A stretch of 64,000 nucleotides of DNA from NCBI GenBank assembly GCA_030619765.1, contig JAUXAU010000006.1:766-64765 (forward strand), in the 5' to 3' direction. This stretch comes from Thermoplasmatota archaeon. GTDB taxonomy: Archaea > Thermoplasmatota > E2 > DHVEG-1. Every line of letters begins with the position of its first letter. Within the stretch, counting starts at the first letter, position 1. The notes beneath the pieces are model-generated. The model saw nothing but the letters and a program-made list of their open reading frames with translations, did not search any database and was not told the origin of the DNA. Both the position numbers and the translations under genes were made by a program. Positions 1 to 64,000 of the stretch are shown here, one piece after another.

Positions 1-153
1 TTTTATTATGCAAAGATCAGGATGAATAGCTTTTACTTGTGGTAAGACTATTATAAATCCCATCATTATGAAAAGAAACGATATAAAAATTACTGCCAGC
101 TTATTTAAATTTATTTTATTTGTTGTATCTATAAAATCATTTTTCAAGTTCAT
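1..153 (-). CDS. 5' part of a CDS that runs off the window edge; signal-anchor-like N-terminus (MNLKNDFIDTTNKINLNKLAVIFISFLFIMMGFIIVLPQ...)
   Basis: ATG at 153..151 on the minus strand. GGGAGGT (complement of 162..168) lies 8 nt upstream. The frame stays open to position 1, and a hydrophobic segment follows a polar N-terminus. Confidence 0.4.
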   Translation of the reverse strand, partial: MNLKNDFIDTTNKINLNKLAVIFISFLFIMMGFIIVLPQVKAIHPDLCIIK

Positions 154-302
154 TCGAGGATACCTCCCTATTTTTTAGTTTATAGAATATAGATATAATA
201 TATATACATTTTCTATAATAATCAATGCAATATTATATATACATTTTCATTAAATGTTTTAAGGAATATTATTTTGATAATCTCACATAATTTATGTTAC
301 AT

Positions 303-330
303 ATAAAAAAGAAGGGTATCCCTTTTTTTT
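303..330. terminator. A-tract / short GC hairpin / T-tract element (aaaaaag AAGGG tat CCCTT tttttt), a possible bidirectional terminator
   Basis: The perfect 5-bp stem AAGGG/CCCTT (312..324) is flanked by A6 and T8. It lies downstream of the minus-strand CDS that ends at 478. Confidence 0.3.
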
Positions 331-477
331 ATGTTTTATTTTCTAACATCATTGAAGACTTTTATCGAAACTTATTTCATAACGGGGTTTGCGACAAATA
401 TTAGAGTATATGTTATGGCCTGCACCCAGCAATTTTTACTTTGCCTCCTGTTAACTTTTAATGCATTGTAAAATGTC

Positions 478-1191
478 TCAACTCAACAGTAAAAATGGAA
501 ATAATGCAATTATGAAGAATCTGTTTATTCCATGAAGTAGCCAAGCTCCAATTAAGTTATCAGATCTGCGGCATATTTCAATTGTCAATATTCCCTGAAC
601 TATAGTTCCAATTATGAAAATAGTTGCAAAATGTTGTGGATGCACTAAAACAAAACTGGCTAATGACGTAAAATACGCTATTTTTAGGTTTGTTCTATTT
701 AAGAGAAATATAAAAAGAATTCCACGAAAAAAGAATTCTTCAGTAAATGCTTCAAAAAAACTAATTGCCCCAGTCAATAAATCCACATCTAAGAATACTC
801 CATTGACATATTGAATTACAAATGTCACGGCAAGCATTATTGGCATGAAAAGAATGCATAACCAGATACTCTTTTTTGTCCCTTCTTTTTTAATGCCAAA
901 TTGCCCCAATTTCAAAGAAGATCTATTACGTTTTAATATCGATAAACATAGTAAGGGAAATATGACAAAGAGTAGAAATTTCACTGCTATATATGTTTGA
1001 GTTGAAAGGAAATTACTTGATTGCAAAGGCCAATATAGAATCACAATAAGGAACATTGATGTAGTAATTGTTCCAATCTCTGCTAAGGATTCTTTTTTAT
1101 ATTTGAAACAATAAAAAAGAGGGATTATCATCGGCACAAGCATAGGCCATAGGAATAGATTAAATTCCATTATCTCTTCACCGCAACTCAA
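478..1191 (-). CDS. CPBP-family intramembrane glutamic endopeptidase (CAAX protease / Abi-like)
   Basis: Polytopic membrane protein carrying the family motifs EEFFFRG (EExxxR), a later LVHPQH, and WLLHGINRF near the C-terminus. Confidence 0.75.
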   Translation of the reverse strand: MSCGEEIMEFNLFLWPMLVPMIIPLFYCFKYKKESLAEIGTITTSMFLIVILYWPLQSSNFLSTQTYIAVKFLLFVIFPLLCLSILKRNRSSLKLGQFGIKKEGTKKSIWLCILFMPIMLAVTFVIQYVNGVFLDVDLLTGAISFFEAFTEEFFFRGILFIFLLNRTNLKIAYFTSLASFVLVHPQHFATIFIIGTIVQGILTIEICRRSDNLIGAWLLHGINRFFIIALFPFLLLS

Positions 1192-1210
1192 CTTTATATC
1201 ATCTATTTCC

Positions 1211-2377
1211 CTAACCCATATTTTTCTTTTGTTCTATCAATTTTTTGTAGAATTCTATTAATTTTGTATCTTGTTTTTTCCAGTTCATTGGTTGGCGCGC
1301 CCACAAATCTCCATGTATTGACATATCCCATATTGATTTTGTTTGTGTCATGCCTGTTTCAGTGCCATAGTAAATTATTGATGGTTGATCTGAGGAGAAT
1401 TGAATTTGTACTGCTTCTTTGAGTTTTTCTTTGTCATTTCCACATTGAAAAAGAAACCTGTTCATATCGTGATTGTCAAGGAAATTTGGTAAAAAATAGT
1501 TATCTGGAAAATGAGCAAAATGACGTTTGATATTCTTATTAAATGTTTGTTTTGATGAATAAGGGTTTGTTGCATAGTTTTTTATCAATTCCTGAAATTT
1601 GAAATCCAATACACCATCAAGTTCTCCGATGTATTCTTTTAGAAGGTTATCAGAATTAGCGCCAAAAAACCATTTTAAAAACTTATTTTTTATATGGAGG
1701 GTTCCTAGTTCACTTCTTTTTATACCCATCATCCAGGCTTCACCTATTAGAATCGCGTTTGGATGCTTGTCTTTTATTTCTTTTCTGAATTGTCTCCAAA
1801 AAGAATGTGGCGGACCTATGACATGATCAAGTCTAAAGCCGTCAAAACCAAGGCTAAGCCAGAATTTTGCAGCATTTATTATATGCTCTCTTGCCTGTAA
1901 ATTATTTAGATTTATCTTTGGAATCTCTTTAACACTAAGAAAACTTAGGTATTCATTAGGCCATTTGATAAAATAAAACCAATCTAAGTATGGACTATTT
2001 TTTTCTGTTTGTGCATTCATGAAAAATGGATGCTTTCTTGAACAGTGGTTGGGAACAAAATCTGCAATTATATGCATACCGTGTTCGTGAACTGCATTTA
2101 TTATATCTTTTATATCTTCTAAAGTGCCGAAATGGGGATCCACTTGATAAAAATCAGTGATATGGTACCCATGGTATGCAGAGGTTTTGTAAAAGGGGGA
2201 AATCCAGATGGTGGTAATACCAAGGTCATTAAGATAGGGTAGTTTTTTGATAATACCTCTTATATTTCCCCCCAAAAATGTTGGTTTGTCCCAGTTATCT
2301 GCTGAATCGAAACCTGCAAATCGATCAATAATTATATGATAGATGATGGCATTCTTAAACCACGAAACACCACTCAT
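1211..2377 (-). CDS. GH13 alpha-amylase-family glycoside hydrolase, catalytic domain
   Basis: The conserved GH13 regions are readable: DFVPNH, GFRLDHV (nucleophile Asp region), IGEAW (acid/base Glu) and FLDNHDMNRF. Confidence 0.85.
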   Translation of the reverse strand: MSGVSWFKNAIIYHIIIDRFAGFDSADNWDKPTFLGGNIRGIIKKLPYLNDLGITTIWISPFYKTSAYHGYHITDFYQVDPHFGTLEDIKDIINAVHEHGMHIIADFVPNHCSRKHPFFMNAQTEKNSPYLDWFYFIKWPNEYLSFLSVKEIPKINLNNLQAREHIINAAKFWLSLGFDGFRLDHVIGPPHSFWRQFRKEIKDKHPNAILIGEAWMMGIKRSELGTLHIKNKFLKWFFGANSDNLLKEYIGELDGVLDFKFQELIKNYATNPYSSKQTFNKNIKRHFAHFPDNYFLPNFLDNHDMNRFLFQCGNDKEKLKEAVQIQFSSDQPSIIYYGTETGMTQTKSIWDMSIHGDLWARQPMNWKKQDTKLIEFYKKLIEQKKNMG

Positions 2378-2493
2378 GAATATGTATAGTATGATTACTT
2401 TTTATAGTATCTTGAAAATTGATTTTTAATAACTGATGGAGAAAAATTTTGTATACAAATATTTTAAATTCAAAGAAATTATAAGGGAGAAAT

Positions 2494-2886
2494 ATGGGCG
2501 AAGAAGTTCTGTTAAATCATGTAGCATTACAATGTTTAAATAAAGAAGAAACTGAGATCTTTTTTACAAAAATTTTGGGGATTCCAAAGGTTAAAAACTT
2601 TACAATATCTGAAGGTTTATCAGAGAGCATATTTGGAATAAACAAAAGAGTAGAAGTAGAAGTTTATGATAATGGCAAGACAAGGTTTGAGGTTTTTATT
2701 GGCCAAAGCAATAGAACACCTGGCTACGAACACATTTGTATAGAAGTAGAAGACAAAAAAGGATTTATTGACCGTTGTAAGAAATACGGTAGAGAACCAT
2801 TGATAGTAAAGAAAGAAGGGAAAGATCTATTGTTTGTTAGGGATTTTTCAAATAATTTATATGAAATAAAAGAAATAAAAAAATAA
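2494..2886 (+). CDS. VOC (glyoxalase/bleomycin-resistance/dioxygenase) family small protein
   Basis: 130 aa. It has an N-terminal LNHVALQC and a later GYEHICIEV metal-ligand-like beta-strand pattern. The RBS AGGGAG lies upstream of the ATG. Confidence 0.5.
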   Translation: MGEEVLLNHVALQCLNKEETEIFFTKILGIPKVKNFTISEGLSESIFGINKRVEVEVYDNGKTRFEVFIGQSNRTPGYEHICIEVEDKKGFIDRCKKYGREPLIVKKEGKDLLFVRDFSNNLYEIKEIKK

Positions 2887-2930
2887 AAAAAGAGAAAGGA
2901 GAGTTTATTTTTTCGTTGCGTTGAGCTTCA

Positions 2931-4004
2931 CTAGAGTACGAAGAACAGAATTACAAATGTTGGGGTGTAAGTTGCGTTAGCGGTTGCTCCTTCCACACAA
3001 GTCACATCGACTGTTACCGTTGGTTTGCCGAATCCTAAGACCATACATTTTGCCGTTCCAGTACCTCCATCTTTGGAGATAGTTCCAACAGCCACTGATT
3101 TTGATCCACCTGAGGGTAGTAAGAAAAAACCACCGGTTATCGTAAAGTCTGCATTGACATTGGTTGCGTCAACACTACCACTGTTTGTAATGGTTGCAGT
3201 AAGGCCGAATCCACCTTTAACACAAACATCCAATACAGGTACTGTGAGTTCTTCACCGGTAAGAACGAAGTTGAAATCATTAGGTTCACCAACTAAATCT
3301 GTTGTTGTAGTCCAGTCAGGAAAACCGAAATAGGCGGATTTGAAGACACCCTCATGGAATTTTATCCCTAAAACTGTTTCGTTATGCCTGCACCAGCCAG
3401 ATTGTGGAAAAGTAAGGTTTATACCATATAAGGATATCCAATATTTTTTACCTGCATCGAAATTCAATGGATCAGGTAGCTGAACAGAGTAGTTAGCATA
3501 CCAAGTCTCTCTACCAGTTGATGGATCTGTTGTATTGTACCAGAAATCTACACTTATTGAAGCATTGGGGAAGTGGAATTCAGCTATAACGGCGCCAGGT
3601 GCAGTGCCGGTGCCATTGTCATCATAGAACGTGATATTCCAGTCAAATTTATAGTCCATTGCGCCCTGTGCGTATTGACAGTTGTAGTAGCCACCTTGCC
3701 AGTGTACGTCGTCGATCATTGCAGGGTTTTCAAGGATGAAGTCGTCAGCTGGAAATGCATCTAGTGATCCTCCTACAGGACGCTCATCCTGCGCAGCGAG
3801 CATGCCGACAAGATCGCCCATGCCGTTGTCATAAACTACACCTCGGATCTGTGAATTGCTGGCTTTCACGGGTCGGTCCTCTGTAACCATGTCTGGTATT
3901 TTTTCGTTGTTTGTTGTATTTGCTATTGCAGCTGTTGACGAAAAAACCAACACTACTGCTATTAGCAAAACACAAGCTTCTTTCAAAATTTTGTTTTTTT
4001 TCAT
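2931..4004 (-). CDS. secreted surface protein with a C-terminal CARDB-like domain and a hydrophobic C-terminal tail
   Basis: Signal-anchor MKKNKILKEACVLLIAVVLVFSS, with RBS GGGAGG upstream. The C-terminal roughly 100 aa (GGFGLTATITNSGSVDATNVNADFTITGG...GFGKPTVTVDV...FVILFFVL) is shared with CDS 4263..6626 and CDS 60475..61314. Confidence 0.6.
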   Translation of the reverse strand: MKKNKILKEACVLLIAVVLVFSSTAAIANTTNNEKIPDMVTEDRPVKASNSQIRGVVYDNGMGDLVGMLAAQDERPVGGSLDAFPADDFILENPAMIDDVHWQGGYYNCQYAQGAMDYKFDWNITFYDDNGTGTAPGAVIAEFHFPNASISVDFWYNTTDPSTGRETWYANYSVQLPDPLNFDAGKKYWISLYGINLTFPQSGWCRHNETVLGIKFHEGVFKSAYFGFPDWTTTTDLVGEPNDFNFVLTGEELTVPVLDVCVKGGFGLTATITNSGSVDATNVNADFTITGGFFLLPSGGSKSVAVGTISKDGGTGTAKCMVLGFGKPTVTVDVTCVEGATANATYTPTFVILFFVL

Positions 4005-4262
4005 ATTTTTTTCCTCCCGTATTATTATTATATAAAATATAAAAAGGCTATATATATACTTTTCTATAAGTAGGCAAATTATAATATTCCATAGACAGAA
4101 AATATGATTTTTTATAATATTTCAATATGCTAGTGCCAATATAAGAATCAACAGTATTTAGCTTATAAAACAAATATGAATGTATGATATTATCTGTTTC
4201 TTATTGAAAATGAAGTTTTAAAAAATGAGTTAGGGATGATTCTCCTGTTTCTGGCTATATTA

Positions 4263-6626
4263 TTAACCGCCACTTGGATTGATAATTACAAAGAATAATA
4301 GGACTGTTCCGCCTTGTGATCTTGTATCTGAACCCTCTGATATCTCAGCTGTAACTGTTACCATTGTTTTTCCGAATCCCATGATTAAACCTGAAGTCGC
4401 AGTGGCGCTTCCATCTGCAGGGATACTTAGAATCTCGCCGTTGCTTTCTCTCCCTATGAGTATTGTACCGCTCAGGGTCATATTCCATGTTACGTTTGTT
4501 GCCTCAGTAGCACCAATATTTCGGATGACTGCATTTACTCTGAATAATCCACCACTGATAAGCCCCATATCCAGTATAGGTCCTCCAACAATGGTAACTG
4601 TTAATGGAATTGACCAATCACTTTCACTTTCATTTATATCCTTTGCTTTTACTCTTATATCGTATTCTCCAGGTTCAGTCCAAACGTGAGACGCTTCTCC
4701 AGCGACACCTGAGTCATAAGGTCCAACCCAGTAGCTAGACGTGTTATCTCCCCAGTCAAACATATAGAAAATTTGATCTTCTTCAGGATCTGTTGTAACG
4801 CCAGAGAACGTGAGTTCTTTATTCATAATTCCCTGTGTTGGTCCATCCGGTTGACCAGGTATATCTGGTGGTAAGTTTGGATCAGGATCACCACTCCAGA
4901 TAACTAGTGATGGATCGCCAAGGATGTTGTAAGCCTCATAGTAGTATTGAACCGCTCCGCCACCGGAATAGTTTTGGTATAGATAATAGAGTCCCATGTC
5001 GGTCATTCCGGCCATCCATTCAAGACCGTCGGCAAACCAGGCTTGGAACATGGCTTTTTCAAGGATATCATCCTCATCCCAGTAGGTACTTGCAGAGGCG
5101 CCCCAGAAACCAATGGCTGCTTTATCAGCTTCTCGTAGCCAGGTTTCTCCAAAACATTCTGAATCGCCAAATGTGTTTGTGGAACAGGCATGACTTGTGA
5201 CAAAGGGATACATACCATTATTCATAAGACTACTGACATCAGATTGATCAAAAGGTACACAAGCCCATCCTCCTGGGTAACCATGCCCTGAATAAACACA
5301 GAGACTTCGTCCATCATTTAAGGCGTTGATAACATCTGAGGTGCTTCCCCCGCTTGCCTCATAAATTTTATCACAGGTATATCCATTTGGTGTTAAATAG
5401 TTATCAATAACGTAATTGTGTGTTTGTTCAGCTAATTGGCCATAGTCACTAGAAGCTAAAAATGCTCCTTTTTTTATCCATTCATTTGATGGAAAATTTC
5501 CTTGTTCATAGTAGACGGTCTTGTCTACCATGGCCGTAACATGTGATTCTTGTGATGCAGGGAAACGACCGATATAAATATCTGGGAAATAATCTGATCC
5601 ATCAACGGTCACGTAATACAAATCAGCTTCACTGTATGAGTCAGAGCCTGTAAATGTTGGAATTTGCGGAGTATCTCCAACGAGAAGAACATATGCAGGT
5701 GGAGTAGTCCAGGTGTCGTATGCATCTTCGATATAGTTATAGATGTTGTCTTTTGTTGGTCCACCAGGTATATCTGATGTTTTTGTAACAGTTACATCGT
5801 AACCAAGTGTTTGCTTCCAATTTGATAGAGGTTGAATTTCATCATAAAAGCTATCATAGACAATAATCAAGTATCCCTCTTGGTCTCGATTTTCTAAACC
5901 ATTTTCATAAAAACCATAGTTTGCAAAAGCAGTCTTAAAGAAATTTTCAGAGCGTGGAGAGGAGTATCGTTGAATTTTTTCATACGTTTGTGTCATATCG
6001 CTACCTGGAAGATTTATTACGATGTCACAAGCCGTCATTGTCTTAATTTCACCTGAGGATGGGTTGTACTGTATCGGTGAAACCTCCACAAGAGCGAAGC
6101 GTCGTCCTCTTATCACACCTATATCAGCCACTTTTGCTATGTCGCTTGGTGTAAATGCGTTATTTAAATAGTATTGATTGTCAATAACAAATTCCTCTGT
6201 AGCTCCAGGGATTTTTAGAACCGATGGTTGCACTGGCACAATCCTTGCTGGAAGATCTAATTCGTTTAGCGATGTAGATTCCCAAGAGACCGAGGATACA
6301 ATAATCTCAGGGTCTGCTCCCTGTGGTATCTCCAACGTATGTTTTATGACAGGTAGCCGTGCCTCACCTACATTAGTAGTAAATCCTTCACCTGGTAATT
6401 CTACTGTTGCAAACATTCCTTCTTCTGTAGAGATGCTTCCAAATTCAAATGTTGGAGAAGTAATGGTAAGTTCAATAGTTGTTTCATCAACCATGAAAAC
6501 TTCAGATGATGTATTAATAGGTCCATCAAAAACCGTGTTTCCGTTAGATGCTATAACACTTGTTCCAACAAATAACAAAAATACCACAAAGACAACTGCC
6601 TTTTTAAACAATTTTTTCGAAATCAT
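4263..6626 (-). CDS. peptidase C25 (gingipain-like, clan CD) surface protease with a PKD-like domain and a C-terminal CARDB-like domain
   Basis: Signal peptide present. The catalytic-dyad context YSGHGYPGGW ... YPFVTSHACSTNTFG resembles the gingipain GHG / PFIFDVACVNG motifs. It also has a LLVGD..IPTF propeptide-side motif, the PKD-like FDWGDNTS...HVWTEPGEYDIRVKAKD, and the shared C-terminal domain. Confidence 0.8.
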   Translation of the reverse strand: MISKKLFKKAVVFVVFLLFVGTSVIASNGNTVFDGPINTSSEVFMVDETTIELTITSPTFEFGSISTEEGMFATVELPGEGFTTNVGEARLPVIKHTLEIPQGADPEIIVSSVSWESTSLNELDLPARIVPVQPSVLKIPGATEEFVIDNQYYLNNAFTPSDIAKVADIGVIRGRRFALVEVSPIQYNPSSGEIKTMTACDIVINLPGSDMTQTYEKIQRYSSPRSENFFKTAFANYGFYENGLENRDQEGYLIIVYDSFYDEIQPLSNWKQTLGYDVTVTKTSDIPGGPTKDNIYNYIEDAYDTWTTPPAYVLLVGDTPQIPTFTGSDSYSEADLYYVTVDGSDYFPDIYIGRFPASQESHVTAMVDKTVYYEQGNFPSNEWIKKGAFLASSDYGQLAEQTHNYVIDNYLTPNGYTCDKIYEASGGSTSDVINALNDGRSLCVYSGHGYPGGWACVPFDQSDVSSLMNNGMYPFVTSHACSTNTFGDSECFGETWLREADKAAIGFWGASASTYWDEDDILEKAMFQAWFADGLEWMAGMTDMGLYYLYQNYSGGGAVQYYYEAYNILGDPSLVIWSGDPDPNLPPDIPGQPDGPTQGIMNKELTFSGVTTDPEEDQIFYMFDWGDNTSSYWVGPYDSGVAGEASHVWTEPGEYDIRVKAKDINESESDWSIPLTVTIVGGPILDMGLISGGLFRVNAVIRNIGATEATNVTWNMTLSGTILIGRESNGEILSIPADGSATATSGLIMGFGKTMVTVTAEISEGSDTRSQGGTVLLFFVIINPSGG

Positions 6627-6865
6627 TCTTATTTATCCCCCGAATATCTATTATAGTTAATACAATTGTAAGATATAATAGTAACTATAATTATATAAAT
6701 ATTTGCTTTTTGTGTGTAATGAAATATTGTATATGGGAATCTAAATATCTTTTAGGATTTAGTTACTTCATTTTGACGTATTGTCACAAAGGTTTTATAT
6801 ATAGCTAATAATAGAACATGCGCACTAGTTGGCAATATAATAAAAAAGGAGAAAGGATTAAAGAA

Positions 6866-7987
6866 ATGGTTGGAATTAATTCTAAATGTATGATAGGAAA
6901 ATATGCTATTATAACATTAATATTGGGTGTTATATTCACTGCAGCTATTGTGCTTTCTTCAGAAACTACAAATGCAGATCCAATAATTGCCGATCATATC
7001 GCTTCTGCAGAATTTGATGAAATTCCCGCAGAGTATGTCAGCCAGATTCATGATAATTATCACATCTACTATGGTCATACCTCACACGGTAGTCAAATTA
7101 TGAGTGGTCTTGAAACATTAGAAGTAGAAAATGCTTCATATGACCCGCCTTACTTCCATGAAGTTAGCGATGATCTTGGTCATAATGGAGATGTTTCATG
7201 GGAGCCAGATATTAGAGCATATCTTGATAGCAACCTTGAATGTAACATGGTTATGATGTCATGGTGTGGTGGTTGTTCAGATAACACTGAAGAGGGAATA
7301 AATATCTATCTAGAAACCTTTAACCAACTTGAACTTGACTATCCTGATGTAACATTTGTCTATATGACTGGGCATCTGGATGGTACCGGTGTCAATGGTA
7401 ATCTTTATGCTCGTAACAATCAAATACGTGCATATTGTAACTCTAACGAAAAGGTTCTTTTTGATTTTGCAGATATAGAGAGTTGGGATCCTGATGGCAA
7501 CTATTATCCAGATGATACTGATTATTGCAACTGGTGTATTGAATGGTGCAATTCACATCCCTGCCCTAGCTGCAGTTGTGCCCATTCACAGTGTTTTAAT
7601 TGTTATTTAAAAGGTAAAGCGTGGTGGTGGATGATGGCACGTGTTTCAGGGTGGAATGAAACAGGTGGGAATGATAATATTCCTCCAATAGTAACAATTA
7701 CTAAACCTGAAAAAGCGTTATATTTCTTTAATAAAAAAATAATCCCTCTTGTTACCACTATAGTTATTGGGATAATTGAAGTTGAAGTTGAGGCATCAGA
7801 TAGTCATTCAGGTGTCAGCCATGTAGATTTTTACCTTGATGGTGATTTAATGGTTAATGTTTCGGTATTGCCATTTTTTTGGTTGTGGAATGAAAAATCG
7901 TTTAGTAAGCATACTTTAGAGGTAACTGCGTTTGATGGTGCTGGAAATTTTGCAAGTGATAAGATTACCTTGGTGAAACTCTTATAG
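6866..7987 (+). CDS. secreted Cys-rich protein with a C-terminal Ig-like domain; function unknown
   Basis: Signal-anchor (MVGINSKCMIGKYAIITLILGVIFTAAIVLS). It carries a YYGHTSHGSQ motif, the Cys cluster CNWCIEWCNSHPCPSCSCAHSQCFNCY, and a C-terminal Ig-like module (VEVEASDSHSGVSHVDFYLDGD...VTAFDGAGN). I moved the start from the track ORF (6818) to the ATG after the AAGGAG-rich leader. Confidence 0.5.
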   Translation: MVGINSKCMIGKYAIITLILGVIFTAAIVLSSETTNADPIIADHIASAEFDEIPAEYVSQIHDNYHIYYGHTSHGSQIMSGLETLEVENASYDPPYFHEVSDDLGHNGDVSWEPDIRAYLDSNLECNMVMMSWCGGCSDNTEEGINIYLETFNQLELDYPDVTFVYMTGHLDGTGVNGNLYARNNQIRAYCNSNEKVLFDFADIESWDPDGNYYPDDTDYCNWCIEWCNSHPCPSCSCAHSQCFNCYLKGKAWWWMMARVSGWNETGGNDNIPPIVTITKPEKALYFFNKKIIPLVTTIVIGIIEVEVEASDSHSGVSHVDFYLDGDLMVNVSVLPFFWLWNEKSFSKHTLEVTAFDGAGNFASDKITLVKLL

Positions 7988-8043
7988 CATCCTACAAAAG
8001 CATACATTTCTCAATGATATATTTTGAAAACTAATCATTACGT

Positions 8044-10026
8044 TTAACGTTTAGAAAGAATTTCTCTTATTGGAATATATGCAAGCATCAAACCGATATA
8101 TGCTAAAACCAAAAGCCCTGGCCACCATGAGGCAGTTTCCATAAGTGCAAGGTTGATTCCTAAAACAACTAGTACTGCTACAACTACCCCCATTAACGCC
8201 TCTCCTGCTACAAGCCCTGCTGTGAATAAGAGCCCTGTTCTAATTGCCTTTTCTTTTGGTTTTACACCAGTTTGTTTGATTGCAAGTTCCCAATCACTGA
8301 TCTCTTCTTCCGCATTTCCATATTTTTTCTTTAGAAAGGCATCAGTAAGATATCTGATGCTTCCACCTGCAAAGATGGGTACAGAAAGGGTAAATGGAAG
8401 ATATATTCCAATGGCCACTGGAAGTACAGGTAGGTCAATCAGGATAAGTACAAATGCTAAGACCGCTCCAGCAATAACATAGGGCCATAGCATTTCTCCT
8501 CCCAAAATTCCCTGTACTATTCCTTTCATTAGAAACGCCTGTGGTGCTGGTAGGCTTTGGCTGCCAATAGTAAACGCTTCATGTAAGACCCCAATGATAA
8601 TTCCTATTGTTGCCGAGATTGCGACAACTCCAAAGATCATTGAAATCTGCAGTTTTTTTGGTGTCGCTCCAATCATTTGACCAGAAGCCATCGTTTGCAA
8701 AAGATCTCCAGAAACTGATCCTCCGATACAAATAACAGCTGAAATAAAGATAACGATGGCCATTCCTTCAAGTCCGGTTGCTCCAAATCCAAGCATTATC
8801 AAACTGACTATGAGGAGTATTGTGACAGTAACACCAGAAATGGGACAATTTGATGAGCCGACAAGGCCTGTTAAATAACCAGCGAGGGCACTTGCTATAA
8901 ATGCTAAAAATACTGTCAACACTGCCATGATAATGGAGATTTCTATTAATCCTGACAACCATTGATATAAAACAAAAATTGGGATGATCATTAGTCCTAT
9001 TGATATGAATATAAGTTTGTAGTTTAAATCCTGCTCCGTTCTTTTTTTGGTTTTTACTGCTCCTGCTTTTATGCCAAGTACTGCTTCTTTAATGCTGTCT
9101 ACAAGGTTGGCTCTTATAGAATATACCGCCCAAAGTCCTCCAACAAGCATTGCTCCTACTCCAATATATCGTACCTGTTCTCCCCATATGGTGTAGAATC
9201 CTCCTATAAGTGGCCCAAGGTCAGCGTATTCTCCTAATGGAATTGGTAATCCACTGGCCAAAATAAGTAATGGTGCAATGATAACCCAGCCTATGAGTCC
9301 TCCCACCAACACATAGGATGATATTTTAGGACCTATAATCCATCCCACACCTAGAAGAGCTGGAGAAGTTACCGTTCCACCATAAAACCATCCTTCATGC
9401 TCTTTTCCGAGGATAGCATACTTGCCAATGCTTACCATTCCATCTACCGTACCTCTAAAGATATTAAGTGATAGTTGTCCGAATTTGAACAGTGCTGCAA
9501 TTATTGCCCCGATTGCAAGCCATAGGCTACCTACTCCTCCTCTTTGTGATTTTTCTCCTCCTACCATTGTTGTTAATACCGCTGCAACTGCTATTCCTTC
9601 TGGAAAGGGCAGATCTGTTTTTACCACGAGTGCTCTTCTCAGAGGCACCATCCATAGTATGCCAAGAAATCCTCCTATAAGTGAGATAAATGTTGTTTGT
9701 AAGTAGTTTATTTCAGTCCATACGTCTAGAAGTATTAAAGCGGGGATTGTAAATATCACACCTGCTGCAATGCATTCTCCTGCGGATGCTTCCATTGCAG
9801 CGATATTGACTTCTAGAATCGTTGGTTTAAAGGGTTTCAACAGTGCTAAAGATAGTACTGCTCCAGGTATTATTGCTGAAACAGTCATTCCTGCATAAAG
9901 TCCAAGATAAGCATTTGCTGCTCCTAGTACTACTGCGAGTAATACCCCCACTAGTGTAGCCTTTAATGTAAATTCTGGAATTGTTTTGTCTGCAGGGATA
10001 AATGATTTGAAGTCCTCTCGTGACAT
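8044..10026 (-). CDS. OPT-superfamily oligopeptide transporter
   Basis: About 660-aa polytopic membrane protein. It has an OPT-like N-terminus (FTLKATLVGVLLAVVLGAANAYLGLYAGMTVSAIIPGAV) and a soluble insert near the C-terminal third. I chose the start at MSREDF. Confidence 0.7.
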   Translation of the reverse strand: MSREDFKSFIPADKTIPEFTLKATLVGVLLAVVLGAANAYLGLYAGMTVSAIIPGAVLSLALLKPFKPTILEVNIAAMEASAGECIAAGVIFTIPALILLDVWTEINYLQTTFISLIGGFLGILWMVPLRRALVVKTDLPFPEGIAVAAVLTTMVGGEKSQRGGVGSLWLAIGAIIAALFKFGQLSLNIFRGTVDGMVSIGKYAILGKEHEGWFYGGTVTSPALLGVGWIIGPKISSYVLVGGLIGWVIIAPLLILASGLPIPLGEYADLGPLIGGFYTIWGEQVRYIGVGAMLVGGLWAVYSIRANLVDSIKEAVLGIKAGAVKTKKRTEQDLNYKLIFISIGLMIIPIFVLYQWLSGLIEISIIMAVLTVFLAFIASALAGYLTGLVGSSNCPISGVTVTILLIVSLIMLGFGATGLEGMAIVIFISAVICIGGSVSGDLLQTMASGQMIGATPKKLQISMIFGVVAISATIGIIIGVLHEAFTIGSQSLPAPQAFLMKGIVQGILGGEMLWPYVIAGAVLAFVLILIDLPVLPVAIGIYLPFTLSVPIFAGGSIRYLTDAFLKKKYGNAEEEISDWELAIKQTGVKPKEKAIRTGLLFTAGLVAGEALMGVVVAVLVVLGINLALMETASWWPGLLVLAYIGLMLAYIPIREILSKR

Positions 10027-10265
10027 TTTATTACAACGTATATATAAATATAACAATCTAAGTATTAAAATGTAATTGGGAAATTGCTTTTCTAGACTCG
10101 TTATGTTAAATTTAATAAAAAATTGTGGATTATTCTTATCTACGGTAAAAACAGGTAATTAAAGAATTAAGCTACTCTTAGCATGTTTTACATCTTTGCA
10201 ATAATTTAATTTTTGGGATGTTGAGACAAAAATAGTTTTATGAACTATGTAAATGATAACGAAAG

Positions 10266-10277
10266 ATTTATAAATAA
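10266..10277 (+). promoter_or_regulatory. candidate archaeal TATA box (atttataaataa) with a purine-rich BRE-like gaaag just upstream
   Basis: It lies about 30-40 nt upstream of the ATG at 10309. An AGGTGA RBS sits at 10297..10302. Confidence 0.3.
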
Positions 10278-10308
10278 GCTTAACTAATGTATACTTAGGT
10301 GAACTAAT

Positions 10309-10542
10309 ATGGTTCAAGCTCTGGTAAAATTAAATGATAATATAAATCGAGTTTTAAATATTATCAAGGCAAAGTATGACTTGAAAGATAAAAGCGAGGC
10401 CATAGAATTTGTTGTAAACAAATATATTAAGTTTGAGAATGAACCTGAACTAAGACCTGAGTTTATAGAAAAAGTGAAGAAAATTAAAAAAGAGAAAAGC
10501 ATTCGTGTCGATGACTTTGCCAAGAGGTATGGGCTAGACTAA
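10309..10542 (+). CDS. type II antitoxin (small DNA-binding N-domain plus a toxin-binding C-terminal tail)
   Basis: 77 aa. The stop overlaps the toxin start. The C-terminal tail PEFIEKVKKIKKEKSIRVDDFAKRY is paralogous to the tail of CDS 14319..14621. Confidence 0.6.
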   Translation: MVQALVKLNDNINRVLNIIKAKYDLKDKSEAIEFVVNKYIKFENEPELRPEFIEKVKKIKKEKSIRVDDFAKRYGLD

Positions 10543-10832
10543 TGTATGATCTTAACATCAAGCCAACCGCAGATAAGATCTTTAAAAAATTGGCAAAAAA
10601 GAATCGTAAACACTTAAAAATAATCCATAAAAAAATCCAAGAAATTAGAAAAAAACCAGAACATGAATACAAACATTTACGTAAACCTCTTCAAAACTTC
10701 AACGGAATCCACATTAATGCTCATTTTGTTCTCATTTTCACTATCGATCATATCGACAAGGTGGTTGAGATTTACTATTTCGGCCATCACGATGATGTTT
10801 ATAGGTGGAAATCATCTAAAAAAGACGATTAA
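10542..10832 (+). CDS. RelE/ParE-superfamily toxin
   Basis: 96 aa. It has a basic N-terminal helix and the C-terminal core FVLIFTIDHIDKVVEIYYFGHHDDVY, typical of archaeal RelE-like toxins. It is translationally coupled to the upstream antitoxin. Confidence 0.75.
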   Translation: MYDLNIKPTADKIFKKLAKKNRKHLKIIHKKIQEIRKKPEHEYKHLRKPLQNFNGIHINAHFVLIFTIDHIDKVVEIYYFGHHDDVYRWKSSKKDD

Positions 10833-10907
10833 TCAAAGAATGCTTTTAGACAAGTAAAAGTTCAGAATACTGGACAAGGCTTTGAATGGAGGCTTTCAAA
10901 AGGATAT

Positions 10908-12044
10908 CTACAGGACGAAATGAAATGTTGGGTCTCCAATAATTATTGTGTTACCTAATGACGTGTCTTTGATCATGGATTCGGCGAGGGTTTTTCCTTC
11001 TAGTAAATCTGGTAAGGCATTCTCAATAAAACTAACTGTATAGGAGAATCCATTTTGGGATAGGAGACCTAGAGACATAACCTTCACATGTTTACTTGTA
11101 AAGATTTTAGATCCATACCATATACCATTTACACTTGAGTCAAGAGCATTGTTGTCAGGTTGGTCTGACCACCAGCCATTCACATAGCATCCATCTGCTC
11201 CAAAGAATGGTGTATCTAATTGATCTATGTTATCTGCAGAAAACCATCCATTGATATCCGTTCCAGAGGGGTTAGAATGACCATGAACAAGGTATATTGA
11301 GTAGGCCTTGTCCAATGACATTTTTACTTCTAAATCTGAAGGATCCTCAACGTAGTTGAAATCTTCATAATCACTTAAACTTAGGTAAATACTCTTTGAA
11401 TTTTTATTGATATCAGAGCTTTCAAAAGCTAGCATATCTTTGAGATAATAACTGTTTCTTTGGGTGCAGAATTTGTTGAAAGCATAAATTATTTGTGATT
11501 TCTTTGTTTGAAAATCAAGTGTGTGAGTTGGATACAGCAGCGATACGCATATATCTGTTGTATATGGCTTGGAAACAACCCCTCGTTCTGATATTTCGTA
11601 GGCTGCTTCTCCACCAATTGTAGACCATGGTACTGTACTTGGTTTTTCCATGTAATCATAATCCCCAGCTAGTGCAGTATCAATATCTTCTCCGACCATT
11701 ATACAGGCTTTAATGTGATATAACAAGTAATACTGTTCAATTGTTTGATCTATCTTTTCATAATCATTATTTTTTTGTTGTATGAATATAATCTTCGAAT
11801 TCCAGCCAAGATCTTCTTTTACGGTGTTAATATATGAATCGATTGAGGTGATTATTTCTGTATCATAGCTGTATTGAGGTGAAACAAAAATCAACATATC
11901 TATTCTTTCTTGAATGTTTGTAGATAGAAACATTGCATAGTTTTGAGGGAGCAATACCTGTGTTTGGGCTGATATGATGGGCACTCCTATGGATAAGATA
12001 ATAAGTCCAAGCACGGTAGTGGTTATGTATATTCTTTTTTCCAT
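10908..12044 (-). CDS. secreted clan-CD (C25/gingipain-like) cysteine-peptidase homolog
   Basis: Signal-anchor present. LVHGHSNPSG...WFSADNIDQLDTPFFGADGCYVNGWW aligns with the His/Cys dyad block of CDS 4263..6626 and with the gingipain motif PFIFDVACVNGDF. Confidence 0.5.
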   Translation of the reverse strand: MEKRIYITTTVLGLIILSIGVPIISAQTQVLLPQNYAMFLSTNIQERIDMLIFVSPQYSYDTEIITSIDSYINTVKEDLGWNSKIIFIQQKNNDYEKIDQTIEQYYLLYHIKACIMVGEDIDTALAGDYDYMEKPSTVPWSTIGGEAAYEISERGVVSKPYTTDICVSLLYPTHTLDFQTKKSQIIYAFNKFCTQRNSYYLKDMLAFESSDINKNSKSIYLSLSDYEDFNYVEDPSDLEVKMSLDKAYSIYLVHGHSNPSGTDINGWFSADNIDQLDTPFFGADGCYVNGWWSDQPDNNALDSSVNGIWYGSKIFTSKHVKVMSLGLLSQNGFSYTVSFIENALPDLLEGKTLAESMIKDTSLGNTIIIGDPTFHFVL

Positions 12045-12399
12045 CTCTTTTCACACCCAATTAGATGTTATACTCTTCTATAGATTATATTTAAACCTAT
12101 GTGATATACTCTGTCAGTTATCATATATAAATATATGGTGTAAAAATGTCAAAATGAAAGATATAAACTTTTAATTTCTAATAAAAAAAAATGAGAAAGA
12201 AAGTTTTATTTTTTGTTTTCTTATATTGTTGCTACAAAGTGTTTTAAAAGTCTACATGCCTGTAAAAAAATGGATAGTAGATCGGATTGGTTTTCCCGAT
12301 TCAACCCATATTTTTTGGTTAGGTGTATATGATCTTATTTTCTCAGAAGAAGTAATTTCGGGAATATGCAATGTATTTTGGCATTATATATGCTTAAGA

Positions 12400-12831
12400 T
12401 CACCTAGGATGCAATTCCTTTTCTACAGTCGTAAGTAAGATACCTATTATCTTTTCTATGGTGGAACTGTTCCTTTCTAAATAATCATCTGCAACGTCTC
12501 GTCCTCTGTATTGTATATCGCTTCTCAATCTCCGCATATTATCCAAGAAATGTATCTGAAAGTCGTCCAGTGCCGTCGGATAAAATTCCTCCATAAAGGA
12601 TATAAGACATTCGTGACTGTAACTTTTGTAACCATGTATTGCTAAAAGGGCACATAGGAGTTCTTTAATGGCTTCATAGTAAGATTCTAGAAGCAACTGA
12701 GGGAATTCATCCTTTCTCCTTTTTTCTATAGATTCTAATCTTCTTGTAGCAAGTTGAAGAAGAGATTTTGCCTGTTCTGAGTTTTCTTTTACTTTTTTTA
12801 CTTTATACTCTAAACAGTCTTCCCATTTCAA
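12400..12831 (-). CDS. HEPN-domain protein, partner of the upstream nucleotidyltransferase
   Basis: All-helical 143 aa. It has the HEPN-like motifs ESYYEAIKELLCALLAIHGYKSYSHE and MRRLRSDIQYRG (an R-x-x-x-x-x-Y variant). The TTG start follows the MNT stop codon directly. Confidence 0.65.
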   Translation of the reverse strand: MKWEDCLEYKVKKVKENSEQAKSLLQLATRRLESIEKRRKDEFPQLLLESYYEAIKELLCALLAIHGYKSYSHECLISFMEEFYPTALDDFQIHFLDNMRRLRSDIQYRGRDVADDYLERNSSTIEKIIGILLTTVEKELHPR

Positions 12832-13374
12832 CTAGACCACCTTCAAAAACCCACTGAGAACAATTCCGTTAGCAAGCGTATTTTTTAGTTTATCATCTAT
12901 CTTTTCTATATCTGGTTCAAACAATAAAGTAATCTTCCTTTTTAACTTATGCTCATACTTACTTAATTCAATGTCTCCCGCATTGCTCTGAACGAAAATA
13001 TCTACATCACCTCTTTCATCATCTCTTCCATCTACTGCGCTACCATATAAAACGATACTATTTGGGGTAAATCTTTCTTCTATTTTCTTTACTAGGCCGC
13101 AATCCCTTAATCTTACTAATAAGTCATTTCTCTTAAATATTCGGTAATTCTCATTCATTGAGGATCTATGCCCTTTATAGACTCCACCTTTTACTTCATG
13201 CAGGAAACCATGCGCTAACAAGACTTCTACATGTTGCTTTACAGAAGGCAAAGAGATGCCTGTAATTCTTACCAGCTCTCTTAGTTGAAACTTCTTATTT
13301 GGTTCATCAAAAAATACTCTCAGAATCTTATACCTATTGAACTGCTGATACATATAACTATCACCTGATAACAT
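12832..13374 (-). CDS. winged-HTH plus minimal nucleotidyltransferase (MNT) fusion protein
   Basis: The N-terminal wHTH reads LRELVRITGISLPSVKQHVEVLLAHGFL. The polymerase-beta-type NTase motif reads LYGSAVDGRDDERGDVDIFV. Confidence 0.75.
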   Translation of the reverse strand: MLSGDSYMYQQFNRYKILRVFFDEPNKKFQLRELVRITGISLPSVKQHVEVLLAHGFLHEVKGGVYKGHRSSMNENYRIFKRNDLLVRLRDCGLVKKIEERFTPNSIVLYGSAVDGRDDERGDVDIFVQSNAGDIELSKYEHKLKRKITLLFEPDIEKIDDKLKNTLANGIVLSGFLKVV

Positions 13375-13517
13375 ATTATATCATCTGATATAAATAACTA
13401 TCTGTAATCATTGCTAGGTGTTGCTCTTAGATGTATAAAATTTTTTGATAGTACTTTTTAGAACACACGTTCTTATTATAGTACAAAATAACTCAGGTGA
13501 TATTCCCAAGCAGAATT

Positions 13518-13592
13518 TTAAAAATAAACGAAGAGGAGATTTGCTGCATTAAATTCTTCTTCCGCCTGATCAAGATACTCTTTATATGGCAT
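13518..13592 (-). pseudogene. 24-codon remnant of a HEPN partner gene (MPYKEYLDQAEEEFNAANLLFVYF*)
   Basis: The ATG overlaps the 3' end of MNT gene 13582..13914, as in intact MNT-HEPN operons. The peptide resembles the first HEPN helix, and the frame then hits TAA. Confidence 0.3.
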
Positions 13593-13914
13593 GAATGGCT
13601 TCTCCTCTCACATTATGCAAAAAAATGGTATCTCGTTTAAGATCTTTTGATTTCATAGTTTGAACCGAGATATATTCCCCTGTTTCCATTAATATATCAA
13701 ATGCCATTGCCGCAAGTTTCATCTGATTTTTAAACACATTTTTCTTTACTATCACAATAATATCAATATCCGAATCGGTTTTTGCTTCTCCACGAGAAAC
13801 ACTCCCATAAATCAAAATATCGACTAAATTATCTTTTAGTAAATTTTTTGCTTTTTTAGTAAAATCTTCTATTGCTTTACCATGAAATTTGTTTATGGAA
13901 TTATTTTTTTTCAT
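13582..13914 (-). CDS. minimal nucleotidyltransferase (MNT-type antitoxin-like)
   Basis: 110 aa with the NTase motif LIYGSVSRGEAKTDSDIDIIVIV. Confidence 0.75.
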   Translation of the reverse strand: MKKNNSINKFHGKAIEDFTKKAKNLLKDNLVDILIYGSVSRGEAKTDSDIDIIVIVKKNVFKNQMKLAAMAFDILMETGEYISVQTMKSKDLKRDTIFLHNVRGEAIHAI

Positions 13915-14109
13915 ATTCTACCTGACAGCAAATAAATAAATTAGATGTACTTAATCATTATCCTGGTTATAATCTTAATCTTATGAAAATCAAAATAAAA
14001 AATATTGCTCTCATATAATAGTCAAATCAAAAAAGATGACAGAATTTGCTATCTCTTTTATCTCCCTGCCAATTGAGCGATTTCATCTGTATTGTAACCT
14101 TATTCATAA

Positions 14110-14127
14110 CCGAAATTTTTAAATATA
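14110..14127 (+). promoter_or_regulatory. candidate BRE/TATA element (ccgaaa tttttaaatata)
   Basis: It lies about 46 nt upstream of the ATG at 14173. An AAGGTGAT RBS sits at 14161..14168. Confidence 0.35.
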
Positions 14128-14172
14128 ATCATGCATATACATATATCTATGCAATTGCATAAGGTGATATAA

Positions 14173-14319
14173 ATGGTAAGAATGACTTTTTCAATATCAG
14201 ATGATTTAAAGAGGAAACTTGATTCTAGACCTGATGTAAACTGGCCTGAAGTATTTAAGGAAGGCCTGAGGAAGAAACTAGAAGTGTTAGAAAAATTACG
14301 TGCAAGAGGTGTACTATAA
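14173..14319 (+). CDS. small ribbon-helix-helix-like protein (48 aa), first gene of a three-gene RelE module
   Basis: This ORF falls below the track's length cutoff. It reads MVRMTFSISDDLKRKLDSRPDVNWPEVFKEGLRKKLEVLEKLRARGVL. The TAATG overlap couples it to the next gene, and a good RBS is present. Confidence 0.5.
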   Translation: MVRMTFSISDDLKRKLDSRPDVNWPEVFKEGLRKKLEVLEKLRARGVL

Positions 14320-14621
14320 TGGCATGCATCACTGTTTCGGTAGAGAAGCCATTTAAGGAAAGACTGAGAAGATTTCCTTGGGTGAACTGGTCAAAAATAG
14401 GTAGAGAAGAACTGTTGAAAAGATGTATATTTGATAAATATATGAAGACAGGAAGAATAACAAAAGAGGAAGAGGAATTCTGTGAAAAAATTGATTGGCA
14501 TCCTGTAGATGAGTTCCCATTAAAAGAAGAATTCATTAAGAAACTCAAAAAAGTAGAAAAAGGCTCACATTCCAAGCCAATGAAACCCGAAGAGTTGAAG
14601 AAGTGGTTTAAGGAATTATGA
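14319..14621 (+). CDS. antitoxin-like protein: an RHH-like N-domain paralogous to 14173..14319 plus a toxin-binding tail
   Basis: The N-terminus ITVSVEKPFKERLRRFPWVNW parallels MTFSISDDLKRKLDSRPDVNW. The tail EEFIKKLKKVEKGSHSKPMKPEELKKWF parallels the tail of 10309..10542. A 4-nt overlap couples it to the toxin gene. Confidence 0.55.
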   Translation: MACITVSVEKPFKERLRRFPWVNWSKIGREELLKRCIFDKYMKTGRITKEEEEFCEKIDWHPVDEFPLKEEFIKKLKKVEKGSHSKPMKPEELKKWFKEL

Positions 14622-14896
14622 GCTTCAAAATCATAATCTCGAATGAGCTCAAAAAGAGTTTGGCTATCCTCAAACGAAAAGACAAAACCGCCTATATTGC
14701 TGTGGAGAATAAGATTTTTCAAATTGCCTCCTGTGACCAAGCTTCTATTGAACGTTTCAAAAATCTCAGAGGGAATTTGAGTCATCTCAAACGGGTTCAT
14801 ATTGGCAGCTTCGTACTTATTTTTAGGATCAAAGACGACGCTGTCGTCTTTGAAGAGTTTGGCCATCATGACAGGATTTACAAGAAGAGGCCCTAA
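14618..14896 (+). CDS. RelE/ParE-superfamily toxin (paralog of 10542..10832)
   Basis: 92 aa. The core FVLIFRIKDDAVVFEEFGHHDRIY matches the other toxin's FVLIFTIDH..VVEIYYFGHHDDVY. Confidence 0.75.
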   Translation: MSFKIIISNELKKSLAILKRKDKTAYIAVENKIFQIASCDQASIERFKNLRGNLSHLKRVHIGSFVLIFRIKDDAVVFEEFGHHDRIYKKRP

Positions 14897-15349
14897 GATA
14901 TCAATCTCATTTCCATCTTCATCATAAATAGTCCTTCGTCTCCTTGTTTATAATGACATGAAAATCCCTTCTTTTGAAGCCCTTTGCCGAGTTTACAGTA
15001 CAATATCTCAAAATAAATCCACATGCTGAGCATTTCCCATATCCATGACTTTTATGTTTTTCTCATTTCCTTGACACAAATGACCCCTGCGCCTCCGAAT
15101 CCAACACCTGCGCTTCTCAAATGCTATATGCATCTATTTTTTTACTTGTTTGTTGCCACTGTGTTTTTATGTGAACGCTTGGTCGTAGGATATCTCACCT
15201 TTGCCTTTTTTGGCTCAAACTCATAATAGTTCTTATCATCAAACCATGCACACCGGAGTTTATCAAGAGGAATGGAGATTCTGAAAGAAAGCCCAGAAGC
15301 ATAAAGGTAGAGCTGAGAGGTAACTGTCTTTTAAAACATTCACTTGTTC

Positions 15350-15919
15350 TCATTCTATCACTGGCTTTGTCCCATATAAAACAATTCCATCAAGAATTAC
15401 ATCAAGATAAAATGCTCTATTTTTTTTTGCTTGATTTGACCATTGTGCAGGGCTGAAATTTACAAGGTTAACATCACATCCTAGACGTTTAGCGAGTTCT
15501 GCAGTAGGTTTATTTTTTGCTAACGAAATAGTGAGTATATCTACGTCACTTTCTTCGTCATTTTCGCCTTTTGCAAAACTTCCAAAAAGGATAATCGAAG
15601 TCACTGTATTCATTCGATGTAGAAGGAAATCAGTTACTTTTTTTTCTTGTATACAAGAGAGATTGTATGATATCTTTAGGTGACGAAAAGCTGGGTTTTC
15701 AATGTTAGCTTCGTATAAGATTCTGTTTTTTTCTTCGAATTTAGTTAATAACTCATCGTTAACTAGAAGAGCAAGGGCTCTTTTTACAGTCATCGGATCC
15801 ATTTTTAAGATTCTAGCGGATTCTCGTAGATAATAACTTGAATGAGGGTTTTTAAGAAATAATGTAAGAACATCCAGTTGTTTGATTTTTTGATACAACT
15901 GTATCATATTTTCATACAT
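15350..15919 (-). CDS. winged-HTH plus nucleotidyltransferase fusion (paralog of 12832..13374) with no intact HEPN partner
   Basis: The wHTH reads LRESARILKMDPMTVKRALALLVNDELL. The NTase motif reads ILFGSFAKGENDEESDVDILTIS. The 450 bp downstream contains only fragmentary ORFs. Confidence 0.7.
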   Translation of the reverse strand: MYENMIQLYQKIKQLDVLTLFLKNPHSSYYLRESARILKMDPMTVKRALALLVNDELLTKFEEKNRILYEANIENPAFRHLKISYNLSCIQEKKVTDFLLHRMNTVTSIILFGSFAKGENDEESDVDILTISLAKNKPTAELAKRLGCDVNLVNFSPAQWSNQAKKNRAFYLDVILDGIVLYGTKPVIE

Positions 15920-16005
15920 ATATTTTTAGTTTATATATCTTTCCTTGGTTATAAGATATAACAAAAAGAGTTGAAAAAATAAAAAAAGAGGTGTTTTATG
16001 GTTTT

Positions 16006-17862
16006 TTACTTCCTCTTTTTGCCTTTTTTATCGTACATCAGGGCTATCATTAGAGCTATGAGTGCTAGTATACCTAAGAGAACAATTGCTATGTTATCCG
16101 CTAAGATATTTTCTTCAATATGAACTGTCATTTCAGATGAGGATGACGATTGGTTATCAGATGCTGTTACTGTTATGTTGTATTCTCCTGATTCAGCCCA
16201 GCTGTGAAGCATGGAAAAAAAGTGTCCACTTGGTAAAAATCCACTTTCGTCGGTGGAACCATCGCCCCAGTCAATAATATAGTTTATTTCGTCATTATCT
16301 AAATCTGTAGATCCAGTCACATAGGAGTATTTAGTGTCTTTGTTACCAGTTGTAGGGCCAAGTATCTTTGGAATTGATGGAGGTCTATTTGGTACACTTA
16401 TAAAAACTACAGTTTTGTCAATATCTGAAGATCCGTCATTATCTATTACTGTTAATGTAACCAGATATGATCCACCTTTTGTGTATGTATGAGTCATCAC
16501 TTCACTAAATCCAGTGCTTCCATCTCCAAAAGACCAGCCATATTGTGTTATTACCCCATTTAGATCATAACTTTCTGAGCCGTCAAATTCAATTTCTTCT
16601 TCAATTACTCCATAATATGGGCCACTTGCATTTGCAACTGGGGGAGAATTTCCGGACATAATGTTGCTTGAGCTATGGGTTGTAACCTTGGGTTCTTCGG
16701 GTTCTTCAGGTTCCTCTGGTTCCTCAGGTTCCTCAGGTTCCTCAGGCTCTTCAGGTTCTTCGGGTTCTTCTGGCTCATAAATCACTTCGACTGACCAGTC
16801 ATCAATGTTGTTGCTAAGGTTTCGATCTCCACCAAGCCACCATTGATCAAGGGAGCGATCTGCACCTTCAGCATCGGTAACATTCACTATATTAGTAATA
16901 AAGCTACCCGGTTCCTCAACGACTGTGTAGTTGCACTCATAGGTCCAGATTTCATCTGGATCGATAAGGCCGTTGTCATCAGTATCTCCACCAGTAAAGA
17001 TAGGCGTTCCGCATACATTATCTTCAACTACTGGTGTGACGCTAGCAGGTCCATCGTTGGTTACCTGGTAGTAGTAAGTGATATTGTCGCCTGGAAGGCA
17101 ATACTCTGGCCCGCTTTTTTCGATGGCAAGATCGAAGGTAATTATGTTGAAATGGGTAAAATCAGGGTAGTTTTCTCCAGTTGTAAAAGAGATACAACCA
17201 TAGGCAGATTCGTATCCATCAGGTAGGTCGATTTCACAGAACTGATAGGTGCCCTCGCTTAGCCAGATGCGCTTTATAGAAGATTCACTGATTGTAAAGA
17301 TATCAAGGACTTCTCCGCCCTTTGACATGTTAATTGTGAACTGGGTGTCTGGATCGTTATAATCAATACTCTCCTCTTCCCAGTAAAGAAGTACCTTTTT
17401 ACTTAAAATGAATGGATACAAAGTGTATTCGTCTGAGGCGTTCACCATCTTTTTCTTCCATACACCAGAAGCTATGGCGGTGTTTACCAGAGGTTCTGGG
17501 AAAGTATCCCTAGGTGTGTAGGTACAGGTAAACGTCCATATCTCATTGGTATCAAGTTTGCCGTTGTCGTTCTTATCACCGGAAACATAGCTTACTGGAC
17601 CGCACTGATCATCACTGACATTAACGTTGTAAAGGGGTACATCTCCTGTGTTGCTGACGTTATAGTAATACGAGATTTCATCTCCTACATAGCCAAAGAT
17701 TGGGCCTGTTTTTATAATCCTTATACCAGGAGTATGACATGAACTTGCAATAGGAACAAATGCTCCAGCTATGAGAATCATTGCTATTGCGTAAATAGCT
17801 GTTTTTTTAACTAAACTGTTTTTGTTTTTTCCAAATACATCTTTTTTCAACATAACATCCAC
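16006..17862 (-). CDS. C-terminally membrane-anchored surface protein: two repeat domains with Ca-binding-like loops, an (EEP)n acidic linker and two PKD domains
   Basis: Signal-anchor present. The repeated blocks are GDKNDNGKLDTNEIWTFTCTYTP and GDTDDNGLIDPDEIWTYECNYTV. An EEP repeat follows. The PKD motifs are WSFGDGS...HTYTKGGSYLVTLTVIDNDG and IDWGDGS...HSWAESGEYNITVTASD. The C-terminus is a TM segment plus KKGKKRK. Confidence 0.75.
   Translation of the reverse strand: MDVMLKKDVFGKNKNSLVKKTAIYAIAMILIAGAFVPIASSCHTPGIRIIKTGPIFGYVGDEISYYYNVSNTGDVPLYNVNVSDDQCGPVSYVSGDKNDNGKLDTNEIWTFTCTYTPRDTFPEPLVNTAIASGVWKKKMVNASDEYTLYPFILSKKVLLYWEEESIDYNDPDTQFTINMSKGGEVLDIFTISESSIKRIWLSEGTYQFCEIDLPDGYESAYGCISFTTGENYPDFTHFNIITFDLAIEKSGPEYCLPGDNITYYYQVTNDGPASVTPVVEDNVCGTPIFTGGDTDDNGLIDPDEIWTYECNYTVVEEPGSFITNIVNVTDAEGADRSLDQWWLGGDRNLSNNIDDWSVEVIYEPEEPEEPEEPEEPEEPEEPEEPEEPEEPKVTTHSSSNIMSGNSPPVANASGPYYGVIEEEIEFDGSESYDLNGVITQYGWSFGDGSTGFSEVMTHTYTKGGSYLVTLTVIDNDGSSDIDKTVVFISVPNRPPSIPKILGPTTGNKDTKYSYVTGSTDLDNDEINYIIDWGDGSTDESGFLPSGHFFSMLHSWAESGEYNITVTASDNQSSSSSEMTVHIEENILADNIAIVLLGILALIALMIALMYDKKGKKRK
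16691..16771 (-). repeat. nine tandem 9-bp units (ggttcytcn on the plus strand) encoding the (Glu-Glu-Pro)n linker
   Basis: The units can be read directly: ggttcttcg ggttcttca ggttcctct ggttcctca x3 ggctcttca ggttcttcg ggttcttct. Confidence 0.85.
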
Positions 17863-18173
17863 ACCATTTTATTTTTATTACTCCTTATTTTGCTAGTTCG
17901 CTTATTAAGGACTTGTTGTACAATTGTTATCAGGTATCTTTGCCAGTTCTTACCCAAAAAAAAAATTAAAATTATCACAGTTTTTTTACTCTGCAAGTTT
18001 ACATTTTATTATAACACTCAATTTGAATATATGTTTTTCAAATCCTAACTCAATGCTTAGGTGAAAACATGGATTTATAAGGATATGTTTTTAAAGAAAC
18101 AGAGATTATGAAATTTTGTAATTAAAAGGAGCAAGTATTGCTCAGTTTGTAAAAGAAGATAGCGGGGGAAATA

Positions 18174-18478
18174 ATGATATGGCAAGATTTTATACATCAA
18201 TTCTTAGAAAGATTTATTGGAAAACCAGAAGATTTGTATCCAACTTGGTCTTTGGAGGAAATAATAAGGTGCGAAAGTACGCACTTCTTATTTTCTTGTT
18301 TTATGGGTTGGCTGGTACTCTCATTGACCTGGACCATTTTATCATCGCGCAAACGGAAATGGCCAGACCGCTACATCTTCCATACTTCTTTATTGTTTGG
18401 ATTATCTGCATCTGTTACTATGCATATATTCATAGACGGGTTCACAAATATCGCTTAAATCAAGAGAATATGAACTAA
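18174..18478 (+). CDS. small two-TM membrane protein; reading frame ambiguous because two overlapping same-strand ORFs exist (18174..18458 and 18179..18478)
   Basis: Both frames stay open for about 95 codons, and both give two hydrophobic segments. One frame has THFLFSCFMG...TMHIFIDGF (His/Asp pattern). The other has LIDLDHFII. Confidence 0.35.
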
Positions 18479-18543
18479 AAATTGTCGATAAATATAAAAC
18501 CAGAAATTTAAATAATAATTATCCTATTCGTAAGTGGATTAAA

Positions 18544-18999
18544 ATGAAATATAAACTACTTATTGTGCCTGGATATCTTGTTGGTATAGGTAGTTTATTT
18601 ATAATTACGTATAGAACGATTCTTGCGTTTTTTAGTGAGAGTAAATCTGTAACCATTCATGTCAATAGATATGGGGAACAATATGCTGATTTAGCTTTTC
18701 TTATCGTTATCTGGATGATATGTTTGGTTGGTTTAATTTATCTGTATTTAGTAATGAAGGAAGATAAAGTTGAAAAGGTATCTAAGAGTGATATTAGAGG
18801 GAAAAAAGTCTTGAGTAAGGATGGTTTGTATCTAGGGATTTTAAGGGATTCTTTGGTAGATAAGAAAACGGGAATGATAAATAGTATTCTTGTAGAACCA
18901 TCTGAAGAAATAGATCCAACATTGTATCACGTAGATGATGGAGGGCATATCGTTGTTTCTTTTGATTCTGTAGAAGTTGTAAATGATGACTTAAATTAA
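18544..18999 (+). CDS. membrane-anchored PRC-barrel domain protein
   Basis: Two N-terminal TM helices are followed by the PRC-barrel-like IRGKKVLSKDGLYLGILRDSLVDKKTGMINSILVEP...HIVVSFDSVEV. Confidence 0.6.
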   Translation: MKYKLLIVPGYLVGIGSLFIITYRTILAFFSESKSVTIHVNRYGEQYADLAFLIVIWMICLVGLIYLYLVMKEDKVEKVSKSDIRGKKVLSKDGLYLGILRDSLVDKKTGMINSILVEPSEEIDPTLYHVDDGGHIVVSFDSVEVVNDDLN

Positions 19000-19365
19000 C
19001 ACACTAGTTGAAGGTATAAAGAAATCCATTGTTATATGTAGAAGAATTGACCATAATCCCATAATCCATATAGGCTTTCTTTTTGTATTGATGAAAAATC
19101 TTAAGATTAAAAGACCGATAATAGCTACTGGAAAAAGTACGAGATGGGTTAAATTGTGATATGGTATAAGTGTCTCTCTCGGGAAGATATGGGCTGTATA
19201 ATATATACCTAAATAGAAATCAGGTATAATACTAAAAAATAGGCAGACAGCTGCAAGAAGCATTAGTTCCTTGGTTTTATCGTCGGTGAAGTAGTTTCTA
19301 TAGCAATATCTGCCGATAAGTAACATTGTATATCCAGCTATCAGATGAATTGAAAGTCCAGGCAT
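18991..19365 (-). CDS. small membrane-bound metal-dependent-hydrolase-like protein (DUF457/YdjM-like)
   Basis: It has an N-terminal MPGLSIHLIAG, four hydrophobic segments and a C-terminal LLHITMDFF His/Asp motif. A paralog lies at 50921..51307. Confidence 0.5.
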   Translation of the reverse strand: MPGLSIHLIAGYTMLLIGRYCYRNYFTDDKTKELMLLAAVCLFFSIIPDFYLGIYYTAHIFPRETLIPYHNLTHLVLFPVAIIGLLILRFFINTKRKPIWIMGLWSILLHITMDFFIPSTSVLI

Positions 19366-19466
19366 GGCATTAAATCCACATTTTTATAAGGCTTCTCTTT
19401 ATAAAATGTTCCCTTGTTACCTTATATTTCTTGGAAAAATGTAGTTTAAAATCATCCAATCTTCAC

Positions 19467-19832
19467 TTAAAATGGCTCTTTTAATTCCCCTGAGTCATCT
19501 TTTTTCTCAGTTATGATATTTTTTTTCTTAACTCTATCGTAAATAGGTTTTCCAATTATATATAACACAGCAAAAGCCATCAATCCAATCATACCTGCAC
19601 CAATAGGGAGTTCAATATATTTCCAGCTTATATCAAGTGGAGGATTTACACCACCATCTACTATTAATAAAGTGAATAAAGATAAGAAAAAAAATATCAC
19701 AAATCCAGCAATAAGTGTCTTACCACCACCACATCGTTTCTTTAATCCAACTTTTATAATAATTACGAAAACAAAGAATGCGATAGGGTAAATAAGTATA
19801 TCAAGTAATGCTATTAATGCATTATAATCCAT
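19467..19832 (-). CDS. small integral membrane protein, function unknown
   Basis: 121 aa with three to four hydrophobic helices and a charged C-terminal tail. Confidence 0.45.
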   Translation of the reverse strand: MDYNALIALLDILIYPIAFFVFVIIIKVGLKKRCGGGKTLIAGFVIFFFLSLFTLLIVDGGVNPPLDISWKYIELPIGAGMIGLMAFAVLYIIGKPIYDRVKKKNIITEKKDDSGELKEPF

Positions 19833-20104
19833 TTTGCTTCACCCTAAGTTTCAATCTATTAATACTCTCATTATATAAATATTCTTTTATCAATTTGTAA
19901 CATAGGTGTTAAGAGGTACGCATCGGTTGTTTTTTGGATAGAACACATTATTTTTCATCCAAATAATAAAACACATTTTTTATTTGATGCTATCTGCATA
20001 TTCATCTACATTATTACCTGCGAAAAAGACAATTAAACCTAAATCCAAATTTGTAAGGTGTTATTCCACTAATCTTTGTGGGGAACATGGGGGCTGATTG
20101 TTAA

Positions 20105-20347
20105 GTGCAGGATAAAAAATATGTGTCCATGATAAGACAAATAGATACAATATTGAGTAATACAGAGGAGGGAGTAATAAATAAAGAACATAAATTTGCA
20201 ACAAAAGAATTAGATAAATTAAATGAGAAATTTGATGATAAATTGAAATCACCATTGTTAATAGATTTAACAGATTATGATTATAAATTTGCCACCGCAA
20301 TAGAAATTTTTGGATTAATTGCAATAATCGGAGTGGCGCTCTTCTAA
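20105..20347 (+). CDS. possible tail-anchored small protein
   Basis: A polar coiled-coil-like N-part is followed by the C-terminal TM segment AIEIFGLIAIIGVALF. The competing antisense ORF (20061..20369) has a shadow-ORF composition. Confidence 0.3.
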   Translation: MQDKKYVSMIRQIDTILSNTEEGVINKEHKFATKELDKLNEKFDDKLKSPLLIDLTDYDYKFATAIEIFGLIAIIGVALF

Positions 20348-20465
20348 AAAATACTACTTTTTTAATCATAAAAAGAAGATTATTAAATCTCTAGTGACAA
20401 GCTAGGGTCTCGTTCATTTTTGATTTGAAATTATCAAAAGAAATCGGATAACATCTGTACAACAT

Positions 20466-20476
20466 CTTTTAAATAG
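20466..20476 (+). promoter_or_regulatory. candidate TATA box (cttttaaatag)
   Basis: It lies about 40 nt upstream of the ATG at 20516. A GTGAGGT RBS sits at 20500..20506. Confidence 0.3.
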
Positions 20477-20515
20477 CATTTTGACAAACATAATTGATAG
20501 TGAGGTTTAAAAAAA

Positions 20516-21466
20516 ATGAGCGGATATCAAGATCGGTTAAAAAAGCATTCAAAAAATCATCCCCTAGAGAAAAATACCATTGCTGTGATCCCTTGTTATA
20601 ATGAGGAGGCTACAATAGGTAGTATCGTATTAAAGTCTAAACGTCATGTGAACGAAGTTTTGGTTGTTGATGATGGAAGTAGTGATGATACAGCAAAAAT
20701 AGCTAAAGAGGCAGGAGCACTTGTTGTTTCGCATAAGAAGAACAAAGGGAAGAGTGTAGGTATAAAAACGGGCTTCAAATATGCATTGGCTAACGGCTTT
20801 GATTATGTAGTTACCATTGATGGCGATGGCCAGCATAACCCAGCTGAGATACCAAACGTTCTAGGGAATATAATGAACAATGGTTATGATATCTCAATAG
20901 GTTTTAGACATGGGACAAGTACGGAGATGCCTAAATGGCGTAGAGTAGGTAAAAGAATATTAGATTATACTACTGGTTTTGGTAACGGTGGATTTGTAAC
21001 TGATAGCCAGTGTGGCTTTCGTGCTTTTAACAAAAAAGCAATAAAAGGTCTTACCCCAAGACTAAATGGAGGCGCTTTTAGTGTTGAAAGTGAGCAACTG
21101 ATTAAAGCACATGAACTAGGTTTAAATGTTGTTAATACACATATTTCATGTAAATATAAAAATTTGGATACCTCTACTAAGAATCCTACGTCACATGCTT
21201 TTTCTGTGCTTAGATATGTTATCTGGCTGGTTGCTGAGAGACGGCCATTACTATTTATTGGTGTCCCTGGTTTTATTCTTATTATACTTGGGCTTTTTTT
21301 TGGTATTCTAACATTACAGTATTACAATCAAACTCATGTTTTCCTAATTCCGTATTCTATTATGGTAAGTATTTTTTTAATCATTGGAGCTCTTGGGATG
21401 TTTATGGGTTTGATGTTAAACGTTATGCCTAACATACTCAAACGAGTAAGATTAGAGGATTTCTAG
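20516..21466 (+). CDS. GT2 glycosyltransferase with a C-terminal two-TM anchor (dolichyl/polyprenyl-phosphate sugar synthase-like), copy A
   Basis: The GT-A motifs are IAVIPCYNEE, VLVVDDGSSDDT and TIDGDGQH (DxD region). The C-terminal TM pair reads LLFIGVPGFILIILGLFFGIL and MVSIFLIIGALGMFMGL. Confidence 0.85.
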   Translation: MSGYQDRLKKHSKNHPLEKNTIAVIPCYNEEATIGSIVLKSKRHVNEVLVVDDGSSDDTAKIAKEAGALVVSHKKNKGKSVGIKTGFKYALANGFDYVVTIDGDGQHNPAEIPNVLGNIMNNGYDISIGFRHGTSTEMPKWRRVGKRILDYTTGFGNGGFVTDSQCGFRAFNKKAIKGLTPRLNGGAFSVESEQLIKAHELGLNVVNTHISCKYKNLDTSTKNPTSHAFSVLRYVIWLVAERRPLLFIGVPGFILIILGLFFGILTLQYYNQTHVFLIPYSIMVSIFLIIGALGMFMGLMLNVMPNILKRVRLEDF

Positions 21467-21621
21467 GTAATAAAAAGTTTTAAACTCAGTTACCGATTGT
21501 TCTTGGAAACATTGTAAGATTACCTCCCAATCCTAGTATAAACATATATCTTAAATTGTTACTAAAAGTACCAAACTATTAGAAATGGCAGATTTTGATA
21601 AAATCTTTGTTTATTGTTTTT

Positions 21622-23196
21622 CTATTGATAAACAACCGAGAACTGTTTAACATCAGATAGATTTGTATTGCCTCTTGTATCATTCACCCAGACGTAATAG
21701 CTATAAATGCCTTCAACCAGGTAGCGTTTATTACTACTGTATGTGTAATTATATAAATAACCAGTTCTATTGTCAATAATTGAAAAATTCTGTGCAATAT
21801 CATCTGGATACGTGATATTCAAAAAGACCTCGCCTACTCCATCAGCATCGTATACCATGCAAGAAATGTTTACAAAACGTCCTTTATGAGCCAAGGTGGG
21901 AGACGCCCATATATCTAGGATTTTAGGGATGTCAGCAATATAGAAGTGATCTGTGTATTTACTAAGGTTATTGGTGGTATCATAGGCCCATATGTGATAT
22001 TCGTACCTTCCAGCAACTGTAAAGGTTTTATTGCAATAATATAGATAGCCCGTTTTATTTTTAGTAATATTAATTATTTCCAAATGGTTATCTGGATCAC
22101 GTATTCTCAAGGAGACCTCGCCTACTCCATCGGCATCAAATACCTTGCAAGAGATGTTTACAAAACCACCCTGAAGCGTTGAAGAGGGAATAATCGATAC
22201 ATCATATAATTTAGGAAGATTAGATACATATAGCCATAAGTTAGTTGCTCTATATGAGCCGTTGATTTTTTGATCTGTAATATTTTTATAATTCTCTTCA
22301 AAAGAATAATTTTCTGTAGGTGTAGTAAACAATAAAAATAATAGTTTGAAGTCTCCTTTTCTAGTTATGTTAAAGGTGAAGTTGTGCTCCCACTGTGGTT
22401 CCCATAATTTATCTATATTTGCTGGTGTATGATCTAGTACAGCGTTCATTTTTGCCATGTACCATAAATGATTGTATGCTATTTCGTCTTCAAATGTTGT
22501 CTCATTATAGACAATAGATAGGTCTAAAAGCCATATTTCAATAGTATAATTGATAGTTTTATGTTCGTGGTTTGCAATTCCTATAATTACACTAGTGTTT
22601 TCTCCAATCACTAGATCTCTTTGGTAACCTTCAGCTGTGCTATCTGGGCTTAGGATGTAGAATTCGGTGAATGTTTCCTCTGTTCTTGGAGTGAGTATTA
22701 CGTATGTTAATGAGACGGGAGCAATTATAATGGACGCTACGAGAAGTATGGTGAGAACTGTATCAAGGTTTTTTCCAAGTTTTGGAGGATAGATATTTAG
22801 CGTTGTGATAACTCTTTCTTGGGGAGGAGTAAGATGCCATCTATAAAGGGCTATCACTCCAAAACCGATGATAAACACAAGTAGTGAGATAAGAATGGGT
22901 TCAAGTTGGAGACCCTCTGGTGTGTAGTTTAGACCAAGGCCGATGATAGGAACAATTGCCAGGGAAAGAGCAAAGCTAAGTGCTAATCGTTCAATATTGT
23001 CTATGGTAGTTTTTGTTTTTCTAAATGGGAAAAGGACAAAACTCAGCAGGTATCCAGGTATGAATAACAGAAAAGGCAAACCTAGAATGATTCGTATGGC
23101 TCCCTGTATATCTGTTAAGGCCATAGGTAATAAAATTAGACTCCACATTAGACAAATGAAGATATCTACTATGGGCCTATTTAAAACGATTTTCAT
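21622..23196 (-). CDS. DUF1616-type polytopic membrane protein with two tandem C-terminal Ig-like domains
   Basis: The N-terminal membrane domain reads IRIILGLPFLLFIPGYLLSFVLFP. The C-terminal tandem repeat reads GGFVNISCKVFDADGVGEVSLRI...GYLYYCNKTF...YEYHIWAYDTTNN and GRFVNISCMVYDADGVGEVFLNI...YSYYVWVNDTRGN. Confidence 0.7.
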   Translation of the reverse strand: MKIVLNRPIVDIFICLMWSLILLPMALTDIQGAIRIILGLPFLLFIPGYLLSFVLFPFRKTKTTIDNIERLALSFALSLAIVPIIGLGLNYTPEGLQLEPILISLLVFIIGFGVIALYRWHLTPPQERVITTLNIYPPKLGKNLDTVLTILLVASIIIAPVSLTYVILTPRTEETFTEFYILSPDSTAEGYQRDLVIGENTSVIIGIANHEHKTINYTIEIWLLDLSIVYNETTFEDEIAYNHLWYMAKMNAVLDHTPANIDKLWEPQWEHNFTFNITRKGDFKLLFLLFTTPTENYSFEENYKNITDQKINGSYRATNLWLYVSNLPKLYDVSIIPSSTLQGGFVNISCKVFDADGVGEVSLRIRDPDNHLEIINITKNKTGYLYYCNKTFTVAGRYEYHIWAYDTTNNLSKYTDHFYIADIPKILDIWASPTLAHKGRFVNISCMVYDADGVGEVFLNITYPDDIAQNFSIIDNRTGYLYNYTYSSNKRYLVEGIYSYYVWVNDTRGNTNLSDVKQFSVVYQ

Positions 23197-23211
23197 GTTT
23201 TCACCAGAGTT

Positions 23212-23775
23212 TTATTTAGACACGAGGCTGATTATCTCATTTATTGCTATTCCAACAAACACGACTATGAATCCACCCGTGATAATGTTTATCTTTTTTT
23301 TTAAATGATTGGGAATAAACTCGTCTGCTACTTCTCTCACTACTATTATTCCAATATATACCGAAACATACAACAACTCAAAGTATACATTACCTCCTTT
23401 TGCTGCTATGAAGAATAAAGATGTTATTGTTACGGTTATGAAGAATGAAAATAGTATCCATATGATTTTTATTAGTGTTATTTTCTCTGAGAACTGAAAC
23501 ATTGTTTTTTCTACTAGGGTTTCATAAGCTAATATTTGGTTTTTTTCAGATGAAAGATTTTCATCCTTTGATTTACTTTTTGTTGATGGTAAAAATTTTT
23601 TAGGTTTCCTCAAATCAAAATCAATCATGCCTTTTTTTCCACAATTAGGACATTCGACTTTTATTTTTTGGCCTAGTTCACCCTCGTAAGTAATCATTGT
23701 ATGGCACCCGGGACATCTAAAAACATTTACCTCTTTTTTTCTTTTATTTCCTTTTCCGATTGTTGAATCCTCCAT
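23212..23775 (-). CDS. zinc-ribbon protein with a C-terminal membrane domain
   Basis: CPGC...x17...CPNC forms an N-terminal zinc ribbon. A linker and three hydrophobic helices follow. The gene lies 15 nt upstream of the DUF1616 gene on the same strand. Confidence 0.55.
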   Translation of the reverse strand: MEDSTIGKGNKRKKEVNVFRCPGCHTMITYEGELGQKIKVECPNCGKKGMIDFDLRKPKKFLPSTKSKSKDENLSSEKNQILAYETLVEKTMFQFSEKITLIKIIWILFSFFITVTITSLFFIAAKGGNVYFELLYVSVYIGIIVVREVADEFIPNHLKKKINIITGGFIVVFVGIAINEIISLVSK

Positions 23776-24068
23776 TCATAAAGATAATTTGTCAAGAGAA
23801 TTTAAACCATTTGCTCATTATTGATAAATGATGTATATTTATCATTGGAGATTCTTGGTGATTGAAAGATTTGGGAAGCGGCAGGATTTCGAGTGTATCT
23901 GCATATGTATGTAATTATTCACTTGCAAATAAAATATAAATGTTTCGTTAAGATTTTAAAAATGCTTTGTTCATGCCAAATGTTTAAATATTGGTAATAA
24001 TATATTGGGTCAATCCAATAATAAAACAGGGTACAGCAAAAGAATATATGTACCCGGGGAGGCATAAA

Positions 24069-24983
24069 ATGAAGGAAGAAGCAGGTAATATTACTCTTGC
24101 TGTGGTCCCTTGTTATAATGAGGAGGCTACAATAGGTAGTGTCGTATTAAAGGCTAAACGTCATGTGAACGAAGTTTTGGTTGTTGATGATGGAAGCACA
24201 GATGATACAGCAAAAATAGCTAAAGAGGCAGGGGCAACTGTTATTTCTCATAAAAGAAACGGAGGGAAAAGTCCAGCTATTAAAACTGGTTTCAAATATG
24301 CATTGGCTAACGGTTTTGATTATGTGGTTACCATAGATGGCGATGGTCAGCATAATCCATCTGAGATACCAACTGTTCTAGGGAATATAATGAATAATGG
24401 TTATGATATTTCAATAGGTTTTAGATCAGGTAAAAGTACGGAGATGCCTAAATGGCGTAGAGTAGGTAAAAGAATACTAGATTATACTACTGGTTTTGGT
24501 AATGGTGGATTTGTAACTGATAGCCAGTGTGGTTTCCGTGCTTTTAACAAAAAAGCAGTGAAATGCATTACCCCAAGATTAAATGGAGATGCATTTAGTG
24601 CTGAAAGTGAGCAACTGATTAAGGCACATGAACTAGGTTTAAATGTTGTTAATACACATATTTCATGTAGATATAAAAATTTGAAAACCTCCACTAAAAA
24701 TCCTGCGTCACATGCTTTTTCTGTACTGAGATATGTTGTCTGGCTGGTTGCTGAGAAACGTCCTTTACTATTTATTGGTGTCCCTGGTTTTATTCTTATT
24801 ATACTTGGGCTTTTTTTTGGTATTCTAACATTACAGTATTATAATCAAACTCATGTTTTCCTAATTCCTTATGCCATCATGGTAAGTATTTTTTTGATTA
24901 TTGGTGCTCTAGGAATGTTTATGGGACTGGTATTGAATACCCTCCCTCGCATACTTAAACGATCCGTAGAAGAACATAGTTAA
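24069..24983 (+). CDS. GT2 glycosyltransferase with a C-terminal two-TM anchor, copy B (close paralog of 20516..21466)
   Basis: It carries the same motifs as copy A, with long runs of nucleotide identity. I set the start at the ATG at 24069, which follows a GGGGAGG RBS, rather than at the track ORF start 23991. Confidence 0.85.
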   Translation: MKEEAGNITLAVVPCYNEEATIGSVVLKAKRHVNEVLVVDDGSTDDTAKIAKEAGATVISHKRNGGKSPAIKTGFKYALANGFDYVVTIDGDGQHNPSEIPTVLGNIMNNGYDISIGFRSGKSTEMPKWRRVGKRILDYTTGFGNGGFVTDSQCGFRAFNKKAVKCITPRLNGDAFSAESEQLIKAHELGLNVVNTHISCRYKNLKTSTKNPASHAFSVLRYVVWLVAEKRPLLFIGVPGFILIILGLFFGILTLQYYNQTHVFLIPYAIMVSIFLIIGALGMFMGLVLNTLPRILKRSVEEHS

Positions 24984-24984
24984 C

Positions 24985-25284
24985 ATGTTAGAAATTAAAG
25001 TACATCAGATAAAAGGGTTTTGTCCGGTTTATAAAAAAGGCGAGAAAATCACGGTTGATGATCCTGAAATCGTATTGGATAAGACAGATGCATTATGCAC
25101 ACATGCTTTATCTACAATATTACATTACACCACAGTTTTGGAACATAATTGGTGTCCAGTGAAACTTGGTCTTACCACCAAGGAAGATAAAGATTGTGCG
25201 TATTTGCAATGTGTTGATCCTGGAAAACCATATACTGATGGTGGTTCTGTTGTTTTCAAGTGCAAAAAGGTAAACAAGGATTAA
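24985..25284 (+). CDS. small Cys-rich protein of unknown function (possibly TIGR04076-like)
   Basis: 99 aa with six Cys (GFCPVY, ALCTHA, NWCPV, DCAYLQCVD, FKCKK). The start codon lies 2 nt after the GT2 copy B stop. Confidence 0.45.
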   Translation: MLEIKVHQIKGFCPVYKKGEKITVDDPEIVLDKTDALCTHALSTILHYTTVLEHNWCPVKLGLTTKEDKDCAYLQCVDPGKPYTDGGSVVFKCKKVNKD

Positions 25285-25523
25285 CATGAAACTTTTAGGT
25301 ATTTTTCTAGACATAATTTATCTTAATGTTGAGCCTGGTTCCTATTCAAGGCAATCCAGAAAGATACTTACGAGGAGAAAAAGACTGATGATTAAAGAGA
25401 ATTTAGGTACCGATTTGGCTGACAGTAATGCTAGTACTGTTCTTCAAGAAAAAAAATCACAAACTTTTAATATCCCTACATTATCTAATAAAAAAAGATG
25501 GCAGAGGAGGATGGGAAACACTT

Positions 25524-25883
25524 ATGGCAAAATGTTCTCATAGGGACTGCGGTAGGGAAAGGCGAGTATGGTTACCTGCAAGCGATTATTCTGGAACAGA
25601 TATAAAATTGCATCCATGGTGTGTCCATTGCGGAGTTGTAAAAAATATTTCAGATGACAATGCTCATAAACTAGGTTATTGGATGAACATTCTTTCCAAA
25701 ATAGCTAATCGGTTTTCTATCAAGCAAATTCAGAAACGTCTTATAGCAAAAGAACTTGCCTCACATGAGTGGTTTGATGATACTTATGGTATAACTGGTT
25801 TTCCACAAAAAGAACTGTTTAAAAAAATTGTGAAAAAATATTGCAATATTAACGCACATAGTATTGATTCCTTTATCTATTAA
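25524..25883 (+). CDS. small protein with an N-terminal Cys/His cluster (putative zinc-binding), function unknown
   Basis: A GAGGAGGATGGG RBS precedes the ATG at 25524. The peptide reads MAKCSHRDCG...HPWCVHCG. Confidence 0.4.
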   Translation: MAKCSHRDCGRERRVWLPASDYSGTDIKLHPWCVHCGVVKNISDDNAHKLGYWMNILSKIANRFSIKQIQKRLIAKELASHEWFDDTYGITGFPQKELFKKIVKKYCNINAHSIDSFIY

Positions 25884-26033
25884 GCTGAATTGACGATCAT
25901 TTGTTGATTGGATGATAGGAGGTTTTTTGATGTCTTAATTTGAGGAAGAGCAAAACCCTTATTATTCATTTACCATATATAATAGTAACAATATGAAAAA
26001 ATTAAAACAAATTTATCTTAGGAAATTAAAAAA

Positions 26034-27236
26034 ATGAAAAAAGAAATAAATAATAGACCTTTAATTCTTTTGATTTCTCCTCATTCTAAAGTTAAGTTAT
26101 CAGGATCTGTAAGCTATGGTTTTGAAAGAAGAATTTCCTATCTGGGGAGAATTGTCTCAGAGAGATATAATACAATAATAGTTGAACCAGATAATGGGTT
26201 TTCAAATCAAAAAGAACAAGAACAAAAAATTACTTTCAATAGTTTTTCATCTATTAAAGTTAGGAATTTGAGATTAGGATCATTATTTTTAGATATAAAT
26301 CCGTTTTACATTTTCAAATTAGTAAATATCCTAAAAAAGTATATTCCATCAGTAGTAATCATATCGTTTCCATTTGGAATTCCAATATCATATATAATTA
26401 TTAAGAATATTTTAAAATTAAATTCTATTTTAGTTTATAATTCACATAATGTAGAAACAGAGTACTCAAAAATTATTGCAAAAGATGAAAATTTGCCGTG
26501 GATTGCAAAATTATTTTATTGTAAATATATTTCTATTATTGAAAGATTGGCAGTATTATATTCTGACTATGTAATAGCGGTGAGTAAAGAAAATAAAAAT
26601 TGTTTTTGTAACAAATATTCTTGCAATAAAGAAAAAATTGTTGTCATAAACTTAGGAGCTAATATTCCAAAAGTTATTCCAAAGTCTACAATGCAATATA
26701 AAAAACATAAAGATGAAATATTAGCAGTATTTCATGGAACCTATAATGCTACACATAATAGGAATGCAATAAATATAATTCATTCATATCTGGCTGAAAA
26801 GCTAAAAGAAAAGAAAAGCTTGAAATTCATAGTTGCAGGAAATGGCGTTCCTATAATTGAAAAAGATAACTTTATTTCAGTAGGTTTCGTGAAAAATTTG
26901 TATGACTTTTTATCTTCATGTGATATTGCCGTTGTACCATTAGAAGAAGGGGAAGGAACAAAATTGAAACTTTTTGATTATATGGCAGTTGGTCTTCCAA
27001 TAATTACTACCAAAAAAGGGGCTGAAGGGATGGGATTAATAAATGGTGAAAACGCTATAATAACGGATCATGTAAATGAAGATTTTGTTAAGGCGATAGA
27101 AATTCTTGTCAATAAACCTCAGATGAGAAAAGAGCTTAGTCTAAATGTGAAGAAATTGATAGAAAAAGAATATCATCCAACAATAATTAAGAAGAAGATA
27201 TATACATTCTTGGACAAAATTATTTCCAAAACTTGA
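26034..27236 (+). CDS. GT4-family (GT-B, Glycos_transf_1) glycosyltransferase
   Basis: The C-terminal donor-binding block reads VVPLEEGEGTKLKLFDYMAVGLPIITTKKGAEG. Confidence 0.8.
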   Translation: MKKEINNRPLILLISPHSKVKLSGSVSYGFERRISYLGRIVSERYNTIIVEPDNGFSNQKEQEQKITFNSFSSIKVRNLRLGSLFLDINPFYIFKLVNILKKYIPSVVIISFPFGIPISYIIIKNILKLNSILVYNSHNVETEYSKIIAKDENLPWIAKLFYCKYISIIERLAVLYSDYVIAVSKENKNCFCNKYSCNKEKIVVINLGANIPKVIPKSTMQYKKHKDEILAVFHGTYNATHNRNAINIIHSYLAEKLKEKKSLKFIVAGNGVPIIEKDNFISVGFVKNLYDFLSSCDIAVVPLEEGEGTKLKLFDYMAVGLPIITTKKGAEGMGLINGENAIITDHVNEDFVKAIEILVNKPQMRKELSLNVKKLIEKEYHPTIIKKKIYTFLDKIISKT

Positions 27237-27300
27237 ATATAGTTAGTAAACAATTTCAAAAATTAAGATAAAATAAAAAGTATTTACGTCGAGTGATACT

Positions 27301-28560
27301 ATGAAAATTTGTATATTTGGATTAGGACGGATAGGGCTTCCAATTACGTTGGTTTGTGCAGATAGTGGTTACAATGTTGTCGGAGTGGATATTAATGAGA
27401 GATTGGTTAATAGTCTCAATGAAGGGAGAACGATCTTTAATGAGCCAGGTTTGAAAGAGTTGCTTACAAAGCATTTGAATAAGAATTTTTTCCCAAAACA
27501 TCAGGATGAAGATGTAGCATCAGATTTGAAGCAAGCAGAATATATTATACTTGCTGTTGGGACAGGTTTTGCGAAATACCCTGATAAACCGAATCTTTCT
27601 ACCCTCTACTCAGTCATTGGTCAACTTATAGCAACTGGTTTACGTGGTAAAACGATTATTTTGAGGGTGACGCTTCCTATAGGAACATCTGATGGCGTTA
27701 AAGACTTCATTGAGAAAAAAACAGGGCTTAAAGAGGGAAAAGATTTCTGGTTTTCGTTTGTACCTGAGCGAATTATGGAAGGAAGAGCAATTATAGAAGA
27801 ACGTGCCCTTCCAAAAATCGTTGGCACATATAATGATGATGGATTTGAAAAAGTACGTTCTTTCTTTGAAAGGGTAGGTGGCGAGATTATTCGTGTTTCA
27901 AATCCGCAGACCGCTGAGTTTATTAAACTCATCGATAATTCTTGGCGAAACACACGATTTGCATTTGCGAATGAGCTTGCATTTCTTGCAGAGGAAAATG
28001 ATATTGATGTGATGGAGGCTATTAAATCAGCAAATCTAGGGTATAAACGTAATGAAATTCCCTGTCCTGGACCAGTGAGTGGATACTGTCTTGGGAAAGA
28101 CCCTTATCTTCTAGAATTATCATTTGAGAAAGTTGCTCGACGACGAGGATTTAATTCGATGTGGTACTACGGTAGAAGGGCCAACGACTGGCTTTTCGAA
28201 AAGGTTGTCGAGGAAATTAAAGGAAAAAAGGTTTTAGTTGCCGGTCTGTCTTTCAAGGATAACATTGATGATTATCGCTTTAGTCATGGAGTAGAAATCA
28301 TTCGGAGGCTGCTCAAAAAGGGATGTAGTGTGGTTGTGTATGATCCATTTCTTGATAATAATCTTTATACGAAATTGCCTCGTGAAATTTCTGATAATGT
28401 TGTAGTTTCCCATTCCTTTGAAAAAGCACTTTCAGAGAATTTTGACACGATTATTGTCGCTACAAAACACAACGAGTTTAAAGAGGAGAGTGTAAAGAAG
28501 CTTATCAAAGAGTTACCTGATTCCGTTGAAATCATTGATTTATGGCATCTTTATTGCTAG
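27301..28560 (+). CDS. nucleotide-sugar 6-dehydrogenase (UDP-glucose/GDP-mannose dehydrogenase family; UDP-ManNAc dehydrogenase-like)
   Basis: The Rossmann N-terminus reads MKICIFGLGRIGLP. The catalytic Cys context reads GPVSGYCLGKDP. The protein has the three-domain length typical of the family. Confidence 0.85.
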   Translation: MKICIFGLGRIGLPITLVCADSGYNVVGVDINERLVNSLNEGRTIFNEPGLKELLTKHLNKNFFPKHQDEDVASDLKQAEYIILAVGTGFAKYPDKPNLSTLYSVIGQLIATGLRGKTIILRVTLPIGTSDGVKDFIEKKTGLKEGKDFWFSFVPERIMEGRAIIEERALPKIVGTYNDDGFEKVRSFFERVGGEIIRVSNPQTAEFIKLIDNSWRNTRFAFANELAFLAEENDIDVMEAIKSANLGYKRNEIPCPGPVSGYCLGKDPYLLELSFEKVARRRGFNSMWYYGRRANDWLFEKVVEEIKGKKVLVAGLSFKDNIDDYRFSHGVEIIRRLLKKGCSVVVYDPFLDNNLYTKLPREISDNVVVSHSFEKALSENFDTIIVATKHNEFKEESVKKLIKELPDSVEIIDLWHLYC

Positions 28561-30686
28561 TTCGCCAATATATTAGACTTACTACTAAACTCATAGATTT
28601 TGACTCTGGTGAGCAATTATCAGGAGGGGTATATTTGAGTAGTTTCGATTTGTGGTTTTCTAGAATTCAGAGATTGAAGAGACGTCCATCGAAAGAGGTT
28701 GTTACTTTTTGTTTTAAAGAGATTATAAAAACTCCGAATTTTATCTTAGCTTCAAAAGATAATGTTATCAACCTAAATCAGGTTATTTTAGGTTATACCG
28801 ATGAAGAAAAAGTATTGAATGAATTAAAAAAACGATGTATAAACACATTTTATTTTAATCCATTTGACACAAATTTATCAGAACTTTATAAAAAAAGGTT
28901 CCCAAAATCTTATAACAAGATATTAAAAGTAGCTGAAGAGTATGTAAATGGTGATTTTAAATTTTTAGGAAAAAAAATTCAATTTGAAAATTGGCATTCA
29001 ATCGAGGGTGTTGGATGGCCGGCAAAAGTCCCTCCGAGAAAAATTAATTATTTTGGTTCAGATAGAAAAGGCGATATAAAATATATCTGGGAACTAAATA
29101 GAATGCAATTTTTACCTCTCTTAGGTATAGCATATTTTTTGACTGATAACGAAAAATATGCCAGAAGCGTGTTATCATATATCGAATCATGGATAGATCA
29201 AAACCCATATTTTAAGGGAACAAATTGGATGGAGGGGATCGAAGCAGCTATACGTATGTATTCCTGGATTTTTGCATATCACTTTATTCTTGGTTCTAAT
29301 AGTTTAAAACCAGCTTTGAACAATAAAATTTTGAAAAGTATCTATCAACATGCAAAATTCATTAGAAATTTCAATTCTGATAAATGGATTATTAACAATA
29401 ATCATTTTATTGCTGAGCTTTCAGGTTTAATTCTTATAGGTTTATCTTTTCCTCAATTTAAAGAGTCGGGATATTGGGTAAATTTTGCTATACAGAAATT
29501 AAAAAAAGAGGTTGATAGACAGGTATTTTATGATGGTTTTTTATGGGAGCATAGTCTAGGTTATCATAAATTTGTAACTGAATTGTTATCTTTTGCAGTT
29601 ATATTATTGAAAAAAAATGGTTATCATGTTCCAAAATCTGTTTCTGATAAATTAGAGGGGATGTTTGAATGTCTTAATTTTATTTCTATGAAAAATTGCA
29701 TAATTCCTATGATTGGGGATGAAGATCAAGGAATAGTAATTAAACTAGGTTTTGAAGAATATGATGAAATATCGGACATATTGGGTATTGGAAATGTTTT
29801 ATTCGAAAGAGGTGATTTTAGACAAAAAAATGATTCTGACTTAGTATTTTGGCTCTTTAATGGAAAGAAAAAGAGTAATAGATCTACTTCGAGTATCGAA
29901 TCTTCTTTCAAGGTTTATGAGGATAGTGGATATGGATTGTTCAAAACAAAAAACGGCTATCTGCTTTTTATTACTTCAGCTCAAAAAGAAAAATACTTGC
30001 ATGCAGGGCATAGGCACCTAGATATGTTGAGTATTGTTTACGAGCAGAATGGAGAGTACTTCATCGTTGATCCAGGGACGTATACTTATTTTTCAGATGA
30101 TGCGACGAGGAACAAATTCAGGGGGATCTCCATGCATAACACTATTACAATCGATGGGAAAAATCCTGCAGATCTATCTGGATTGTTTGAACTGTATCCC
30201 AGGCCAGAAACAAAACTAGTAGATTATAGGACATACGATAAAACGATTAACTATATTTGGGCGTCACACACTGGATACAAGCCATTAATTCATAACCGGG
30301 TTATTATTCAGTTTCCAGAGGGTTTTGTCATATATGATTTTGTAAAGGGTGACTCTAAAATACATAAATTTGAAAGTTTTTTACACTTACATCCTGAAGT
30401 AAAAATTTTAAGGAAAAACGATAAAAATGTGGTCCTTAAAAATAACAATGAAATAGTATTTATTTTCTCTGATAAAAAAATCATTAAGGAAAGATCATTT
30501 TTTTCACCAAAATATGGTACAATAATGGAATCAAAAGCTTTAAAAATTGAAACACAAGATGAATGCTATGAGAATTACATATATATACTCAGCAATGAAA
30601 AATCTATGGAAAAGATGGATTCTGATTCATCAGATTTTATCAATAAGACATTGAAATTTAAAGAAATAAACTCAATTATTTTATAA
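28542..30686 (+). CDS. heparinase II/III-like protein (alpha/alpha-toroid N-domain plus beta-sandwich C-domain)
   Basis: It carries WELNRMQFLP, NWMEGIEAAIRMYSW and GHRHLDMLSI motifs, characteristic of heparinase II/III-like proteins found in surface-polysaccharide loci. It overlaps the upstream gene by 19 nt. Confidence 0.7.
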   Translation: MASLLLVRQYIRLTTKLIDFDSGEQLSGGVYLSSFDLWFSRIQRLKRRPSKEVVTFCFKEIIKTPNFILASKDNVINLNQVILGYTDEEKVLNELKKRCINTFYFNPFDTNLSELYKKRFPKSYNKILKVAEEYVNGDFKFLGKKIQFENWHSIEGVGWPAKVPPRKINYFGSDRKGDIKYIWELNRMQFLPLLGIAYFLTDNEKYARSVLSYIESWIDQNPYFKGTNWMEGIEAAIRMYSWIFAYHFILGSNSLKPALNNKILKSIYQHAKFIRNFNSDKWIINNNHFIAELSGLILIGLSFPQFKESGYWVNFAIQKLKKEVDRQVFYDGFLWEHSLGYHKFVTELLSFAVILLKKNGYHVPKSVSDKLEGMFECLNFISMKNCIIPMIGDEDQGIVIKLGFEEYDEISDILGIGNVLFERGDFRQKNDSDLVFWLFNGKKKSNRSTSSIESSFKVYEDSGYGLFKTKNGYLLFITSAQKEKYLHAGHRHLDMLSIVYEQNGEYFIVDPGTYTYFSDDATRNKFRGISMHNTITIDGKNPADLSGLFELYPRPETKLVDYRTYDKTINYIWASHTGYKPLIHNRVIIQFPEGFVIYDFVKGDSKIHKFESFLHLHPEVKILRKNDKNVVLKNNNEIVFIFSDKKIIKERSFFSPKYGTIMESKALKIETQDECYENYIYILSNEKSMEKMDSDSSDFINKTLKFKEINSIIL

Positions 30687-30731
30687 TATTAATATTATTT
30701 ACAAACTATAGAGTAAAAAGATAGAGTTCTT

Positions 30732-31712
30732 ATGAATGGGATTGATAGTCCAATATTTATCGTAGGTATACGACGTAGCGGTAGCACGCTTTGGAGAAGG
30801 ATATTAGAAAAAAATGGTGATTTAGCTGTCTATGGGGAGATGCAGTTTTTATGGCCTTGGGAAAAAGATTTCCCATTTTTTCTCCGTAAATACGTTGGAA
30901 ATTTATCAATAGATGAAAATATAAAGAGAATGGTTGATTTCATATTTTCAGATCATCCACCCAAAATAAGGCTTTTAGAATTACGTTGGGGTTTCTGGGA
31001 AACTTTAAGAAAAAACAATGATGAAGAATTGAAAGAAGCAATTATTAAAAGAATCACTGAATCTAATAGATCTATTGAAAGTGTTTTCAAAGCTATTACA
31101 GAAGAAACAACAAAACATCTTGGTTTTCAAAGATACATGATCAAATTTCCTGTTTATTTCAATCATGTTCACACACTATTAGAATGGTATCCTAAATCAA
31201 AAATTGTACATATCACAAGGGATCCAAAGGCTATTTCAATGTCTAAAAAAAATGACCCTGGTGGAACCGCTAGGTTAAAATCAAAATACCCCTATCTTAG
31301 TTATTTATTGGAAAAGGCTATGACTCTTTTCGTTGTATATCAATATAATTGGTCTGCAAGGGTTCATAACGCTTATAAAAGTAATAGCAATTATGCTCTC
31401 TTTCATTATGAAGATCTTCTTTTAGATCCTGAAAAAACAATAAAAGAATTATGCGAGTTTACAGGTTTAACCTACAATAAAGAAATGCTATTTCCTTCTA
31501 AGGGACGATTTTCAAGCATTGATGGAAAAAGAAGAAGGGGAATAGATAAAAAATCGGGCATTCGTTGGAAGAAAAAAATAACTCCTTTTGAAAAGAAATT
31601 TATCACGTTTTGTACAAAAAAAAGCATGGAAAAATTGGAATATGATCCTACAACACATCTGATATTTAGGGGAGGACAAAATACATTAAATGATACATTG
31701 AGGGGTGTTTAA
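30732..31712 (+). CDS. sulfotransferase-fold protein 1
   Basis: The 5'-PSB-like loop reads PIFIVGIRRSGSTLW. The 3'-PB-like strand reads IVHITRDPKAISMS. Confidence 0.7.
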   Translation: MNGIDSPIFIVGIRRSGSTLWRRILEKNGDLAVYGEMQFLWPWEKDFPFFLRKYVGNLSIDENIKRMVDFIFSDHPPKIRLLELRWGFWETLRKNNDEELKEAIIKRITESNRSIESVFKAITEETTKHLGFQRYMIKFPVYFNHVHTLLEWYPKSKIVHITRDPKAISMSKKNDPGGTARLKSKYPYLSYLLEKAMTLFVVYQYNWSARVHNAYKSNSNYALFHYEDLLLDPEKTIKELCEFTGLTYNKEMLFPSKGRFSSIDGKRRRGIDKKSGIRWKKKITPFEKKFITFCTKKSMEKLEYDPTTHLIFRGGQNTLNDTLRGV

Positions 31713-32817
31713 AATCAAAATAATGATGGTTGGAACCATAAAAACAAAGACCACTGGTGGAATGGCAACTCATACTCAAGAGCTTGTTGAAAATCTTAGA
31801 AATCTTAATGTAAAAATTTTTTATTATAAAACTAATCCCCATAATATTTATTTCAAGATCTTTGATTATTTTATTAAAATTAGCAAAAGAACTATTGGAT
31901 TATCAATTAAATTATTGAAAAATGCGAATAATGTTGATATTGTACATGTTCAAGCATCTGGTCCTATTGGGGGTTTTCTCCCAGCTATTACTAGTGCTTT
32001 TTGGAAAAAAATATTAAATTTTAAACTAATTGTAACTTTTCATTATTCCCAAACTGAATCTTTTTTAAAAAACTATCCAAATATTTCAAGATTTGTTTTA
32101 GAAAGAATTGATAATTTTATCGTAGTCTCTAAAAGACAAAGAGATTACATTACATCCATAATTGGAAAAAAATATTATGCTAAAATCACAGTAATTCCAA
32201 ATGGTTATAACCCTAAAAAACTGAGAGTTATTGAAAAAAGGGAAGCTAGAAACAGATTGAATTTACAATTAAATTACAAGATTATCCTTAACATCGGTCT
32301 TTTATTTGAAAAAAAAGGGCAAAAACATCTAATTAATTCCTCAAAGGAATTAATTTGCATAAAAAAATATAATGATCTTAAATGCTTTATCATCGGGCAA
32401 GGACCTCTTTTGAACCAACTACAACAACAGATTAATGAGAACAAGCTTGAAAATCATGTGAAGCTCGTTGGATTTGTATCATTGGAGGATCTTAATTTAT
32501 ATCTTAATTCAGCTGATATTTTTGTGTTACCAAGTTTACATGAAGGTAATCCTACTGTTATGTTTGAAGCATTGAGTCTTGGTTTGCCCTTTGTAGGAAC
32601 AGATGTAGGAGGAATTCCTGAGATAATCACATCAGATGTATATGGTCTACTTGTTAAACCCTCGAATTTACAACAGCTAACCGAAAAAATTATCAAGGCT
32701 CTTGAAAAAGATTGGGATACTCAAAAAATTAGAAAATACGCAGAGCAATTCGCCTGGAAAAATATTGCAAAACAAACTGTGGATGTATATGAAAAATTGG
32801 TGAACATTAGTAAGTAA
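31705..32817 (+). CDS. GT4-family glycosyltransferase
   Basis: It carries the HEGNPTVMFEALSLGLPFVGTDVGGIPEII block. The GTG start overlaps the upstream stop by 8 nt. An alternative ATG lies at 31723. Confidence 0.8.
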   Translation: MFKIKIMMVGTIKTKTTGGMATHTQELVENLRNLNVKIFYYKTNPHNIYFKIFDYFIKISKRTIGLSIKLLKNANNVDIVHVQASGPIGGFLPAITSAFWKKILNFKLIVTFHYSQTESFLKNYPNISRFVLERIDNFIVVSKRQRDYITSIIGKKYYAKITVIPNGYNPKKLRVIEKREARNRLNLQLNYKIILNIGLLFEKKGQKHLINSSKELICIKKYNDLKCFIIGQGPLLNQLQQQINENKLENHVKLVGFVSLEDLNLYLNSADIFVLPSLHEGNPTVMFEALSLGLPFVGTDVGGIPEIITSDVYGLLVKPSNLQQLTEKIIKALEKDWDTQKIRKYAEQFAWKNIAKQTVDVYEKLVNISK

Positions 32818-33046
32818 TTTAAATTTCAAATAAATAAAATTAGAATGCTTTTGGTCCTTTCAAATTTCGACGAGAAAGAAATGTCAAGTTTGCCATAAGT
32901 GATGGGTATTTATGGGAATGATTTTTTAGAAAGAGGGCAAAAAATTCCTTGGATTTACCGAAACTTGTTATGGTTGGAATAGAAGAAAAACTCCCCTTAA
33001 GTTGACAGCACCACAAATTGAACAAAAGATTAATGCTTGTGAAAAT

Positions 33047-34192
33047 ATGAATATTGTTTGGATTAGTAAGATTTCAATGGATATGCCTCATAAGACATCG
33101 CGTTTAAAAATGTCTGAGGCATTACGGAAGAGAGGACATAATGTAACTTTGTATATGGTGAAAAAAATTGGGGATAAAAAAAATTCTTCACCAAATATTG
33201 TCTTCATCCCTACAATTAACTTTCCTATTTTATCAGGTCTTTTTTTTGGATTAATCGTTTTTACTTATTTTCCTGTTATTCTCAATAGAAAACCAATTGA
33301 CATGATTATTATTGATTGTACAAAGGTTTGGCTTCCTTTTGTAATTCCCCTCAAAATATTAAATATACCCATAATATTGGATATTAGGACATTACCAATT
33401 GATTGTGAAAAATCATTTTTTTTCAGTGTATCTCTATTTTTGAGTCGATACATAATAGATGGAATTACCACAATTACTGCAGAGTTAGATAAAACGATTA
33501 GAGACGTTTATAATATAAAAAACAAAAAGATAGGTGTGTGGTCCTCTGGTGTCTCTATTGAAGATTTCAATGAAATTGACATAAACCCACATACTATCTT
33601 TGAGGTAAAAAGTAGGGAATTTGCATTAATATATCATGGAGATTACTCTCCAACAAGAGGAATAGAAAATCTAATAAAAGCTATGAGTGAGCTAAGTCCT
33701 TCTCTAAAAAAGAAAATCTTCTTGTTAATAATTGGAATGCCGACAAATAAGATAAAAGAGCTATCAATGCTAAGTGAGGAAGAAGGTGTGAAAGAACAAA
33801 TTAGAATTTTACCTAAGACAGAATATAATAAAATCACTCAATATATTAAAATTTCTGATATAGGTGTTATTCCTCTCCCGCCAGAAAATAGATGGTGGCA
33901 GGTAAGTGCTCCTTTGAAAACTTTGGAATATCTAGCTGCTGGAAAACCGGTAATAGCGACCAATATTCCTTTTCATAGAAAAATCTTTGAAAAAGGAAAT
34001 TGTGGAATTCTAATTGAGAGTAGTGATCCTAAGGTTATTGCTAAGGCAATCACTTTTTCGTATAAAAACAAAGAAGAGCTAAAAAAAAGGGGTAGCGAAG
34101 GGAGAAAAATTGTTAAGAAATTTTATACATGGGACTGTATGGCTCGGAAATTTGAAGAATTCTTAAAAACCCTTCCAAGAGTGGATATTTAA
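33047..34192 (+). CDS. GT4-like (GT-B) glycosyltransferase
   Basis: I chose the start at MNIVWISK. The C-terminal block reads APLKTLEYLAAGKPVIATNIPFHR. Confidence 0.65.
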   Translation: MNIVWISKISMDMPHKTSRLKMSEALRKRGHNVTLYMVKKIGDKKNSSPNIVFIPTINFPILSGLFFGLIVFTYFPVILNRKPIDMIIIDCTKVWLPFVIPLKILNIPIILDIRTLPIDCEKSFFFSVSLFLSRYIIDGITTITAELDKTIRDVYNIKNKKIGVWSSGVSIEDFNEIDINPHTIFEVKSREFALIYHGDYSPTRGIENLIKAMSELSPSLKKKIFLLIIGMPTNKIKELSMLSEEEGVKEQIRILPKTEYNKITQYIKISDIGVIPLPPENRWWQVSAPLKTLEYLAAGKPVIATNIPFHRKIFEKGNCGILIESSDPKVIAKAITFSYKNKEELKKRGSEGRKIVKKFYTWDCMARKFEEFLKTLPRVDI

Positions 34193-34299
34193 ATGATACC
34201 TATTTATATAATTTTTTTGAAAAGATATGTTTTAACTATAATTTGAGTATATGGTGTAGGATTTAACCTCAAAACAAAATTATTGTGGTAGTGCTAAAA

Positions 34300-35931
34300 A
34301 TGGATAAAGTTAAAAAAATTGCATTGATATTGCTTATATGGCTATTAACTATATTTTTTATCTCAGTAGCACAAATTTCGCCGCTTTCTATATCAACAAC
34401 TACTGCTTCTGTTTTTCAAATACCTGTGATTTTTTGGCTAATATTGCTGATATCCCCCTTTCTGTTATATTTAATTGCGAAAGATAGTAAAAATCCATTA
34501 GTGCCTTTGGCGTGTGTTATTTTGTATTTTTTCCTTTTTTATTCCTGGGGTCTTTATTTTTTTTCCCATCCGACAATCAGCGATATAGGAAGTAGTACAA
34601 GATATCAAGAGATTTTGTCATCTATCGCACATATTGGCCCTCAAGAAATTGATGCTCAAAAATTCGTTAGCGCTTCACGATATTTCAGATGGCCCGTATA
34701 TTTTATTTTTTCTAAAGTATTTTCCACCACCTTGGGCATAGGCTCAATTCAGACGATTAATCTGGGTTTCTTCTCGCTTTTGTTAATTTTACCTTTTCTT
34801 CTTTCCCTTTTTTTTAAGAGAACCAATAGAGATGAAATTACTACAATATATTTTATTACTCCAGCATTGTATCTTACACTTGGTTGGCATTTTATTAATG
34901 ATCAATTTGTACCACAATTTTTGGCATTACTCTACCTTATCATCCTTTTTGGATGTTATCTGAAATATAGGAATAGAAAAAATCCGTTATTTCTGTTATT
35001 AATGATTATTTTTTATGCCCTAATAGTATTTAGTCATCCATTTATGTTTTTATTTTTTCTAGTGGCAATAATTTTTGAAATATATTGGTTGGAATATGTT
35101 GAAATGAAGAGATCTAAATTTATCTCTTATGGACTGATAATAATATTTATATCAATGTTATTTCCATATTATAGTGATTATTATTCACTAGCCAGCTCTG
35201 CTACAGGGGGTCAGTCATGGAGGACATTTCAACAATTTTTTTCACAGAGAAGTCCTGGTGAAGCGGGTTATCAAGTGCAAAAGTTTTATCATTTAGTACC
35301 GAGAATATTTGATCAATTAATGAGTAATTTATCAAGAGTAATAATTACTGTAGTTTTTCTTATAGTCGTTATTGGATTGCTTTATTATATAATTAAAAAA
35401 AGAAAGTTATTCGATTTCGATATAAGTATTTTAATTGGTTCTGCCTCTTGGTTTGTATTAGGGTTAGCAAATTTGGTACTTGGTCAAAGAGCCTTACAGA
35501 TTGCAGCATTACCTCTAGCGAGACAATTAAAATATTCACGTAGATTATTTAAACACATGCTAAAAGTTATAGTTGTATTTATTATAATAGCGCCTTCAGC
35601 GTTCGTAGCAAATAGTATGGTAAATTCTTCGATTGCAGGAGATAAAGGAATACAAGATTCTGTAGAAAACATTGCAGGACGCTTCATGGACAAACACATT
35701 ACTAATGAATCCATCATCTCATCCGCTCAAAATCCATATCCAACAGGCTATCCTTCTGGATTTAGAAATAGGGGTTATATATGGAAAATAATTGATTTTG
35801 TTTTAATTTCCCCAAAATTACAAAAGCAACTTACATTCCTCAATATAAACTATCCTATATATTATCACAATTCAGTTATATATGACAACGAAGATATTGA
35901 AATAGTTAGTTTACAAATAGAGGAAAGATGA
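34300..35931 (+). CDS. polytopic membrane protein of 12 or more TM segments; candidate Wzy-like polymerase or GT-C enzyme
   Basis: It is highly hydrophobic with many predicted helices and one larger loop. Its position inside the glycan locus supports the role. I did not recognise a diagnostic motif. Confidence 0.4.
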   Translation: MDKVKKIALILLIWLLTIFFISVAQISPLSISTTTASVFQIPVIFWLILLISPFLLYLIAKDSKNPLVPLACVILYFFLFYSWGLYFFSHPTISDIGSSTRYQEILSSIAHIGPQEIDAQKFVSASRYFRWPVYFIFSKVFSTTLGIGSIQTINLGFFSLLLILPFLLSLFFKRTNRDEITTIYFITPALYLTLGWHFINDQFVPQFLALLYLIILFGCYLKYRNRKNPLFLLLMIIFYALIVFSHPFMFLFFLVAIIFEIYWLEYVEMKRSKFISYGLIIIFISMLFPYYSDYYSLASSATGGQSWRTFQQFFSQRSPGEAGYQVQKFYHLVPRIFDQLMSNLSRVIITVVFLIVVIGLLYYIIKKRKLFDFDISILIGSASWFVLGLANLVLGQRALQIAALPLARQLKYSRRLFKHMLKVIVVFIIIAPSAFVANSMVNSSIAGDKGIQDSVENIAGRFMDKHITNESIISSAQNPYPTGYPSGFRNRGYIWKIIDFVLISPKLQKQLTFLNINYPIYYHNSVIYDNEDIEIVSLQIEER

Positions 35932-37175
35932 TTTTAAATCAGTTAAAATCACAGGATATAAAAAACATAGTAATATTTGTATGTGATTCTTTACGATGGG
36001 ACTATACACCCATTTCAATATTAGATAAAGGTATTTCAATTAAAACTGTCGCATCTTCTTTATATACCGCATCGTCTTTTCCCAGTATTATTTCAGGTTT
36101 ATACCCACCTAAGACAGGTGTCCATACTTGGGAGGATTTGTTACCTAGAAATATTAGGGGTATCCTAGAATTTAATGGATATAATTCGTCCTTATGGTGT
36201 GAAACAACATGGACGGACCTTCCCCCTAATGAATCAGATATTCACAGGATACTAGGCAATCCTAAGGGTGTTTCTCTAGAAAATATTGAACAGCCTTTCA
36301 TCTATGTGGAGGATGACAAAGGAGGACACTGCCCTTATGGAATCCCTTCGGGCGAGTATATGGGTGGAGGATGTCCGGAATTTTTTAAGGAATATGGAAA
36401 AAAAGGAAGAGAAGAATTAATAATGCAATATAAAAAGGGTATTAAACAGAGTATTGGACAATTCAAAAAGCGTATTGAAATATTGGAAGATAAAGGATTA
36501 ATTCAAAATACTTTAATTATTTTTACATCAGATCATGGTGAATTACTGGGAGAATATGGGGGATTGACATACCACAATCGCCCGCCATGCCCAGAATTGG
36601 TTTATGTTCCTACAGTATTCATCCATCCTTTATTAAAAACAAATAAGGTTAATAATAATATAATCCGTCATGTTGACTTTTATCCTACAATTGCATCAAT
36701 AATAAATAAAAAGATATCTTACAAGGTTGATGGTGTCGATTTGACAAGCGAGTCGTTTCATTCCATAGGATTGAGTTTTCGATTTGGCGGTTATTTCAAG
36801 GCAAGGAGTAAAATTGAAAATTGGATGAGGTATGAAGCAAGTAGTGTATGGGATTTTCATGGTGGACATATTTTTCATGAGTTAGGTAAATTTCGAGCAT
36901 TGTCATTTTTCTTTTATAAAATACTTATTCAAAAGCATCCGAGGTTTAATTTTATGAGAGAAAATTTAAAGAAAAATCCTTCTAAAAAATATATAGAATA
37001 CAAGAAGGCTCTAAAACATTTAAGTTCGCCACATATTAGATATTTAGAACCGCATTTTTCAGAATACACTGCAAAAGAATTTATTAACAACTATTTAAAA
37101 GAAAGTTTGGAGTTTAGAGAAAGAATTAGAATTAAAAACTCCATTAATAAACTAATAAAGAAAGGAAATTGGTGA
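35928..37175 (+). CDS. alkaline-phosphatase-superfamily (sulfatase-like) hydrolase/transferase
   Basis: The metal-site motifs read VIFVCDSLRWDY and IIFTSDHGELLGE. The position that normally carries the C/S-x-P-x-R formylglycine motif reads SSFPSIISG, with no Arg. Confidence 0.65.
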   Translation: MILNQLKSQDIKNIVIFVCDSLRWDYTPISILDKGISIKTVASSLYTASSFPSIISGLYPPKTGVHTWEDLLPRNIRGILEFNGYNSSLWCETTWTDLPPNESDIHRILGNPKGVSLENIEQPFIYVEDDKGGHCPYGIPSGEYMGGGCPEFFKEYGKKGREELIMQYKKGIKQSIGQFKKRIEILEDKGLIQNTLIIFTSDHGELLGEYGGLTYHNRPPCPELVYVPTVFIHPLLKTNKVNNNIIRHVDFYPTIASIINKKISYKVDGVDLTSESFHSIGLSFRFGGYFKARSKIENWMRYEASSVWDFHGGHIFHELGKFRALSFFFYKILIQKHPRFNFMRENLKKNPSKKYIEYKKALKHLSSPHIRYLEPHFSEYTAKEFINNYLKESLEFRERIRIKNSINKLIKKGNW

Positions 37176-37257
37176 TGTATTTATTTTATCAAGTTAGTTT
37201 TTATAAATATATTTAAGAGTACAGTAATATATCAAACAGAATTAGTGTGAAAAAATT

Positions 37258-38529
37258 ATGGGAAAAAAGGGGATTATTAAGATTTTAGATAAGTTTGAAG
37301 GTGCAATGATTGCTAACTATATCATAAAAGACAATAATATTTATATGGAGCTTAAAAAAGAAAAACCCACCTTTGGATTTAGAAATAAAAAATTTGATTA
37401 TAATTTACATTTTCATTTTGGATTACATAATCAATCCAAAAAAGATGAAATATACAATATTTTTATAGAATGTGACAATAATAATAACAATAATCTTCAC
37501 CATCTTCTGCCAAGATTATGGATTTCTGGCAATATTGATGAAGAATATAAATTGGTAAATAATATTGATGGAAAAACAGATTTTCATGGAAAATATTATT
37601 TTACGGTACATCTAGAGGCAGAACAACTGATATATATAGCAAATTTTCCTCCCATAAGGTTCTCGAGAGTAAATAAGATATTTCAAGATTTATCAGCTAA
37701 ATCACATGCTAAAGAAATAATCATTGGGAGAACTGTTGAAAACCGGTGTATTAAGGCCTATGAATATGGAGATATAAAAAATAAACCCACGATTTTGTTT
37801 GTAGCTGGATTTCATCCCCCTGAACGAGATACTGTAGCTATTATCGCAATAATGGAGAAAATATCAAACAATAATAAATGGAAGGAGGAAATTTGTAATA
37901 ATTACTCCTTTTCATTGATACCTATTCTAAATCCAGATGGTTTTGCTAATGCAATGCAAGGTTCAAACATCAATGAAATCAATTTTCACTGGAAATTTTT
38001 TGGTAATTCAATAGATGAATGTCCAGAAGCTTATAATATCTGGGAATATTGTCTGAGAATAAAACCAATTGTCTTTTTTGATTTCCATGCTTTCACATTT
38101 CAGAATAATAATGCAATGATCTATTGGATACCCAAGGGATATTATGTTAGTAAAAAAACCAGAAGAATACAAAATGATCTAAACAAAAAGCTGAAAAAGC
38201 TTTGTAGTGGAAAATTTAGTACATCTGAAAAAATATTTGCACCAAATCTTCTATCTACAAAATTAAGAAATGATATTGGTACGTTAACTAGTCCTAAATT
38301 CCATCTTCATATGAAAAATGGCATAAATAATTCGAAAGAAATGGCGATAATGTGTTTAGAAATTGTTCTAAGTGTACTTCGTTACCATAGAATTAAATCT
38401 TCTACAGAAATTTTGAAAAAACCTTATGGAAAAATAAAATCTCATATATTGGATAAGATAAGAATAAAACTTCTTTATTTTTGGTATTTTAGGCTAAAAT
38501 CTATTTATAGAAAAATCTTAGGAAATTAA
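37258..38529 (+). CDS. M14-like zinc carboxypeptidase/deacylase-fold protein
   Basis: The motifs are GFHPPERDT (HxxE zinc ligands), ILNPDGF and FFDFHAF (a third His). An Asn run, CDNNNNNNLHH, sits in the N-terminal domain. Confidence 0.5.
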   Translation: MGKKGIIKILDKFEGAMIANYIIKDNNIYMELKKEKPTFGFRNKKFDYNLHFHFGLHNQSKKDEIYNIFIECDNNNNNNLHHLLPRLWISGNIDEEYKLVNNIDGKTDFHGKYYFTVHLEAEQLIYIANFPPIRFSRVNKIFQDLSAKSHAKEIIIGRTVENRCIKAYEYGDIKNKPTILFVAGFHPPERDTVAIIAIMEKISNNNKWKEEICNNYSFSLIPILNPDGFANAMQGSNINEINFHWKFFGNSIDECPEAYNIWEYCLRIKPIVFFDFHAFTFQNNNAMIYWIPKGYYVSKKTRRIQNDLNKKLKKLCSGKFSTSEKIFAPNLLSTKLRNDIGTLTSPKFHLHMKNGINNSKEMAIMCLEIVLSVLRYHRIKSSTEILKKPYGKIKSHILDKIRIKLLYFWYFRLKSIYRKILGN

Positions 38530-38641
38530 AAATATAAGTCTCTATAATAAAATAATAAAAAATTTGATACTATACTAAATTTATATGAATATAGACTTAT
38601 TATTGCTAAAATTATTTAAAAATTGAAACTAGGTTTAAACG

Positions 38642-39514
38642 ATGAAAAATACAAGATACATATATCAGAGAACAATTATTCTCGGAAAAATGAAACTGGC
38701 AGGAGTATTGGGAAAAAAATTTCCAGGCAGATTTGAGAAAAGGATACACAATCCATTATTTATTATTGGATGCGGTCGGAGTGGGACTACAATGTTGACA
38801 ACATTGCTCAGAAATCACAAAGATATTTGTAGTTTTTCTGAAGCTAATGAGATATGGGACCCAGAGGGTTACCGTTGGTATAACACTAATCTTGATCGCC
38901 CACCAATTTGGTTCGATCCAATCACATATACAAAAGTATGGCGGGAATATTTTAATGAGAAATATAAAAGACAGCTAAAAAATGTTTTTGGTTGTTACCA
39001 ATTTATATCAAGAAAAAAGGTGTTTATAAATAAAAGCCCGATGAACACCTTTAGAATACCAGATATATTAGAAATATTTCCTGATGCACGGTTTATACAT
39101 ATTATTCGAGATGGGAGAGCTGTAGCTTTTTCATGGGCTAAAAAAGAATATGCTACTATTCAAAAACACGCAGATGCTTATCGAAAAAGAGGATATTTCT
39201 GTTCTTTTGATGAATTGATAAAGCTCACTGCTCTAAGTTGGGTTAAACACCTAGAGGAGGTTAAAAAGCAAAAAAGAAAACAAAAATTAATTGATAGAGA
39301 TATTTTATTGGAATTTAAATATGAAGACTTTTGTGCTAAACCAAATGAATATCTTGATTTAATATGCCGTTTTTTATCCCTAAATATAAGAAGGTTAGGA
39401 ATAGATGATTTGTCATATATCGATAGCAAGAATTATAAATGGAAGGAAAATCTTAAAGAGAACACTATCAATGAATTAGATAAGATAGTAACCCCATTTT
39501 TGAAAGAAATTTAA
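38642..39514 (+). CDS. sulfotransferase-fold protein 2
   Basis: The 5'-PSB-like loop reads PLFIIGCGRSGTTMLTTLL. The 3'-PB-like strand reads FIHIIRDGRAVAFSW. Confidence 0.75.
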   Translation: MKNTRYIYQRTIILGKMKLAGVLGKKFPGRFEKRIHNPLFIIGCGRSGTTMLTTLLRNHKDICSFSEANEIWDPEGYRWYNTNLDRPPIWFDPITYTKVWREYFNEKYKRQLKNVFGCYQFISRKKVFINKSPMNTFRIPDILEIFPDARFIHIIRDGRAVAFSWAKKEYATIQKHADAYRKRGYFCSFDELIKLTALSWVKHLEEVKKQKRKQKLIDRDILLEFKYEDFCAKPNEYLDLICRFLSLNIRRLGIDDLSYIDSKNYKWKENLKENTINELDKIVTPFLKEI

Positions 39515-39625
39515 TTTGATTTCGTAATTAAAATTTTTAGAACCGTATTAGATTTATTGTAATTGAATAATGTACAATATAAGACACAATATTATTAGAA
39601 AAATGATTTAAGTGATAGGGTAATA

Positions 39626-40753
39626 ATGAAAAAGATATGCTTTGTATTAGCTAACTATTTTAAATATTACAAGGGCGGAGCAGAATTACAAGCTTATTTC
39701 ATAGGTAGGGAATTAGCTGAAAGTGTTGAATTACATTACTTATTTATGAAGCATCCAAATTTTAACAGAATAGAATTTCAAGGAATTGATCATGGAATAA
39801 TATTACATCCTATGAAACAGTATGTTTATAAGAATTTTGGAAAATTCTTTTTTATGAATTACCGTGAATTATTAAGATTACTAGACGATATAAATCCTGA
39901 TTTAATTTATCAGAGAGGAGGGAAGCCTTATATAGGGATGGCGAAGGGATGGTGTAAAAAAAATAATAAAAAGTCGGTTCTTGGAATAAGCATGGAGAGT
40001 AATTGTAGTAAAGCTGGGATATTAAAATTAAATAACAATTTTTTTACCTATCCCTCCAATTTTATTAATGGTAATTTTACTTTTTATGGAATGTATAACG
40101 CTGATTTGATAATTGCTCAAAGTCATCGCCAACAAAAATTATTGCAAAAAAACTTTAATCGCGATAGTATAATAATACCTAATGGACATTATGTCCCTAA
40201 ACCGCCTTTCAAAAAAGCGAATCCGCCAATAATCTCATGGATTGCTAATATTAAAAGATTGAAGCAACCAGAGATTTTTTTAAAACTTGCAGAAAAATAT
40301 CAGAAACAAAATGTTCAGTTCATAATTGCAGGACGACCGGATAGGAGCTCATACCAGAAATTGCTAATCGAAAAAGCTAGTAAGTTACCAAATTTAAGCT
40401 ATCTAGGCGAGATTTCCTTTAAGAAAACAAATGAATTATTATCAAAATCTTTATTATTCGTGAATACTAGTATAACTGAAGGTTTTCCTAATACATATAT
40501 ACAGGCATGGATGAGAGAAACCCCTGTTGTCGCATTGAACAGTGATCCAGATGATTTAATTAAAAGCCATAAATTGGGATTTCATTCTGGTAGCTTTAAA
40601 CAGTTAATTAAAGATGTTGGATATTTAATAGAAAATGAAGATGAACGAAGAGAAATGGGGAAAAAAGCTAGAAAATATGCTATTAACAACCACGACATTA
40701 AAAAAATTGGAAAAAAGTATTTTGAGGTTTTTGAAAAGCTGGTAAATCAATGA
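39626..40753 (+). CDS. GT4-family glycosyltransferase
   Basis: It carries the NTSITEGFPNTYIQAWMRETPVVA block and has GT-B length. Confidence 0.7.
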   Translation: MKKICFVLANYFKYYKGGAELQAYFIGRELAESVELHYLFMKHPNFNRIEFQGIDHGIILHPMKQYVYKNFGKFFFMNYRELLRLLDDINPDLIYQRGGKPYIGMAKGWCKKNNKKSVLGISMESNCSKAGILKLNNNFFTYPSNFINGNFTFYGMYNADLIIAQSHRQQKLLQKNFNRDSIIIPNGHYVPKPPFKKANPPIISWIANIKRLKQPEIFLKLAEKYQKQNVQFIIAGRPDRSSYQKLLIEKASKLPNLSYLGEISFKKTNELLSKSLLFVNTSITEGFPNTYIQAWMRETPVVALNSDPDDLIKSHKLGFHSGSFKQLIKDVGYLIENEDERREMGKKARKYAINNHDIKKIGKKYFEVFEKLVNQ

Positions 40754-41961
40754 ATATTCTATTTTTTTCTTCAAATTCACCATATTCAGAAATTAAATCA
40801 TTTAAAGGACGGATTGGTGGAGCTGAGATAAATTTACGAGTTATTGCAGAAGAGCTTGCAAATTTGGGGTATAGTACCTGCTATTATTCAACTAAAAAGG
40901 GGAAGCCTGTAAAAAAAAATGTAAATGGTGTATCCACCTACCACTTTCCAAATATTTTAATGCCAATATTTCATAAAAACCTGTCATTAATCAGAAAGTA
41001 CAATGAAAAGTTAGTGATGATTCAGCAAAAAAACCAGATTGAAAAAATCATAAAAAAGAAAAACATTGATCTCATACATACTTATTCAACATACCCGGAT
41101 ACTTTTCTATCGATTAGTGCTGCAAAGAAATCCGGCGTTCCAATTGTTCAGAGAGTTGCGGGAAGAGCATGGTATAACCTTTTAATTGAGAATCCTTCAT
41201 TGAAAAAGAAAATTGAATGGACTTTTAATGAAGTCGATATGATGTTGTTTATCTCAGATTTCATCAAGGGTAAAACTTATGATTATTTTCAAGAGTTGGG
41301 TTTTAAAGTAAATACTCCATTCGAAATAAATGACATTGGAATAAATTATAATCAACTTAAAAATATCGATTTGGAAAAGGTTAAATCTAAGTACAATCTA
41401 TCAGATGATGAAAAGATAATTTTATGTGTGGAATCATTTAAAAATTACTCAAAAAGACAAGATATATTAATCAAAGCGGTACCAAATGTTTTAGAGAAAA
41501 TTAATAATTTGAAGGTATTACTTGTAGGTAAAGGACCTAATTTTCAACGGATGAAAGATTTGGCATATGAGCTCGGGGTTCATCGAAAAATTCGTTTTTT
41601 AGGCGAGATTCCTCATAGGGATGTGTTGGCGATCATGTCAATTGCAGAAATTGTAGCTCATCCCACAGAATTTGAAGGTTATTCTACTGTTATGAGGGAG
41701 TCTTTGGCTTTAGGGAAACCATTTTTAGTTTCTGATATTGAACCTATGAATAATGTTATTAGAGACGGTTATAATGGTATGTTGGTAGAAAATAATCCAA
41801 TAAAATTTGCAGAAAAAATTGTTTATCTTCTTAAAAATAATAAAATAAGGAAATCTATTGAAAAAAATGCTGCTACATATGCGAAAAAAAATTTTGATTC
41901 TAAAAAAAACGTTCTGAAATATGAAAAACTTTTTTTAGAAATTTGCCATAAAAACAAATGA
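40750..41961 (+). CDS. GT4-family glycosyltransferase
   Basis: It carries the PTEFEGYSTVMRESLALGKPFLVSD block and shares an ATGA overlap with the upstream gene. Confidence 0.8.
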   Translation: MNILFFSSNSPYSEIKSFKGRIGGAEINLRVIAEELANLGYSTCYYSTKKGKPVKKNVNGVSTYHFPNILMPIFHKNLSLIRKYNEKLVMIQQKNQIEKIIKKKNIDLIHTYSTYPDTFLSISAAKKSGVPIVQRVAGRAWYNLLIENPSLKKKIEWTFNEVDMMLFISDFIKGKTYDYFQELGFKVNTPFEINDIGINYNQLKNIDLEKVKSKYNLSDDEKIILCVESFKNYSKRQDILIKAVPNVLEKINNLKVLLVGKGPNFQRMKDLAYELGVHRKIRFLGEIPHRDVLAIMSIAEIVAHPTEFEGYSTVMRESLALGKPFLVSDIEPMNNVIRDGYNGMLVENNPIKFAEKIVYLLKNNKIRKSIEKNAATYAKKNFDSKKNVLKYEKLFLEICHKNK

Positions 41962-42247
41962 AGAATTAAGTTGAAAAGAAATTGATATTGTTCTGACCGA
42001 TTGGATTAGGTTCTTTTACTGCTAATACTATTTTGTATATTGATGAAGTATATGTTTTCCTGAATTGTTATTGTATGTTTTTCAATTTTTTTATCAAGAG
42101 TCATAATCGCTAGATAGTGGATGAATTGTCTGGAGAATAAAGATTCGGGAAAAGGTGTTTTTCTTTACGAAAAGAAAGGTTTCGACATTTATCTCCTGGA
42201 AAAGGTAACCTACTCTTTCTATTGTTACAATTAAAAAAGAAGGATCC

Positions 42248-43528
42248 ATGAATAAATATAAAGATATCGTCAAATTGCTTATGCCATCAAAAAAAATGTT
42301 GAGAGGACTAAAAAATGCTTCATATTTAAATATTGGAAAATTTTTGTCAATGGTTATTAACTTTTTCGGATTCGTTTACATTGCAAGATTATTGGGTCCT
42401 AGTGGCTATGGAATTTATGTAACCGTAGGTGCTTTTGTTGGACTATTCAGTATTATTACTTTCGGTGGACTAAATAAGGTTGTATTACGGGAAGGATCAA
42501 AAGACTTAGATCAGATGGAGAGGTATTTTGAAAAAATCATGGGTATAAAAATTCTTTTTACTTTCATTTCTATTAATATTTGCATAATTACTTCCGCTGT
42601 TCTGCCTTATACATTACAAGAGAAATTATACATAATAATTTTTTCATTTACTTTAATATATACTTCTTTTAATGGTTTTTTTGGAACTATTTATATCGCT
42701 GCTGAAAAAATGCAGTATAACGCAGCACTATATATCTTGGACAGGATTTTGTTTGTTGCCCTTGCAATTGCTTTTTTATCTATGGGATTAGGAATTTTGA
42801 CGTTAATTACCATAACTCTTTTTTCACATTTTTTTACTCTTATACTTAATTATAGACTAACTAAAAGATTTTTGAGTTTTAAATTCTTTAATAAAATAAA
42901 GTGGGATAAGGCTATATTGGGATCTTCATTAATTTTTAGTATATTATCTTTTACAGTTTTATTATCAACCAGAATAGATTTGGTAATGATATCTTGGTTA
43001 GGTTCCTCGGAAGATGTAGGTATTTACGGTGTGGCCTATCAAATAATTCATGCCTTTGGGAGTGTTAGAAATTTATTGGCTACTGCATTTTTTCCAATAT
43101 CTGTGAAAATGTTTCGTAAACATATCGTTAGCTGGAAAAAACTTTTAAAATATGCTTTTTTACTAAGTTCCGGAATTTTATTACTAGGTGTTGTGGGATC
43201 TATCTATTCTGAGCAAGGTATTACATTATTATTTGGAGCAGAATATTCTGAGTCTGGTGTGATATTATCTGTTTTGATTTTCTACCTGGCTTTTAGTTTT
43301 TTTACCATACCATTTTCAATTACTCTTCAGGCAACACATAATGAAAGAATGAACTTAAAGCTTTGTTGGATTGGCCCTACTTTGAACATTGGTCTGAATT
43401 ATATATTTTTTAACATTTTTGGACTTATAGGTATAGCTTATTCAACATTGGTCGTTGGTTTAATTAGGGTTCCGATTTTCGTTTTCTTTACTTGGAGAAC
43501 ACTTAAAAAACAGAATAAGATAATATAA
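42248..43528 (+). CDS. wzx: MOP-superfamily polysaccharide flippase (Wzx-like)
   Basis: 426 aa with about 12 TM segments. The Wzx-like N-terminus reads LKNASYLNIGKFLSMVINFFGFVYIARLLGPSGYG. Confidence 0.7.
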   Translation: MNKYKDIVKLLMPSKKMLRGLKNASYLNIGKFLSMVINFFGFVYIARLLGPSGYGIYVTVGAFVGLFSIITFGGLNKVVLREGSKDLDQMERYFEKIMGIKILFTFISINICIITSAVLPYTLQEKLYIIIFSFTLIYTSFNGFFGTIYIAAEKMQYNAALYILDRILFVALAIAFLSMGLGILTLITITLFSHFFTLILNYRLTKRFLSFKFFNKIKWDKAILGSSLIFSILSFTVLLSTRIDLVMISWLGSSEDVGIYGVAYQIIHAFGSVRNLLATAFFPISVKMFRKHIVSWKKLLKYAFLLSSGILLLGVVGSIYSEQGITLLFGAEYSESGVILSVLIFYLAFSFFTIPFSITLQATHNERMNLKLCWIGPTLNIGLNYIFFNIFGLIGIAYSTLVVGLIRVPIFVFFTWRTLKKQNKII

Positions 43529-43675
43529 ATGAACATTGTTTATATCATGAGAAAAAGAAGACAAATTCAATTTTGTTGAAGGTTACATCTAGATAGGAGA
43601 TTTTATAAATGTCCGCATACATAATATCTCAATTTCTAGGTAAGTCAAAATTCAGGTTATCCTTGGGAGTATATT

Positions 43676-45034
43676 ATGATACCATTGAATAATTCAATCT
43701 TTAAGTCATTTATTGCTCTTGATTTTATAAGGAAAAAACGATTTGCCTTTTTTAAAACGCTTCAAAAGCTAAAATATTCTCAGTATTATCCAGAAGATAA
43801 ACTCAAAGAAATTCAAATTAGGAAATTAAAACAATTAGTGCAATATTCTTATGAGAATGTTCCATATTATCATCGATTATTCAAACAAAATGGTGTCCAT
43901 CCAAATGATATAAAATCTCTTGAAGATTTGAAGAAGATTCCAGTTCTTACAAAGAAGAAAATTCAAAATAACATGGATAAAATGATATCCATAAAAAAGA
44001 GCAGAAATAATTTACTTAAAAATTATACAGGTGGATCAACCGGAAAACCTTTAACTTTTTATCAATGCTACAATTATCTAAACTATGCCCAAGCAGGAAA
44101 AATTCTTGCTTGGTATATTATCCCAGGATTTGATTACGGAACTCGAACAGCATTGTTATGGTCAGCACATAGAGACATAAGAAGTAATCAATCTTTACTC
44201 TATCAAATAAAAAAATATTTAGATGGTACAGTTACTATGAATGCAAATAAAATAAATGATATAAAATTGGAAATTTTCATCAAATACATTGATAAATTTA
44301 AACCTTTTATTCTCAGAGGATACCCTTCTATACTATGTTATCTTGCAAAATATATTGACAAACATCAAATAGATATCCCAGATATTTCTTGTGTAATTAC
44401 AACAGCAGAAGTACTACATGAAGATCAGAGGGAAAAACTCGCAAAGGTATTTAAATGTCACATATTAAATTCCTATGGCTGCAGAGAAGTTAGTCAAATA
44501 GCTATGGAATGCCCCAAGCACAATGGATTACATGTAATGATGGAAAATCAAATCGTAGAACTATTGGATACAAATGAAGATGTCGTCCCAACCGAGATAG
44601 GTTCTGTTGTTGTCACAAATCTCAATAATTATGGTATGCCATTCATTCGATATGAAGTTGAAGATATGGCTCGACGATCTTCGATCGATAAATGCGGGTG
44701 TAATAGAGGTTTATCTTTGATAGATAACATTATTGGTAGAGAAAAAGGTTTTATTATTACGCCTAATGGAAATAATATATACTTTGGATATTTTGAAATG
44801 AAATTTTATGGGTTTCCTGGTGTTGAAGAATATCAAGTAATTCAGGAAGAATTAGATAAAATTGTGATTTTAGTAGTTGGAGATATTGACCGTTCTAAAG
44901 ATAAAATGGAAGAATTAAGGAAAGAGATGATGACTGAACTAGGAGAGCATATTCAAATAGAGGTTGAATATGTTGATCAGATAAAAAGATCTGACACAGG
45001 TAAATATCAAAGAGTAATTTCAAAAGTACATTAA
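43676..45034 (+). CDS. adenylate-forming ligase of the PaaK / coenzyme F390 synthetase / CapK type
   Basis: The AMP-binding P-loop-like motif reads YTGGSTGKPLTF. The length and C-terminal small domain fit the family, with the motif GKYQRVIS near the end. Confidence 0.7.
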   Translation: MIPLNNSIFKSFIALDFIRKKRFAFFKTLQKLKYSQYYPEDKLKEIQIRKLKQLVQYSYENVPYYHRLFKQNGVHPNDIKSLEDLKKIPVLTKKKIQNNMDKMISIKKSRNNLLKNYTGGSTGKPLTFYQCYNYLNYAQAGKILAWYIIPGFDYGTRTALLWSAHRDIRSNQSLLYQIKKYLDGTVTMNANKINDIKLEIFIKYIDKFKPFILRGYPSILCYLAKYIDKHQIDIPDISCVITTAEVLHEDQREKLAKVFKCHILNSYGCREVSQIAMECPKHNGLHVMMENQIVELLDTNEDVVPTEIGSVVVTNLNNYGMPFIRYEVEDMARRSSIDKCGCNRGLSLIDNIIGREKGFIITPNGNNIYFGYFEMKFYGFPGVEEYQVIQEELDKIVILVVGDIDRSKDKMEELRKEMMTELGEHIQIEVEYVDQIKRSDTGKYQRVISKVH

Positions 45035-45071
45035 ATATATGTTATAGTATTGTTTCTTCGTAAAGTGAGGT

Positions 45072-45242
45072 ATGATGGTAATGAATTATTTAAATCAAAT
45101 TAACAAAAAAGAAATAAGGATGAATAATGTTGACTCCGATAATCCTTTGAATATAATAATTACAGGTGATTTTTCTCCTATAAACAGAATAGAGGTTTTA
45201 TGCAAAAATAAAAGCTATTGTACCGGATACCCCCACCTTTAG
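45072..45242 (+). pseudogene. 56-codon ORF, possibly the N-terminal remnant of a larger gene (MMVMNYLNQINKKEIRMNNVDSDNPLNIIITGDFSPINRIEVLCKNKSYCTGYPHL*)
   Basis: It sits in a 280-bp gap inside an otherwise tightly packed locus. NIIITGDFSP resembles the first metal-binding strand of CapA/metallophosphoesterase-type proteins. The frame terminates early. Confidence 0.2.
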
Positions 45243-45314
45243 ATGGATTTATTTTGGGAGGATGTCATGATATAGAGCAAATATTTTTTAAATCATTGTA
45301 TGTTTCTCCTATAG

Positions 45315-46226
45315 ATGTTTATTAATAAACTACGGCGAAGAATTTCGAACTCTAAGCCTTTATTAAAAATATGGTCAATATCATTAAAGAAGGATTTTTG
45401 TAGGGCTGGTTTATTAAAAGATTATTGCTGGAGTAAAATTGAACCTAGTTTTATTGTTAGTACAGGTCGTACTGGAACGAAATTTTTAGCAACATTTTTC
45501 AACAGGTATTGTAAGGATACATTGTCTTTACATGAACCAAGTCCCACTATGTTTTATCTTGGAACAGATTTTATAAAAGGTAATATTTCCTTTCGTGAAG
45601 CATCAAACGGATTTGACATTCAACGTCTACACATATGCAGAAGGTTAAATAAAAACAATATTAGATTCTATATTGAGTCTAACGGTTATTTGTCAAGTCT
45701 TATTCCAGTGATTAATGTTTTTTATAATAATGCTAAATTTGTTTATATTATAAGGAATGGTAAGGATTATGTCCGGTCATATTACAGCAAGAGGCCTTCA
45801 AATAAAGGTTACTATGCTCTTTCAGATGAAAGTCCAATGAAAGGCATTAATTCAAATGATTTCCTGGATGACAGATTTTATGGACAATGGGATAACATGT
45901 CGAGATTTGAACGTGTGTGTTGGATTTGGGTTAAGAGAAACCAGATGATTGAAAGTTCTTTAACTGAGGATATCAGTTGGATAAAAGTTAGATTTGAAGA
46001 CATATTTAGTAATGGTTGTACGGGTCTTTGGGAAATTATTGATTTTTTGGATTTAAGAAACCAAATTAAAATCGATAGCTCAGAAACAGTTAAAATTCTT
46101 GCTGATGCTTTAAATATAAACAAAAAATATTTACTTCCAAAAAATTTTAAAGATTGGCCAGATGACAAAAAAGATATTTTTGAAGAGATTTGTGGAGAAT
46201 ACATGGAAAAATCAGGGTACAGATGA
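45315..46226 (+). CDS. sulfotransferase-fold protein 3 (more divergent)
   Basis: The 5'-PSB-like loop reads SFIVSTGRTGTKFLATFF. The 3'-PB-like strand FVYIIRNGKDYVRSYYS is parallel to IIRDGRAVAFSW in protein 2. Confidence 0.55.
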   Translation: MFINKLRRRISNSKPLLKIWSISLKKDFCRAGLLKDYCWSKIEPSFIVSTGRTGTKFLATFFNRYCKDTLSLHEPSPTMFYLGTDFIKGNISFREASNGFDIQRLHICRRLNKNNIRFYIESNGYLSSLIPVINVFYNNAKFVYIIRNGKDYVRSYYSKRPSNKGYYALSDESPMKGINSNDFLDDRFYGQWDNMSRFERVCWIWVKRNQMIESSLTEDISWIKVRFEDIFSNGCTGLWEIIDFLDLRNQIKIDSSETVKILADALNINKKYLLPKNFKDWPDDKKDIFEEICGEYMEKSGYR

Positions 46227-46303
46227 AGATGTTGTTCTACTTGTGTTATTTAAGCTAGATATACCAAAACATTTAATAAAAACTATTTTATTGATTTCAA
46301 ATC

Positions 46304-46960
46304 ATGGTATATTATAAAGGGAGTTTTATTAGGGCACCTATTTGCTGGAGGATTAGAGAGCTTGTTCAGGCTGTTCTAAAAAAACTTAATTTTAGTATGT
46401 CATATGATAAAACAATGGATCTCTTTCAAAGAAAAGGATTAATAATAGGTAAAAATGTCCATATTGAGAGAAATGTAAAAATTGATGACAATTTTTGTCA
46501 TTTAATAAGAATCGGAGATAACTGCCGTATTACTAGAGGTGTTACAATACTTGCTCATGATGGATCAATGCATCATGCTACTGGGGGTTATGGAACAGCA
46601 GGAATAGTAGATATTAAAGAAAATTGCATTATAGGTGTAAATGCAATTATACTTCCGGGGGTAACAATAGGCCCAAATGTTCTTGTAGCAGCTGGTTCCG
46701 TTGTTAATAAGGATATTCCACCCGATTCATGTGTTGCAGGTGTCCCAGCAAGGTATTATGGAAGCTTTAGTGATTTTATATCCAATTTTAAAGAAAAAAT
46801 CGAAAGTAGCTATGTATTTCCACAACTCCAAGCTATAAGCGATTATGAAGAATTTAAAAAAGAAAAGGAAAAAATGATAAAGGAAGCAGAAAAAGGAGAA
46901 ATTATTTACAAAATCATAAAACCAAGGGTTATTTCAAAAAAGATGGATAATAAAAAATAA
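46304..46960 (+). CDS. left-handed beta-helix (hexapeptide-repeat) O-acetyltransferase
   Basis: The hexapeptide region reads IGVNAIILPGVTIGPNVLVAAGSVVNKDIPPDSCVAGVPARY. Confidence 0.75.
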   Translation: MVYYKGSFIRAPICWRIRELVQAVLKKLNFSMSYDKTMDLFQRKGLIIGKNVHIERNVKIDDNFCHLIRIGDNCRITRGVTILAHDGSMHHATGGYGTAGIVDIKENCIIGVNAIILPGVTIGPNVLVAAGSVVNKDIPPDSCVAGVPARYYGSFSDFISNFKEKIESSYVFPQLQAISDYEEFKKEKEKMIKEAEKGEIIYKIIKPRVISKKMDNKK

Positions 46961-47048
46961 TTACTTTCCACTTAACTTAGAGTATTTATTTTAATATCCA
47001 ATATCAAAAGAGCAGCCAATCGATAAGAAAAGATACCAGGTTGAATAA

Positions 47049-48044
47049 ATGGAATCGGAATTATCGCTTGATAGCCTGAGAATAAATTGCACGGAAGTAT
47101 CTGAAGAAATACAGAAATTTGTAAGACATACAGTTTTTAATGAATTAAAGAAAAAAGGAGTTGTAATTGGAATATCAGGAGGGATAGACAGTAGTGTGAC
47201 CGCTGCTATCTGTGTTAATGCTCTTGGTAAGGAGAGGGTGTTTGGTATTCTTATGCCAGAAAAGGAATCCTCTGAAGATACCTTGGAGTTGAGCAGGATT
47301 GTAACCGACTTCTTTGGAATTGATAATGTTTTGGAGGATATTACCCAAATTCTTGATTCTACAGGTTGTTATCAGCGGAGAAATAAGACGATAAAAAAAA
47401 TTATTCCAGAGTATGCAGACGAATGGAAGTTTAAGATTGTACTTCCTAGCCTCTTGGATTCAGATACATATCGTTTTTTCTCTCTTGTGGCAAAGTCACC
47501 TGATGGGAAAATCGTAAAAAAACGATTAAACCATACAACTTATTTAGAGATATTATCAGCTACAAATTTTAAACAAAGAGTCAGAAAGATGGTTGAATAT
47601 TACCATGCTGATAGACTCAATTATGCTGATGTTGGCACTCCTAACAGGTTGGAATATGATCAAGGTTTCTTTGTGAAAAATGGAGATGGAGCTGCGGATA
47701 TAAAACCTATTGCCCATTTGTATAAAACACAGATTTATCAACTTGCAGAATTCTATAAGATACCTGAGATTATTGTGAATCATCCTCCCACCACTGACAC
47801 GTATTCTATGCCTCAAAGTCAGGAGGAATTCTATTTCTCATTACCATATGATATCATGGATTTCTGCCTCTATTGTTACAATAACGATATAAGCCCTGAG
47901 AGGGCATCTAAGGCGATCGGTTTAGACGTTGATCAAGTAGAGAGGATATATAGTGATATTAAAAACAAGAGGCGTTCAACTATGTATCTTCATTTATCCC
48001 CTCAACTGGTGCAACCGGTATTTACCAGTTTAAAAATGAAATAA
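47049..48044 (+). CDS. PP-loop ATP pyrophosphatase of the NAD+ synthetase (NadE) family
   Basis: The PP-loop reads VVIGISGGIDSSVTAAI (SGGxDS). The NadE-like layout is present, including DRLNYADVGTPNRLEYDQGFFVKNGDGAADIKPI. Confidence 0.65.
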   Translation: MESELSLDSLRINCTEVSEEIQKFVRHTVFNELKKKGVVIGISGGIDSSVTAAICVNALGKERVFGILMPEKESSEDTLELSRIVTDFFGIDNVLEDITQILDSTGCYQRRNKTIKKIIPEYADEWKFKIVLPSLLDSDTYRFFSLVAKSPDGKIVKKRLNHTTYLEILSATNFKQRVRKMVEYYHADRLNYADVGTPNRLEYDQGFFVKNGDGAADIKPIAHLYKTQIYQLAEFYKIPEIIVNHPPTTDTYSMPQSQEEFYFSLPYDIMDFCLYCYNNDISPERASKAIGLDVDQVERIYSDIKNKRRSTMYLHLSPQLVQPVFTSLKMK

Positions 48045-48097
48045 GTATAAAAAAGTTTAAATATTCTATTAGTTTTTATTAAAAGGAGAAGACGGCA

Positions 48098-48955
48098 ATG
48101 AAATTTAGGATAAAATTTTTAATCGGGTTAATTATTGTTATTGCAATGGCTACTGTTGTACTTGGGTATGGTTCTTTTTTTTCTAAATGGTTTTCTCAAG
48201 GAGATTCTTCTCCTGTATTAAAAAATCCAGGTTTAGGAAATGGTACAAAAATTATTTTTCTTCACCATAGCACAGGGAGACACATATGGGATGGAGGTGT
48301 CAATGAGTGGTTTAAAGAGTATAATCAAACAAATAAAGTTAATTATTCTATTATAGAACAAAGTTTCCCGAAATCGAAACCTTATGGATGGAATAATTAT
48401 CCTTTTGATTATTGGAACATTTGGGTAAATCATGCTGGTGAAGAACCATTTAAAGAAGAACCGACTTTAGAAATGATTACGAAGAAATATGATGTTGTAA
48501 TATTGAAACATTGTTATCCAGTGGCAGACATCAAAGAGGATACTGGAGAACCTGATGTTAATTCTGATATTAAACGTTTGGAGAATTATAAGGTTCAATA
48601 TGAGGCTTTGAAGGAAAAAATGAAAGAGTTCAATCAGACAAAATTTATAGTGTGGACGATCGCTGCTTTGGTGGAAAAATCGACAAATGAGGAAATGGCA
48701 TCTAAAGCGAAAGAATTTTATAATTGGGTAAAGGATGAATGGGATGAGAAAGGTGATAATATCTTTCTTTGGGATTTTTATGAGCTTGAAACAGAAGGAG
48801 GTTTGTATTTGAAGAATGAATATGCAAAAAACCTGGAGAATTCTCACCCAAGTATAGCCTTTTCAGAAACTGTTGCGCCTTATTTTTGTCAAAGAATTGT
48901 AGATGTTATTGAAGGTAAAGGCGATACCTCAAACATTACAGGAAGGATAATTTGA
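48098..48955 (+). CDS. secreted/anchored protein of unknown function
   Basis: An AAGGAG RBS and a signal-anchor (MKFRIKFLIGLIIVIAMATVVLG) are present. The motif order IIFLHHSTGRHIW ... VVILKHCYP ... FIVWTIAALV loosely parallels CDS 6866..7987. Confidence 0.45.
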   Translation: MKFRIKFLIGLIIVIAMATVVLGYGSFFSKWFSQGDSSPVLKNPGLGNGTKIIFLHHSTGRHIWDGGVNEWFKEYNQTNKVNYSIIEQSFPKSKPYGWNNYPFDYWNIWVNHAGEEPFKEEPTLEMITKKYDVVILKHCYPVADIKEDTGEPDVNSDIKRLENYKVQYEALKEKMKEFNQTKFIVWTIAALVEKSTNEEMASKAKEFYNWVKDEWDEKGDNIFLWDFYELETEGGLYLKNEYAKNLENSHPSIAFSETVAPYFCQRIVDVIEGKGDTSNITGRII

Positions 48956-49192
48956 GTTATTTCAAATCTTTATTAATATTGGAGATTTGCAATTTTTTCA
49001 GTTATCGGTAACATTTTTTTCTAAGGAGAAAACGTTATTCTATTTTTTATATCTAAAAAATATTTTGTATATTTTATCTTTCTGCAGATTTTTATTATTT
49101 GGTTTTTTATCTTATGTTTATTTAAACATTGTTGTAAATTTGTTTTCATATTCGATTGATATGTCTGAAAGGCATCTTCGAAGTGATGCAAA

Positions 49193-50488
49193 TCATGACC
49201 GCATCTTCTTCATCTGATTAATCATGTGTCTCATCCTTTGTCTATGAGCAGCGTCTGTGTACACTGATTCATATATCTCTAGAACAGTGTTCTCGAGCTC
49301 TTGCATCGCCATGGTTGCTGGTTGAAAAATGGCGTCAAAGCAGGTGTAGAGATCCCAATTCGTGTCAGAAGGTGAGAGTCTACCCTGTTTTATCAAATCA
49401 TTTCTTACTCTTGTCCCAGGGAAGGGTGTCAGGTAGAGAAATTGTGCCCAAATGCGGTTTTCCAGAACGAAATCCCTTATCATAAGGAGGTTATTCCTGG
49501 TATCATGATCAAGTCCTACCAGGAAAGAGCCGAGCACTTGAATTCCATGATTTTGGATCTTCTCGCAGCTCTCGCTATAGGTTTCGAGATGTTTTAGTTT
49601 CCAGCGGCTTTTCTGTATCATCTCCAGGTTTTCTGGAACCAGACTCTCGAATCCAATAAAGACTGTCTTACAGCCGCTCTCTTGCAATAGCTGCAGAAGT
49701 CTCTCGTCCTCGGCTATAGAAATATCAGTCTGTGCGAAGTACTTGACCTTTAAGGGCTTTATTGCCTCCAGAATCTCATATGATCTTTTTCTATCTACGA
49801 ACGTGTTGTCATCGTTGAAGACGCATCGTCTGTTTTTCGCAACGCTCTGTATAGCTTCTATCTCTCTGATGATCTGATCTGTACTCTTAACCCTGTACCG
49901 AGGGCCGAACACTGTTGTAACTGAACAAAAGGTGCAATCGTAAGGGCATCCTCTTGTTATTTGAATAGGCAAAAGTTGAAATTGTGATGTGTTTACAAGA
50001 TCGTACCTTGGAATTGGTGACTTACTTAGGTTCACAGAGTGATCTTGATACAGCTTCTTTGGAGAACCACGTTTGAAGTCTTGAAGGAATTGCGGCCAAG
50101 TGTTTTCGGCTTCGCCAACTATCAGTGTGTCACAGTGAACCTTCGCTTCTTCCGGCATTACCGTTGGATGGATCCCACCTAGGACGGTGTATACACCCCG
50201 TTTCATAAACTGTCTCGCGATTTCGTACCCTCTCAAGGCCTGGGCTGTTATCATTGTTATCCCGACTATGTCAAAGTCTGTTTCGAAGTTGAGCGTATCC
50301 ACTCTTTCGTCAATTAGTTCAACTTCAATCTCCTCTGGTGTTAGAGCAGCAAGAGTGAGCAAAGCGAGATTCGGATGGAAAAAGTCGGGTACGTTTTTGT
50401 TTTCTGCAAAGAACCTCCTCAAACGTGGGTTGTGGGAGTAGTATGTGGTAATTTTGGTACGATAAGGCGAGATGAGTCCAATCTTCAT
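49193..50488 (-). CDS. B12-binding-domain radical SAM enzyme
   Basis: The N-terminal cobalamin-binding-like domain reads DIVGITMITAQ. The radical SAM cluster motif reads ITRGCPYDCTFCS (CxxxCxxC). Confidence 0.85.
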   Translation of the reverse strand: MKIGLISPYRTKITTYYSHNPRLRRFFAENKNVPDFFHPNLALLTLAALTPEEIEVELIDERVDTLNFETDFDIVGITMITAQALRGYEIARQFMKRGVYTVLGGIHPTVMPEEAKVHCDTLIVGEAENTWPQFLQDFKRGSPKKLYQDHSVNLSKSPIPRYDLVNTSQFQLLPIQITRGCPYDCTFCSVTTVFGPRYRVKSTDQIIREIEAIQSVAKNRRCVFNDDNTFVDRKRSYEILEAIKPLKVKYFAQTDISIAEDERLLQLLQESGCKTVFIGFESLVPENLEMIQKSRWKLKHLETYSESCEKIQNHGIQVLGSFLVGLDHDTRNNLLMIRDFVLENRIWAQFLYLTPFPGTRVRNDLIKQGRLSPSDTNWDLYTCFDAIFQPATMAMQELENTVLEIYESVYTDAAHRQRMRHMINQMKKMRS

Positions 50489-50920
50489 AATAGCCTCCTA
50501 TTTTTTAGTAAGAATTCGGGTGGGTCGTTACCATAAGTCCTTGGAAATCCTCATTCTTTTCACTATTTGGCACATGGGATATCTTTCATGTCGTAATGCC
50601 CGAATTTTGTCTATTTTTTTGAATCGATATTTGTATCTTATCCGTCTGGAGTCTTATATTTTTTTCTATTCTATATTTTTGGTTGCGGTTGGGTACGTTT
50701 ATACATACCGGAGTAGATATTGATTGTTTGTTTGATTTTCGATTTTTTTGGAATGAAAAATATTTTTTTCCATATTTTACCCCTGAATCATTGTCTTTGA
50801 AGAATTCATATAATGGGTTTAAAGAGAATTCGGACCGATGATTTTGTAATATAAGTGTCAGGCCTTAAACTTCATTATTTTCTATTATCTGATATTCCTC
50901 TCCTTTACAGATTAAATATT

Positions 50921-51307
50921 TTAAAACAGGGGACCGGTTTCCCGGAAAAATAAGTCCATTGATAAATGGAGAATTATTGATCATAGGCCCATAGCCCAAT
51001 AGGGTTTTCTTTTTGTATCAGACCTCATCAATATTAGAACACCAAATGCAATTGGGAAAAAGGCTATGTGGGCGATAATGTGGTAACTTGCAAGTACTTC
51101 GTGGGTTAAGATGTGGGTTGTATAATATATTCCTAGGAAAATATCAGGTAGAATGCTAAATGATAGGCATGTGATCACAAGTAGTAATTGTTTTTTATGG
51201 TTATAGTCGAAGTATTTTTTGAAATAGAACCTTCCTATTATACTCAAGACAATTCCAGTTAGTGTATGGGTTAGTACTCCTGGCATAGGGTTTGCTTCCA
51301 AATCCAA
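50921..51307 (-). pseudogene. DUF457/YdjM-like membrane protein (paralog of 18991..19365) interrupted by an in-frame TGA at 50981..50983
   Basis: The 108-codon ORF ends ...TKRKPYWAMGL-TGA. The same frame continues SIILHLSMDLFFRETGPLF-TAA. The paralog reads TKRKPIWIMGL-W-SILLHITMDFFIPSTSVLI, so the TGA sits at a Trp position. Confidence 0.45.
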
Positions 51308-51535
51308 TATAATATTTCTCTTTTAATAAATATGCTAATCTTGTCCTGTTCTCTTTTTAACGAATGTATAAGTGTATAGTGATAGAAAACCAATTTTTAT
51401 AGCGTTGTTTAGACGCTCGAATCATGACACCTTCTTGGATAATATTGTGGAGAATTGAAATCAGCCCACCCTACAATATTTGGTTTTCTTACAGATGTTT
51501 TTATTTTAATACCAAACACTTATTTACAACAGGGA

Positions 51536-53197
51536 CTAACTAGAAGATTTTCGTACTTCCTCTTTTATCCGTTGTATATGCCCTCGTCCTAGTGCTTTGA
51601 CTTCACAGCCTAATTGAAAATATAGTTTAATATTATCATCAGATAGAATACCGAAGCAATCAATAACAGCTATGGGATTCCCAGCCCATGTAACAATATC
51701 TTTAGGGTTGAGGTTGAGATATTGCATGTGTGGGATTGCTAAAATCATTGCTTCAACACCTCTGAGTACTTCTGGTAAATTTTTACTAATACTCAAGTTC
51801 TTTAGTTCATCCTGGTTACGGAAAAATCGTGACCATGAATGTCCTGGTGCAGGGTAGATGTCTTGTTTTTCAAATTCGTACCAATGTTCGACTAAAGGGT
51901 CATGAACACGCATTTCTGCTCCCATTTCGGTAAGTTTTCGCACAACTATTTCACTGCCACTATACCGGGTATCACCAACATCTTGACGGTAGCTGGCACC
52001 GCATAATAAAACATCAGCACCTGCTATATATCTTCCCATGTTGCGAAGAGCGTCACGTGTGAGTTCTGCAACATGCAACGCTCTGGTATCGTTGATATCG
52101 ATTGTCTGTGGTGTGATTTTAAAAACACTGTCACCATCTTCGAATCCGAGAATATGCCGATAGGCCCAGTATCCCAAGCCACCATCTTTGGGTAGACAAT
52201 ACCCACCGATGCCCGGTCCAGGGAAGATAATGTTACTATGTGTGGGGCGCACTTTAATTGCGTTGATGACTTTTATTAAATCTACGCCATTTCGTTCTGC
52301 GAAAATGCTCCATTCATTTAAAAAAGCTAGAATCGTTGCGCGGTAGGAATTCTCTACTATTTTTGTTGTTTCTGATTCAATTGGTCTGTCCATGATTGTA
52401 AGAGGATAGTCTTTTGTGTTAAGTACTTCTCTTAGAAATTTTTCTACACGTTCTCTTGCGTCAGTGTTACATCCAGAGCATACACGCCAAAAATCACGGA
52501 TACTTGCGACATATTCCTTTCCGGGCATGACTCTTTCGAAACTGTGAGCCAATAAAGGTTCTGATTGTATTCCTCGCTTAGTAAAGGCTTTTTTTAATAT
52601 AGGCCAGGCTACAAACTCGGTAGTACCAGGAGCCACCGTAGTTTCAATAAGTACTAGACAATTAGGTTGAATTTTCTGCCCAATTGTTCGTATAGTCGCT
52701 TCTAGTGCAGCCATATTAGTCTCACCTGTCTTCATTTTACCAAGATCTTTTTTGGTGAAATCACATTGTACATCCACAACAACGCAGTCGGCTAATTTCA
52801 AGCAGTCACTATTGTAGGTAGCGATTAAGGTTTTATTATCCAAGACACTTCTTGAAATAAGTTTGTTTACTTCAGGATCCTCGGCCTTAATGGGTGACTC
52901 ACCGCGGTTTAGCAGAGGTATCTTCCAGTAACTTCTGAAACTTGGTCTCTGACAACCTATTACAAATTTGCTGTAATTACCTTTTTCATCTTTGGTATCG
53001 GCAATGATTGCAGCCATAACCGCACCTACAAAGCCTACACCCATGACAACTACAATTTCTTTGTTTTCCTCTCTTGCTTTGGTTGTAAGTTGTTCGACAC
53101 GTTGGAATTCTTTAGCATAATCGTCTTTCTTTGGGATTGAGAATTCTTCCCCTGAAGGACTTGTTGAGTACGTGATAACTTCATTATTTGACATCAA
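51536..53197 (-). CDS. long-form nucleotide-sugar dehydrogenase (UDP-glucose/GDP-mannose dehydrogenase family)
   Basis: The Rossmann motif reads IVVVMGVGFVGAVMAA. The catalytic Cys context reads GPGIGGYCLPKDG. It is 553 aa with N- and C-terminal extensions. Confidence 0.8.
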   Translation of the reverse strand: MMSNNEVITYSTSPSGEEFSIPKKDDYAKEFQRVEQLTTKAREENKEIVVVMGVGFVGAVMAAIIADTKDEKGNYSKFVIGCQRPSFRSYWKIPLLNRGESPIKAEDPEVNKLISRSVLDNKTLIATYNSDCLKLADCVVVDVQCDFTKKDLGKMKTGETNMAALEATIRTIGQKIQPNCLVLIETTVAPGTTEFVAWPILKKAFTKRGIQSEPLLAHSFERVMPGKEYVASIRDFWRVCSGCNTDARERVEKFLREVLNTKDYPLTIMDRPIESETTKIVENSYRATILAFLNEWSIFAERNGVDLIKVINAIKVRPTHSNIIFPGPGIGGYCLPKDGGLGYWAYRHILGFEDGDSVFKITPQTIDINDTRALHVAELTRDALRNMGRYIAGADVLLCGASYRQDVGDTRYSGSEIVVRKLTEMGAEMRVHDPLVEHWYEFEKQDIYPAPGHSWSRFFRNQDELKNLSISKNLPEVLRGVEAMILAIPHMQYLNLNPKDIVTWAGNPIAVIDCFGILSDDNIKLYFQLGCEVKALGRGHIQRIKEEVRKSSS

Positions 53198-53506
53198 GAA
53201 TGTCTCCTATGTTTAGATTTAATTAAGTTGGTATTGGAAAAGATTACTAATATTTTTTGCTCAAATTACTATAAAGTGGTTGAGGATATTCATAAAATGT
53301 ATTTATTTAGTAACTTAGCAACCCGTTAGGGGTTTCAGATGGTATTATCTTAAGGGTGATAATCAAATCAGAAATTAATGATAATTATGGATGGACACAT
53401 TGTTTTTTTGTATCTATATGGTAATGTGTTTATGAAGAAAATTTTCTAGATTTAAAAATAGGAAAATTTGAACATTATAATTTTCACTCCACAGAACCAA
53501 AAGCAA

Positions 53507-53875
53507 TTATTCTTCAGGGCATTGAGCATGTTTCAACCTTCCCTTCATTTCTTCAATAACCTCCTTATGATCCTCAGAGTTTGGTTTGATAAAAAGTGGC
53601 TTCCGACATCTATAACAATAGCACCAGATCGCCCAATTATTCATCCCTCGTTTATATCCTATTTTATCTCCTTCTTTAATTCCACTTTGGCGGCCATTAT
53701 AAAATCCACGATTGCGCCAACTCATTTTTGTTTCCTCTATGGTTTTTGAAAAATCTTTTTCTAAATCTAGCAACGCCATTCGGACAAGTTGTGAGACACT
53801 TTTTCCAGATTTTTCTCTCCCCCATTTATTCTCCTTTAATTCTAAATTTGACACTATCCACATTTTCAAATCCAT
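53507..53875 (-). CDS. ribbon-helix-helix-like protein with a C-terminal Cys/His cluster
   Basis: The RHH-like segment reads SGKSVSQLVRMALLDLEKDF. The C-terminal cluster reads WCYCYRCRKP...KHAQC. The start is uncertain (MDLKMW chosen). It overlaps the 3' end of the upstream lipoprotein gene. Confidence 0.4.
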   Translation of the reverse strand: MDLKMWIVSNLELKENKWGREKSGKSVSQLVRMALLDLEKDFSKTIEETKMSWRNRGFYNGRQSGIKEGDKIGYKRGMNNWAIWCYCYRCRKPLFIKPNSEDHKEVIEEMKGRLKHAQCPEE

Positions 53876-54239
53876 CAGTATCACATCTGGAAAACGATAT
53901 TGAAAAATCTTCTGTATGTGTATCTGGGATGCCATAAACTAATACAATTCCATTATCTAAAAAAATACCATTACTATCAAAAAGTTTTGCTAAAACTCTA
54001 ACCCTATCTAATTTATAACCCGCTTTATTTTTAATAGTTCCAGTTACTCTATAATGGTAAACATTTTCACCATGAATAAAACCGCTTCCTATTACTCCAA
54101 ACATTCCATGGGTTTCAACCTCATAACTTACAAGTTCTACTTTACTTGTATCACCATTACCAGTTAATTCTTCACATCCACCCAATCCAACGCAGATAAG
54201 CAGAACAGTTATTCCGAGTATTACTAAATGTTTTTTTAT
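53826..54239 (-). CDS. putative lipoprotein; the signal peptide is only encoded if translation starts at ATA (54239..54237)
   Basis: In frame and upstream of the track's TTG start, the sequence encodes IKKHLVILGITVLLICVGLGGCEE: an n-region, an h-region and a lipobox-like LGGC. GGGAGGT lies 7 nt upstream of the ATA. No in-frame ATG, GTG or TTG occurs between the upstream stop and the h-region. Confidence 0.45.
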   Translation of the reverse strand: MKKHLVILGITVLLICVGLGGCEELTGNGDTSKVELVSYEVETHGMFGVIGSGFIHGENVYHYRVTGTIKNKAGYKLDRVRVLAKLFDSNGIFLDNGIVLVYGIPDTHTEDFSISFSRCDTDGFENVDSVKFRIKGE

Positions 54240-54266
54240 ATTCTTTACCTCCCTTAAAATATATTT

Positions 54267-57200
54267 TCATAACATCAATTTCTTAGTATAACTATGAACA
54301 TTGAAATGCTGCGAATGAGGATATGGTTGGTTCACTGGTGTAGCAAGCGATACATCTATTGTGCAGAAGTCACTGCTGTTCTCTTTGTTGATTATCTTCA
54401 CTTCTCCTGTGAAATCTGAATTTGGTTCATATGGTGCTATGACAGTAACTTCTACGGTAACTGGGTTGTTAGGTAAGAGGTCATCACCGCTAGACGGTGT
54501 GAATGTCCAGGTACCCCAGTTTGGATAGTCCTCTATCTCCCAATCAAGTAGTGAACTGGGATCTCCAATATTTTCAACCGTGAAGTAGCCTGTGACAGTT
54601 CCTCCTGGTGGGACACCTGTCCAACTAAGACTACCATAGCAATCTAAATCAGGCATTGGTGCTTCTTCTGTTGTGAAACTCCAAGTTGGTCCCTCTGTGG
54701 ACGCACCGTGATTATCCCAGGCAACAATTTTCCAGAAATAGGTTAATTGATAATCAAGGATGCCTGGGGCATATAATGTGTCTGATTGATTACTGGAGAC
54801 TTTAGGTAGAGGTGACATACTGCCAAAGTAAACATCATAGGTAACTATATCTCCTGGGTCAGGGTCGCCACCAGTCCAGTTAAGTACAACATTGATAGAA
54901 ACATTTATTGCACCATCAGGAGGTGATGGGTTGCTTGGTGTATATGGCGGTTGGTTTATTATCTCAAATGTATAATCGGCAGAGATATTGTGATTGCCAC
55001 TGGTATCATTCGCCCAAAGGTGATAGGTATAAACTCCGATCTGATTGTATGTCTTGTTACAATAATACGTGTCACCTGTCTTGTTTTGTGTTATGGAGAA
55101 ATTCTCGATAGTACCTCGCTTAGAAACAAAATTCTTTGTGTCTCCTTGCTTTGATTTGATATATCCAATGATGCTATCTGGATACTCAATATAGAGAGAA
55201 ACTTCATCCGCCTCAACATTGTCAACAACAGAGGCAGAAATGTTGACATATCCACCGGGAATTTGAGTAGAAGGTATTGCCTGTACATTCGATATTCCAG
55301 GAGGAATTAAATCTACAAGAGCAATATTCTTGGAAATGGTATCATTCTTTCCATCATTATCTGTTACTATCAATGTCACATTAAATGTGCCATAGTCAAC
55401 ATAAGTATGGTTGAGAATTATACCTGCTCCGCTGGTGTTATCTCCGAAATAAAATGTATATTGAGTGATATATCCATCAGGATCATAGGATACTGAACCA
55501 TTAAATTGTACCGTTAAATTGTTTACCGAATATGTGAAATTAGCAATCGGATGGAAATATCCAAGTGGGTACAAATCCTGACTACTGCCACCAGTTATAT
55601 TGTAAGGTATATCACCTATTCCATCGCCATCTGCATCTGTACCATTGTAGTCATCCCAATAGTTCCCTTCTTGGAGTGTAGCATTGTACCAGGTGTTTGT
55701 GCCTTCATCATAGGCGTTCTGTACGTTGTTAATAAAGTTGTTGAGGTAGAGCAGATTGTTGTCGTTGTGAAGCCAGATGCGGATACCATTATCATTGTTC
55801 GAGATTGTGTTACCAGTGAGGGTATTACCGGAGGTCGCGATCAATATGCCATTCCCATTGTTCGATGCAATGGTGTTGTTAGTGATGATACCGGAGCCAT
55901 CGAGGTATATGCCATCCCCGTTGTTCGAAATGTTATTATTTGTAATAACGATGTTGGAACCATCGAGGTATATGCCATCCCCGTTGTTCGAAATATTGTT
56001 TCCTTTGAAGGTGTTTCTGTTTGAAGACCAGGTGTTTAAGCCATCATAGCTGTTTGAGTTTATATCGTTTTTAGAGATGACATTGTCACTAGAAGTTTCA
56101 AGGTACATGCCATTGCCATTTGAGGCGATAGTATTGTTAAAGATGACATTGTTATACGCAGATTCTAAATTTAAGCCATCTCCACCATTGTTAGAGATAA
56201 TATTGCCAGTGATGTTGTTGTGAAAGAACATCCATCCCCCTATACCAATTACATCGTTCTCTGAGATATTGTTTCCAGAGAAAATACTATAATGGGCTTC
56301 AAAGAAGCCTATTCCATACTTGTTATTCGTAATGTTGTTGCCTTTAATGGTACTGTCATAGGATTCATCGATTTCTATTCCACTCCAGTTGTTCGCTTTG
56401 ATGTTGTTACCAAAGATGATGTTGCTATTAGAATCGACGAGGTATATTCCACCACTGTTGTTCGAGATAGTATTGCCATAGATACTGTTGTAATCTGAAC
56501 TTATATAAACCCCAGCATCGTCATAATCGCTTCCACTATTTTGTATAGTGAAACCACTAATGTACACCCAATCAGCAGACAAATAAACAACACCTCCACT
56601 TCCGTTACCATCAATAATTGTATTGTTTCTATCTTCACCAATGAGATTAATTGTTTTATTCACAACTACATTCTCATAATATGTGCCATTGAAGACATAT
56701 ACAGTACTTCTTGTAACAGCATCTATACCATCCTGAATTCTATCAAAATGATTATACTGCCAACCAGGTGTAGTACCAGTATAATCATCATCAACGAAAA
56801 CGGTATCTAGTGGCGGAACTGGTGATGTGCCATTCCATAGATTCATAAATGGATTCAAGTCCTGATTATCTCCACCAGATATGTTGTATGGAGTATCTCC
56901 AATGCCATCAGAGCCATTTATGTCTTGATTCGGTCCATAAAAGTAGTCAACTCCTGTATAATCATCAAAATAATTACCACCAGATGGATAGCCATTATCC
57001 CAAGTATTGTTACACTCATCATATGCGTTCTGTGTGTTGTTGATTAAGTTATTGTGATAAATTGAATTGTTGTTGGAATAATAATTGGAATAATTTTTAA
57101 GGTATATGCCATAATTCCCATTATTCGAGATGGTGTTGCCTGTAATGGTGTTGTTGCTAGAACACCAGAAGTCTATGCCATTATCACTGTTCAGGGTGAT

Positions 57201-58649
57201 TATGTTACCAGAAAGGATGTTATTGCTGGAATAACTGATTTGTATGCCATGGCCGTTGGTCAGGGTGATATTATTGCCAATGATGGTGTTGCTATTGGAA
57301 TCCTCAAGTTCTATGCAACTATAGTTGTTTGAGGTGATAGTGTTGCCAGTGATGACATTGTAGTGGGAAACATCAAAATATAAACCATGCAAGTTGTTCG
57401 AGATATAGTTGCCTGAGATGGTGTTGCTGTTGCTGAAAGCCCAGATGCGTATGCTAAAATCGTTGTTCGAGATGTTGTTGTTAGAGAGGATGTTATTGCT
57501 GGAATAATCGAGCTCTATGCCACCTCCGTTGTTTGAAATGATGTTGTTGCCCGTGATAGTGTTGCCGCTGGAATAATCGATGTATATGCTTTCCCAATGG
57601 TTGTTTGAGAAATTGTTACCCGAGATGGTGTTGTTGCTACTGAAAGGATAGAGCCATATGCCATAATTATTGTTCGAGGTGAAATTGTTACCAGTGATTT
57701 TGTTGTTGTTGGAATAATCTAATCTTATGCCATCCCGGTTATTTGAGATGGTGTTGTCAAAGATGGAATTGAAGTTTGACTCTACATAGATTCCTGCATC
57801 ATGATTTAAATAGCTGCTTCCACTATCTCTAATTGTAAACCCGCAAATATTCACCCAATCAGCATCATAATCGATAAAAACTACATCTCCACTTTCAGAA
57901 CCATCAATAATCGTAGTATTTCTATCTTCACCAATGAGATTAATTGTTTTATTCACAACTACATTCTCATAATATGTACCATTGTAAACATATATCGTGC
58001 CACTTTCATTAACAGCATCTATACCATCCTGTATGTTATCAAAATGAGTTATATTCCAACCTGGAGTAGAACTATTGAAATCATCATCTACCCAAACGAA
58101 TGTCATAACTGTTACACTTCCATCATTCACAGTAATAGAAACATATCCTGTTTCGTTAGTCACACCTACATCATAAAGATCTAAAATTGAGTTGCCAAGA
58201 ACCGGTGTGGCAGTAAATGAAATAGTAGCAAATGTTCCTGGATCAGAAACATTCCCTGGACCAATAATTAAACCATAGACATCAACTATATTACCGGTAG
58301 TGTTATTTATGGTACCAGGATTAAAAGAAGTGTTATAACCATCAAAGATATTTCCCTCAATTACCGAGTTTGCTTGAAGAAGCAAAGGATCAAACGCCAA
58401 TTTCAACTCAAACGATTTAATCGGTTGACTAGGAACACAATAGACATCAACGGTAAATGTCTCTCCAGGAGAAACGGTTTGACTTGGAGGATCAATACTG
58501 ACAGTAGTTGTATCCTTTACTCCCTCAGCTAAGAGAACACCTGTAATAGCAGTCCCTAGTATCATACATACTACTATTATTCCTATCTCTTTTTTTATTT
58601 TGGCGCCTCCCTTTAACTTTACTTTTATAATCCTATAGACGCACCACAT
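54267..58649 (-). CDS. giant surface protein: cohesin-like domain, three parallel-beta-helix (PbH1/NosD-like) blocks, a PKD domain, an Ig-like domain, an FN3-like domain and a C-terminal CARDB/BACON-like domain
   Basis: The cohesin-like N-domain reads VSIDPPSQTVSPGETFTVDVY...LKLAFDPLLLQA. Dozens of 22-23-aa coils (NNxISGNxIxxNxxGIxL) follow. The NosD-like ends read QNAYDEGTNTWYN...DADGDGIGDIPYNITGGSSQDLYPL. The PKD motif reads FYFGDNTSG...NHTYVDYGTFNVTLIVTDNDG. The FN3-like motif reads PSNPSPPDGAINVS...TYDVYFG...YFWKIVAWDNHG. An alternative start at ATA 58598 lies behind a GGGAGG RBS. Confidence 0.85.
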   Translation of the reverse strand: MWCVYRIIKVKLKGGAKIKKEIGIIVVCMILGTAITGVLLAEGVKDTTTVSIDPPSQTVSPGETFTVDVYCVPSQPIKSFELKLAFDPLLLQANSVIEGNIFDGYNTSFNPGTINNTTGNIVDVYGLIIGPGNVSDPGTFATISFTATPVLGNSILDLYDVGVTNETGYVSITVNDGSVTVMTFVWVDDDFNSSTPGWNITHFDNIQDGIDAVNESGTIYVYNGTYYENVVVNKTINLIGEDRNTTIIDGSESGDVVFIDYDADWVNICGFTIRDSGSSYLNHDAGIYVESNFNSIFDNTISNNRDGIRLDYSNNNKITGNNFTSNNNYGIWLYPFSSNNTISGNNFSNNHWESIYIDYSSGNTITGNNIISNNGGGIELDYSSNNILSNNNISNNDFSIRIWAFSNSNTISGNYISNNLHGLYFDVSHYNVITGNTITSNNYSCIELEDSNSNTIIGNNITLTNGHGIQISYSSNNILSGNIITLNSDNGIDFWCSSNNTITGNTISNNGNYGIYLKNYSNYYSNNNSIYHNNLINNTQNAYDECNNTWDNGYPSGGNYFDDYTGVDYFYGPNQDINGSDGIGDTPYNISGGDNQDLNPFMNLWNGTSPVPPLDTVFVDDDYTGTTPGWQYNHFDRIQDGIDAVTRSTVYVFNGTYYENVVVNKTINLIGEDRNNTIIDGNGSGGVVYLSADWVYISGFTIQNSGSDYDDAGVYISSDYNSIYGNTISNNSGGIYLVDSNSNIIFGNNIKANNWSGIEIDESYDSTIKGNNITNNKYGIGFFEAHYSIFSGNNISENDVIGIGGWMFFHNNITGNIISNNGGDGLNLESAYNNVIFNNTIASNGNGMYLETSSDNVISKNDINSNSYDGLNTWSSNRNTFKGNNISNNGDGIYLDGSNIVITNNNISNNGDGIYLDGSGIITNNTIASNNGNGILIATSGNTLTGNTISNNDNGIRIWLHNDNNLLYLNNFINNVQNAYDEGTNTWYNATLQEGNYWDDYNGTDADGDGIGDIPYNITGGSSQDLYPLGYFHPIANFTYSVNNLTVQFNGSVSYDPDGYITQYTFYFGDNTSGAGIILNHTYVDYGTFNVTLIVTDNDGKNDTISKNIALVDLIPPGISNVQAIPSTQIPGGYVNISASVVDNVEADEVSLYIEYPDSIIGYIKSKQGDTKNFVSKRGTIENFSITQNKTGDTYYCNKTYNQIGVYTYHLWANDTSGNHNISADYTFEIINQPPYTPSNPSPPDGAINVSINVVLNWTGGDPDPGDIVTYDVYFGSMSPLPKVSSNQSDTLYAPGILDYQLTYFWKIVAWDNHGASTEGPTWSFTTEEAPMPDLDCYGSLSWTGVPPGGTVTGYFTVENIGDPSSLLDWEIEDYPNWGTWTFTPSSGDDLLPNNPVTVEVTVIAPYEPNSDFTGEVKIINKENSSDFCTIDVSLATPVNQPYPHSQHFNVHSYTKKLML

Positions 58650-60457
58650 AGTGCAAATATAAAGTTTGCTCCAATGAATCCAAAATAATCCTTTGATATT
58701 GTTATTAGCTCTCCAGAGGTATAAGCATTAAAAGTGAACGGGAAGAACGTTATGCACCTTATGTTCACCGCTTCAAATGTAATATACTGTCCTAGGGTAT
58801 TGAGGTTGGTGATTCTGCCAAAGATGAAGGTGGATACAAACTCAACTGGCACGTCTTTTACTAGTATTTGTTTAATATCGCCAGTATATCTCTCCTTGGT
58901 TACGATAATATCATAGTAAGTATCTGCTCCAACCTGTGGTGCAGTAAACTGTACCATTCCATTCATATCTGTAAGTTTTATTTCATCGTTAAACTCGACT
59001 ATTGCATTTGGTATTACTTTGCCTCCCATTGATTTAATTGTAACATTGAATACAGTTCCTTCGTCTACTTGTGAAGGTGCAGAAATATTCAATATATAGT
59101 ACAGTTCAAAATGATGCATCAACGGGTACAAATCCTGATTACTGCCACCAGATATGTTGTATGGAGTATCTCCTATGCCATCGCCATCATCATCCACTCC
59201 TGTGTAGTCATCCCAGAAGTTGCCTTCTAGCAATGTTGAATTATACCATGTATTACTACCTTCATCATAGGCATTCTGCGTGTTGTTGATTAAGTTGTTA
59301 TGATAGATAAGGTTGTTATTGCTGGAATCATAGAGGTATATGCCCTCATTATTGTTCGTGATGTTGTTTCCAGAGACAATGTTGTTGTTGCATTCCCAAC
59401 TGAAGATTATACCGTTATGGTTGTTCGAGGTGATGGTGTTGCCAGAGAAGACGTTATTTTCGGAATCATGAAGGTATATACCATCCTTGTTGTTTCTGCA
59501 GCTATTGTTAATAAAACTGTCACCATGTGCCATGTCGACATTGATTCCATTTCCATTATTGTTATTACAGGTATTATTTTCAATAATATTTTGATTAGCC
59601 ATCGAATATGATTTCTTACACAAATTACAACGATTGATACCATTCCCGCCATTTTCATTACAGATATTGTTAGTTATAGTGTTAAAAGCACAGTAGTCTG
59701 CAAGATGAATGCCATCTTCGCTGTTTCCAATAAAAGTGTTATTGCTTATGATATTATATTCACTCTCCTCAACGTCGATTCCTTGACCATTGTTTCCACT
59801 GATAATATTATTTTTTATGACATTGTAGCTACTGTACCAGTGGAATATGCCTGTTCCATTACTGCAGTTATTACTGGTAATGAAATTATTGCTGCTACCC
59901 CAAATTTCTATGTAATCACAGTTATTGTCTGTAATTTTATTGTTACTGCTCCCATCTAAGTAGATGGAACTAAAAGTATTGTTGGAAATTATATGATTAC
60001 CAGATTCTTCTATGAGAATGTTGCTACAATCGTTGTTATTAATTCTCAAATTAAAAATATTGAATAAATAAATACCATATCCTCCACCATTTTGAATAGT
60101 AAAGTCACTAACATTCACCCAGTCAGCAGTAACAGAAACAACATCTCCACTTCCACCACCATCTATAATAGTAGTATTTTTATTCTCTCCAATTAGATTG
60201 ATGGTCTTATTTACAACTATATTCTCAAAATATGTTCCATTGTAAACAAAAACTGTATCTCCATTACTCGCATTATTTATTGCAGCTTGAATTGTTGTAT
60301 AATTCCCTGGACCTAAACCTCCGACATATAAGGTATTACCATCGTAGAATGTCGCCCTAGTGGATTTATTATCTACTACTGTGCCAGTTGAAGGTATAAC
60401 ACTCATTCCAATAAACAAGAGAATAACACTAACTGTTAGGGATTTCTTAACAATCAT
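58625..60457 (-). CDS. secreted parallel-beta-helix (PbH1/NosD-like) protein with a C-terminal beta-sandwich domain
   Basis: The signal-anchor reads MIVKKSLTVSVILLFIGMSVIPS. The entry block reads VFVYNGTYFENIVVNKTINLIGENKNTTIIDGGGSGDVV. Beta-helix coils follow, and the NosD-like end reads QNAYDEGSNTWYN...DDDGDGIGDTPYNISGGSNQDLYPL. Confidence 0.8.
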   Translation of the reverse strand: MIVKKSLTVSVILLFIGMSVIPSTGTVVDNKSTRATFYDGNTLYVGGLGPGNYTTIQAAINNASNGDTVFVYNGTYFENIVVNKTINLIGENKNTTIIDGGGSGDVVSVTADWVNVSDFTIQNGGGYGIYLFNIFNLRINNNDCSNILIEESGNHIISNNTFSSIYLDGSSNNKITDNNCDYIEIWGSSNNFITSNNCSNGTGIFHWYSSYNVIKNNIISGNNGQGIDVEESEYNIISNNTFIGNSEDGIHLADYCAFNTITNNICNENGGNGINRCNLCKKSYSMANQNIIENNTCNNNNGNGINVDMAHGDSFINNSCRNNKDGIYLHDSENNVFSGNTITSNNHNGIIFSWECNNNIVSGNNITNNNEGIYLYDSSNNNLIYHNNLINNTQNAYDEGSNTWYNSTLLEGNFWDDYTGVDDDGDGIGDTPYNISGGSNQDLYPLMHHFELYYILNISAPSQVDEGTVFNVTIKSMGGKVIPNAIVEFNDEIKLTDMNGMVQFTAPQVGADTYYDIIVTKERYTGDIKQILVKDVPVEFVSTFIFGRITNLNTLGQYITFEAVNIRCITFFPFTFNAYTSGELITISKDYFGFIGANFIFALCGASIGL

Positions 60458-60474
60458 TTCATACGCCTCATGGG

Positions 60475-61314
60475 TTAAAGGCACTTTGGTAGCCAGATAA
60501 TTGGTCCTATGAAAAGTCCTCTCGTTATACTTGTAACTTCTTCTGCGTTTGAAGCATTCAATGTAATAATTATCTTAGGAAAACCAAGTACAAAAATAAA
60601 ACCAACACTTGATATCCGCTCTGATTCATTTACTGGAAGAATCGGTATCGTGCCATTCCAATAAGGAAGTGGAATAATTGGAGGGTCTCTCATTATGATA
60701 TATATGTCGATTGTAATACTCCAGTTAACATTTATGGCATCCATATCTCCTACATTTTTTATATCAAACCAAAGTTTACCAAAATACCAAGGTCGATAAT
60801 CTATCTCGAATTCAGGTTTAGGAGAATATTCACCTATTGTTATTATTACAGGGGCACCATGAATTTCAGGGTGACCAATGCCTTCAACCATCCATCCATC
60901 AATATGGTAGACCCCTTTCGGTACTTGGTTTCCAGAAATGTCAACCTGATTCCAGTAGTCATTAAGCAATTCTACGGTCTCACCACTTGGTATTGTTATA
61001 GGTGTAATCATTGCTGCAAAAGCCTTATCATATGACCATAGATATAGATAATGGTCAACCGAGAAATCAGCTAATTGAGTATCTGGAAACACTAATGTCA
61101 CATCTTCATATCCATTATTAGTAACATTAATAGTTACTTCCACTGGTTCACTAATATCATACTTATTCTTATCAGTAGTCACTGCGACCACTAAGTCATC
61201 TGTATATGCGGTGTCAGATGGTAAATCATTGCTAACAATATGGGGCATAGTGGCTAACAATAAGAGGAAAATCGTTCCAACTACTAACTCTTTCTTGAGC
61301 AGGTTTACTTTCAT
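60475..61314 (-). CDS. secreted protein with a C-terminal CARDB-like domain (first gene of the surface-protein operon)
   Basis: An RBS GGGAGGT and the signal peptide MKVNLLKKELVVGTIFLLLLATM are present. The C-terminal block FDIKNVGDMDAINVNWSITID...GFPKIIITLNA is shared with CDS 2931..4004 and CDS 4263..6626. Confidence 0.6.
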   Translation of the reverse strand: MKVNLLKKELVVGTIFLLLLATMPHIVSNDLPSDTAYTDDLVVAVTTDKNKYDISEPVEVTINVTNNGYEDVTLVFPDTQLADFSVDHYLYLWSYDKAFAAMITPITIPSGETVELLNDYWNQVDISGNQVPKGVYHIDGWMVEGIGHPEIHGAPVIITIGEYSPKPEFEIDYRPWYFGKLWFDIKNVGDMDAINVNWSITIDIYIIMRDPPIIPLPYWNGTIPILPVNESERISSVGFIFVLGFPKIIITLNASNAEEVTSITRGLFIGPIIWLPKCL

Positions 61315-61364
61315 GCTTTACCTCCCTTCATTATTCTCATAGACGACATAATATATAAATGCTA

Positions 61365-62763
61365 CCTTCTAGCCAGTATCTCCGCAAGTAAAATAAGAAT
61401 TATATTCCCACCTCCATTCAAGAGAGATTGGGATGCTCTCTATGAGGATGGAAAGTGGGAACAACAACGCAATACTCAACAAGATAAATAAACTTGCCTT
61501 AACACTTCTGGCAAGTTCAATATCTTTTATCATCGGAAAGAATGCATCGTACAACGCAATAGACATCATGAAAATAGTTGTCTATGCCTCCATAAGAAAA
61601 CTTTCCATTGAAGGTTCCTCTGAAGAGTTAATAACGCTATCCAAAGGAAAATATTGTTCTCCAGATGTTGTCCAAAGAAGAATCCATCAAAAATCAGGGA
61701 TAGAGATTGTGAAGGCTTTTGACCAAGCCACACAACACATCTGCAGCATTCTGAGGAAAATGAGACTTCTTTTTAGGAGGGTTACTATCGCTATTGATTA
61801 CACTGATAAACCCTATTATGGAGATAGTAACGACCCAGGAGTTATTAGGACAAGACATCAACGTGGTACTAATTATTGCTTCAGATACATCACATTGAGT
61901 GTTGTCATCGGAGATGCAAAGATTACCTTAAAAGCTCTACCGGTGAATCCTTTATCAGACAAAACCAAACTGGTAGACAGACTGCTTACTGAAGCAAAGA
62001 GGATGCACATACGAATTAATCTGGTATTATTGGATAGAAGTTTCTTCACTCAACAGGTTGTTAAAATTATGGATAAACACCATCTTAGATTTTTGTTCCC
62101 AGTTATCAAAAACAAACTGGTGAAAAAAATGATCGCAGATGCACATAAATCTAATAACTACGTCCACAAGTACAAGTTTACAAAAGGGAAAAAGCCAACT
62201 GCTTCGTTCACTATTTTCTTCATGCTGGACCCAGATTCTAGTGAGCGGCAAATCTGGAAACGCTATCATGTTTATGGTACAAACCTCCCAGTTACCAATA
62301 ACAATAGATACGTTTTTGCGGAGATTTACAGAAAACGGTGGAACATAGAAACAAGCTTCAGGGTTGAGAAACAAGAGTTTCTGGCACAGACGTCATCGAA
62401 ATCGTACAGATTCAGGTTATTCCTTTTTCTTGTGGCAGTAATCCTTTATAACCTTTGGATTGTGACAAGGATTGCACTTGGTGAGGCCTTCTATGTAAGA
62501 AGATGGAAGATCTCTATGTACCTCATGATATATTCCTTATCAAGTAGATTATTCCATAGAATGGAATTGTCAACAGAAGACGTCTCTGATTTCTAACACA
62601 ACTGGATTAGCGATAGCTATGTAAAAATTTCCTTATTTTCACTTGAAAACAGGAAATTCAGTTAATAATTTCATAATTTAAACTTATGTTAATTTTTTGA
62701 TCTTGAAAATGATATTCTGATTGATTTCTCCCCTTAACAGTTGCGGAAGTACTGCTAGCAGGG
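61365..62763 (+). mobile_element. IS4-family insertion sequence (about 1.4 kb) with imperfect terminal inverted repeats
   Basis: The left end CCTTCTAGCCAGTATCTCCGCAA (61365..61387) matches the reverse complement of the right end 62741..62763, CCCTGCTAGCAGTACTTCCGCAA. About 19 of 23 positions agree with one gap. The element encloses a DDE transposase ORF. I could not see a target-site duplication. Confidence 0.55.
61433..62596 (+). CDS. IS4-family DDE transposase
   Basis: The DDE candidates are IAIDYTDKPYYG, LVLLDRSFF and NIETSFRVEK. The signature Y-x2-R-x3-E-x6-K is readable as YRKRWNIETSFRVEK. Confidence 0.8.
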   Translation: MLSMRMESGNNNAILNKINKLALTLLASSISFIIGKNASYNAIDIMKIVVYASIRKLSIEGSSEELITLSKGKYCSPDVVQRRIHQKSGIEIVKAFDQATQHICSILRKMRLLFRRVTIAIDYTDKPYYGDSNDPGVIRTRHQRGTNYCFRYITLSVVIGDAKITLKALPVNPLSDKTKLVDRLLTEAKRMHIRINLVLLDRSFFTQQVVKIMDKHHLRFLFPVIKNKLVKKMIADAHKSNNYVHKYKFTKGKKPTASFTIFFMLDPDSSERQIWKRYHVYGTNLPVTNNNRYVFAEIYRKRWNIETSFRVEKQEFLAQTSSKSYRFRLFLFLVAVILYNLWIVTRIALGEAFYVRRWKISMYLMIYSLSSRLFHRMELSTEDVSDF

Positions 62764-62795
62764 ATAAACAAATATATCAGTTCTGCATTATTAAT

Positions 62796-63568
62796 ATGAA
62801 GAGGGGGAAAGTTATGGTAGGAAATAACCTCATTCAGAAAGGTTTAGCAATTGCTGTTATTCTATTATTTATAGGTCTAGCCTTTGCACCATCTATTAAT
62901 GCCAACGTCACAACAAAACATTAGTAGATTTAACACAGAATAAGGAAACACCAAAAGTGGAAGACATGGCTCCTAAGGAGCATCTTTTTGAGACAATTAT
63001 TGAGATTGCGAATAATTCAGATATCAAAAAGTTATCCGTCCAATATACTAAAAATCTATTCACAATTTATTTTGACAAGAAGGTTGAGTTAAAACAGTTA
63101 TTTTTTAAGAATTTTCGAATTCTCTTCCAATTATTATTTGCAAAACCATCATTGACTTGTGATTATCTGGAATCAATTTATGATAAGGGGACCAAACTTG
63201 CTAGTCTATTTAGTCAAGATGATGTAGCCGAGATGATGGAATCTTTATCTATTACTAATCCAGAAGTATTAGATAAATCAATTTACATTATTAAAAACAA
63301 TGAATCACTATCCAAAAAGATATCAACATTTAAAGAGTTGAATAAGTATATAAAACCTAATCAACGCCCTTGGAATTTTACAATTATTTGTACTATTTTA
63401 GCAATAATCACTTTACCTTTGGTTATCGGTATGATGGCATATATGGTTGCATTTATATTCCCTTCATTAGCATCTTTCTACGCTTATATACTTTTTATTT
63501 TATTATTTCCTATAATGATAATTCTTCTTCCTTTTGCAATTATCGCAGAATTATTAGGTTGTTGGTAG
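62796..63568 (+). pseudogene. secreted/membrane protein gene split by a frameshift: a signal-peptide ORF (62796..62924) and a body ORF (frame open from 62900, track ORF 62957..63568)
   Basis: The first ORF reads MKRGKVMVGNNLIQKGLAIAVILLFIGLAFAPSINA followed by NVTTKH-stop. The +2 frame is open from 62900 (…NKTLVDLTQNKETPKVEDMAPKEH…) and ends in a multi-TM C-terminus. The two frames overlap across the a/c-rich run caacaaaaca (62911..62920). Confidence 0.4.
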
Positions 63569-63753
63569 TTTTAAATTACGATACAGATTCTTCTGGCTAA
63601 AAACCAAATTGGCAGTAAATTAAAAAGATAAGAAGCCAAGCTCCCTTCTCAACCCTTTTGAGAAAGGATGTAAACGCCGTTGTACCAGTAGATAATTGTG
63701 GCTGAATATTAATAATCTAAAAATCCTTATAGAATTACCAAATTCTTTCAGGG

Positions 63754-63812
63754 TAGATAGGTGTTTAAAGTTACTTTAAGCAGTTGATGTCAAGTGGCTT
63801 GACACCTATCTA
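63754..63812 (+). other. compact nested inverted-repeat element with three potential helices, followed by a T-rich tract; possible small structured RNA or terminator
   Basis: The outer pair is TAGATAGGTGT (63754..63764) / ACACCTATCTA (63802..63812). The inner hairpins are TTAAAG-tta-CTTTAA (63765..63779) and GTCAAG-tgg-CTTGAC (63789..63803). The tract ttttatttt follows. Confidence 0.3.
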
Positions 63813-64000
63813 TTTTATTTTGTATTATTGCAGTTCAATAATTTATTATATATAAATTTCGGGGAAATTTTATATAACGGGATTATTCACAAAGAAAACT
63901 ACCATAAATACTAATTTTTTCCTGTTTACCCTATTTTTAGCACAAATGGGGCTAGTTTTTCTCTAAGTTGTTTACTATTCTCAAATAGAATTGTGTGGAT

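Follow-up and report, generated by a model that had tools for sequence, protein, structure and literature searches.

A predicted sulfated allele of a hypervariable surface-glycan island directly upstream of nadE in an uncultured sediment archaeon

Do three sulfotransferase-fold proteins encoded among glycosyltransferases in one gene run of a Thermoplasmatota archaeon point to a sulfated surface glycan, and would its pathway be a new one? An ORF scan of the window (the whole 64,000-nucleotide stretch of DNA analysed) revealed 18 co-directional ORFs on the plus strand, each 140 AA or longer, within 26034-48955, together with one gene remnant. The single-strand run described by the first-pass annotation was thus recovered, but not its count of twenty genes, which is reached only by including two further plus-strand ORFs upstream of 26034 (the GT2 at 23991-24983 and the ORF at 25428-25883) or else small ORFs, for instance that of 56 AA at 45072-45242. 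The four ORF overlaps it listed (4 nt each at 35928 and 40750, 19 nt at 28542, 8 nt at 31705) were each found in place, and all gene families it named were confirmed by Pfam, the PP-loop enzyme being NadE. The genes are as follows:

20516-21466, plus strand: AglJ/dolichyl-phosphate-hexose-synthase-like GT2 (Glycos_transf_2, 92.8 bits), two C-terminal TM segments
21622-23196, minus strand: DUF1616 archaeal membrane protein (Pfam PF07760, 236.5 bits), between two GT2 genes
23991-24983, plus strand: second AglJ-like GT2 (Pfam, NCBIfam, TM scan), opening the plus-strand run
26034-27236, plus strand: GT4 1 (Pfam Glyco_trans_1_4, Glyco_transf_4)
27301-28560, plus strand: NDP-sugar 6-dehydrogenase, uronic-acid former (TIGR03026, 301.9 bits, above cut-off)
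28542-30686, plus strand: heparinase III (PL12)-like protein (Pfam heparinase II/III, N 125 bits, C 112 bits)
30732-31712, plus strand: ST1, soluble PAPS-type sulfotransferase, left variable cassette (Sulfotransfer_3, 88 bits)
31705-32817, plus strand: GT4 2 (Pfam, 134 bits), start overlapping ST1
33002-34192, plus strand: GT4 3, scaffold gene (Pfam)
34285-35931, plus strand: polytopic membrane protein of a small orphan family, about 11 hydrophobic segments, scaffold gene
35928-37175, plus strand: alkaline-phosphatase-superfamily (sulfatase-like) protein, soluble, central cassette (Pfam Sulfatase, 46.6 bits, C-terminal part only)
37258-38529, plus strand: cytosolic-carboxypeptidase (M14D/CCP)-like zinc amidase, central cassette (Pfam Peptidase_M14)
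38642-39514, plus strand: ST2, soluble PAPS-type sulfotransferase, central cassette (Sulfotransfer_3, 99.8 bits)
39626-40753, plus strand: GT4 4, scaffold gene and constant partner of the M14-like gene (Pfam)
40750-41961, plus strand: GT4 5 (Pfam, 121.9 bits)
42248-43528, plus strand: Wzx/AglR-type oligosaccharide flippase, scaffold gene (Pfam Polysacc_synt, 100.7 bits)
43676-45034, plus strand: PaaK/CapK-family adenylate-forming ligase, right cassette (Pfam AMP-binding)
45072-45242, plus strand: remnant ORF of 56 AA, the scar of a gene at a cassette junction
45315-46226, plus strand: ST3, soluble PAPS-type sulfotransferase, right cassette (Sulfotransfer_1, 26.7 bits vs. cut-off 22)
46304-46960, plus strand: left-handed beta-helix (hexapeptide) acetyltransferase (Pfam Hexapep; NCBIfam sugar/O-acetyltransferase families)
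47049-48044, plus strand: NAD+ synthase NadE (NF002048, full length, 488 bits vs. cut-off 313; Pfam NAD_synthase)
48098-48955, plus strand: 285-AA protein, one N-terminal TM segment (TM scan), no Pfam or NCBIfam match

All three proteins proposed to have a sulfotransferase fold fell into the PAPS-type superfamily by Pfam, PDB profile matches and HHalign. The ST1 family profile matched TPST1 at 1.5e-8 and also the CurM sulfotransferase, the ST2 profile matched TPST1/2 at 7.6e-13, and a 50-sequence profile of ST3, whose family has 1543 representatives, retrieved sulfotransferases as its only PDB matches. HHalign aligned ST1 (99%) and ST3 (99% probability, E = 5e-18) to the ST2 family. The six 5′-PSB/3′-PB-type motifs quoted earlier are present as written, with residues invariant in the family alignments: R15, G17, S18, E36, R163 and S171 in ST1; GxxRSGT, S66-E67 and RDGRxVxxS in ST2; G51, R52, T55, H73, E74, R147 and S155 in ST3. 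In ST1 and ST2, a Glu follows the 5′-PSB Arg at a distance of exactly 21 residues and aligns with the GEE motif of TPST1, where TPST enzymes have their catalytic Glu; the corresponding site of ST3 is an invariant His-Glu pair. As judged from their sequences, ST1-ST3 are genuine members of the PAPS-type sulfotransferase fold, encoded in the midst of glycosyltransferase genes. Among solved structures, the best relatives of ST1 and ST2 are sulfotransferases acting on protein tyrosines and polyketides rather than on carbohydrates, and it is the genomic context alone that suggests a glycan as the substrate class.

Profile searches of the window ORFs found no ATP-sulfurylase or APS-kinase domains, in agreement with the reported absence of PAPS-synthesis genes, and no PAP phosphatase gene was found in the window. 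Most Thermoprofundales MAGs encode the route from sulfate through APS to PAPS but have no CysH/CysJI (PMC6461988). Such archaea would make PAPS without reducing it, and we assume that this extends to this organism.

Comparison with related metagenomic loci revealed a common scaffold, GT4–polytopic–[cassette]–GT4–Wzx–[cassette]–nadE. The entire gene order is kept at 50-70% identity in the independent metagenomes L001, L084, L086 and L087. L091, L092 and L093 keep the scaffold without the sulfotransferase cassettes, carrying instead carbamoyl-, amido-, methyl-, pyruvyl- or acetyl-transferase and deacetylase genes, so that sister alleles with zero sulfotransferases exist. Each of ST1, ST2 and ST3 lies in its own variable cassette of this mosaic island, a point absent from the first-pass annotation. 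GT4 3 is 58-77% identical in L001, L084, L087, L091 and L092, and Wzx 59-65% across alleles. GT4 4 directly follows the M14-like gene in L089, L090 and L091 and comes after ST2 in L001, L084, L086 and L087, and GT4 5 has an ortholog only in L001 among the loci compared. DUF1616 also adjoins a related M14-GT4 module in L090. In L086, identity is 95-99% over Hep-ST1-GT4-GT4, then 78-93%, and 62% at Wzx, with other gene content beyond, a pattern of recombining surface antigens. The remnant at 45072 shows 41% identity over 46 AA to a 79-AA ORF of L001 that is followed by an IS element (rve, DDE).

The right-hand end of the island is formed by nadE, which is 82-85% identical in L084, L091 and L093, whereas genes of the island reach 50-70% identity or are missing. 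It is a conserved flank outside the pathway; with its full-length NadE match, the PP-loop enzyme is a housekeeping gene product and no tailoring enzyme. DUF1616, the AglJ-like GT2s and the labels of homologue MAGs (Thermoplasmatota EX4484-6, Thermoplasmatales archaeon, Euryarchaeota, Promethearchaeota) point to an archaeal origin, most likely in Thermoplasmatota. This placement is indirect, and the labels conflict: a contig with an 85%-identical nadE is labelled Promethearchaeota. Taken together, the conserved scaffold and swapped tailoring genes suggest, at the sequence level, that the window holds a sulfated allele of a hypervariable surface-glycan island directly upstream of nadE in an uncultured sediment archaeon.

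With five GT4 enzymes by Pfam, Wzx and the dehydrogenase, and with tailoring enzymes devoid of signal peptides and TM segments, the locus is biosynthetic, as had been claimed. Together with three sulfotransferases, this makes a sulfated, uronic-acid-containing surface glycan, also proposed earlier, the most reasonable prediction. TM scans detected neither TM segments nor signal sequences in ST1-ST3 or in the heparinase-, AP-, M14- and CapK-like proteins, which fits cytoplasmic tailoring before Wzx. The AP-like protein matches S1 sulfatases in the PDB (8DI0, 4.7e-8; 6HHM, 1.1e-7), and in the ortholog alignment its nucleophile position is a Thr and a CxPxR motif is missing; its gene is missing from L001 and L091 and reduced to a 22-AA remnant in L092. 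The M14-like protein has invariant H186, E189, H277 and NPDG, and its AF2 model (pLDDT 94) matched 4B6Z, 3K2K and 4A37 in Foldseek (E ~1e-22, TM 0.69-0.78), then CCP5. The CapK-like ligase scores 92-139 bits against NCBIfam PaaK and F390-synthetase families, and its L001 ortholog bears a CapK_C domain.

The earlier assignment of a nucleotide-sugar 6-dehydrogenase was confirmed by TIGR03026. By score, the enzyme resembles UDP-ManNAc dehydrogenases (UDPMaNacDH_Arch, 207 bits) more than the UDP-Glc dehydrogenase AglM (128 bits); one member with 90% identity or more carries the label 'Thermoplasmatales archaeon'. The heparinase-like gene overlaps its 3′ end, and its product could be a candidate lyase, as sequence-level matches go to lyases only (PDB 4MMH at 8.6e-19 with the single sequence and 2.5e-23 with the profile). 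By analogy, it is most plausibly a uronyl C5-epimerase: DS-epi1, the human GlcA C5-epimerase, shares this lyase fold (PMC8006597), and the slot beside the dehydrogenase, filled here by a heparinase-III-fold protein, holds an (alpha/alpha)6 protein in L089, L092 and L093, with faint C5-epim_C matches in L089 and L093. A similar choice concerns the product. The expected 'glycosaminoglycan-like polymer' is not supported: no initiating phosphoglycosyltransferase, recognisable Wzy, chain-length regulator or AglB was found in the locus or window. An N-linked or lipid-linked oligosaccharide is at least as likely. The polytopic protein matched no Pfam or NCBIfam family and has just 46 homologues among 5.8 billion clusters; its low-confidence AF2 model (pLDDT 62.6) weakly resembles STT3, PglB and AftA (Foldseek, E >= 0.14), making it a candidate GT-C-like transferase or Wzy-like polymerase.

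We consider it fairly probable overall that this allele makes a sulfated, uronic-acid lipid-linked glycan flipped by Wzx. The oligosaccharide would be built at the cytoplasmic membrane face on dolichyl phosphate, the carrier we infer. An AglJ-like GT2 may start it: that at 23991 is a possible initiating Dol-P glycosyltransferase, and that at 20516 (119.7 bits against AglJ TIGR04182, under the equivalog cut-off), upstream of the region first annotated, a candidate lipid-carrier glycosyltransferase. The GT4 enzymes would lengthen the chain, incorporating at least one hexuronic acid, which the dehydrogenase would supply, probably as N-acetyl-hexosaminuronic acid, and which the heparinase-III-fold protein would most plausibly epimerise at C5 in the cytoplasm. 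ST1-ST3 would O-sulfate it there at up to three positions; the acetyltransferase, zinc amidase and alkaline-phosphatase-fold enzyme may tailor it further, and the CapK/PaaK-type ligase may activate a carboxylate for amide or ester decoration. After flipping of the completed unit by Wzx, the polytopic protein might add a residue or polymerise the unit outside; alternatively, an AglB encoded elsewhere might transfer it to surface proteins.

The first-pass annotation recognised no described pathway here, which overstates the case. Dedicated PF00685/PF13469 sulfotransferases are known from the Wzx/Wzy clusters for cyanobacterial synechan (xss; PMC8205485) and for marine bacterial capsules (PMC11641403, PMC11766843), and in Halobacterium the sulfation of an archaeal glycan has been worked out by genetics (PMC11980604). 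There are also precedents for sulfating a lipid-linked glycan before it is flipped: the model for synechan (PMC8205485) and, in Halobacterium, the tetrasaccharide carried on DolP (PMC11980604). The sulfated N-glycan of Halobacterium depends on alkaline-phosphatase-fold sulfotransferases, whereas ST1-ST3 have the PAPS-type fold. The system is of a known type, here in a little-studied archaeal lineage.

The first-pass annotation described twenty consecutive plus-strand genes between positions 26034 and 48955 of the window. We found the co-directional run there, yet it holds 18 open reading frames (ORFs) of at least 140 aa; a count of twenty is reached with the upstream plus-strand ORFs at 23991-24983 and 25428-25883, or with small ORFs. 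Neighboring genes overlap where this had been noted (by 4 nt at both 35928 and 40750, by 19 nt at 28542 and by 8 nt at 31705), and the remaining intergenic gaps in the locus are 45-290 nt long. The locus has a GC content of about 30% and the whole window one of 34%; no tRNA or Rfam family was detected in the window. The genes treated individually here, given by start position unless a range is shown, are:

27301 (+), nucleotide-sugar dehydrogenase (DH)
28542 (+), heparinase-III-like protein (Hep-like)
30732 (+), sulfotransferase candidate ST1
34285 (+), polytopic membrane protein of 548 aa
35928 (+), alkaline-phosphatase-superfamily protein (AP-like)
37258 (+), CCP-like protein (M14-like)
38642 (+), sulfotransferase candidate ST2
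39626 (+), glycosyltransferase GT4_4
42248 (+), flippase Wzx
43676 (+), ligase CapK
45315 (+), sulfotransferase candidate ST3
46304 (+), acetyltransferase LbH
47049-48044 (+), nadE, right border of the locus

All gene families named for the locus were matched in Pfam: five GT4 enzymes, an NDP-sugar 6-dehydrogenase, heparinase II/III, a partial sulfatase/alkaline phosphatase, Peptidase_M14, Polysacc_synt (Wzx; PF01943, 100.7 bits), a PaaK/CapK-type adenylating ligase, a hexapeptide acetyltransferase and the PP-loop family NAD_synthase. The Pfam scan of the locus ORFs gave no transporter or glycoside hydrolase, and neither an OPX protein nor a recognisable Wzy was found in the locus with Pfam and NCBIfam. 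Domains of an initiating polyprenyl-phosphate phosphoglycosyltransferase (WbaP/WecA type) and of a chain-length regulator (PCP) were absent from the window ORFs; an AglB/STT3 domain was likewise absent from the window ORFs scanned and may be encoded elsewhere in the genome. The best score of DH was to archaeal UDP-ManNAc dehydrogenase (207 bits), with UDP-Glc dehydrogenase AglM at 128 bits, and in a sister allele of the locus (L093) the dehydrogenase is paired with a UDP-GlcNAc 2-epimerase. For these reasons the uronic acid of the glycan is more likely an N-acetyl-hexosaminuronic acid than GlcA. The PP-loop gene, previously listed as an enzyme of the locus, proved to be NadE: its match to NF002048 covers residues 3-324 of 331 with 488.4 bits vs. 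a cut-off of 313, and we therefore assign it to the housekeeping flank. A uronamide-forming role was rejected for this gene, as it is a full-length NadE that stays 82-85% identical at the right border while the island content changes.

Each of the three proteins proposed to have a sulfotransferase fold scored above the curated Pfam gathering threshold, ST1 and ST2 with 88.1 and 99.8 bits against PF13469 Sulfotransfer_3 (cut-off 27) and ST3 with 26.7 bits against PF00685 Sulfotransfer_1 (cut-off 22). Because this last match was weak, the ST3 family was examined further, using a 50-sequence profile built from 1543 relatives among 1.8 billion representative proteins. Every match of this profile to PDB sequences was a sulfotransferase, and HHalign related it to the ST2 family with 99% probability (E = 5e-18); the ST1 profile gave the same picture, with sulfotransferases as its PDB matches and 99% probability against the ST2 family. 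As none of the three fails against sulfotransferase profiles, the observation of three sulfotransferases stands.

The motifs reported from the sequence were also recovered. The 5′-phosphosulfate loops read GIRRSGST (ST1), GCGRSGTT (ST2) and STGRTGTK (ST3), with R/G/T(S) invariant in the family alignments. The 3′-phosphate motifs (RDPKAISMS, RDGRAVAFS and RNGKDYVRS, in the same order) contain the invariant Arg/Ser pairs R163/S171, R156/S164 and R147/S155, and align with the same segment of TPST1 and SULTs. For the catalytic base we looked for Glu as in TPST-like enzymes or His as in cytosolic SULTs. A Glu lies 21 residues past the P-loop Arg in ST1 (E36) and ST2 (E67), aligned to the GEE motif of TPST1, at what we take to be the position of the catalytic base in the TPST2 structure; ST3 has an invariant H73-E74 at this position. 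No transmembrane (TM) segments were found in ST1, ST2 or ST3. PAPS-synthesis genes are, as noted earlier, absent from the window ORFs scanned.

ST2 orthologues of 51-78% identity were found in metagenomes, and the whole gene order is kept on their contigs. The contig L001 (ST2 58% identical) reads GT4–DH–Hep–ST–GT4–GT4–polytopic–M14–ST–GT4–GT4–Wzx–CapK–(IS)–ST–LbH–NadE, and three further loci (L084, L086, L087) share the core Hep–ST–GT4–GT4–polytopic–AP–M14–ST–GT4–Wzx and differ in their distal genes. Compared with 28542-43528 of the window, L086 is 99, 99, 97 and 95% identical over Hep–ST1–GT4–GT4, then 78 (polytopic), 90, 91, 93, 85 and 62% (Wzx), after which the genes are unrelated. This gradient points to recent recombination within the island among strains of a single species.

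The polytopic and M14-like families comprise 46 and 44 clusters, respectively, among 5.8 billion, with many members on common contigs. Their more distant relatives sit in loci of the same scaffold that lack sulfotransferases:

L091, sister allele: GT4–polytopic–M14–GT4–Wzx ... NadE, with NadE 85% identical to that of the window
L092, sister allele: carbamoyltransferase, two AsnB-type amidotransferases, deacetylase and methyltransferases
L093, sister allele: 2-epimerase, dehydrogenase, (alpha/alpha)6 protein, a different AP-like protein, methyl- and pyruvyltransferases, and NadE (82%)

Since these sister loci keep the scaffold without sulfotransferases, comparison of gene orders leads us to regard the window as one allele of a mosaic island for surface glycans that is anchored at nadE, namely the predicted sulfated allele. 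The three STs each occupy a different variable cassette. The nadE gene is 82-85% identical in L084, L091 and L093, while the island genes are 50-70% identical or replaced, and it can be used as an anchor for locating more alleles. Traces of exchange were seen at two sites. In L092, a 22-aa remnant of a window-type AP-like gene (11646-11711) directly follows the polytopic gene. In the window, a 56-aa ORF (45072-45242) is homologous to a 79-aa ORF of L001 (common motif I.I.GDFSP), and both seem to be what is left of the N-terminal part of a gene that was lost; in L001 (16121-18571), an IS element (rve, DDE_Tnp_1) comes after this remnant. The site, a scar of recombination between the cassettes of CapK and ST3, marks one cassette junction.

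The best match among species-representative genomes was a Thermoplasmatota EX4484-6 MAG whose locus has two sulfotransferases, a related polytopic protein, Wzx and GT4s, and a fragment at least 90% identical to DH is labeled 'Thermoplasmatales archaeon'. With the DUF1616 gene and two AglJ-like GT2 genes upstream, the organism is archaeal, and assignment to Thermoplasmatota is likely without being certain. Contigs with related island genes bear conflicting labels (Thermoplasmatales/Thermoplasmatota, Euryarchaeota, Promethearchaeota and one Atribacterota); probably some bins are contaminated, or the island moves between lineages.

The Hep-like protein combines an N-terminal (alpha/alpha) toroid (PF16889, 125 bits) with a C-terminal beta-sandwich (PF07940, 112 bits). 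Its PDB matches 4MMH, 4FNV and 5JMD range from 1e-15 to 1e-23, with 4MMH at 8.6e-19 by sequence and 2.5e-23 by profile, and the scores against the NCBIfam HepC equivalogs (75-83 bits) are far under the cut-offs of 600-700. No export signal and no hydrophobic N-terminal segment were detected; the protein thus differs from the secreted/periplasmic PL12 lyases of exogenous heparan sulfate, and its genomic context is biosynthetic. The gene overlaps that of DH, and in sister alleles its slot is taken by a protein of the (alpha/alpha)6 type, for which L093 and the distant related locus L089 gave faint C5-epim_C matches. Human DS-epi1, a GlcA C5-epimerase, has the same lyase fold with conserved catalytic residues (PMC8006597). 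Based on the cytoplasmic location, the overlap with DH, the slot shared with the (alpha/alpha)6 protein and the fold of DS-epi1, we favour Hep-like as a candidate uronyl C5-epimerase, the alternative being a lyase. No link to DS-epi1 or Glce was found at the sequence level even at E <= 10, and a literature search for heparinase II/III-like genes in biosynthetic clusters returned nothing directly relevant.

The AF2 model of the M14-like protein has a pLDDT of 94 and shows an HxxE...H site with invariant zinc ligands H186, E189 and H277 and an NPDG segment (N225-G228). Full-length Foldseek matches were the bacterial cytosolic-carboxypeptidase (CCP)-like enzymes 4B6Z, 3K2K, 4A37 and 3L2N (TM 0.67-0.78), followed by CCP5, and the protein has the features of the CCP-like M14D group, among them a carboxypeptidase domain that carries a beta-sandwich domain at its N-terminal side. 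The M14-like gene is constantly accompanied by GT4_4 and a uronic-acid dehydrogenase, not by ST2. An NDST-like N-deacetylase/N-sulfotransferase pair of M14-like and ST2 was excluded, because in L089, L090 and L091 the next gene after M14-like is the GT4, with no sulfotransferase.

The AP-like protein is soluble, with Thr at the nucleophile position and without the CxPxR motif. PF00884 matches only its C-terminal half (46.6 bits), and its PDB matches are S1 sulfatases including 6HHM, the reported closest structure of Agl31 (VNG1057C) (PMC11980604). The only archaeal glycan sulfotransferases shown experimentally, Agl30 and Agl31, have an alkaline-phosphatase fold (PMC11980604). Given this shared fold and the common match 6HHM, a sulfuryl-transfer role is conceivable for AP-like. 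Non-orthologous alkaline-phosphatase-superfamily genes recur in the islands, such as a 532-aa Phosphodiest protein in L087 (8309-9907) and a 415-aa sulfatase/phosphodiesterase-like protein in L093 (4273-5520).

For the polytopic protein no Pfam or NCBIfam match was obtained. Its AF2 model, made from a 32-sequence alignment, is of low confidence (pLDDT 62.6) and gave no Foldseek match below E = 0.1; GT-C proteins appeared only at E >= 0.14, with no Wzy, WaaL or SEDS. A literature search for CapK function found nothing.

Several genes of the window lie outside the locus:

4263-6626 (-), gingipain-like C25 peptidase with propeptide and PKD domains
12400-13374 (-), HEPN and nucleotidyltransferase (MNT-type) pair
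15350-15919 (-), lone nucleotidyltransferase
20516-24983, two paralogous AglJ/Dol-P-hexose-synthase-like GT2 genes, each product with two C-terminal TM segments; between them, on the opposite strand, a DUF1616 membrane protein gene
49193-53197 (-), B12-binding radical SAM protein and a second, exceptionally long NDP-sugar dehydrogenase (553 aa, hydrophobic N-terminal segment), just beyond the island
54267-60484 (-), very large beta-helix (NosD/Beta_helix) surface proteins with PKD and cohesin domains
61433-62596 (+), DDE transposase (DDE_Tnp_1), near the window end

A DUF1616 gene also adjoins the M14-GT4 module in the distant related locus L090. Very large beta-helix proteins are encoded in L089 (6177-9794) and L090 (5586-11099) as well, and these surface proteins are possible glycoprotein targets. 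The radical SAM protein and the 553-aa dehydrogenase may belong to another glycan or lipid pathway, and the HEPN/MNT pair and the lone nucleotidyltransferase are probably toxin-antitoxin modules. Thermoprofundales (MBG-D) MAGs are reported to encode C25 peptidases as well (PMC6461988).

In the best-supported model, a dolichol-linked, uronic-acid-containing oligosaccharide would be built in the cytoplasm, sulfated while lipid-linked by ST1-3 as three PAPS-dependent enzymes, and tailored by acetylation, by ligase- and amidase-type reactions and by probable C5-epimerisation; Wzx would then flip the tailored oligosaccharide across the membrane, where it would be completed, polymerised or transferred to protein. 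A farther-reaching version, which we hold to be unlikely, is a prokaryotic cytoplasmic counterpart of glycosaminoglycan maturation in which a heparinase-III-fold C5-epimerase and three PAPS sulfotransferases, possibly with a fourth, Agl30/31-like sulfuryl-transfer enzyme of the alkaline-phosphatase fold, act on a dolichol-linked uronic-acid glycan of a sediment archaeon. If true, it would provide the first biosynthetic, non-eukaryotic lyase-fold epimerase, and archaea would use two unrelated sulfotransferase folds for glycan sulfation.

The product could also be a short N-linked or lipid-linked oligosaccharide of the agl type rather than a glycosaminoglycan-like polymer, and we give this a chance only a little short of even. 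It opposes only the polymer reading and involves the same enzymology as the cytoplasmic model: the polytopic protein would be an AglS-like GT-C enzyme adding a Dol-P-activated sugar outside, and an AglB encoded elsewhere would transfer the glycan to protein. In its favor stand the archaeal nature of the organism and the one sulfated glycan so far characterised from archaea, which is an N-glycan (PMC11980604). The two AglJ/Dol-P-hexose-synthase-like GT2 genes just upstream, the lack of PCP/OPX and of a recognisable Wzy in the locus, and the giant beta-helix/PKD surface proteins nearby in the window and beside related modules in L089 and L090 also agree with the short product. So does Wzx, as a member of the AglR family. 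Although the top Foldseek matches of the polytopic model are all GT-C (STT3, PglB, AftA), they are not significant and the model is poor; moreover, no window ORF scanned has an AglB/STT3 domain, and among the scaffold genes that of the polytopic protein diverges most when near-identical strains are compared (78% vs. 95-99% for its left neighbors). Such divergence is typical of Wzy polymerases.

The remaining alternatives concern the acceptor, the activity of the enzymes and the direction of the pathway. It is improbable that ST1-3 modify protein tyrosines (TPST/RaxST-like), a lipid or a small molecule and sit in the island by coincidence. Their best solved-structure matches are indeed protein-tyrosine sulfotransferases and the CurM polyketide sulfotransferase, with no carbohydrate-sulfotransferase equivalog matched in NCBIfam. 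However, each is flanked on the same strand by genes for glycosyltransferases or for glycan tailoring (ST1 and the GT4 gene after it share 8 nt), the placement is kept in L001, L084, L086 and L087, the same cassette positions in sister alleles carry other glycan-tailoring genes, and the glycan sulfotransferases of the xss cluster are PF13469 and PF00685 enzymes (PMC8205485). A non-sulfated glycan, with the ST genes inactive in vivo for want of PAPS or as recently acquired, unexpressed cassettes, has an equally small probability. The absence of sat/cysC/cysQ from the 64-kb window, the dispensability of the ST cassettes, which are missing in close relatives, and the IS element and gene remnant at the ST3 cassette junction would fit it. 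Yet all three ORFs are intact, orthologues of 50-99% identity show no change in the catalytic and PAPS-binding residues, a sign of purifying selection, and related Thermoplasmatota of sediments have the genes to make PAPS but not to reduce it (PMC6461988). Least probable is a catabolic locus in which a heparinase, a sulfatase and an M14 peptidase degrade imported sulfated glycosaminoglycans or proteoglycans. Heparinase III-like, sulfatase-like and peptidase-like proteins do co-occur here, but none has a signal peptide or TM segment, AP-like lacks the formylglycine motif, the genes are interleaved with five GT4s, DH, Wzx and three STs, and a transporter or glycoside hydrolase is absent from the locus.

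Published Thermoprofundales MAGs mostly encode the route from sulfate via APS to PAPS without CysH/CysJI (PMC6461988). Production of PAPS as a sulfuryl donor would fit this pattern, provided that the organism resembles Thermoprofundales, and the locus offers a possible use for this compound, which sediment Thermoplasmatota seem able to produce but not to reduce (PMC6461988). So far, glycan sulfation in archaea has been studied by experiment in a single haloarchaeon, with enzymes of the alkaline-phosphatase fold, archaeal PAPS-type sulfotransferases have no characterised member (PMC11625862), and our literature search found no paper linking sulfotransferases to Thermoplasmatota, Thermoprofundales or Asgard archaea. 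Three conserved, context-rich ST candidates, together with natural sister alleles without sulfotransferases, are thus testable enzymes, with uses in heterologous expression or engineering of sulfated glycans. The analysis also flags three orphan components: the polytopic family, the GT4-paired CCP-like amidase and the cytoplasmic heparinase-III-fold protein.

None of the NCBIfam equivalogs for characterised glycan-pathway enzymes was matched above its threshold, so that the locus is not orthologous to a characterised cluster by this measure; it is real and coherent, but not a categorically new system. The synechan xss cluster of Synechocystis sp. PCC 6803 and marine bacterial CPS/EPS clusters likewise unite many glycosyltransferases, Wzx and PF00685/PF13469 sulfotransferases in a single locus (PMC8205485, PMC11641403, PMC11766843), and in the synechan model a lipid-linked repeat unit is sulfated in the cytoplasm (PMC8205485). 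The xss cluster is bacterial; its Wzy, PCP and OPX are clear, it encodes two sulfotransferases, and it lacks a uronic-acid dehydrogenase, whereas the window is archaeal, with three STs, heparinase-III-fold, CCP-like M14 and AP-fold proteins, an orphan polytopic protein and no PCP/OPX.

The N-glycosylation cluster of Halobacterium salinarum (AglM...Agl30, Agl31, Agl32...AglB) is archaeal and makes a sulfated, uronic-acid-rich surface glycan; there, a DolP-bound oligosaccharide is sulfated and a C5-epimerase is encoded in the cluster (PMC11980604, PMC12624080). The window also has an alkaline-phosphatase-superfamily (sulfatase-like) protein. In contrast to Agl30/Agl31, with their alkaline-phosphatase/sulfatase fold, the window STs are of the P-loop PAPS type; Agl32 belongs to the AglQ/(alpha/alpha)6 family and the window protein to the heparinase III family; and AglB, inside the Halobacterium cluster, is absent from the window. 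The Haloferax volcanii agl pathway (AglJ, AglM, AglR, AglS, AglB) is not known to include sulfation. The window resembles it in an AglJ-like Dol-P glycosyltransferase and a Wzx-like (AglR) flippase, both present, a nucleotide-sugar dehydrogenase and a polytopic protein possibly acting outside like AglS. Yet its genes are not orthologues of the Haloferax agl genes, since the NCBIfam equivalog scores are far under the cut-offs; the upstream GT2s gave 119.7 and 119.8 bits against AglJ TIGR04182 (cut-off 325).

Eukaryotic glycosaminoglycan maturation (DS-epi1/Glce and Golgi sulfotransferases) shares with the locus a uronic acid, a heparinase II/III-type lyase fold and several PAPS sulfotransferases (PMC8006597), but proceeds in the Golgi lumen on the polymer, whereas modification here would be cytoplasmic and on the lipid-linked unit. 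In their architecture, bacterial O-antigen and capsule loci are hypervariable islands between conserved flanks. The window is archaeal, with a different flank gene and an orphan polytopic family, but it resembles them in its conserved flank (nadE), conserved scaffold and swapped tailoring cassettes, in the drop of identity at the polymerase/flippase genes, and in the IS and remnants at junctions. The island shows uncultured sediment archaea varying their surface glycans one cassette at a time beside a fixed flank, in the manner of bacterial O-antigens.
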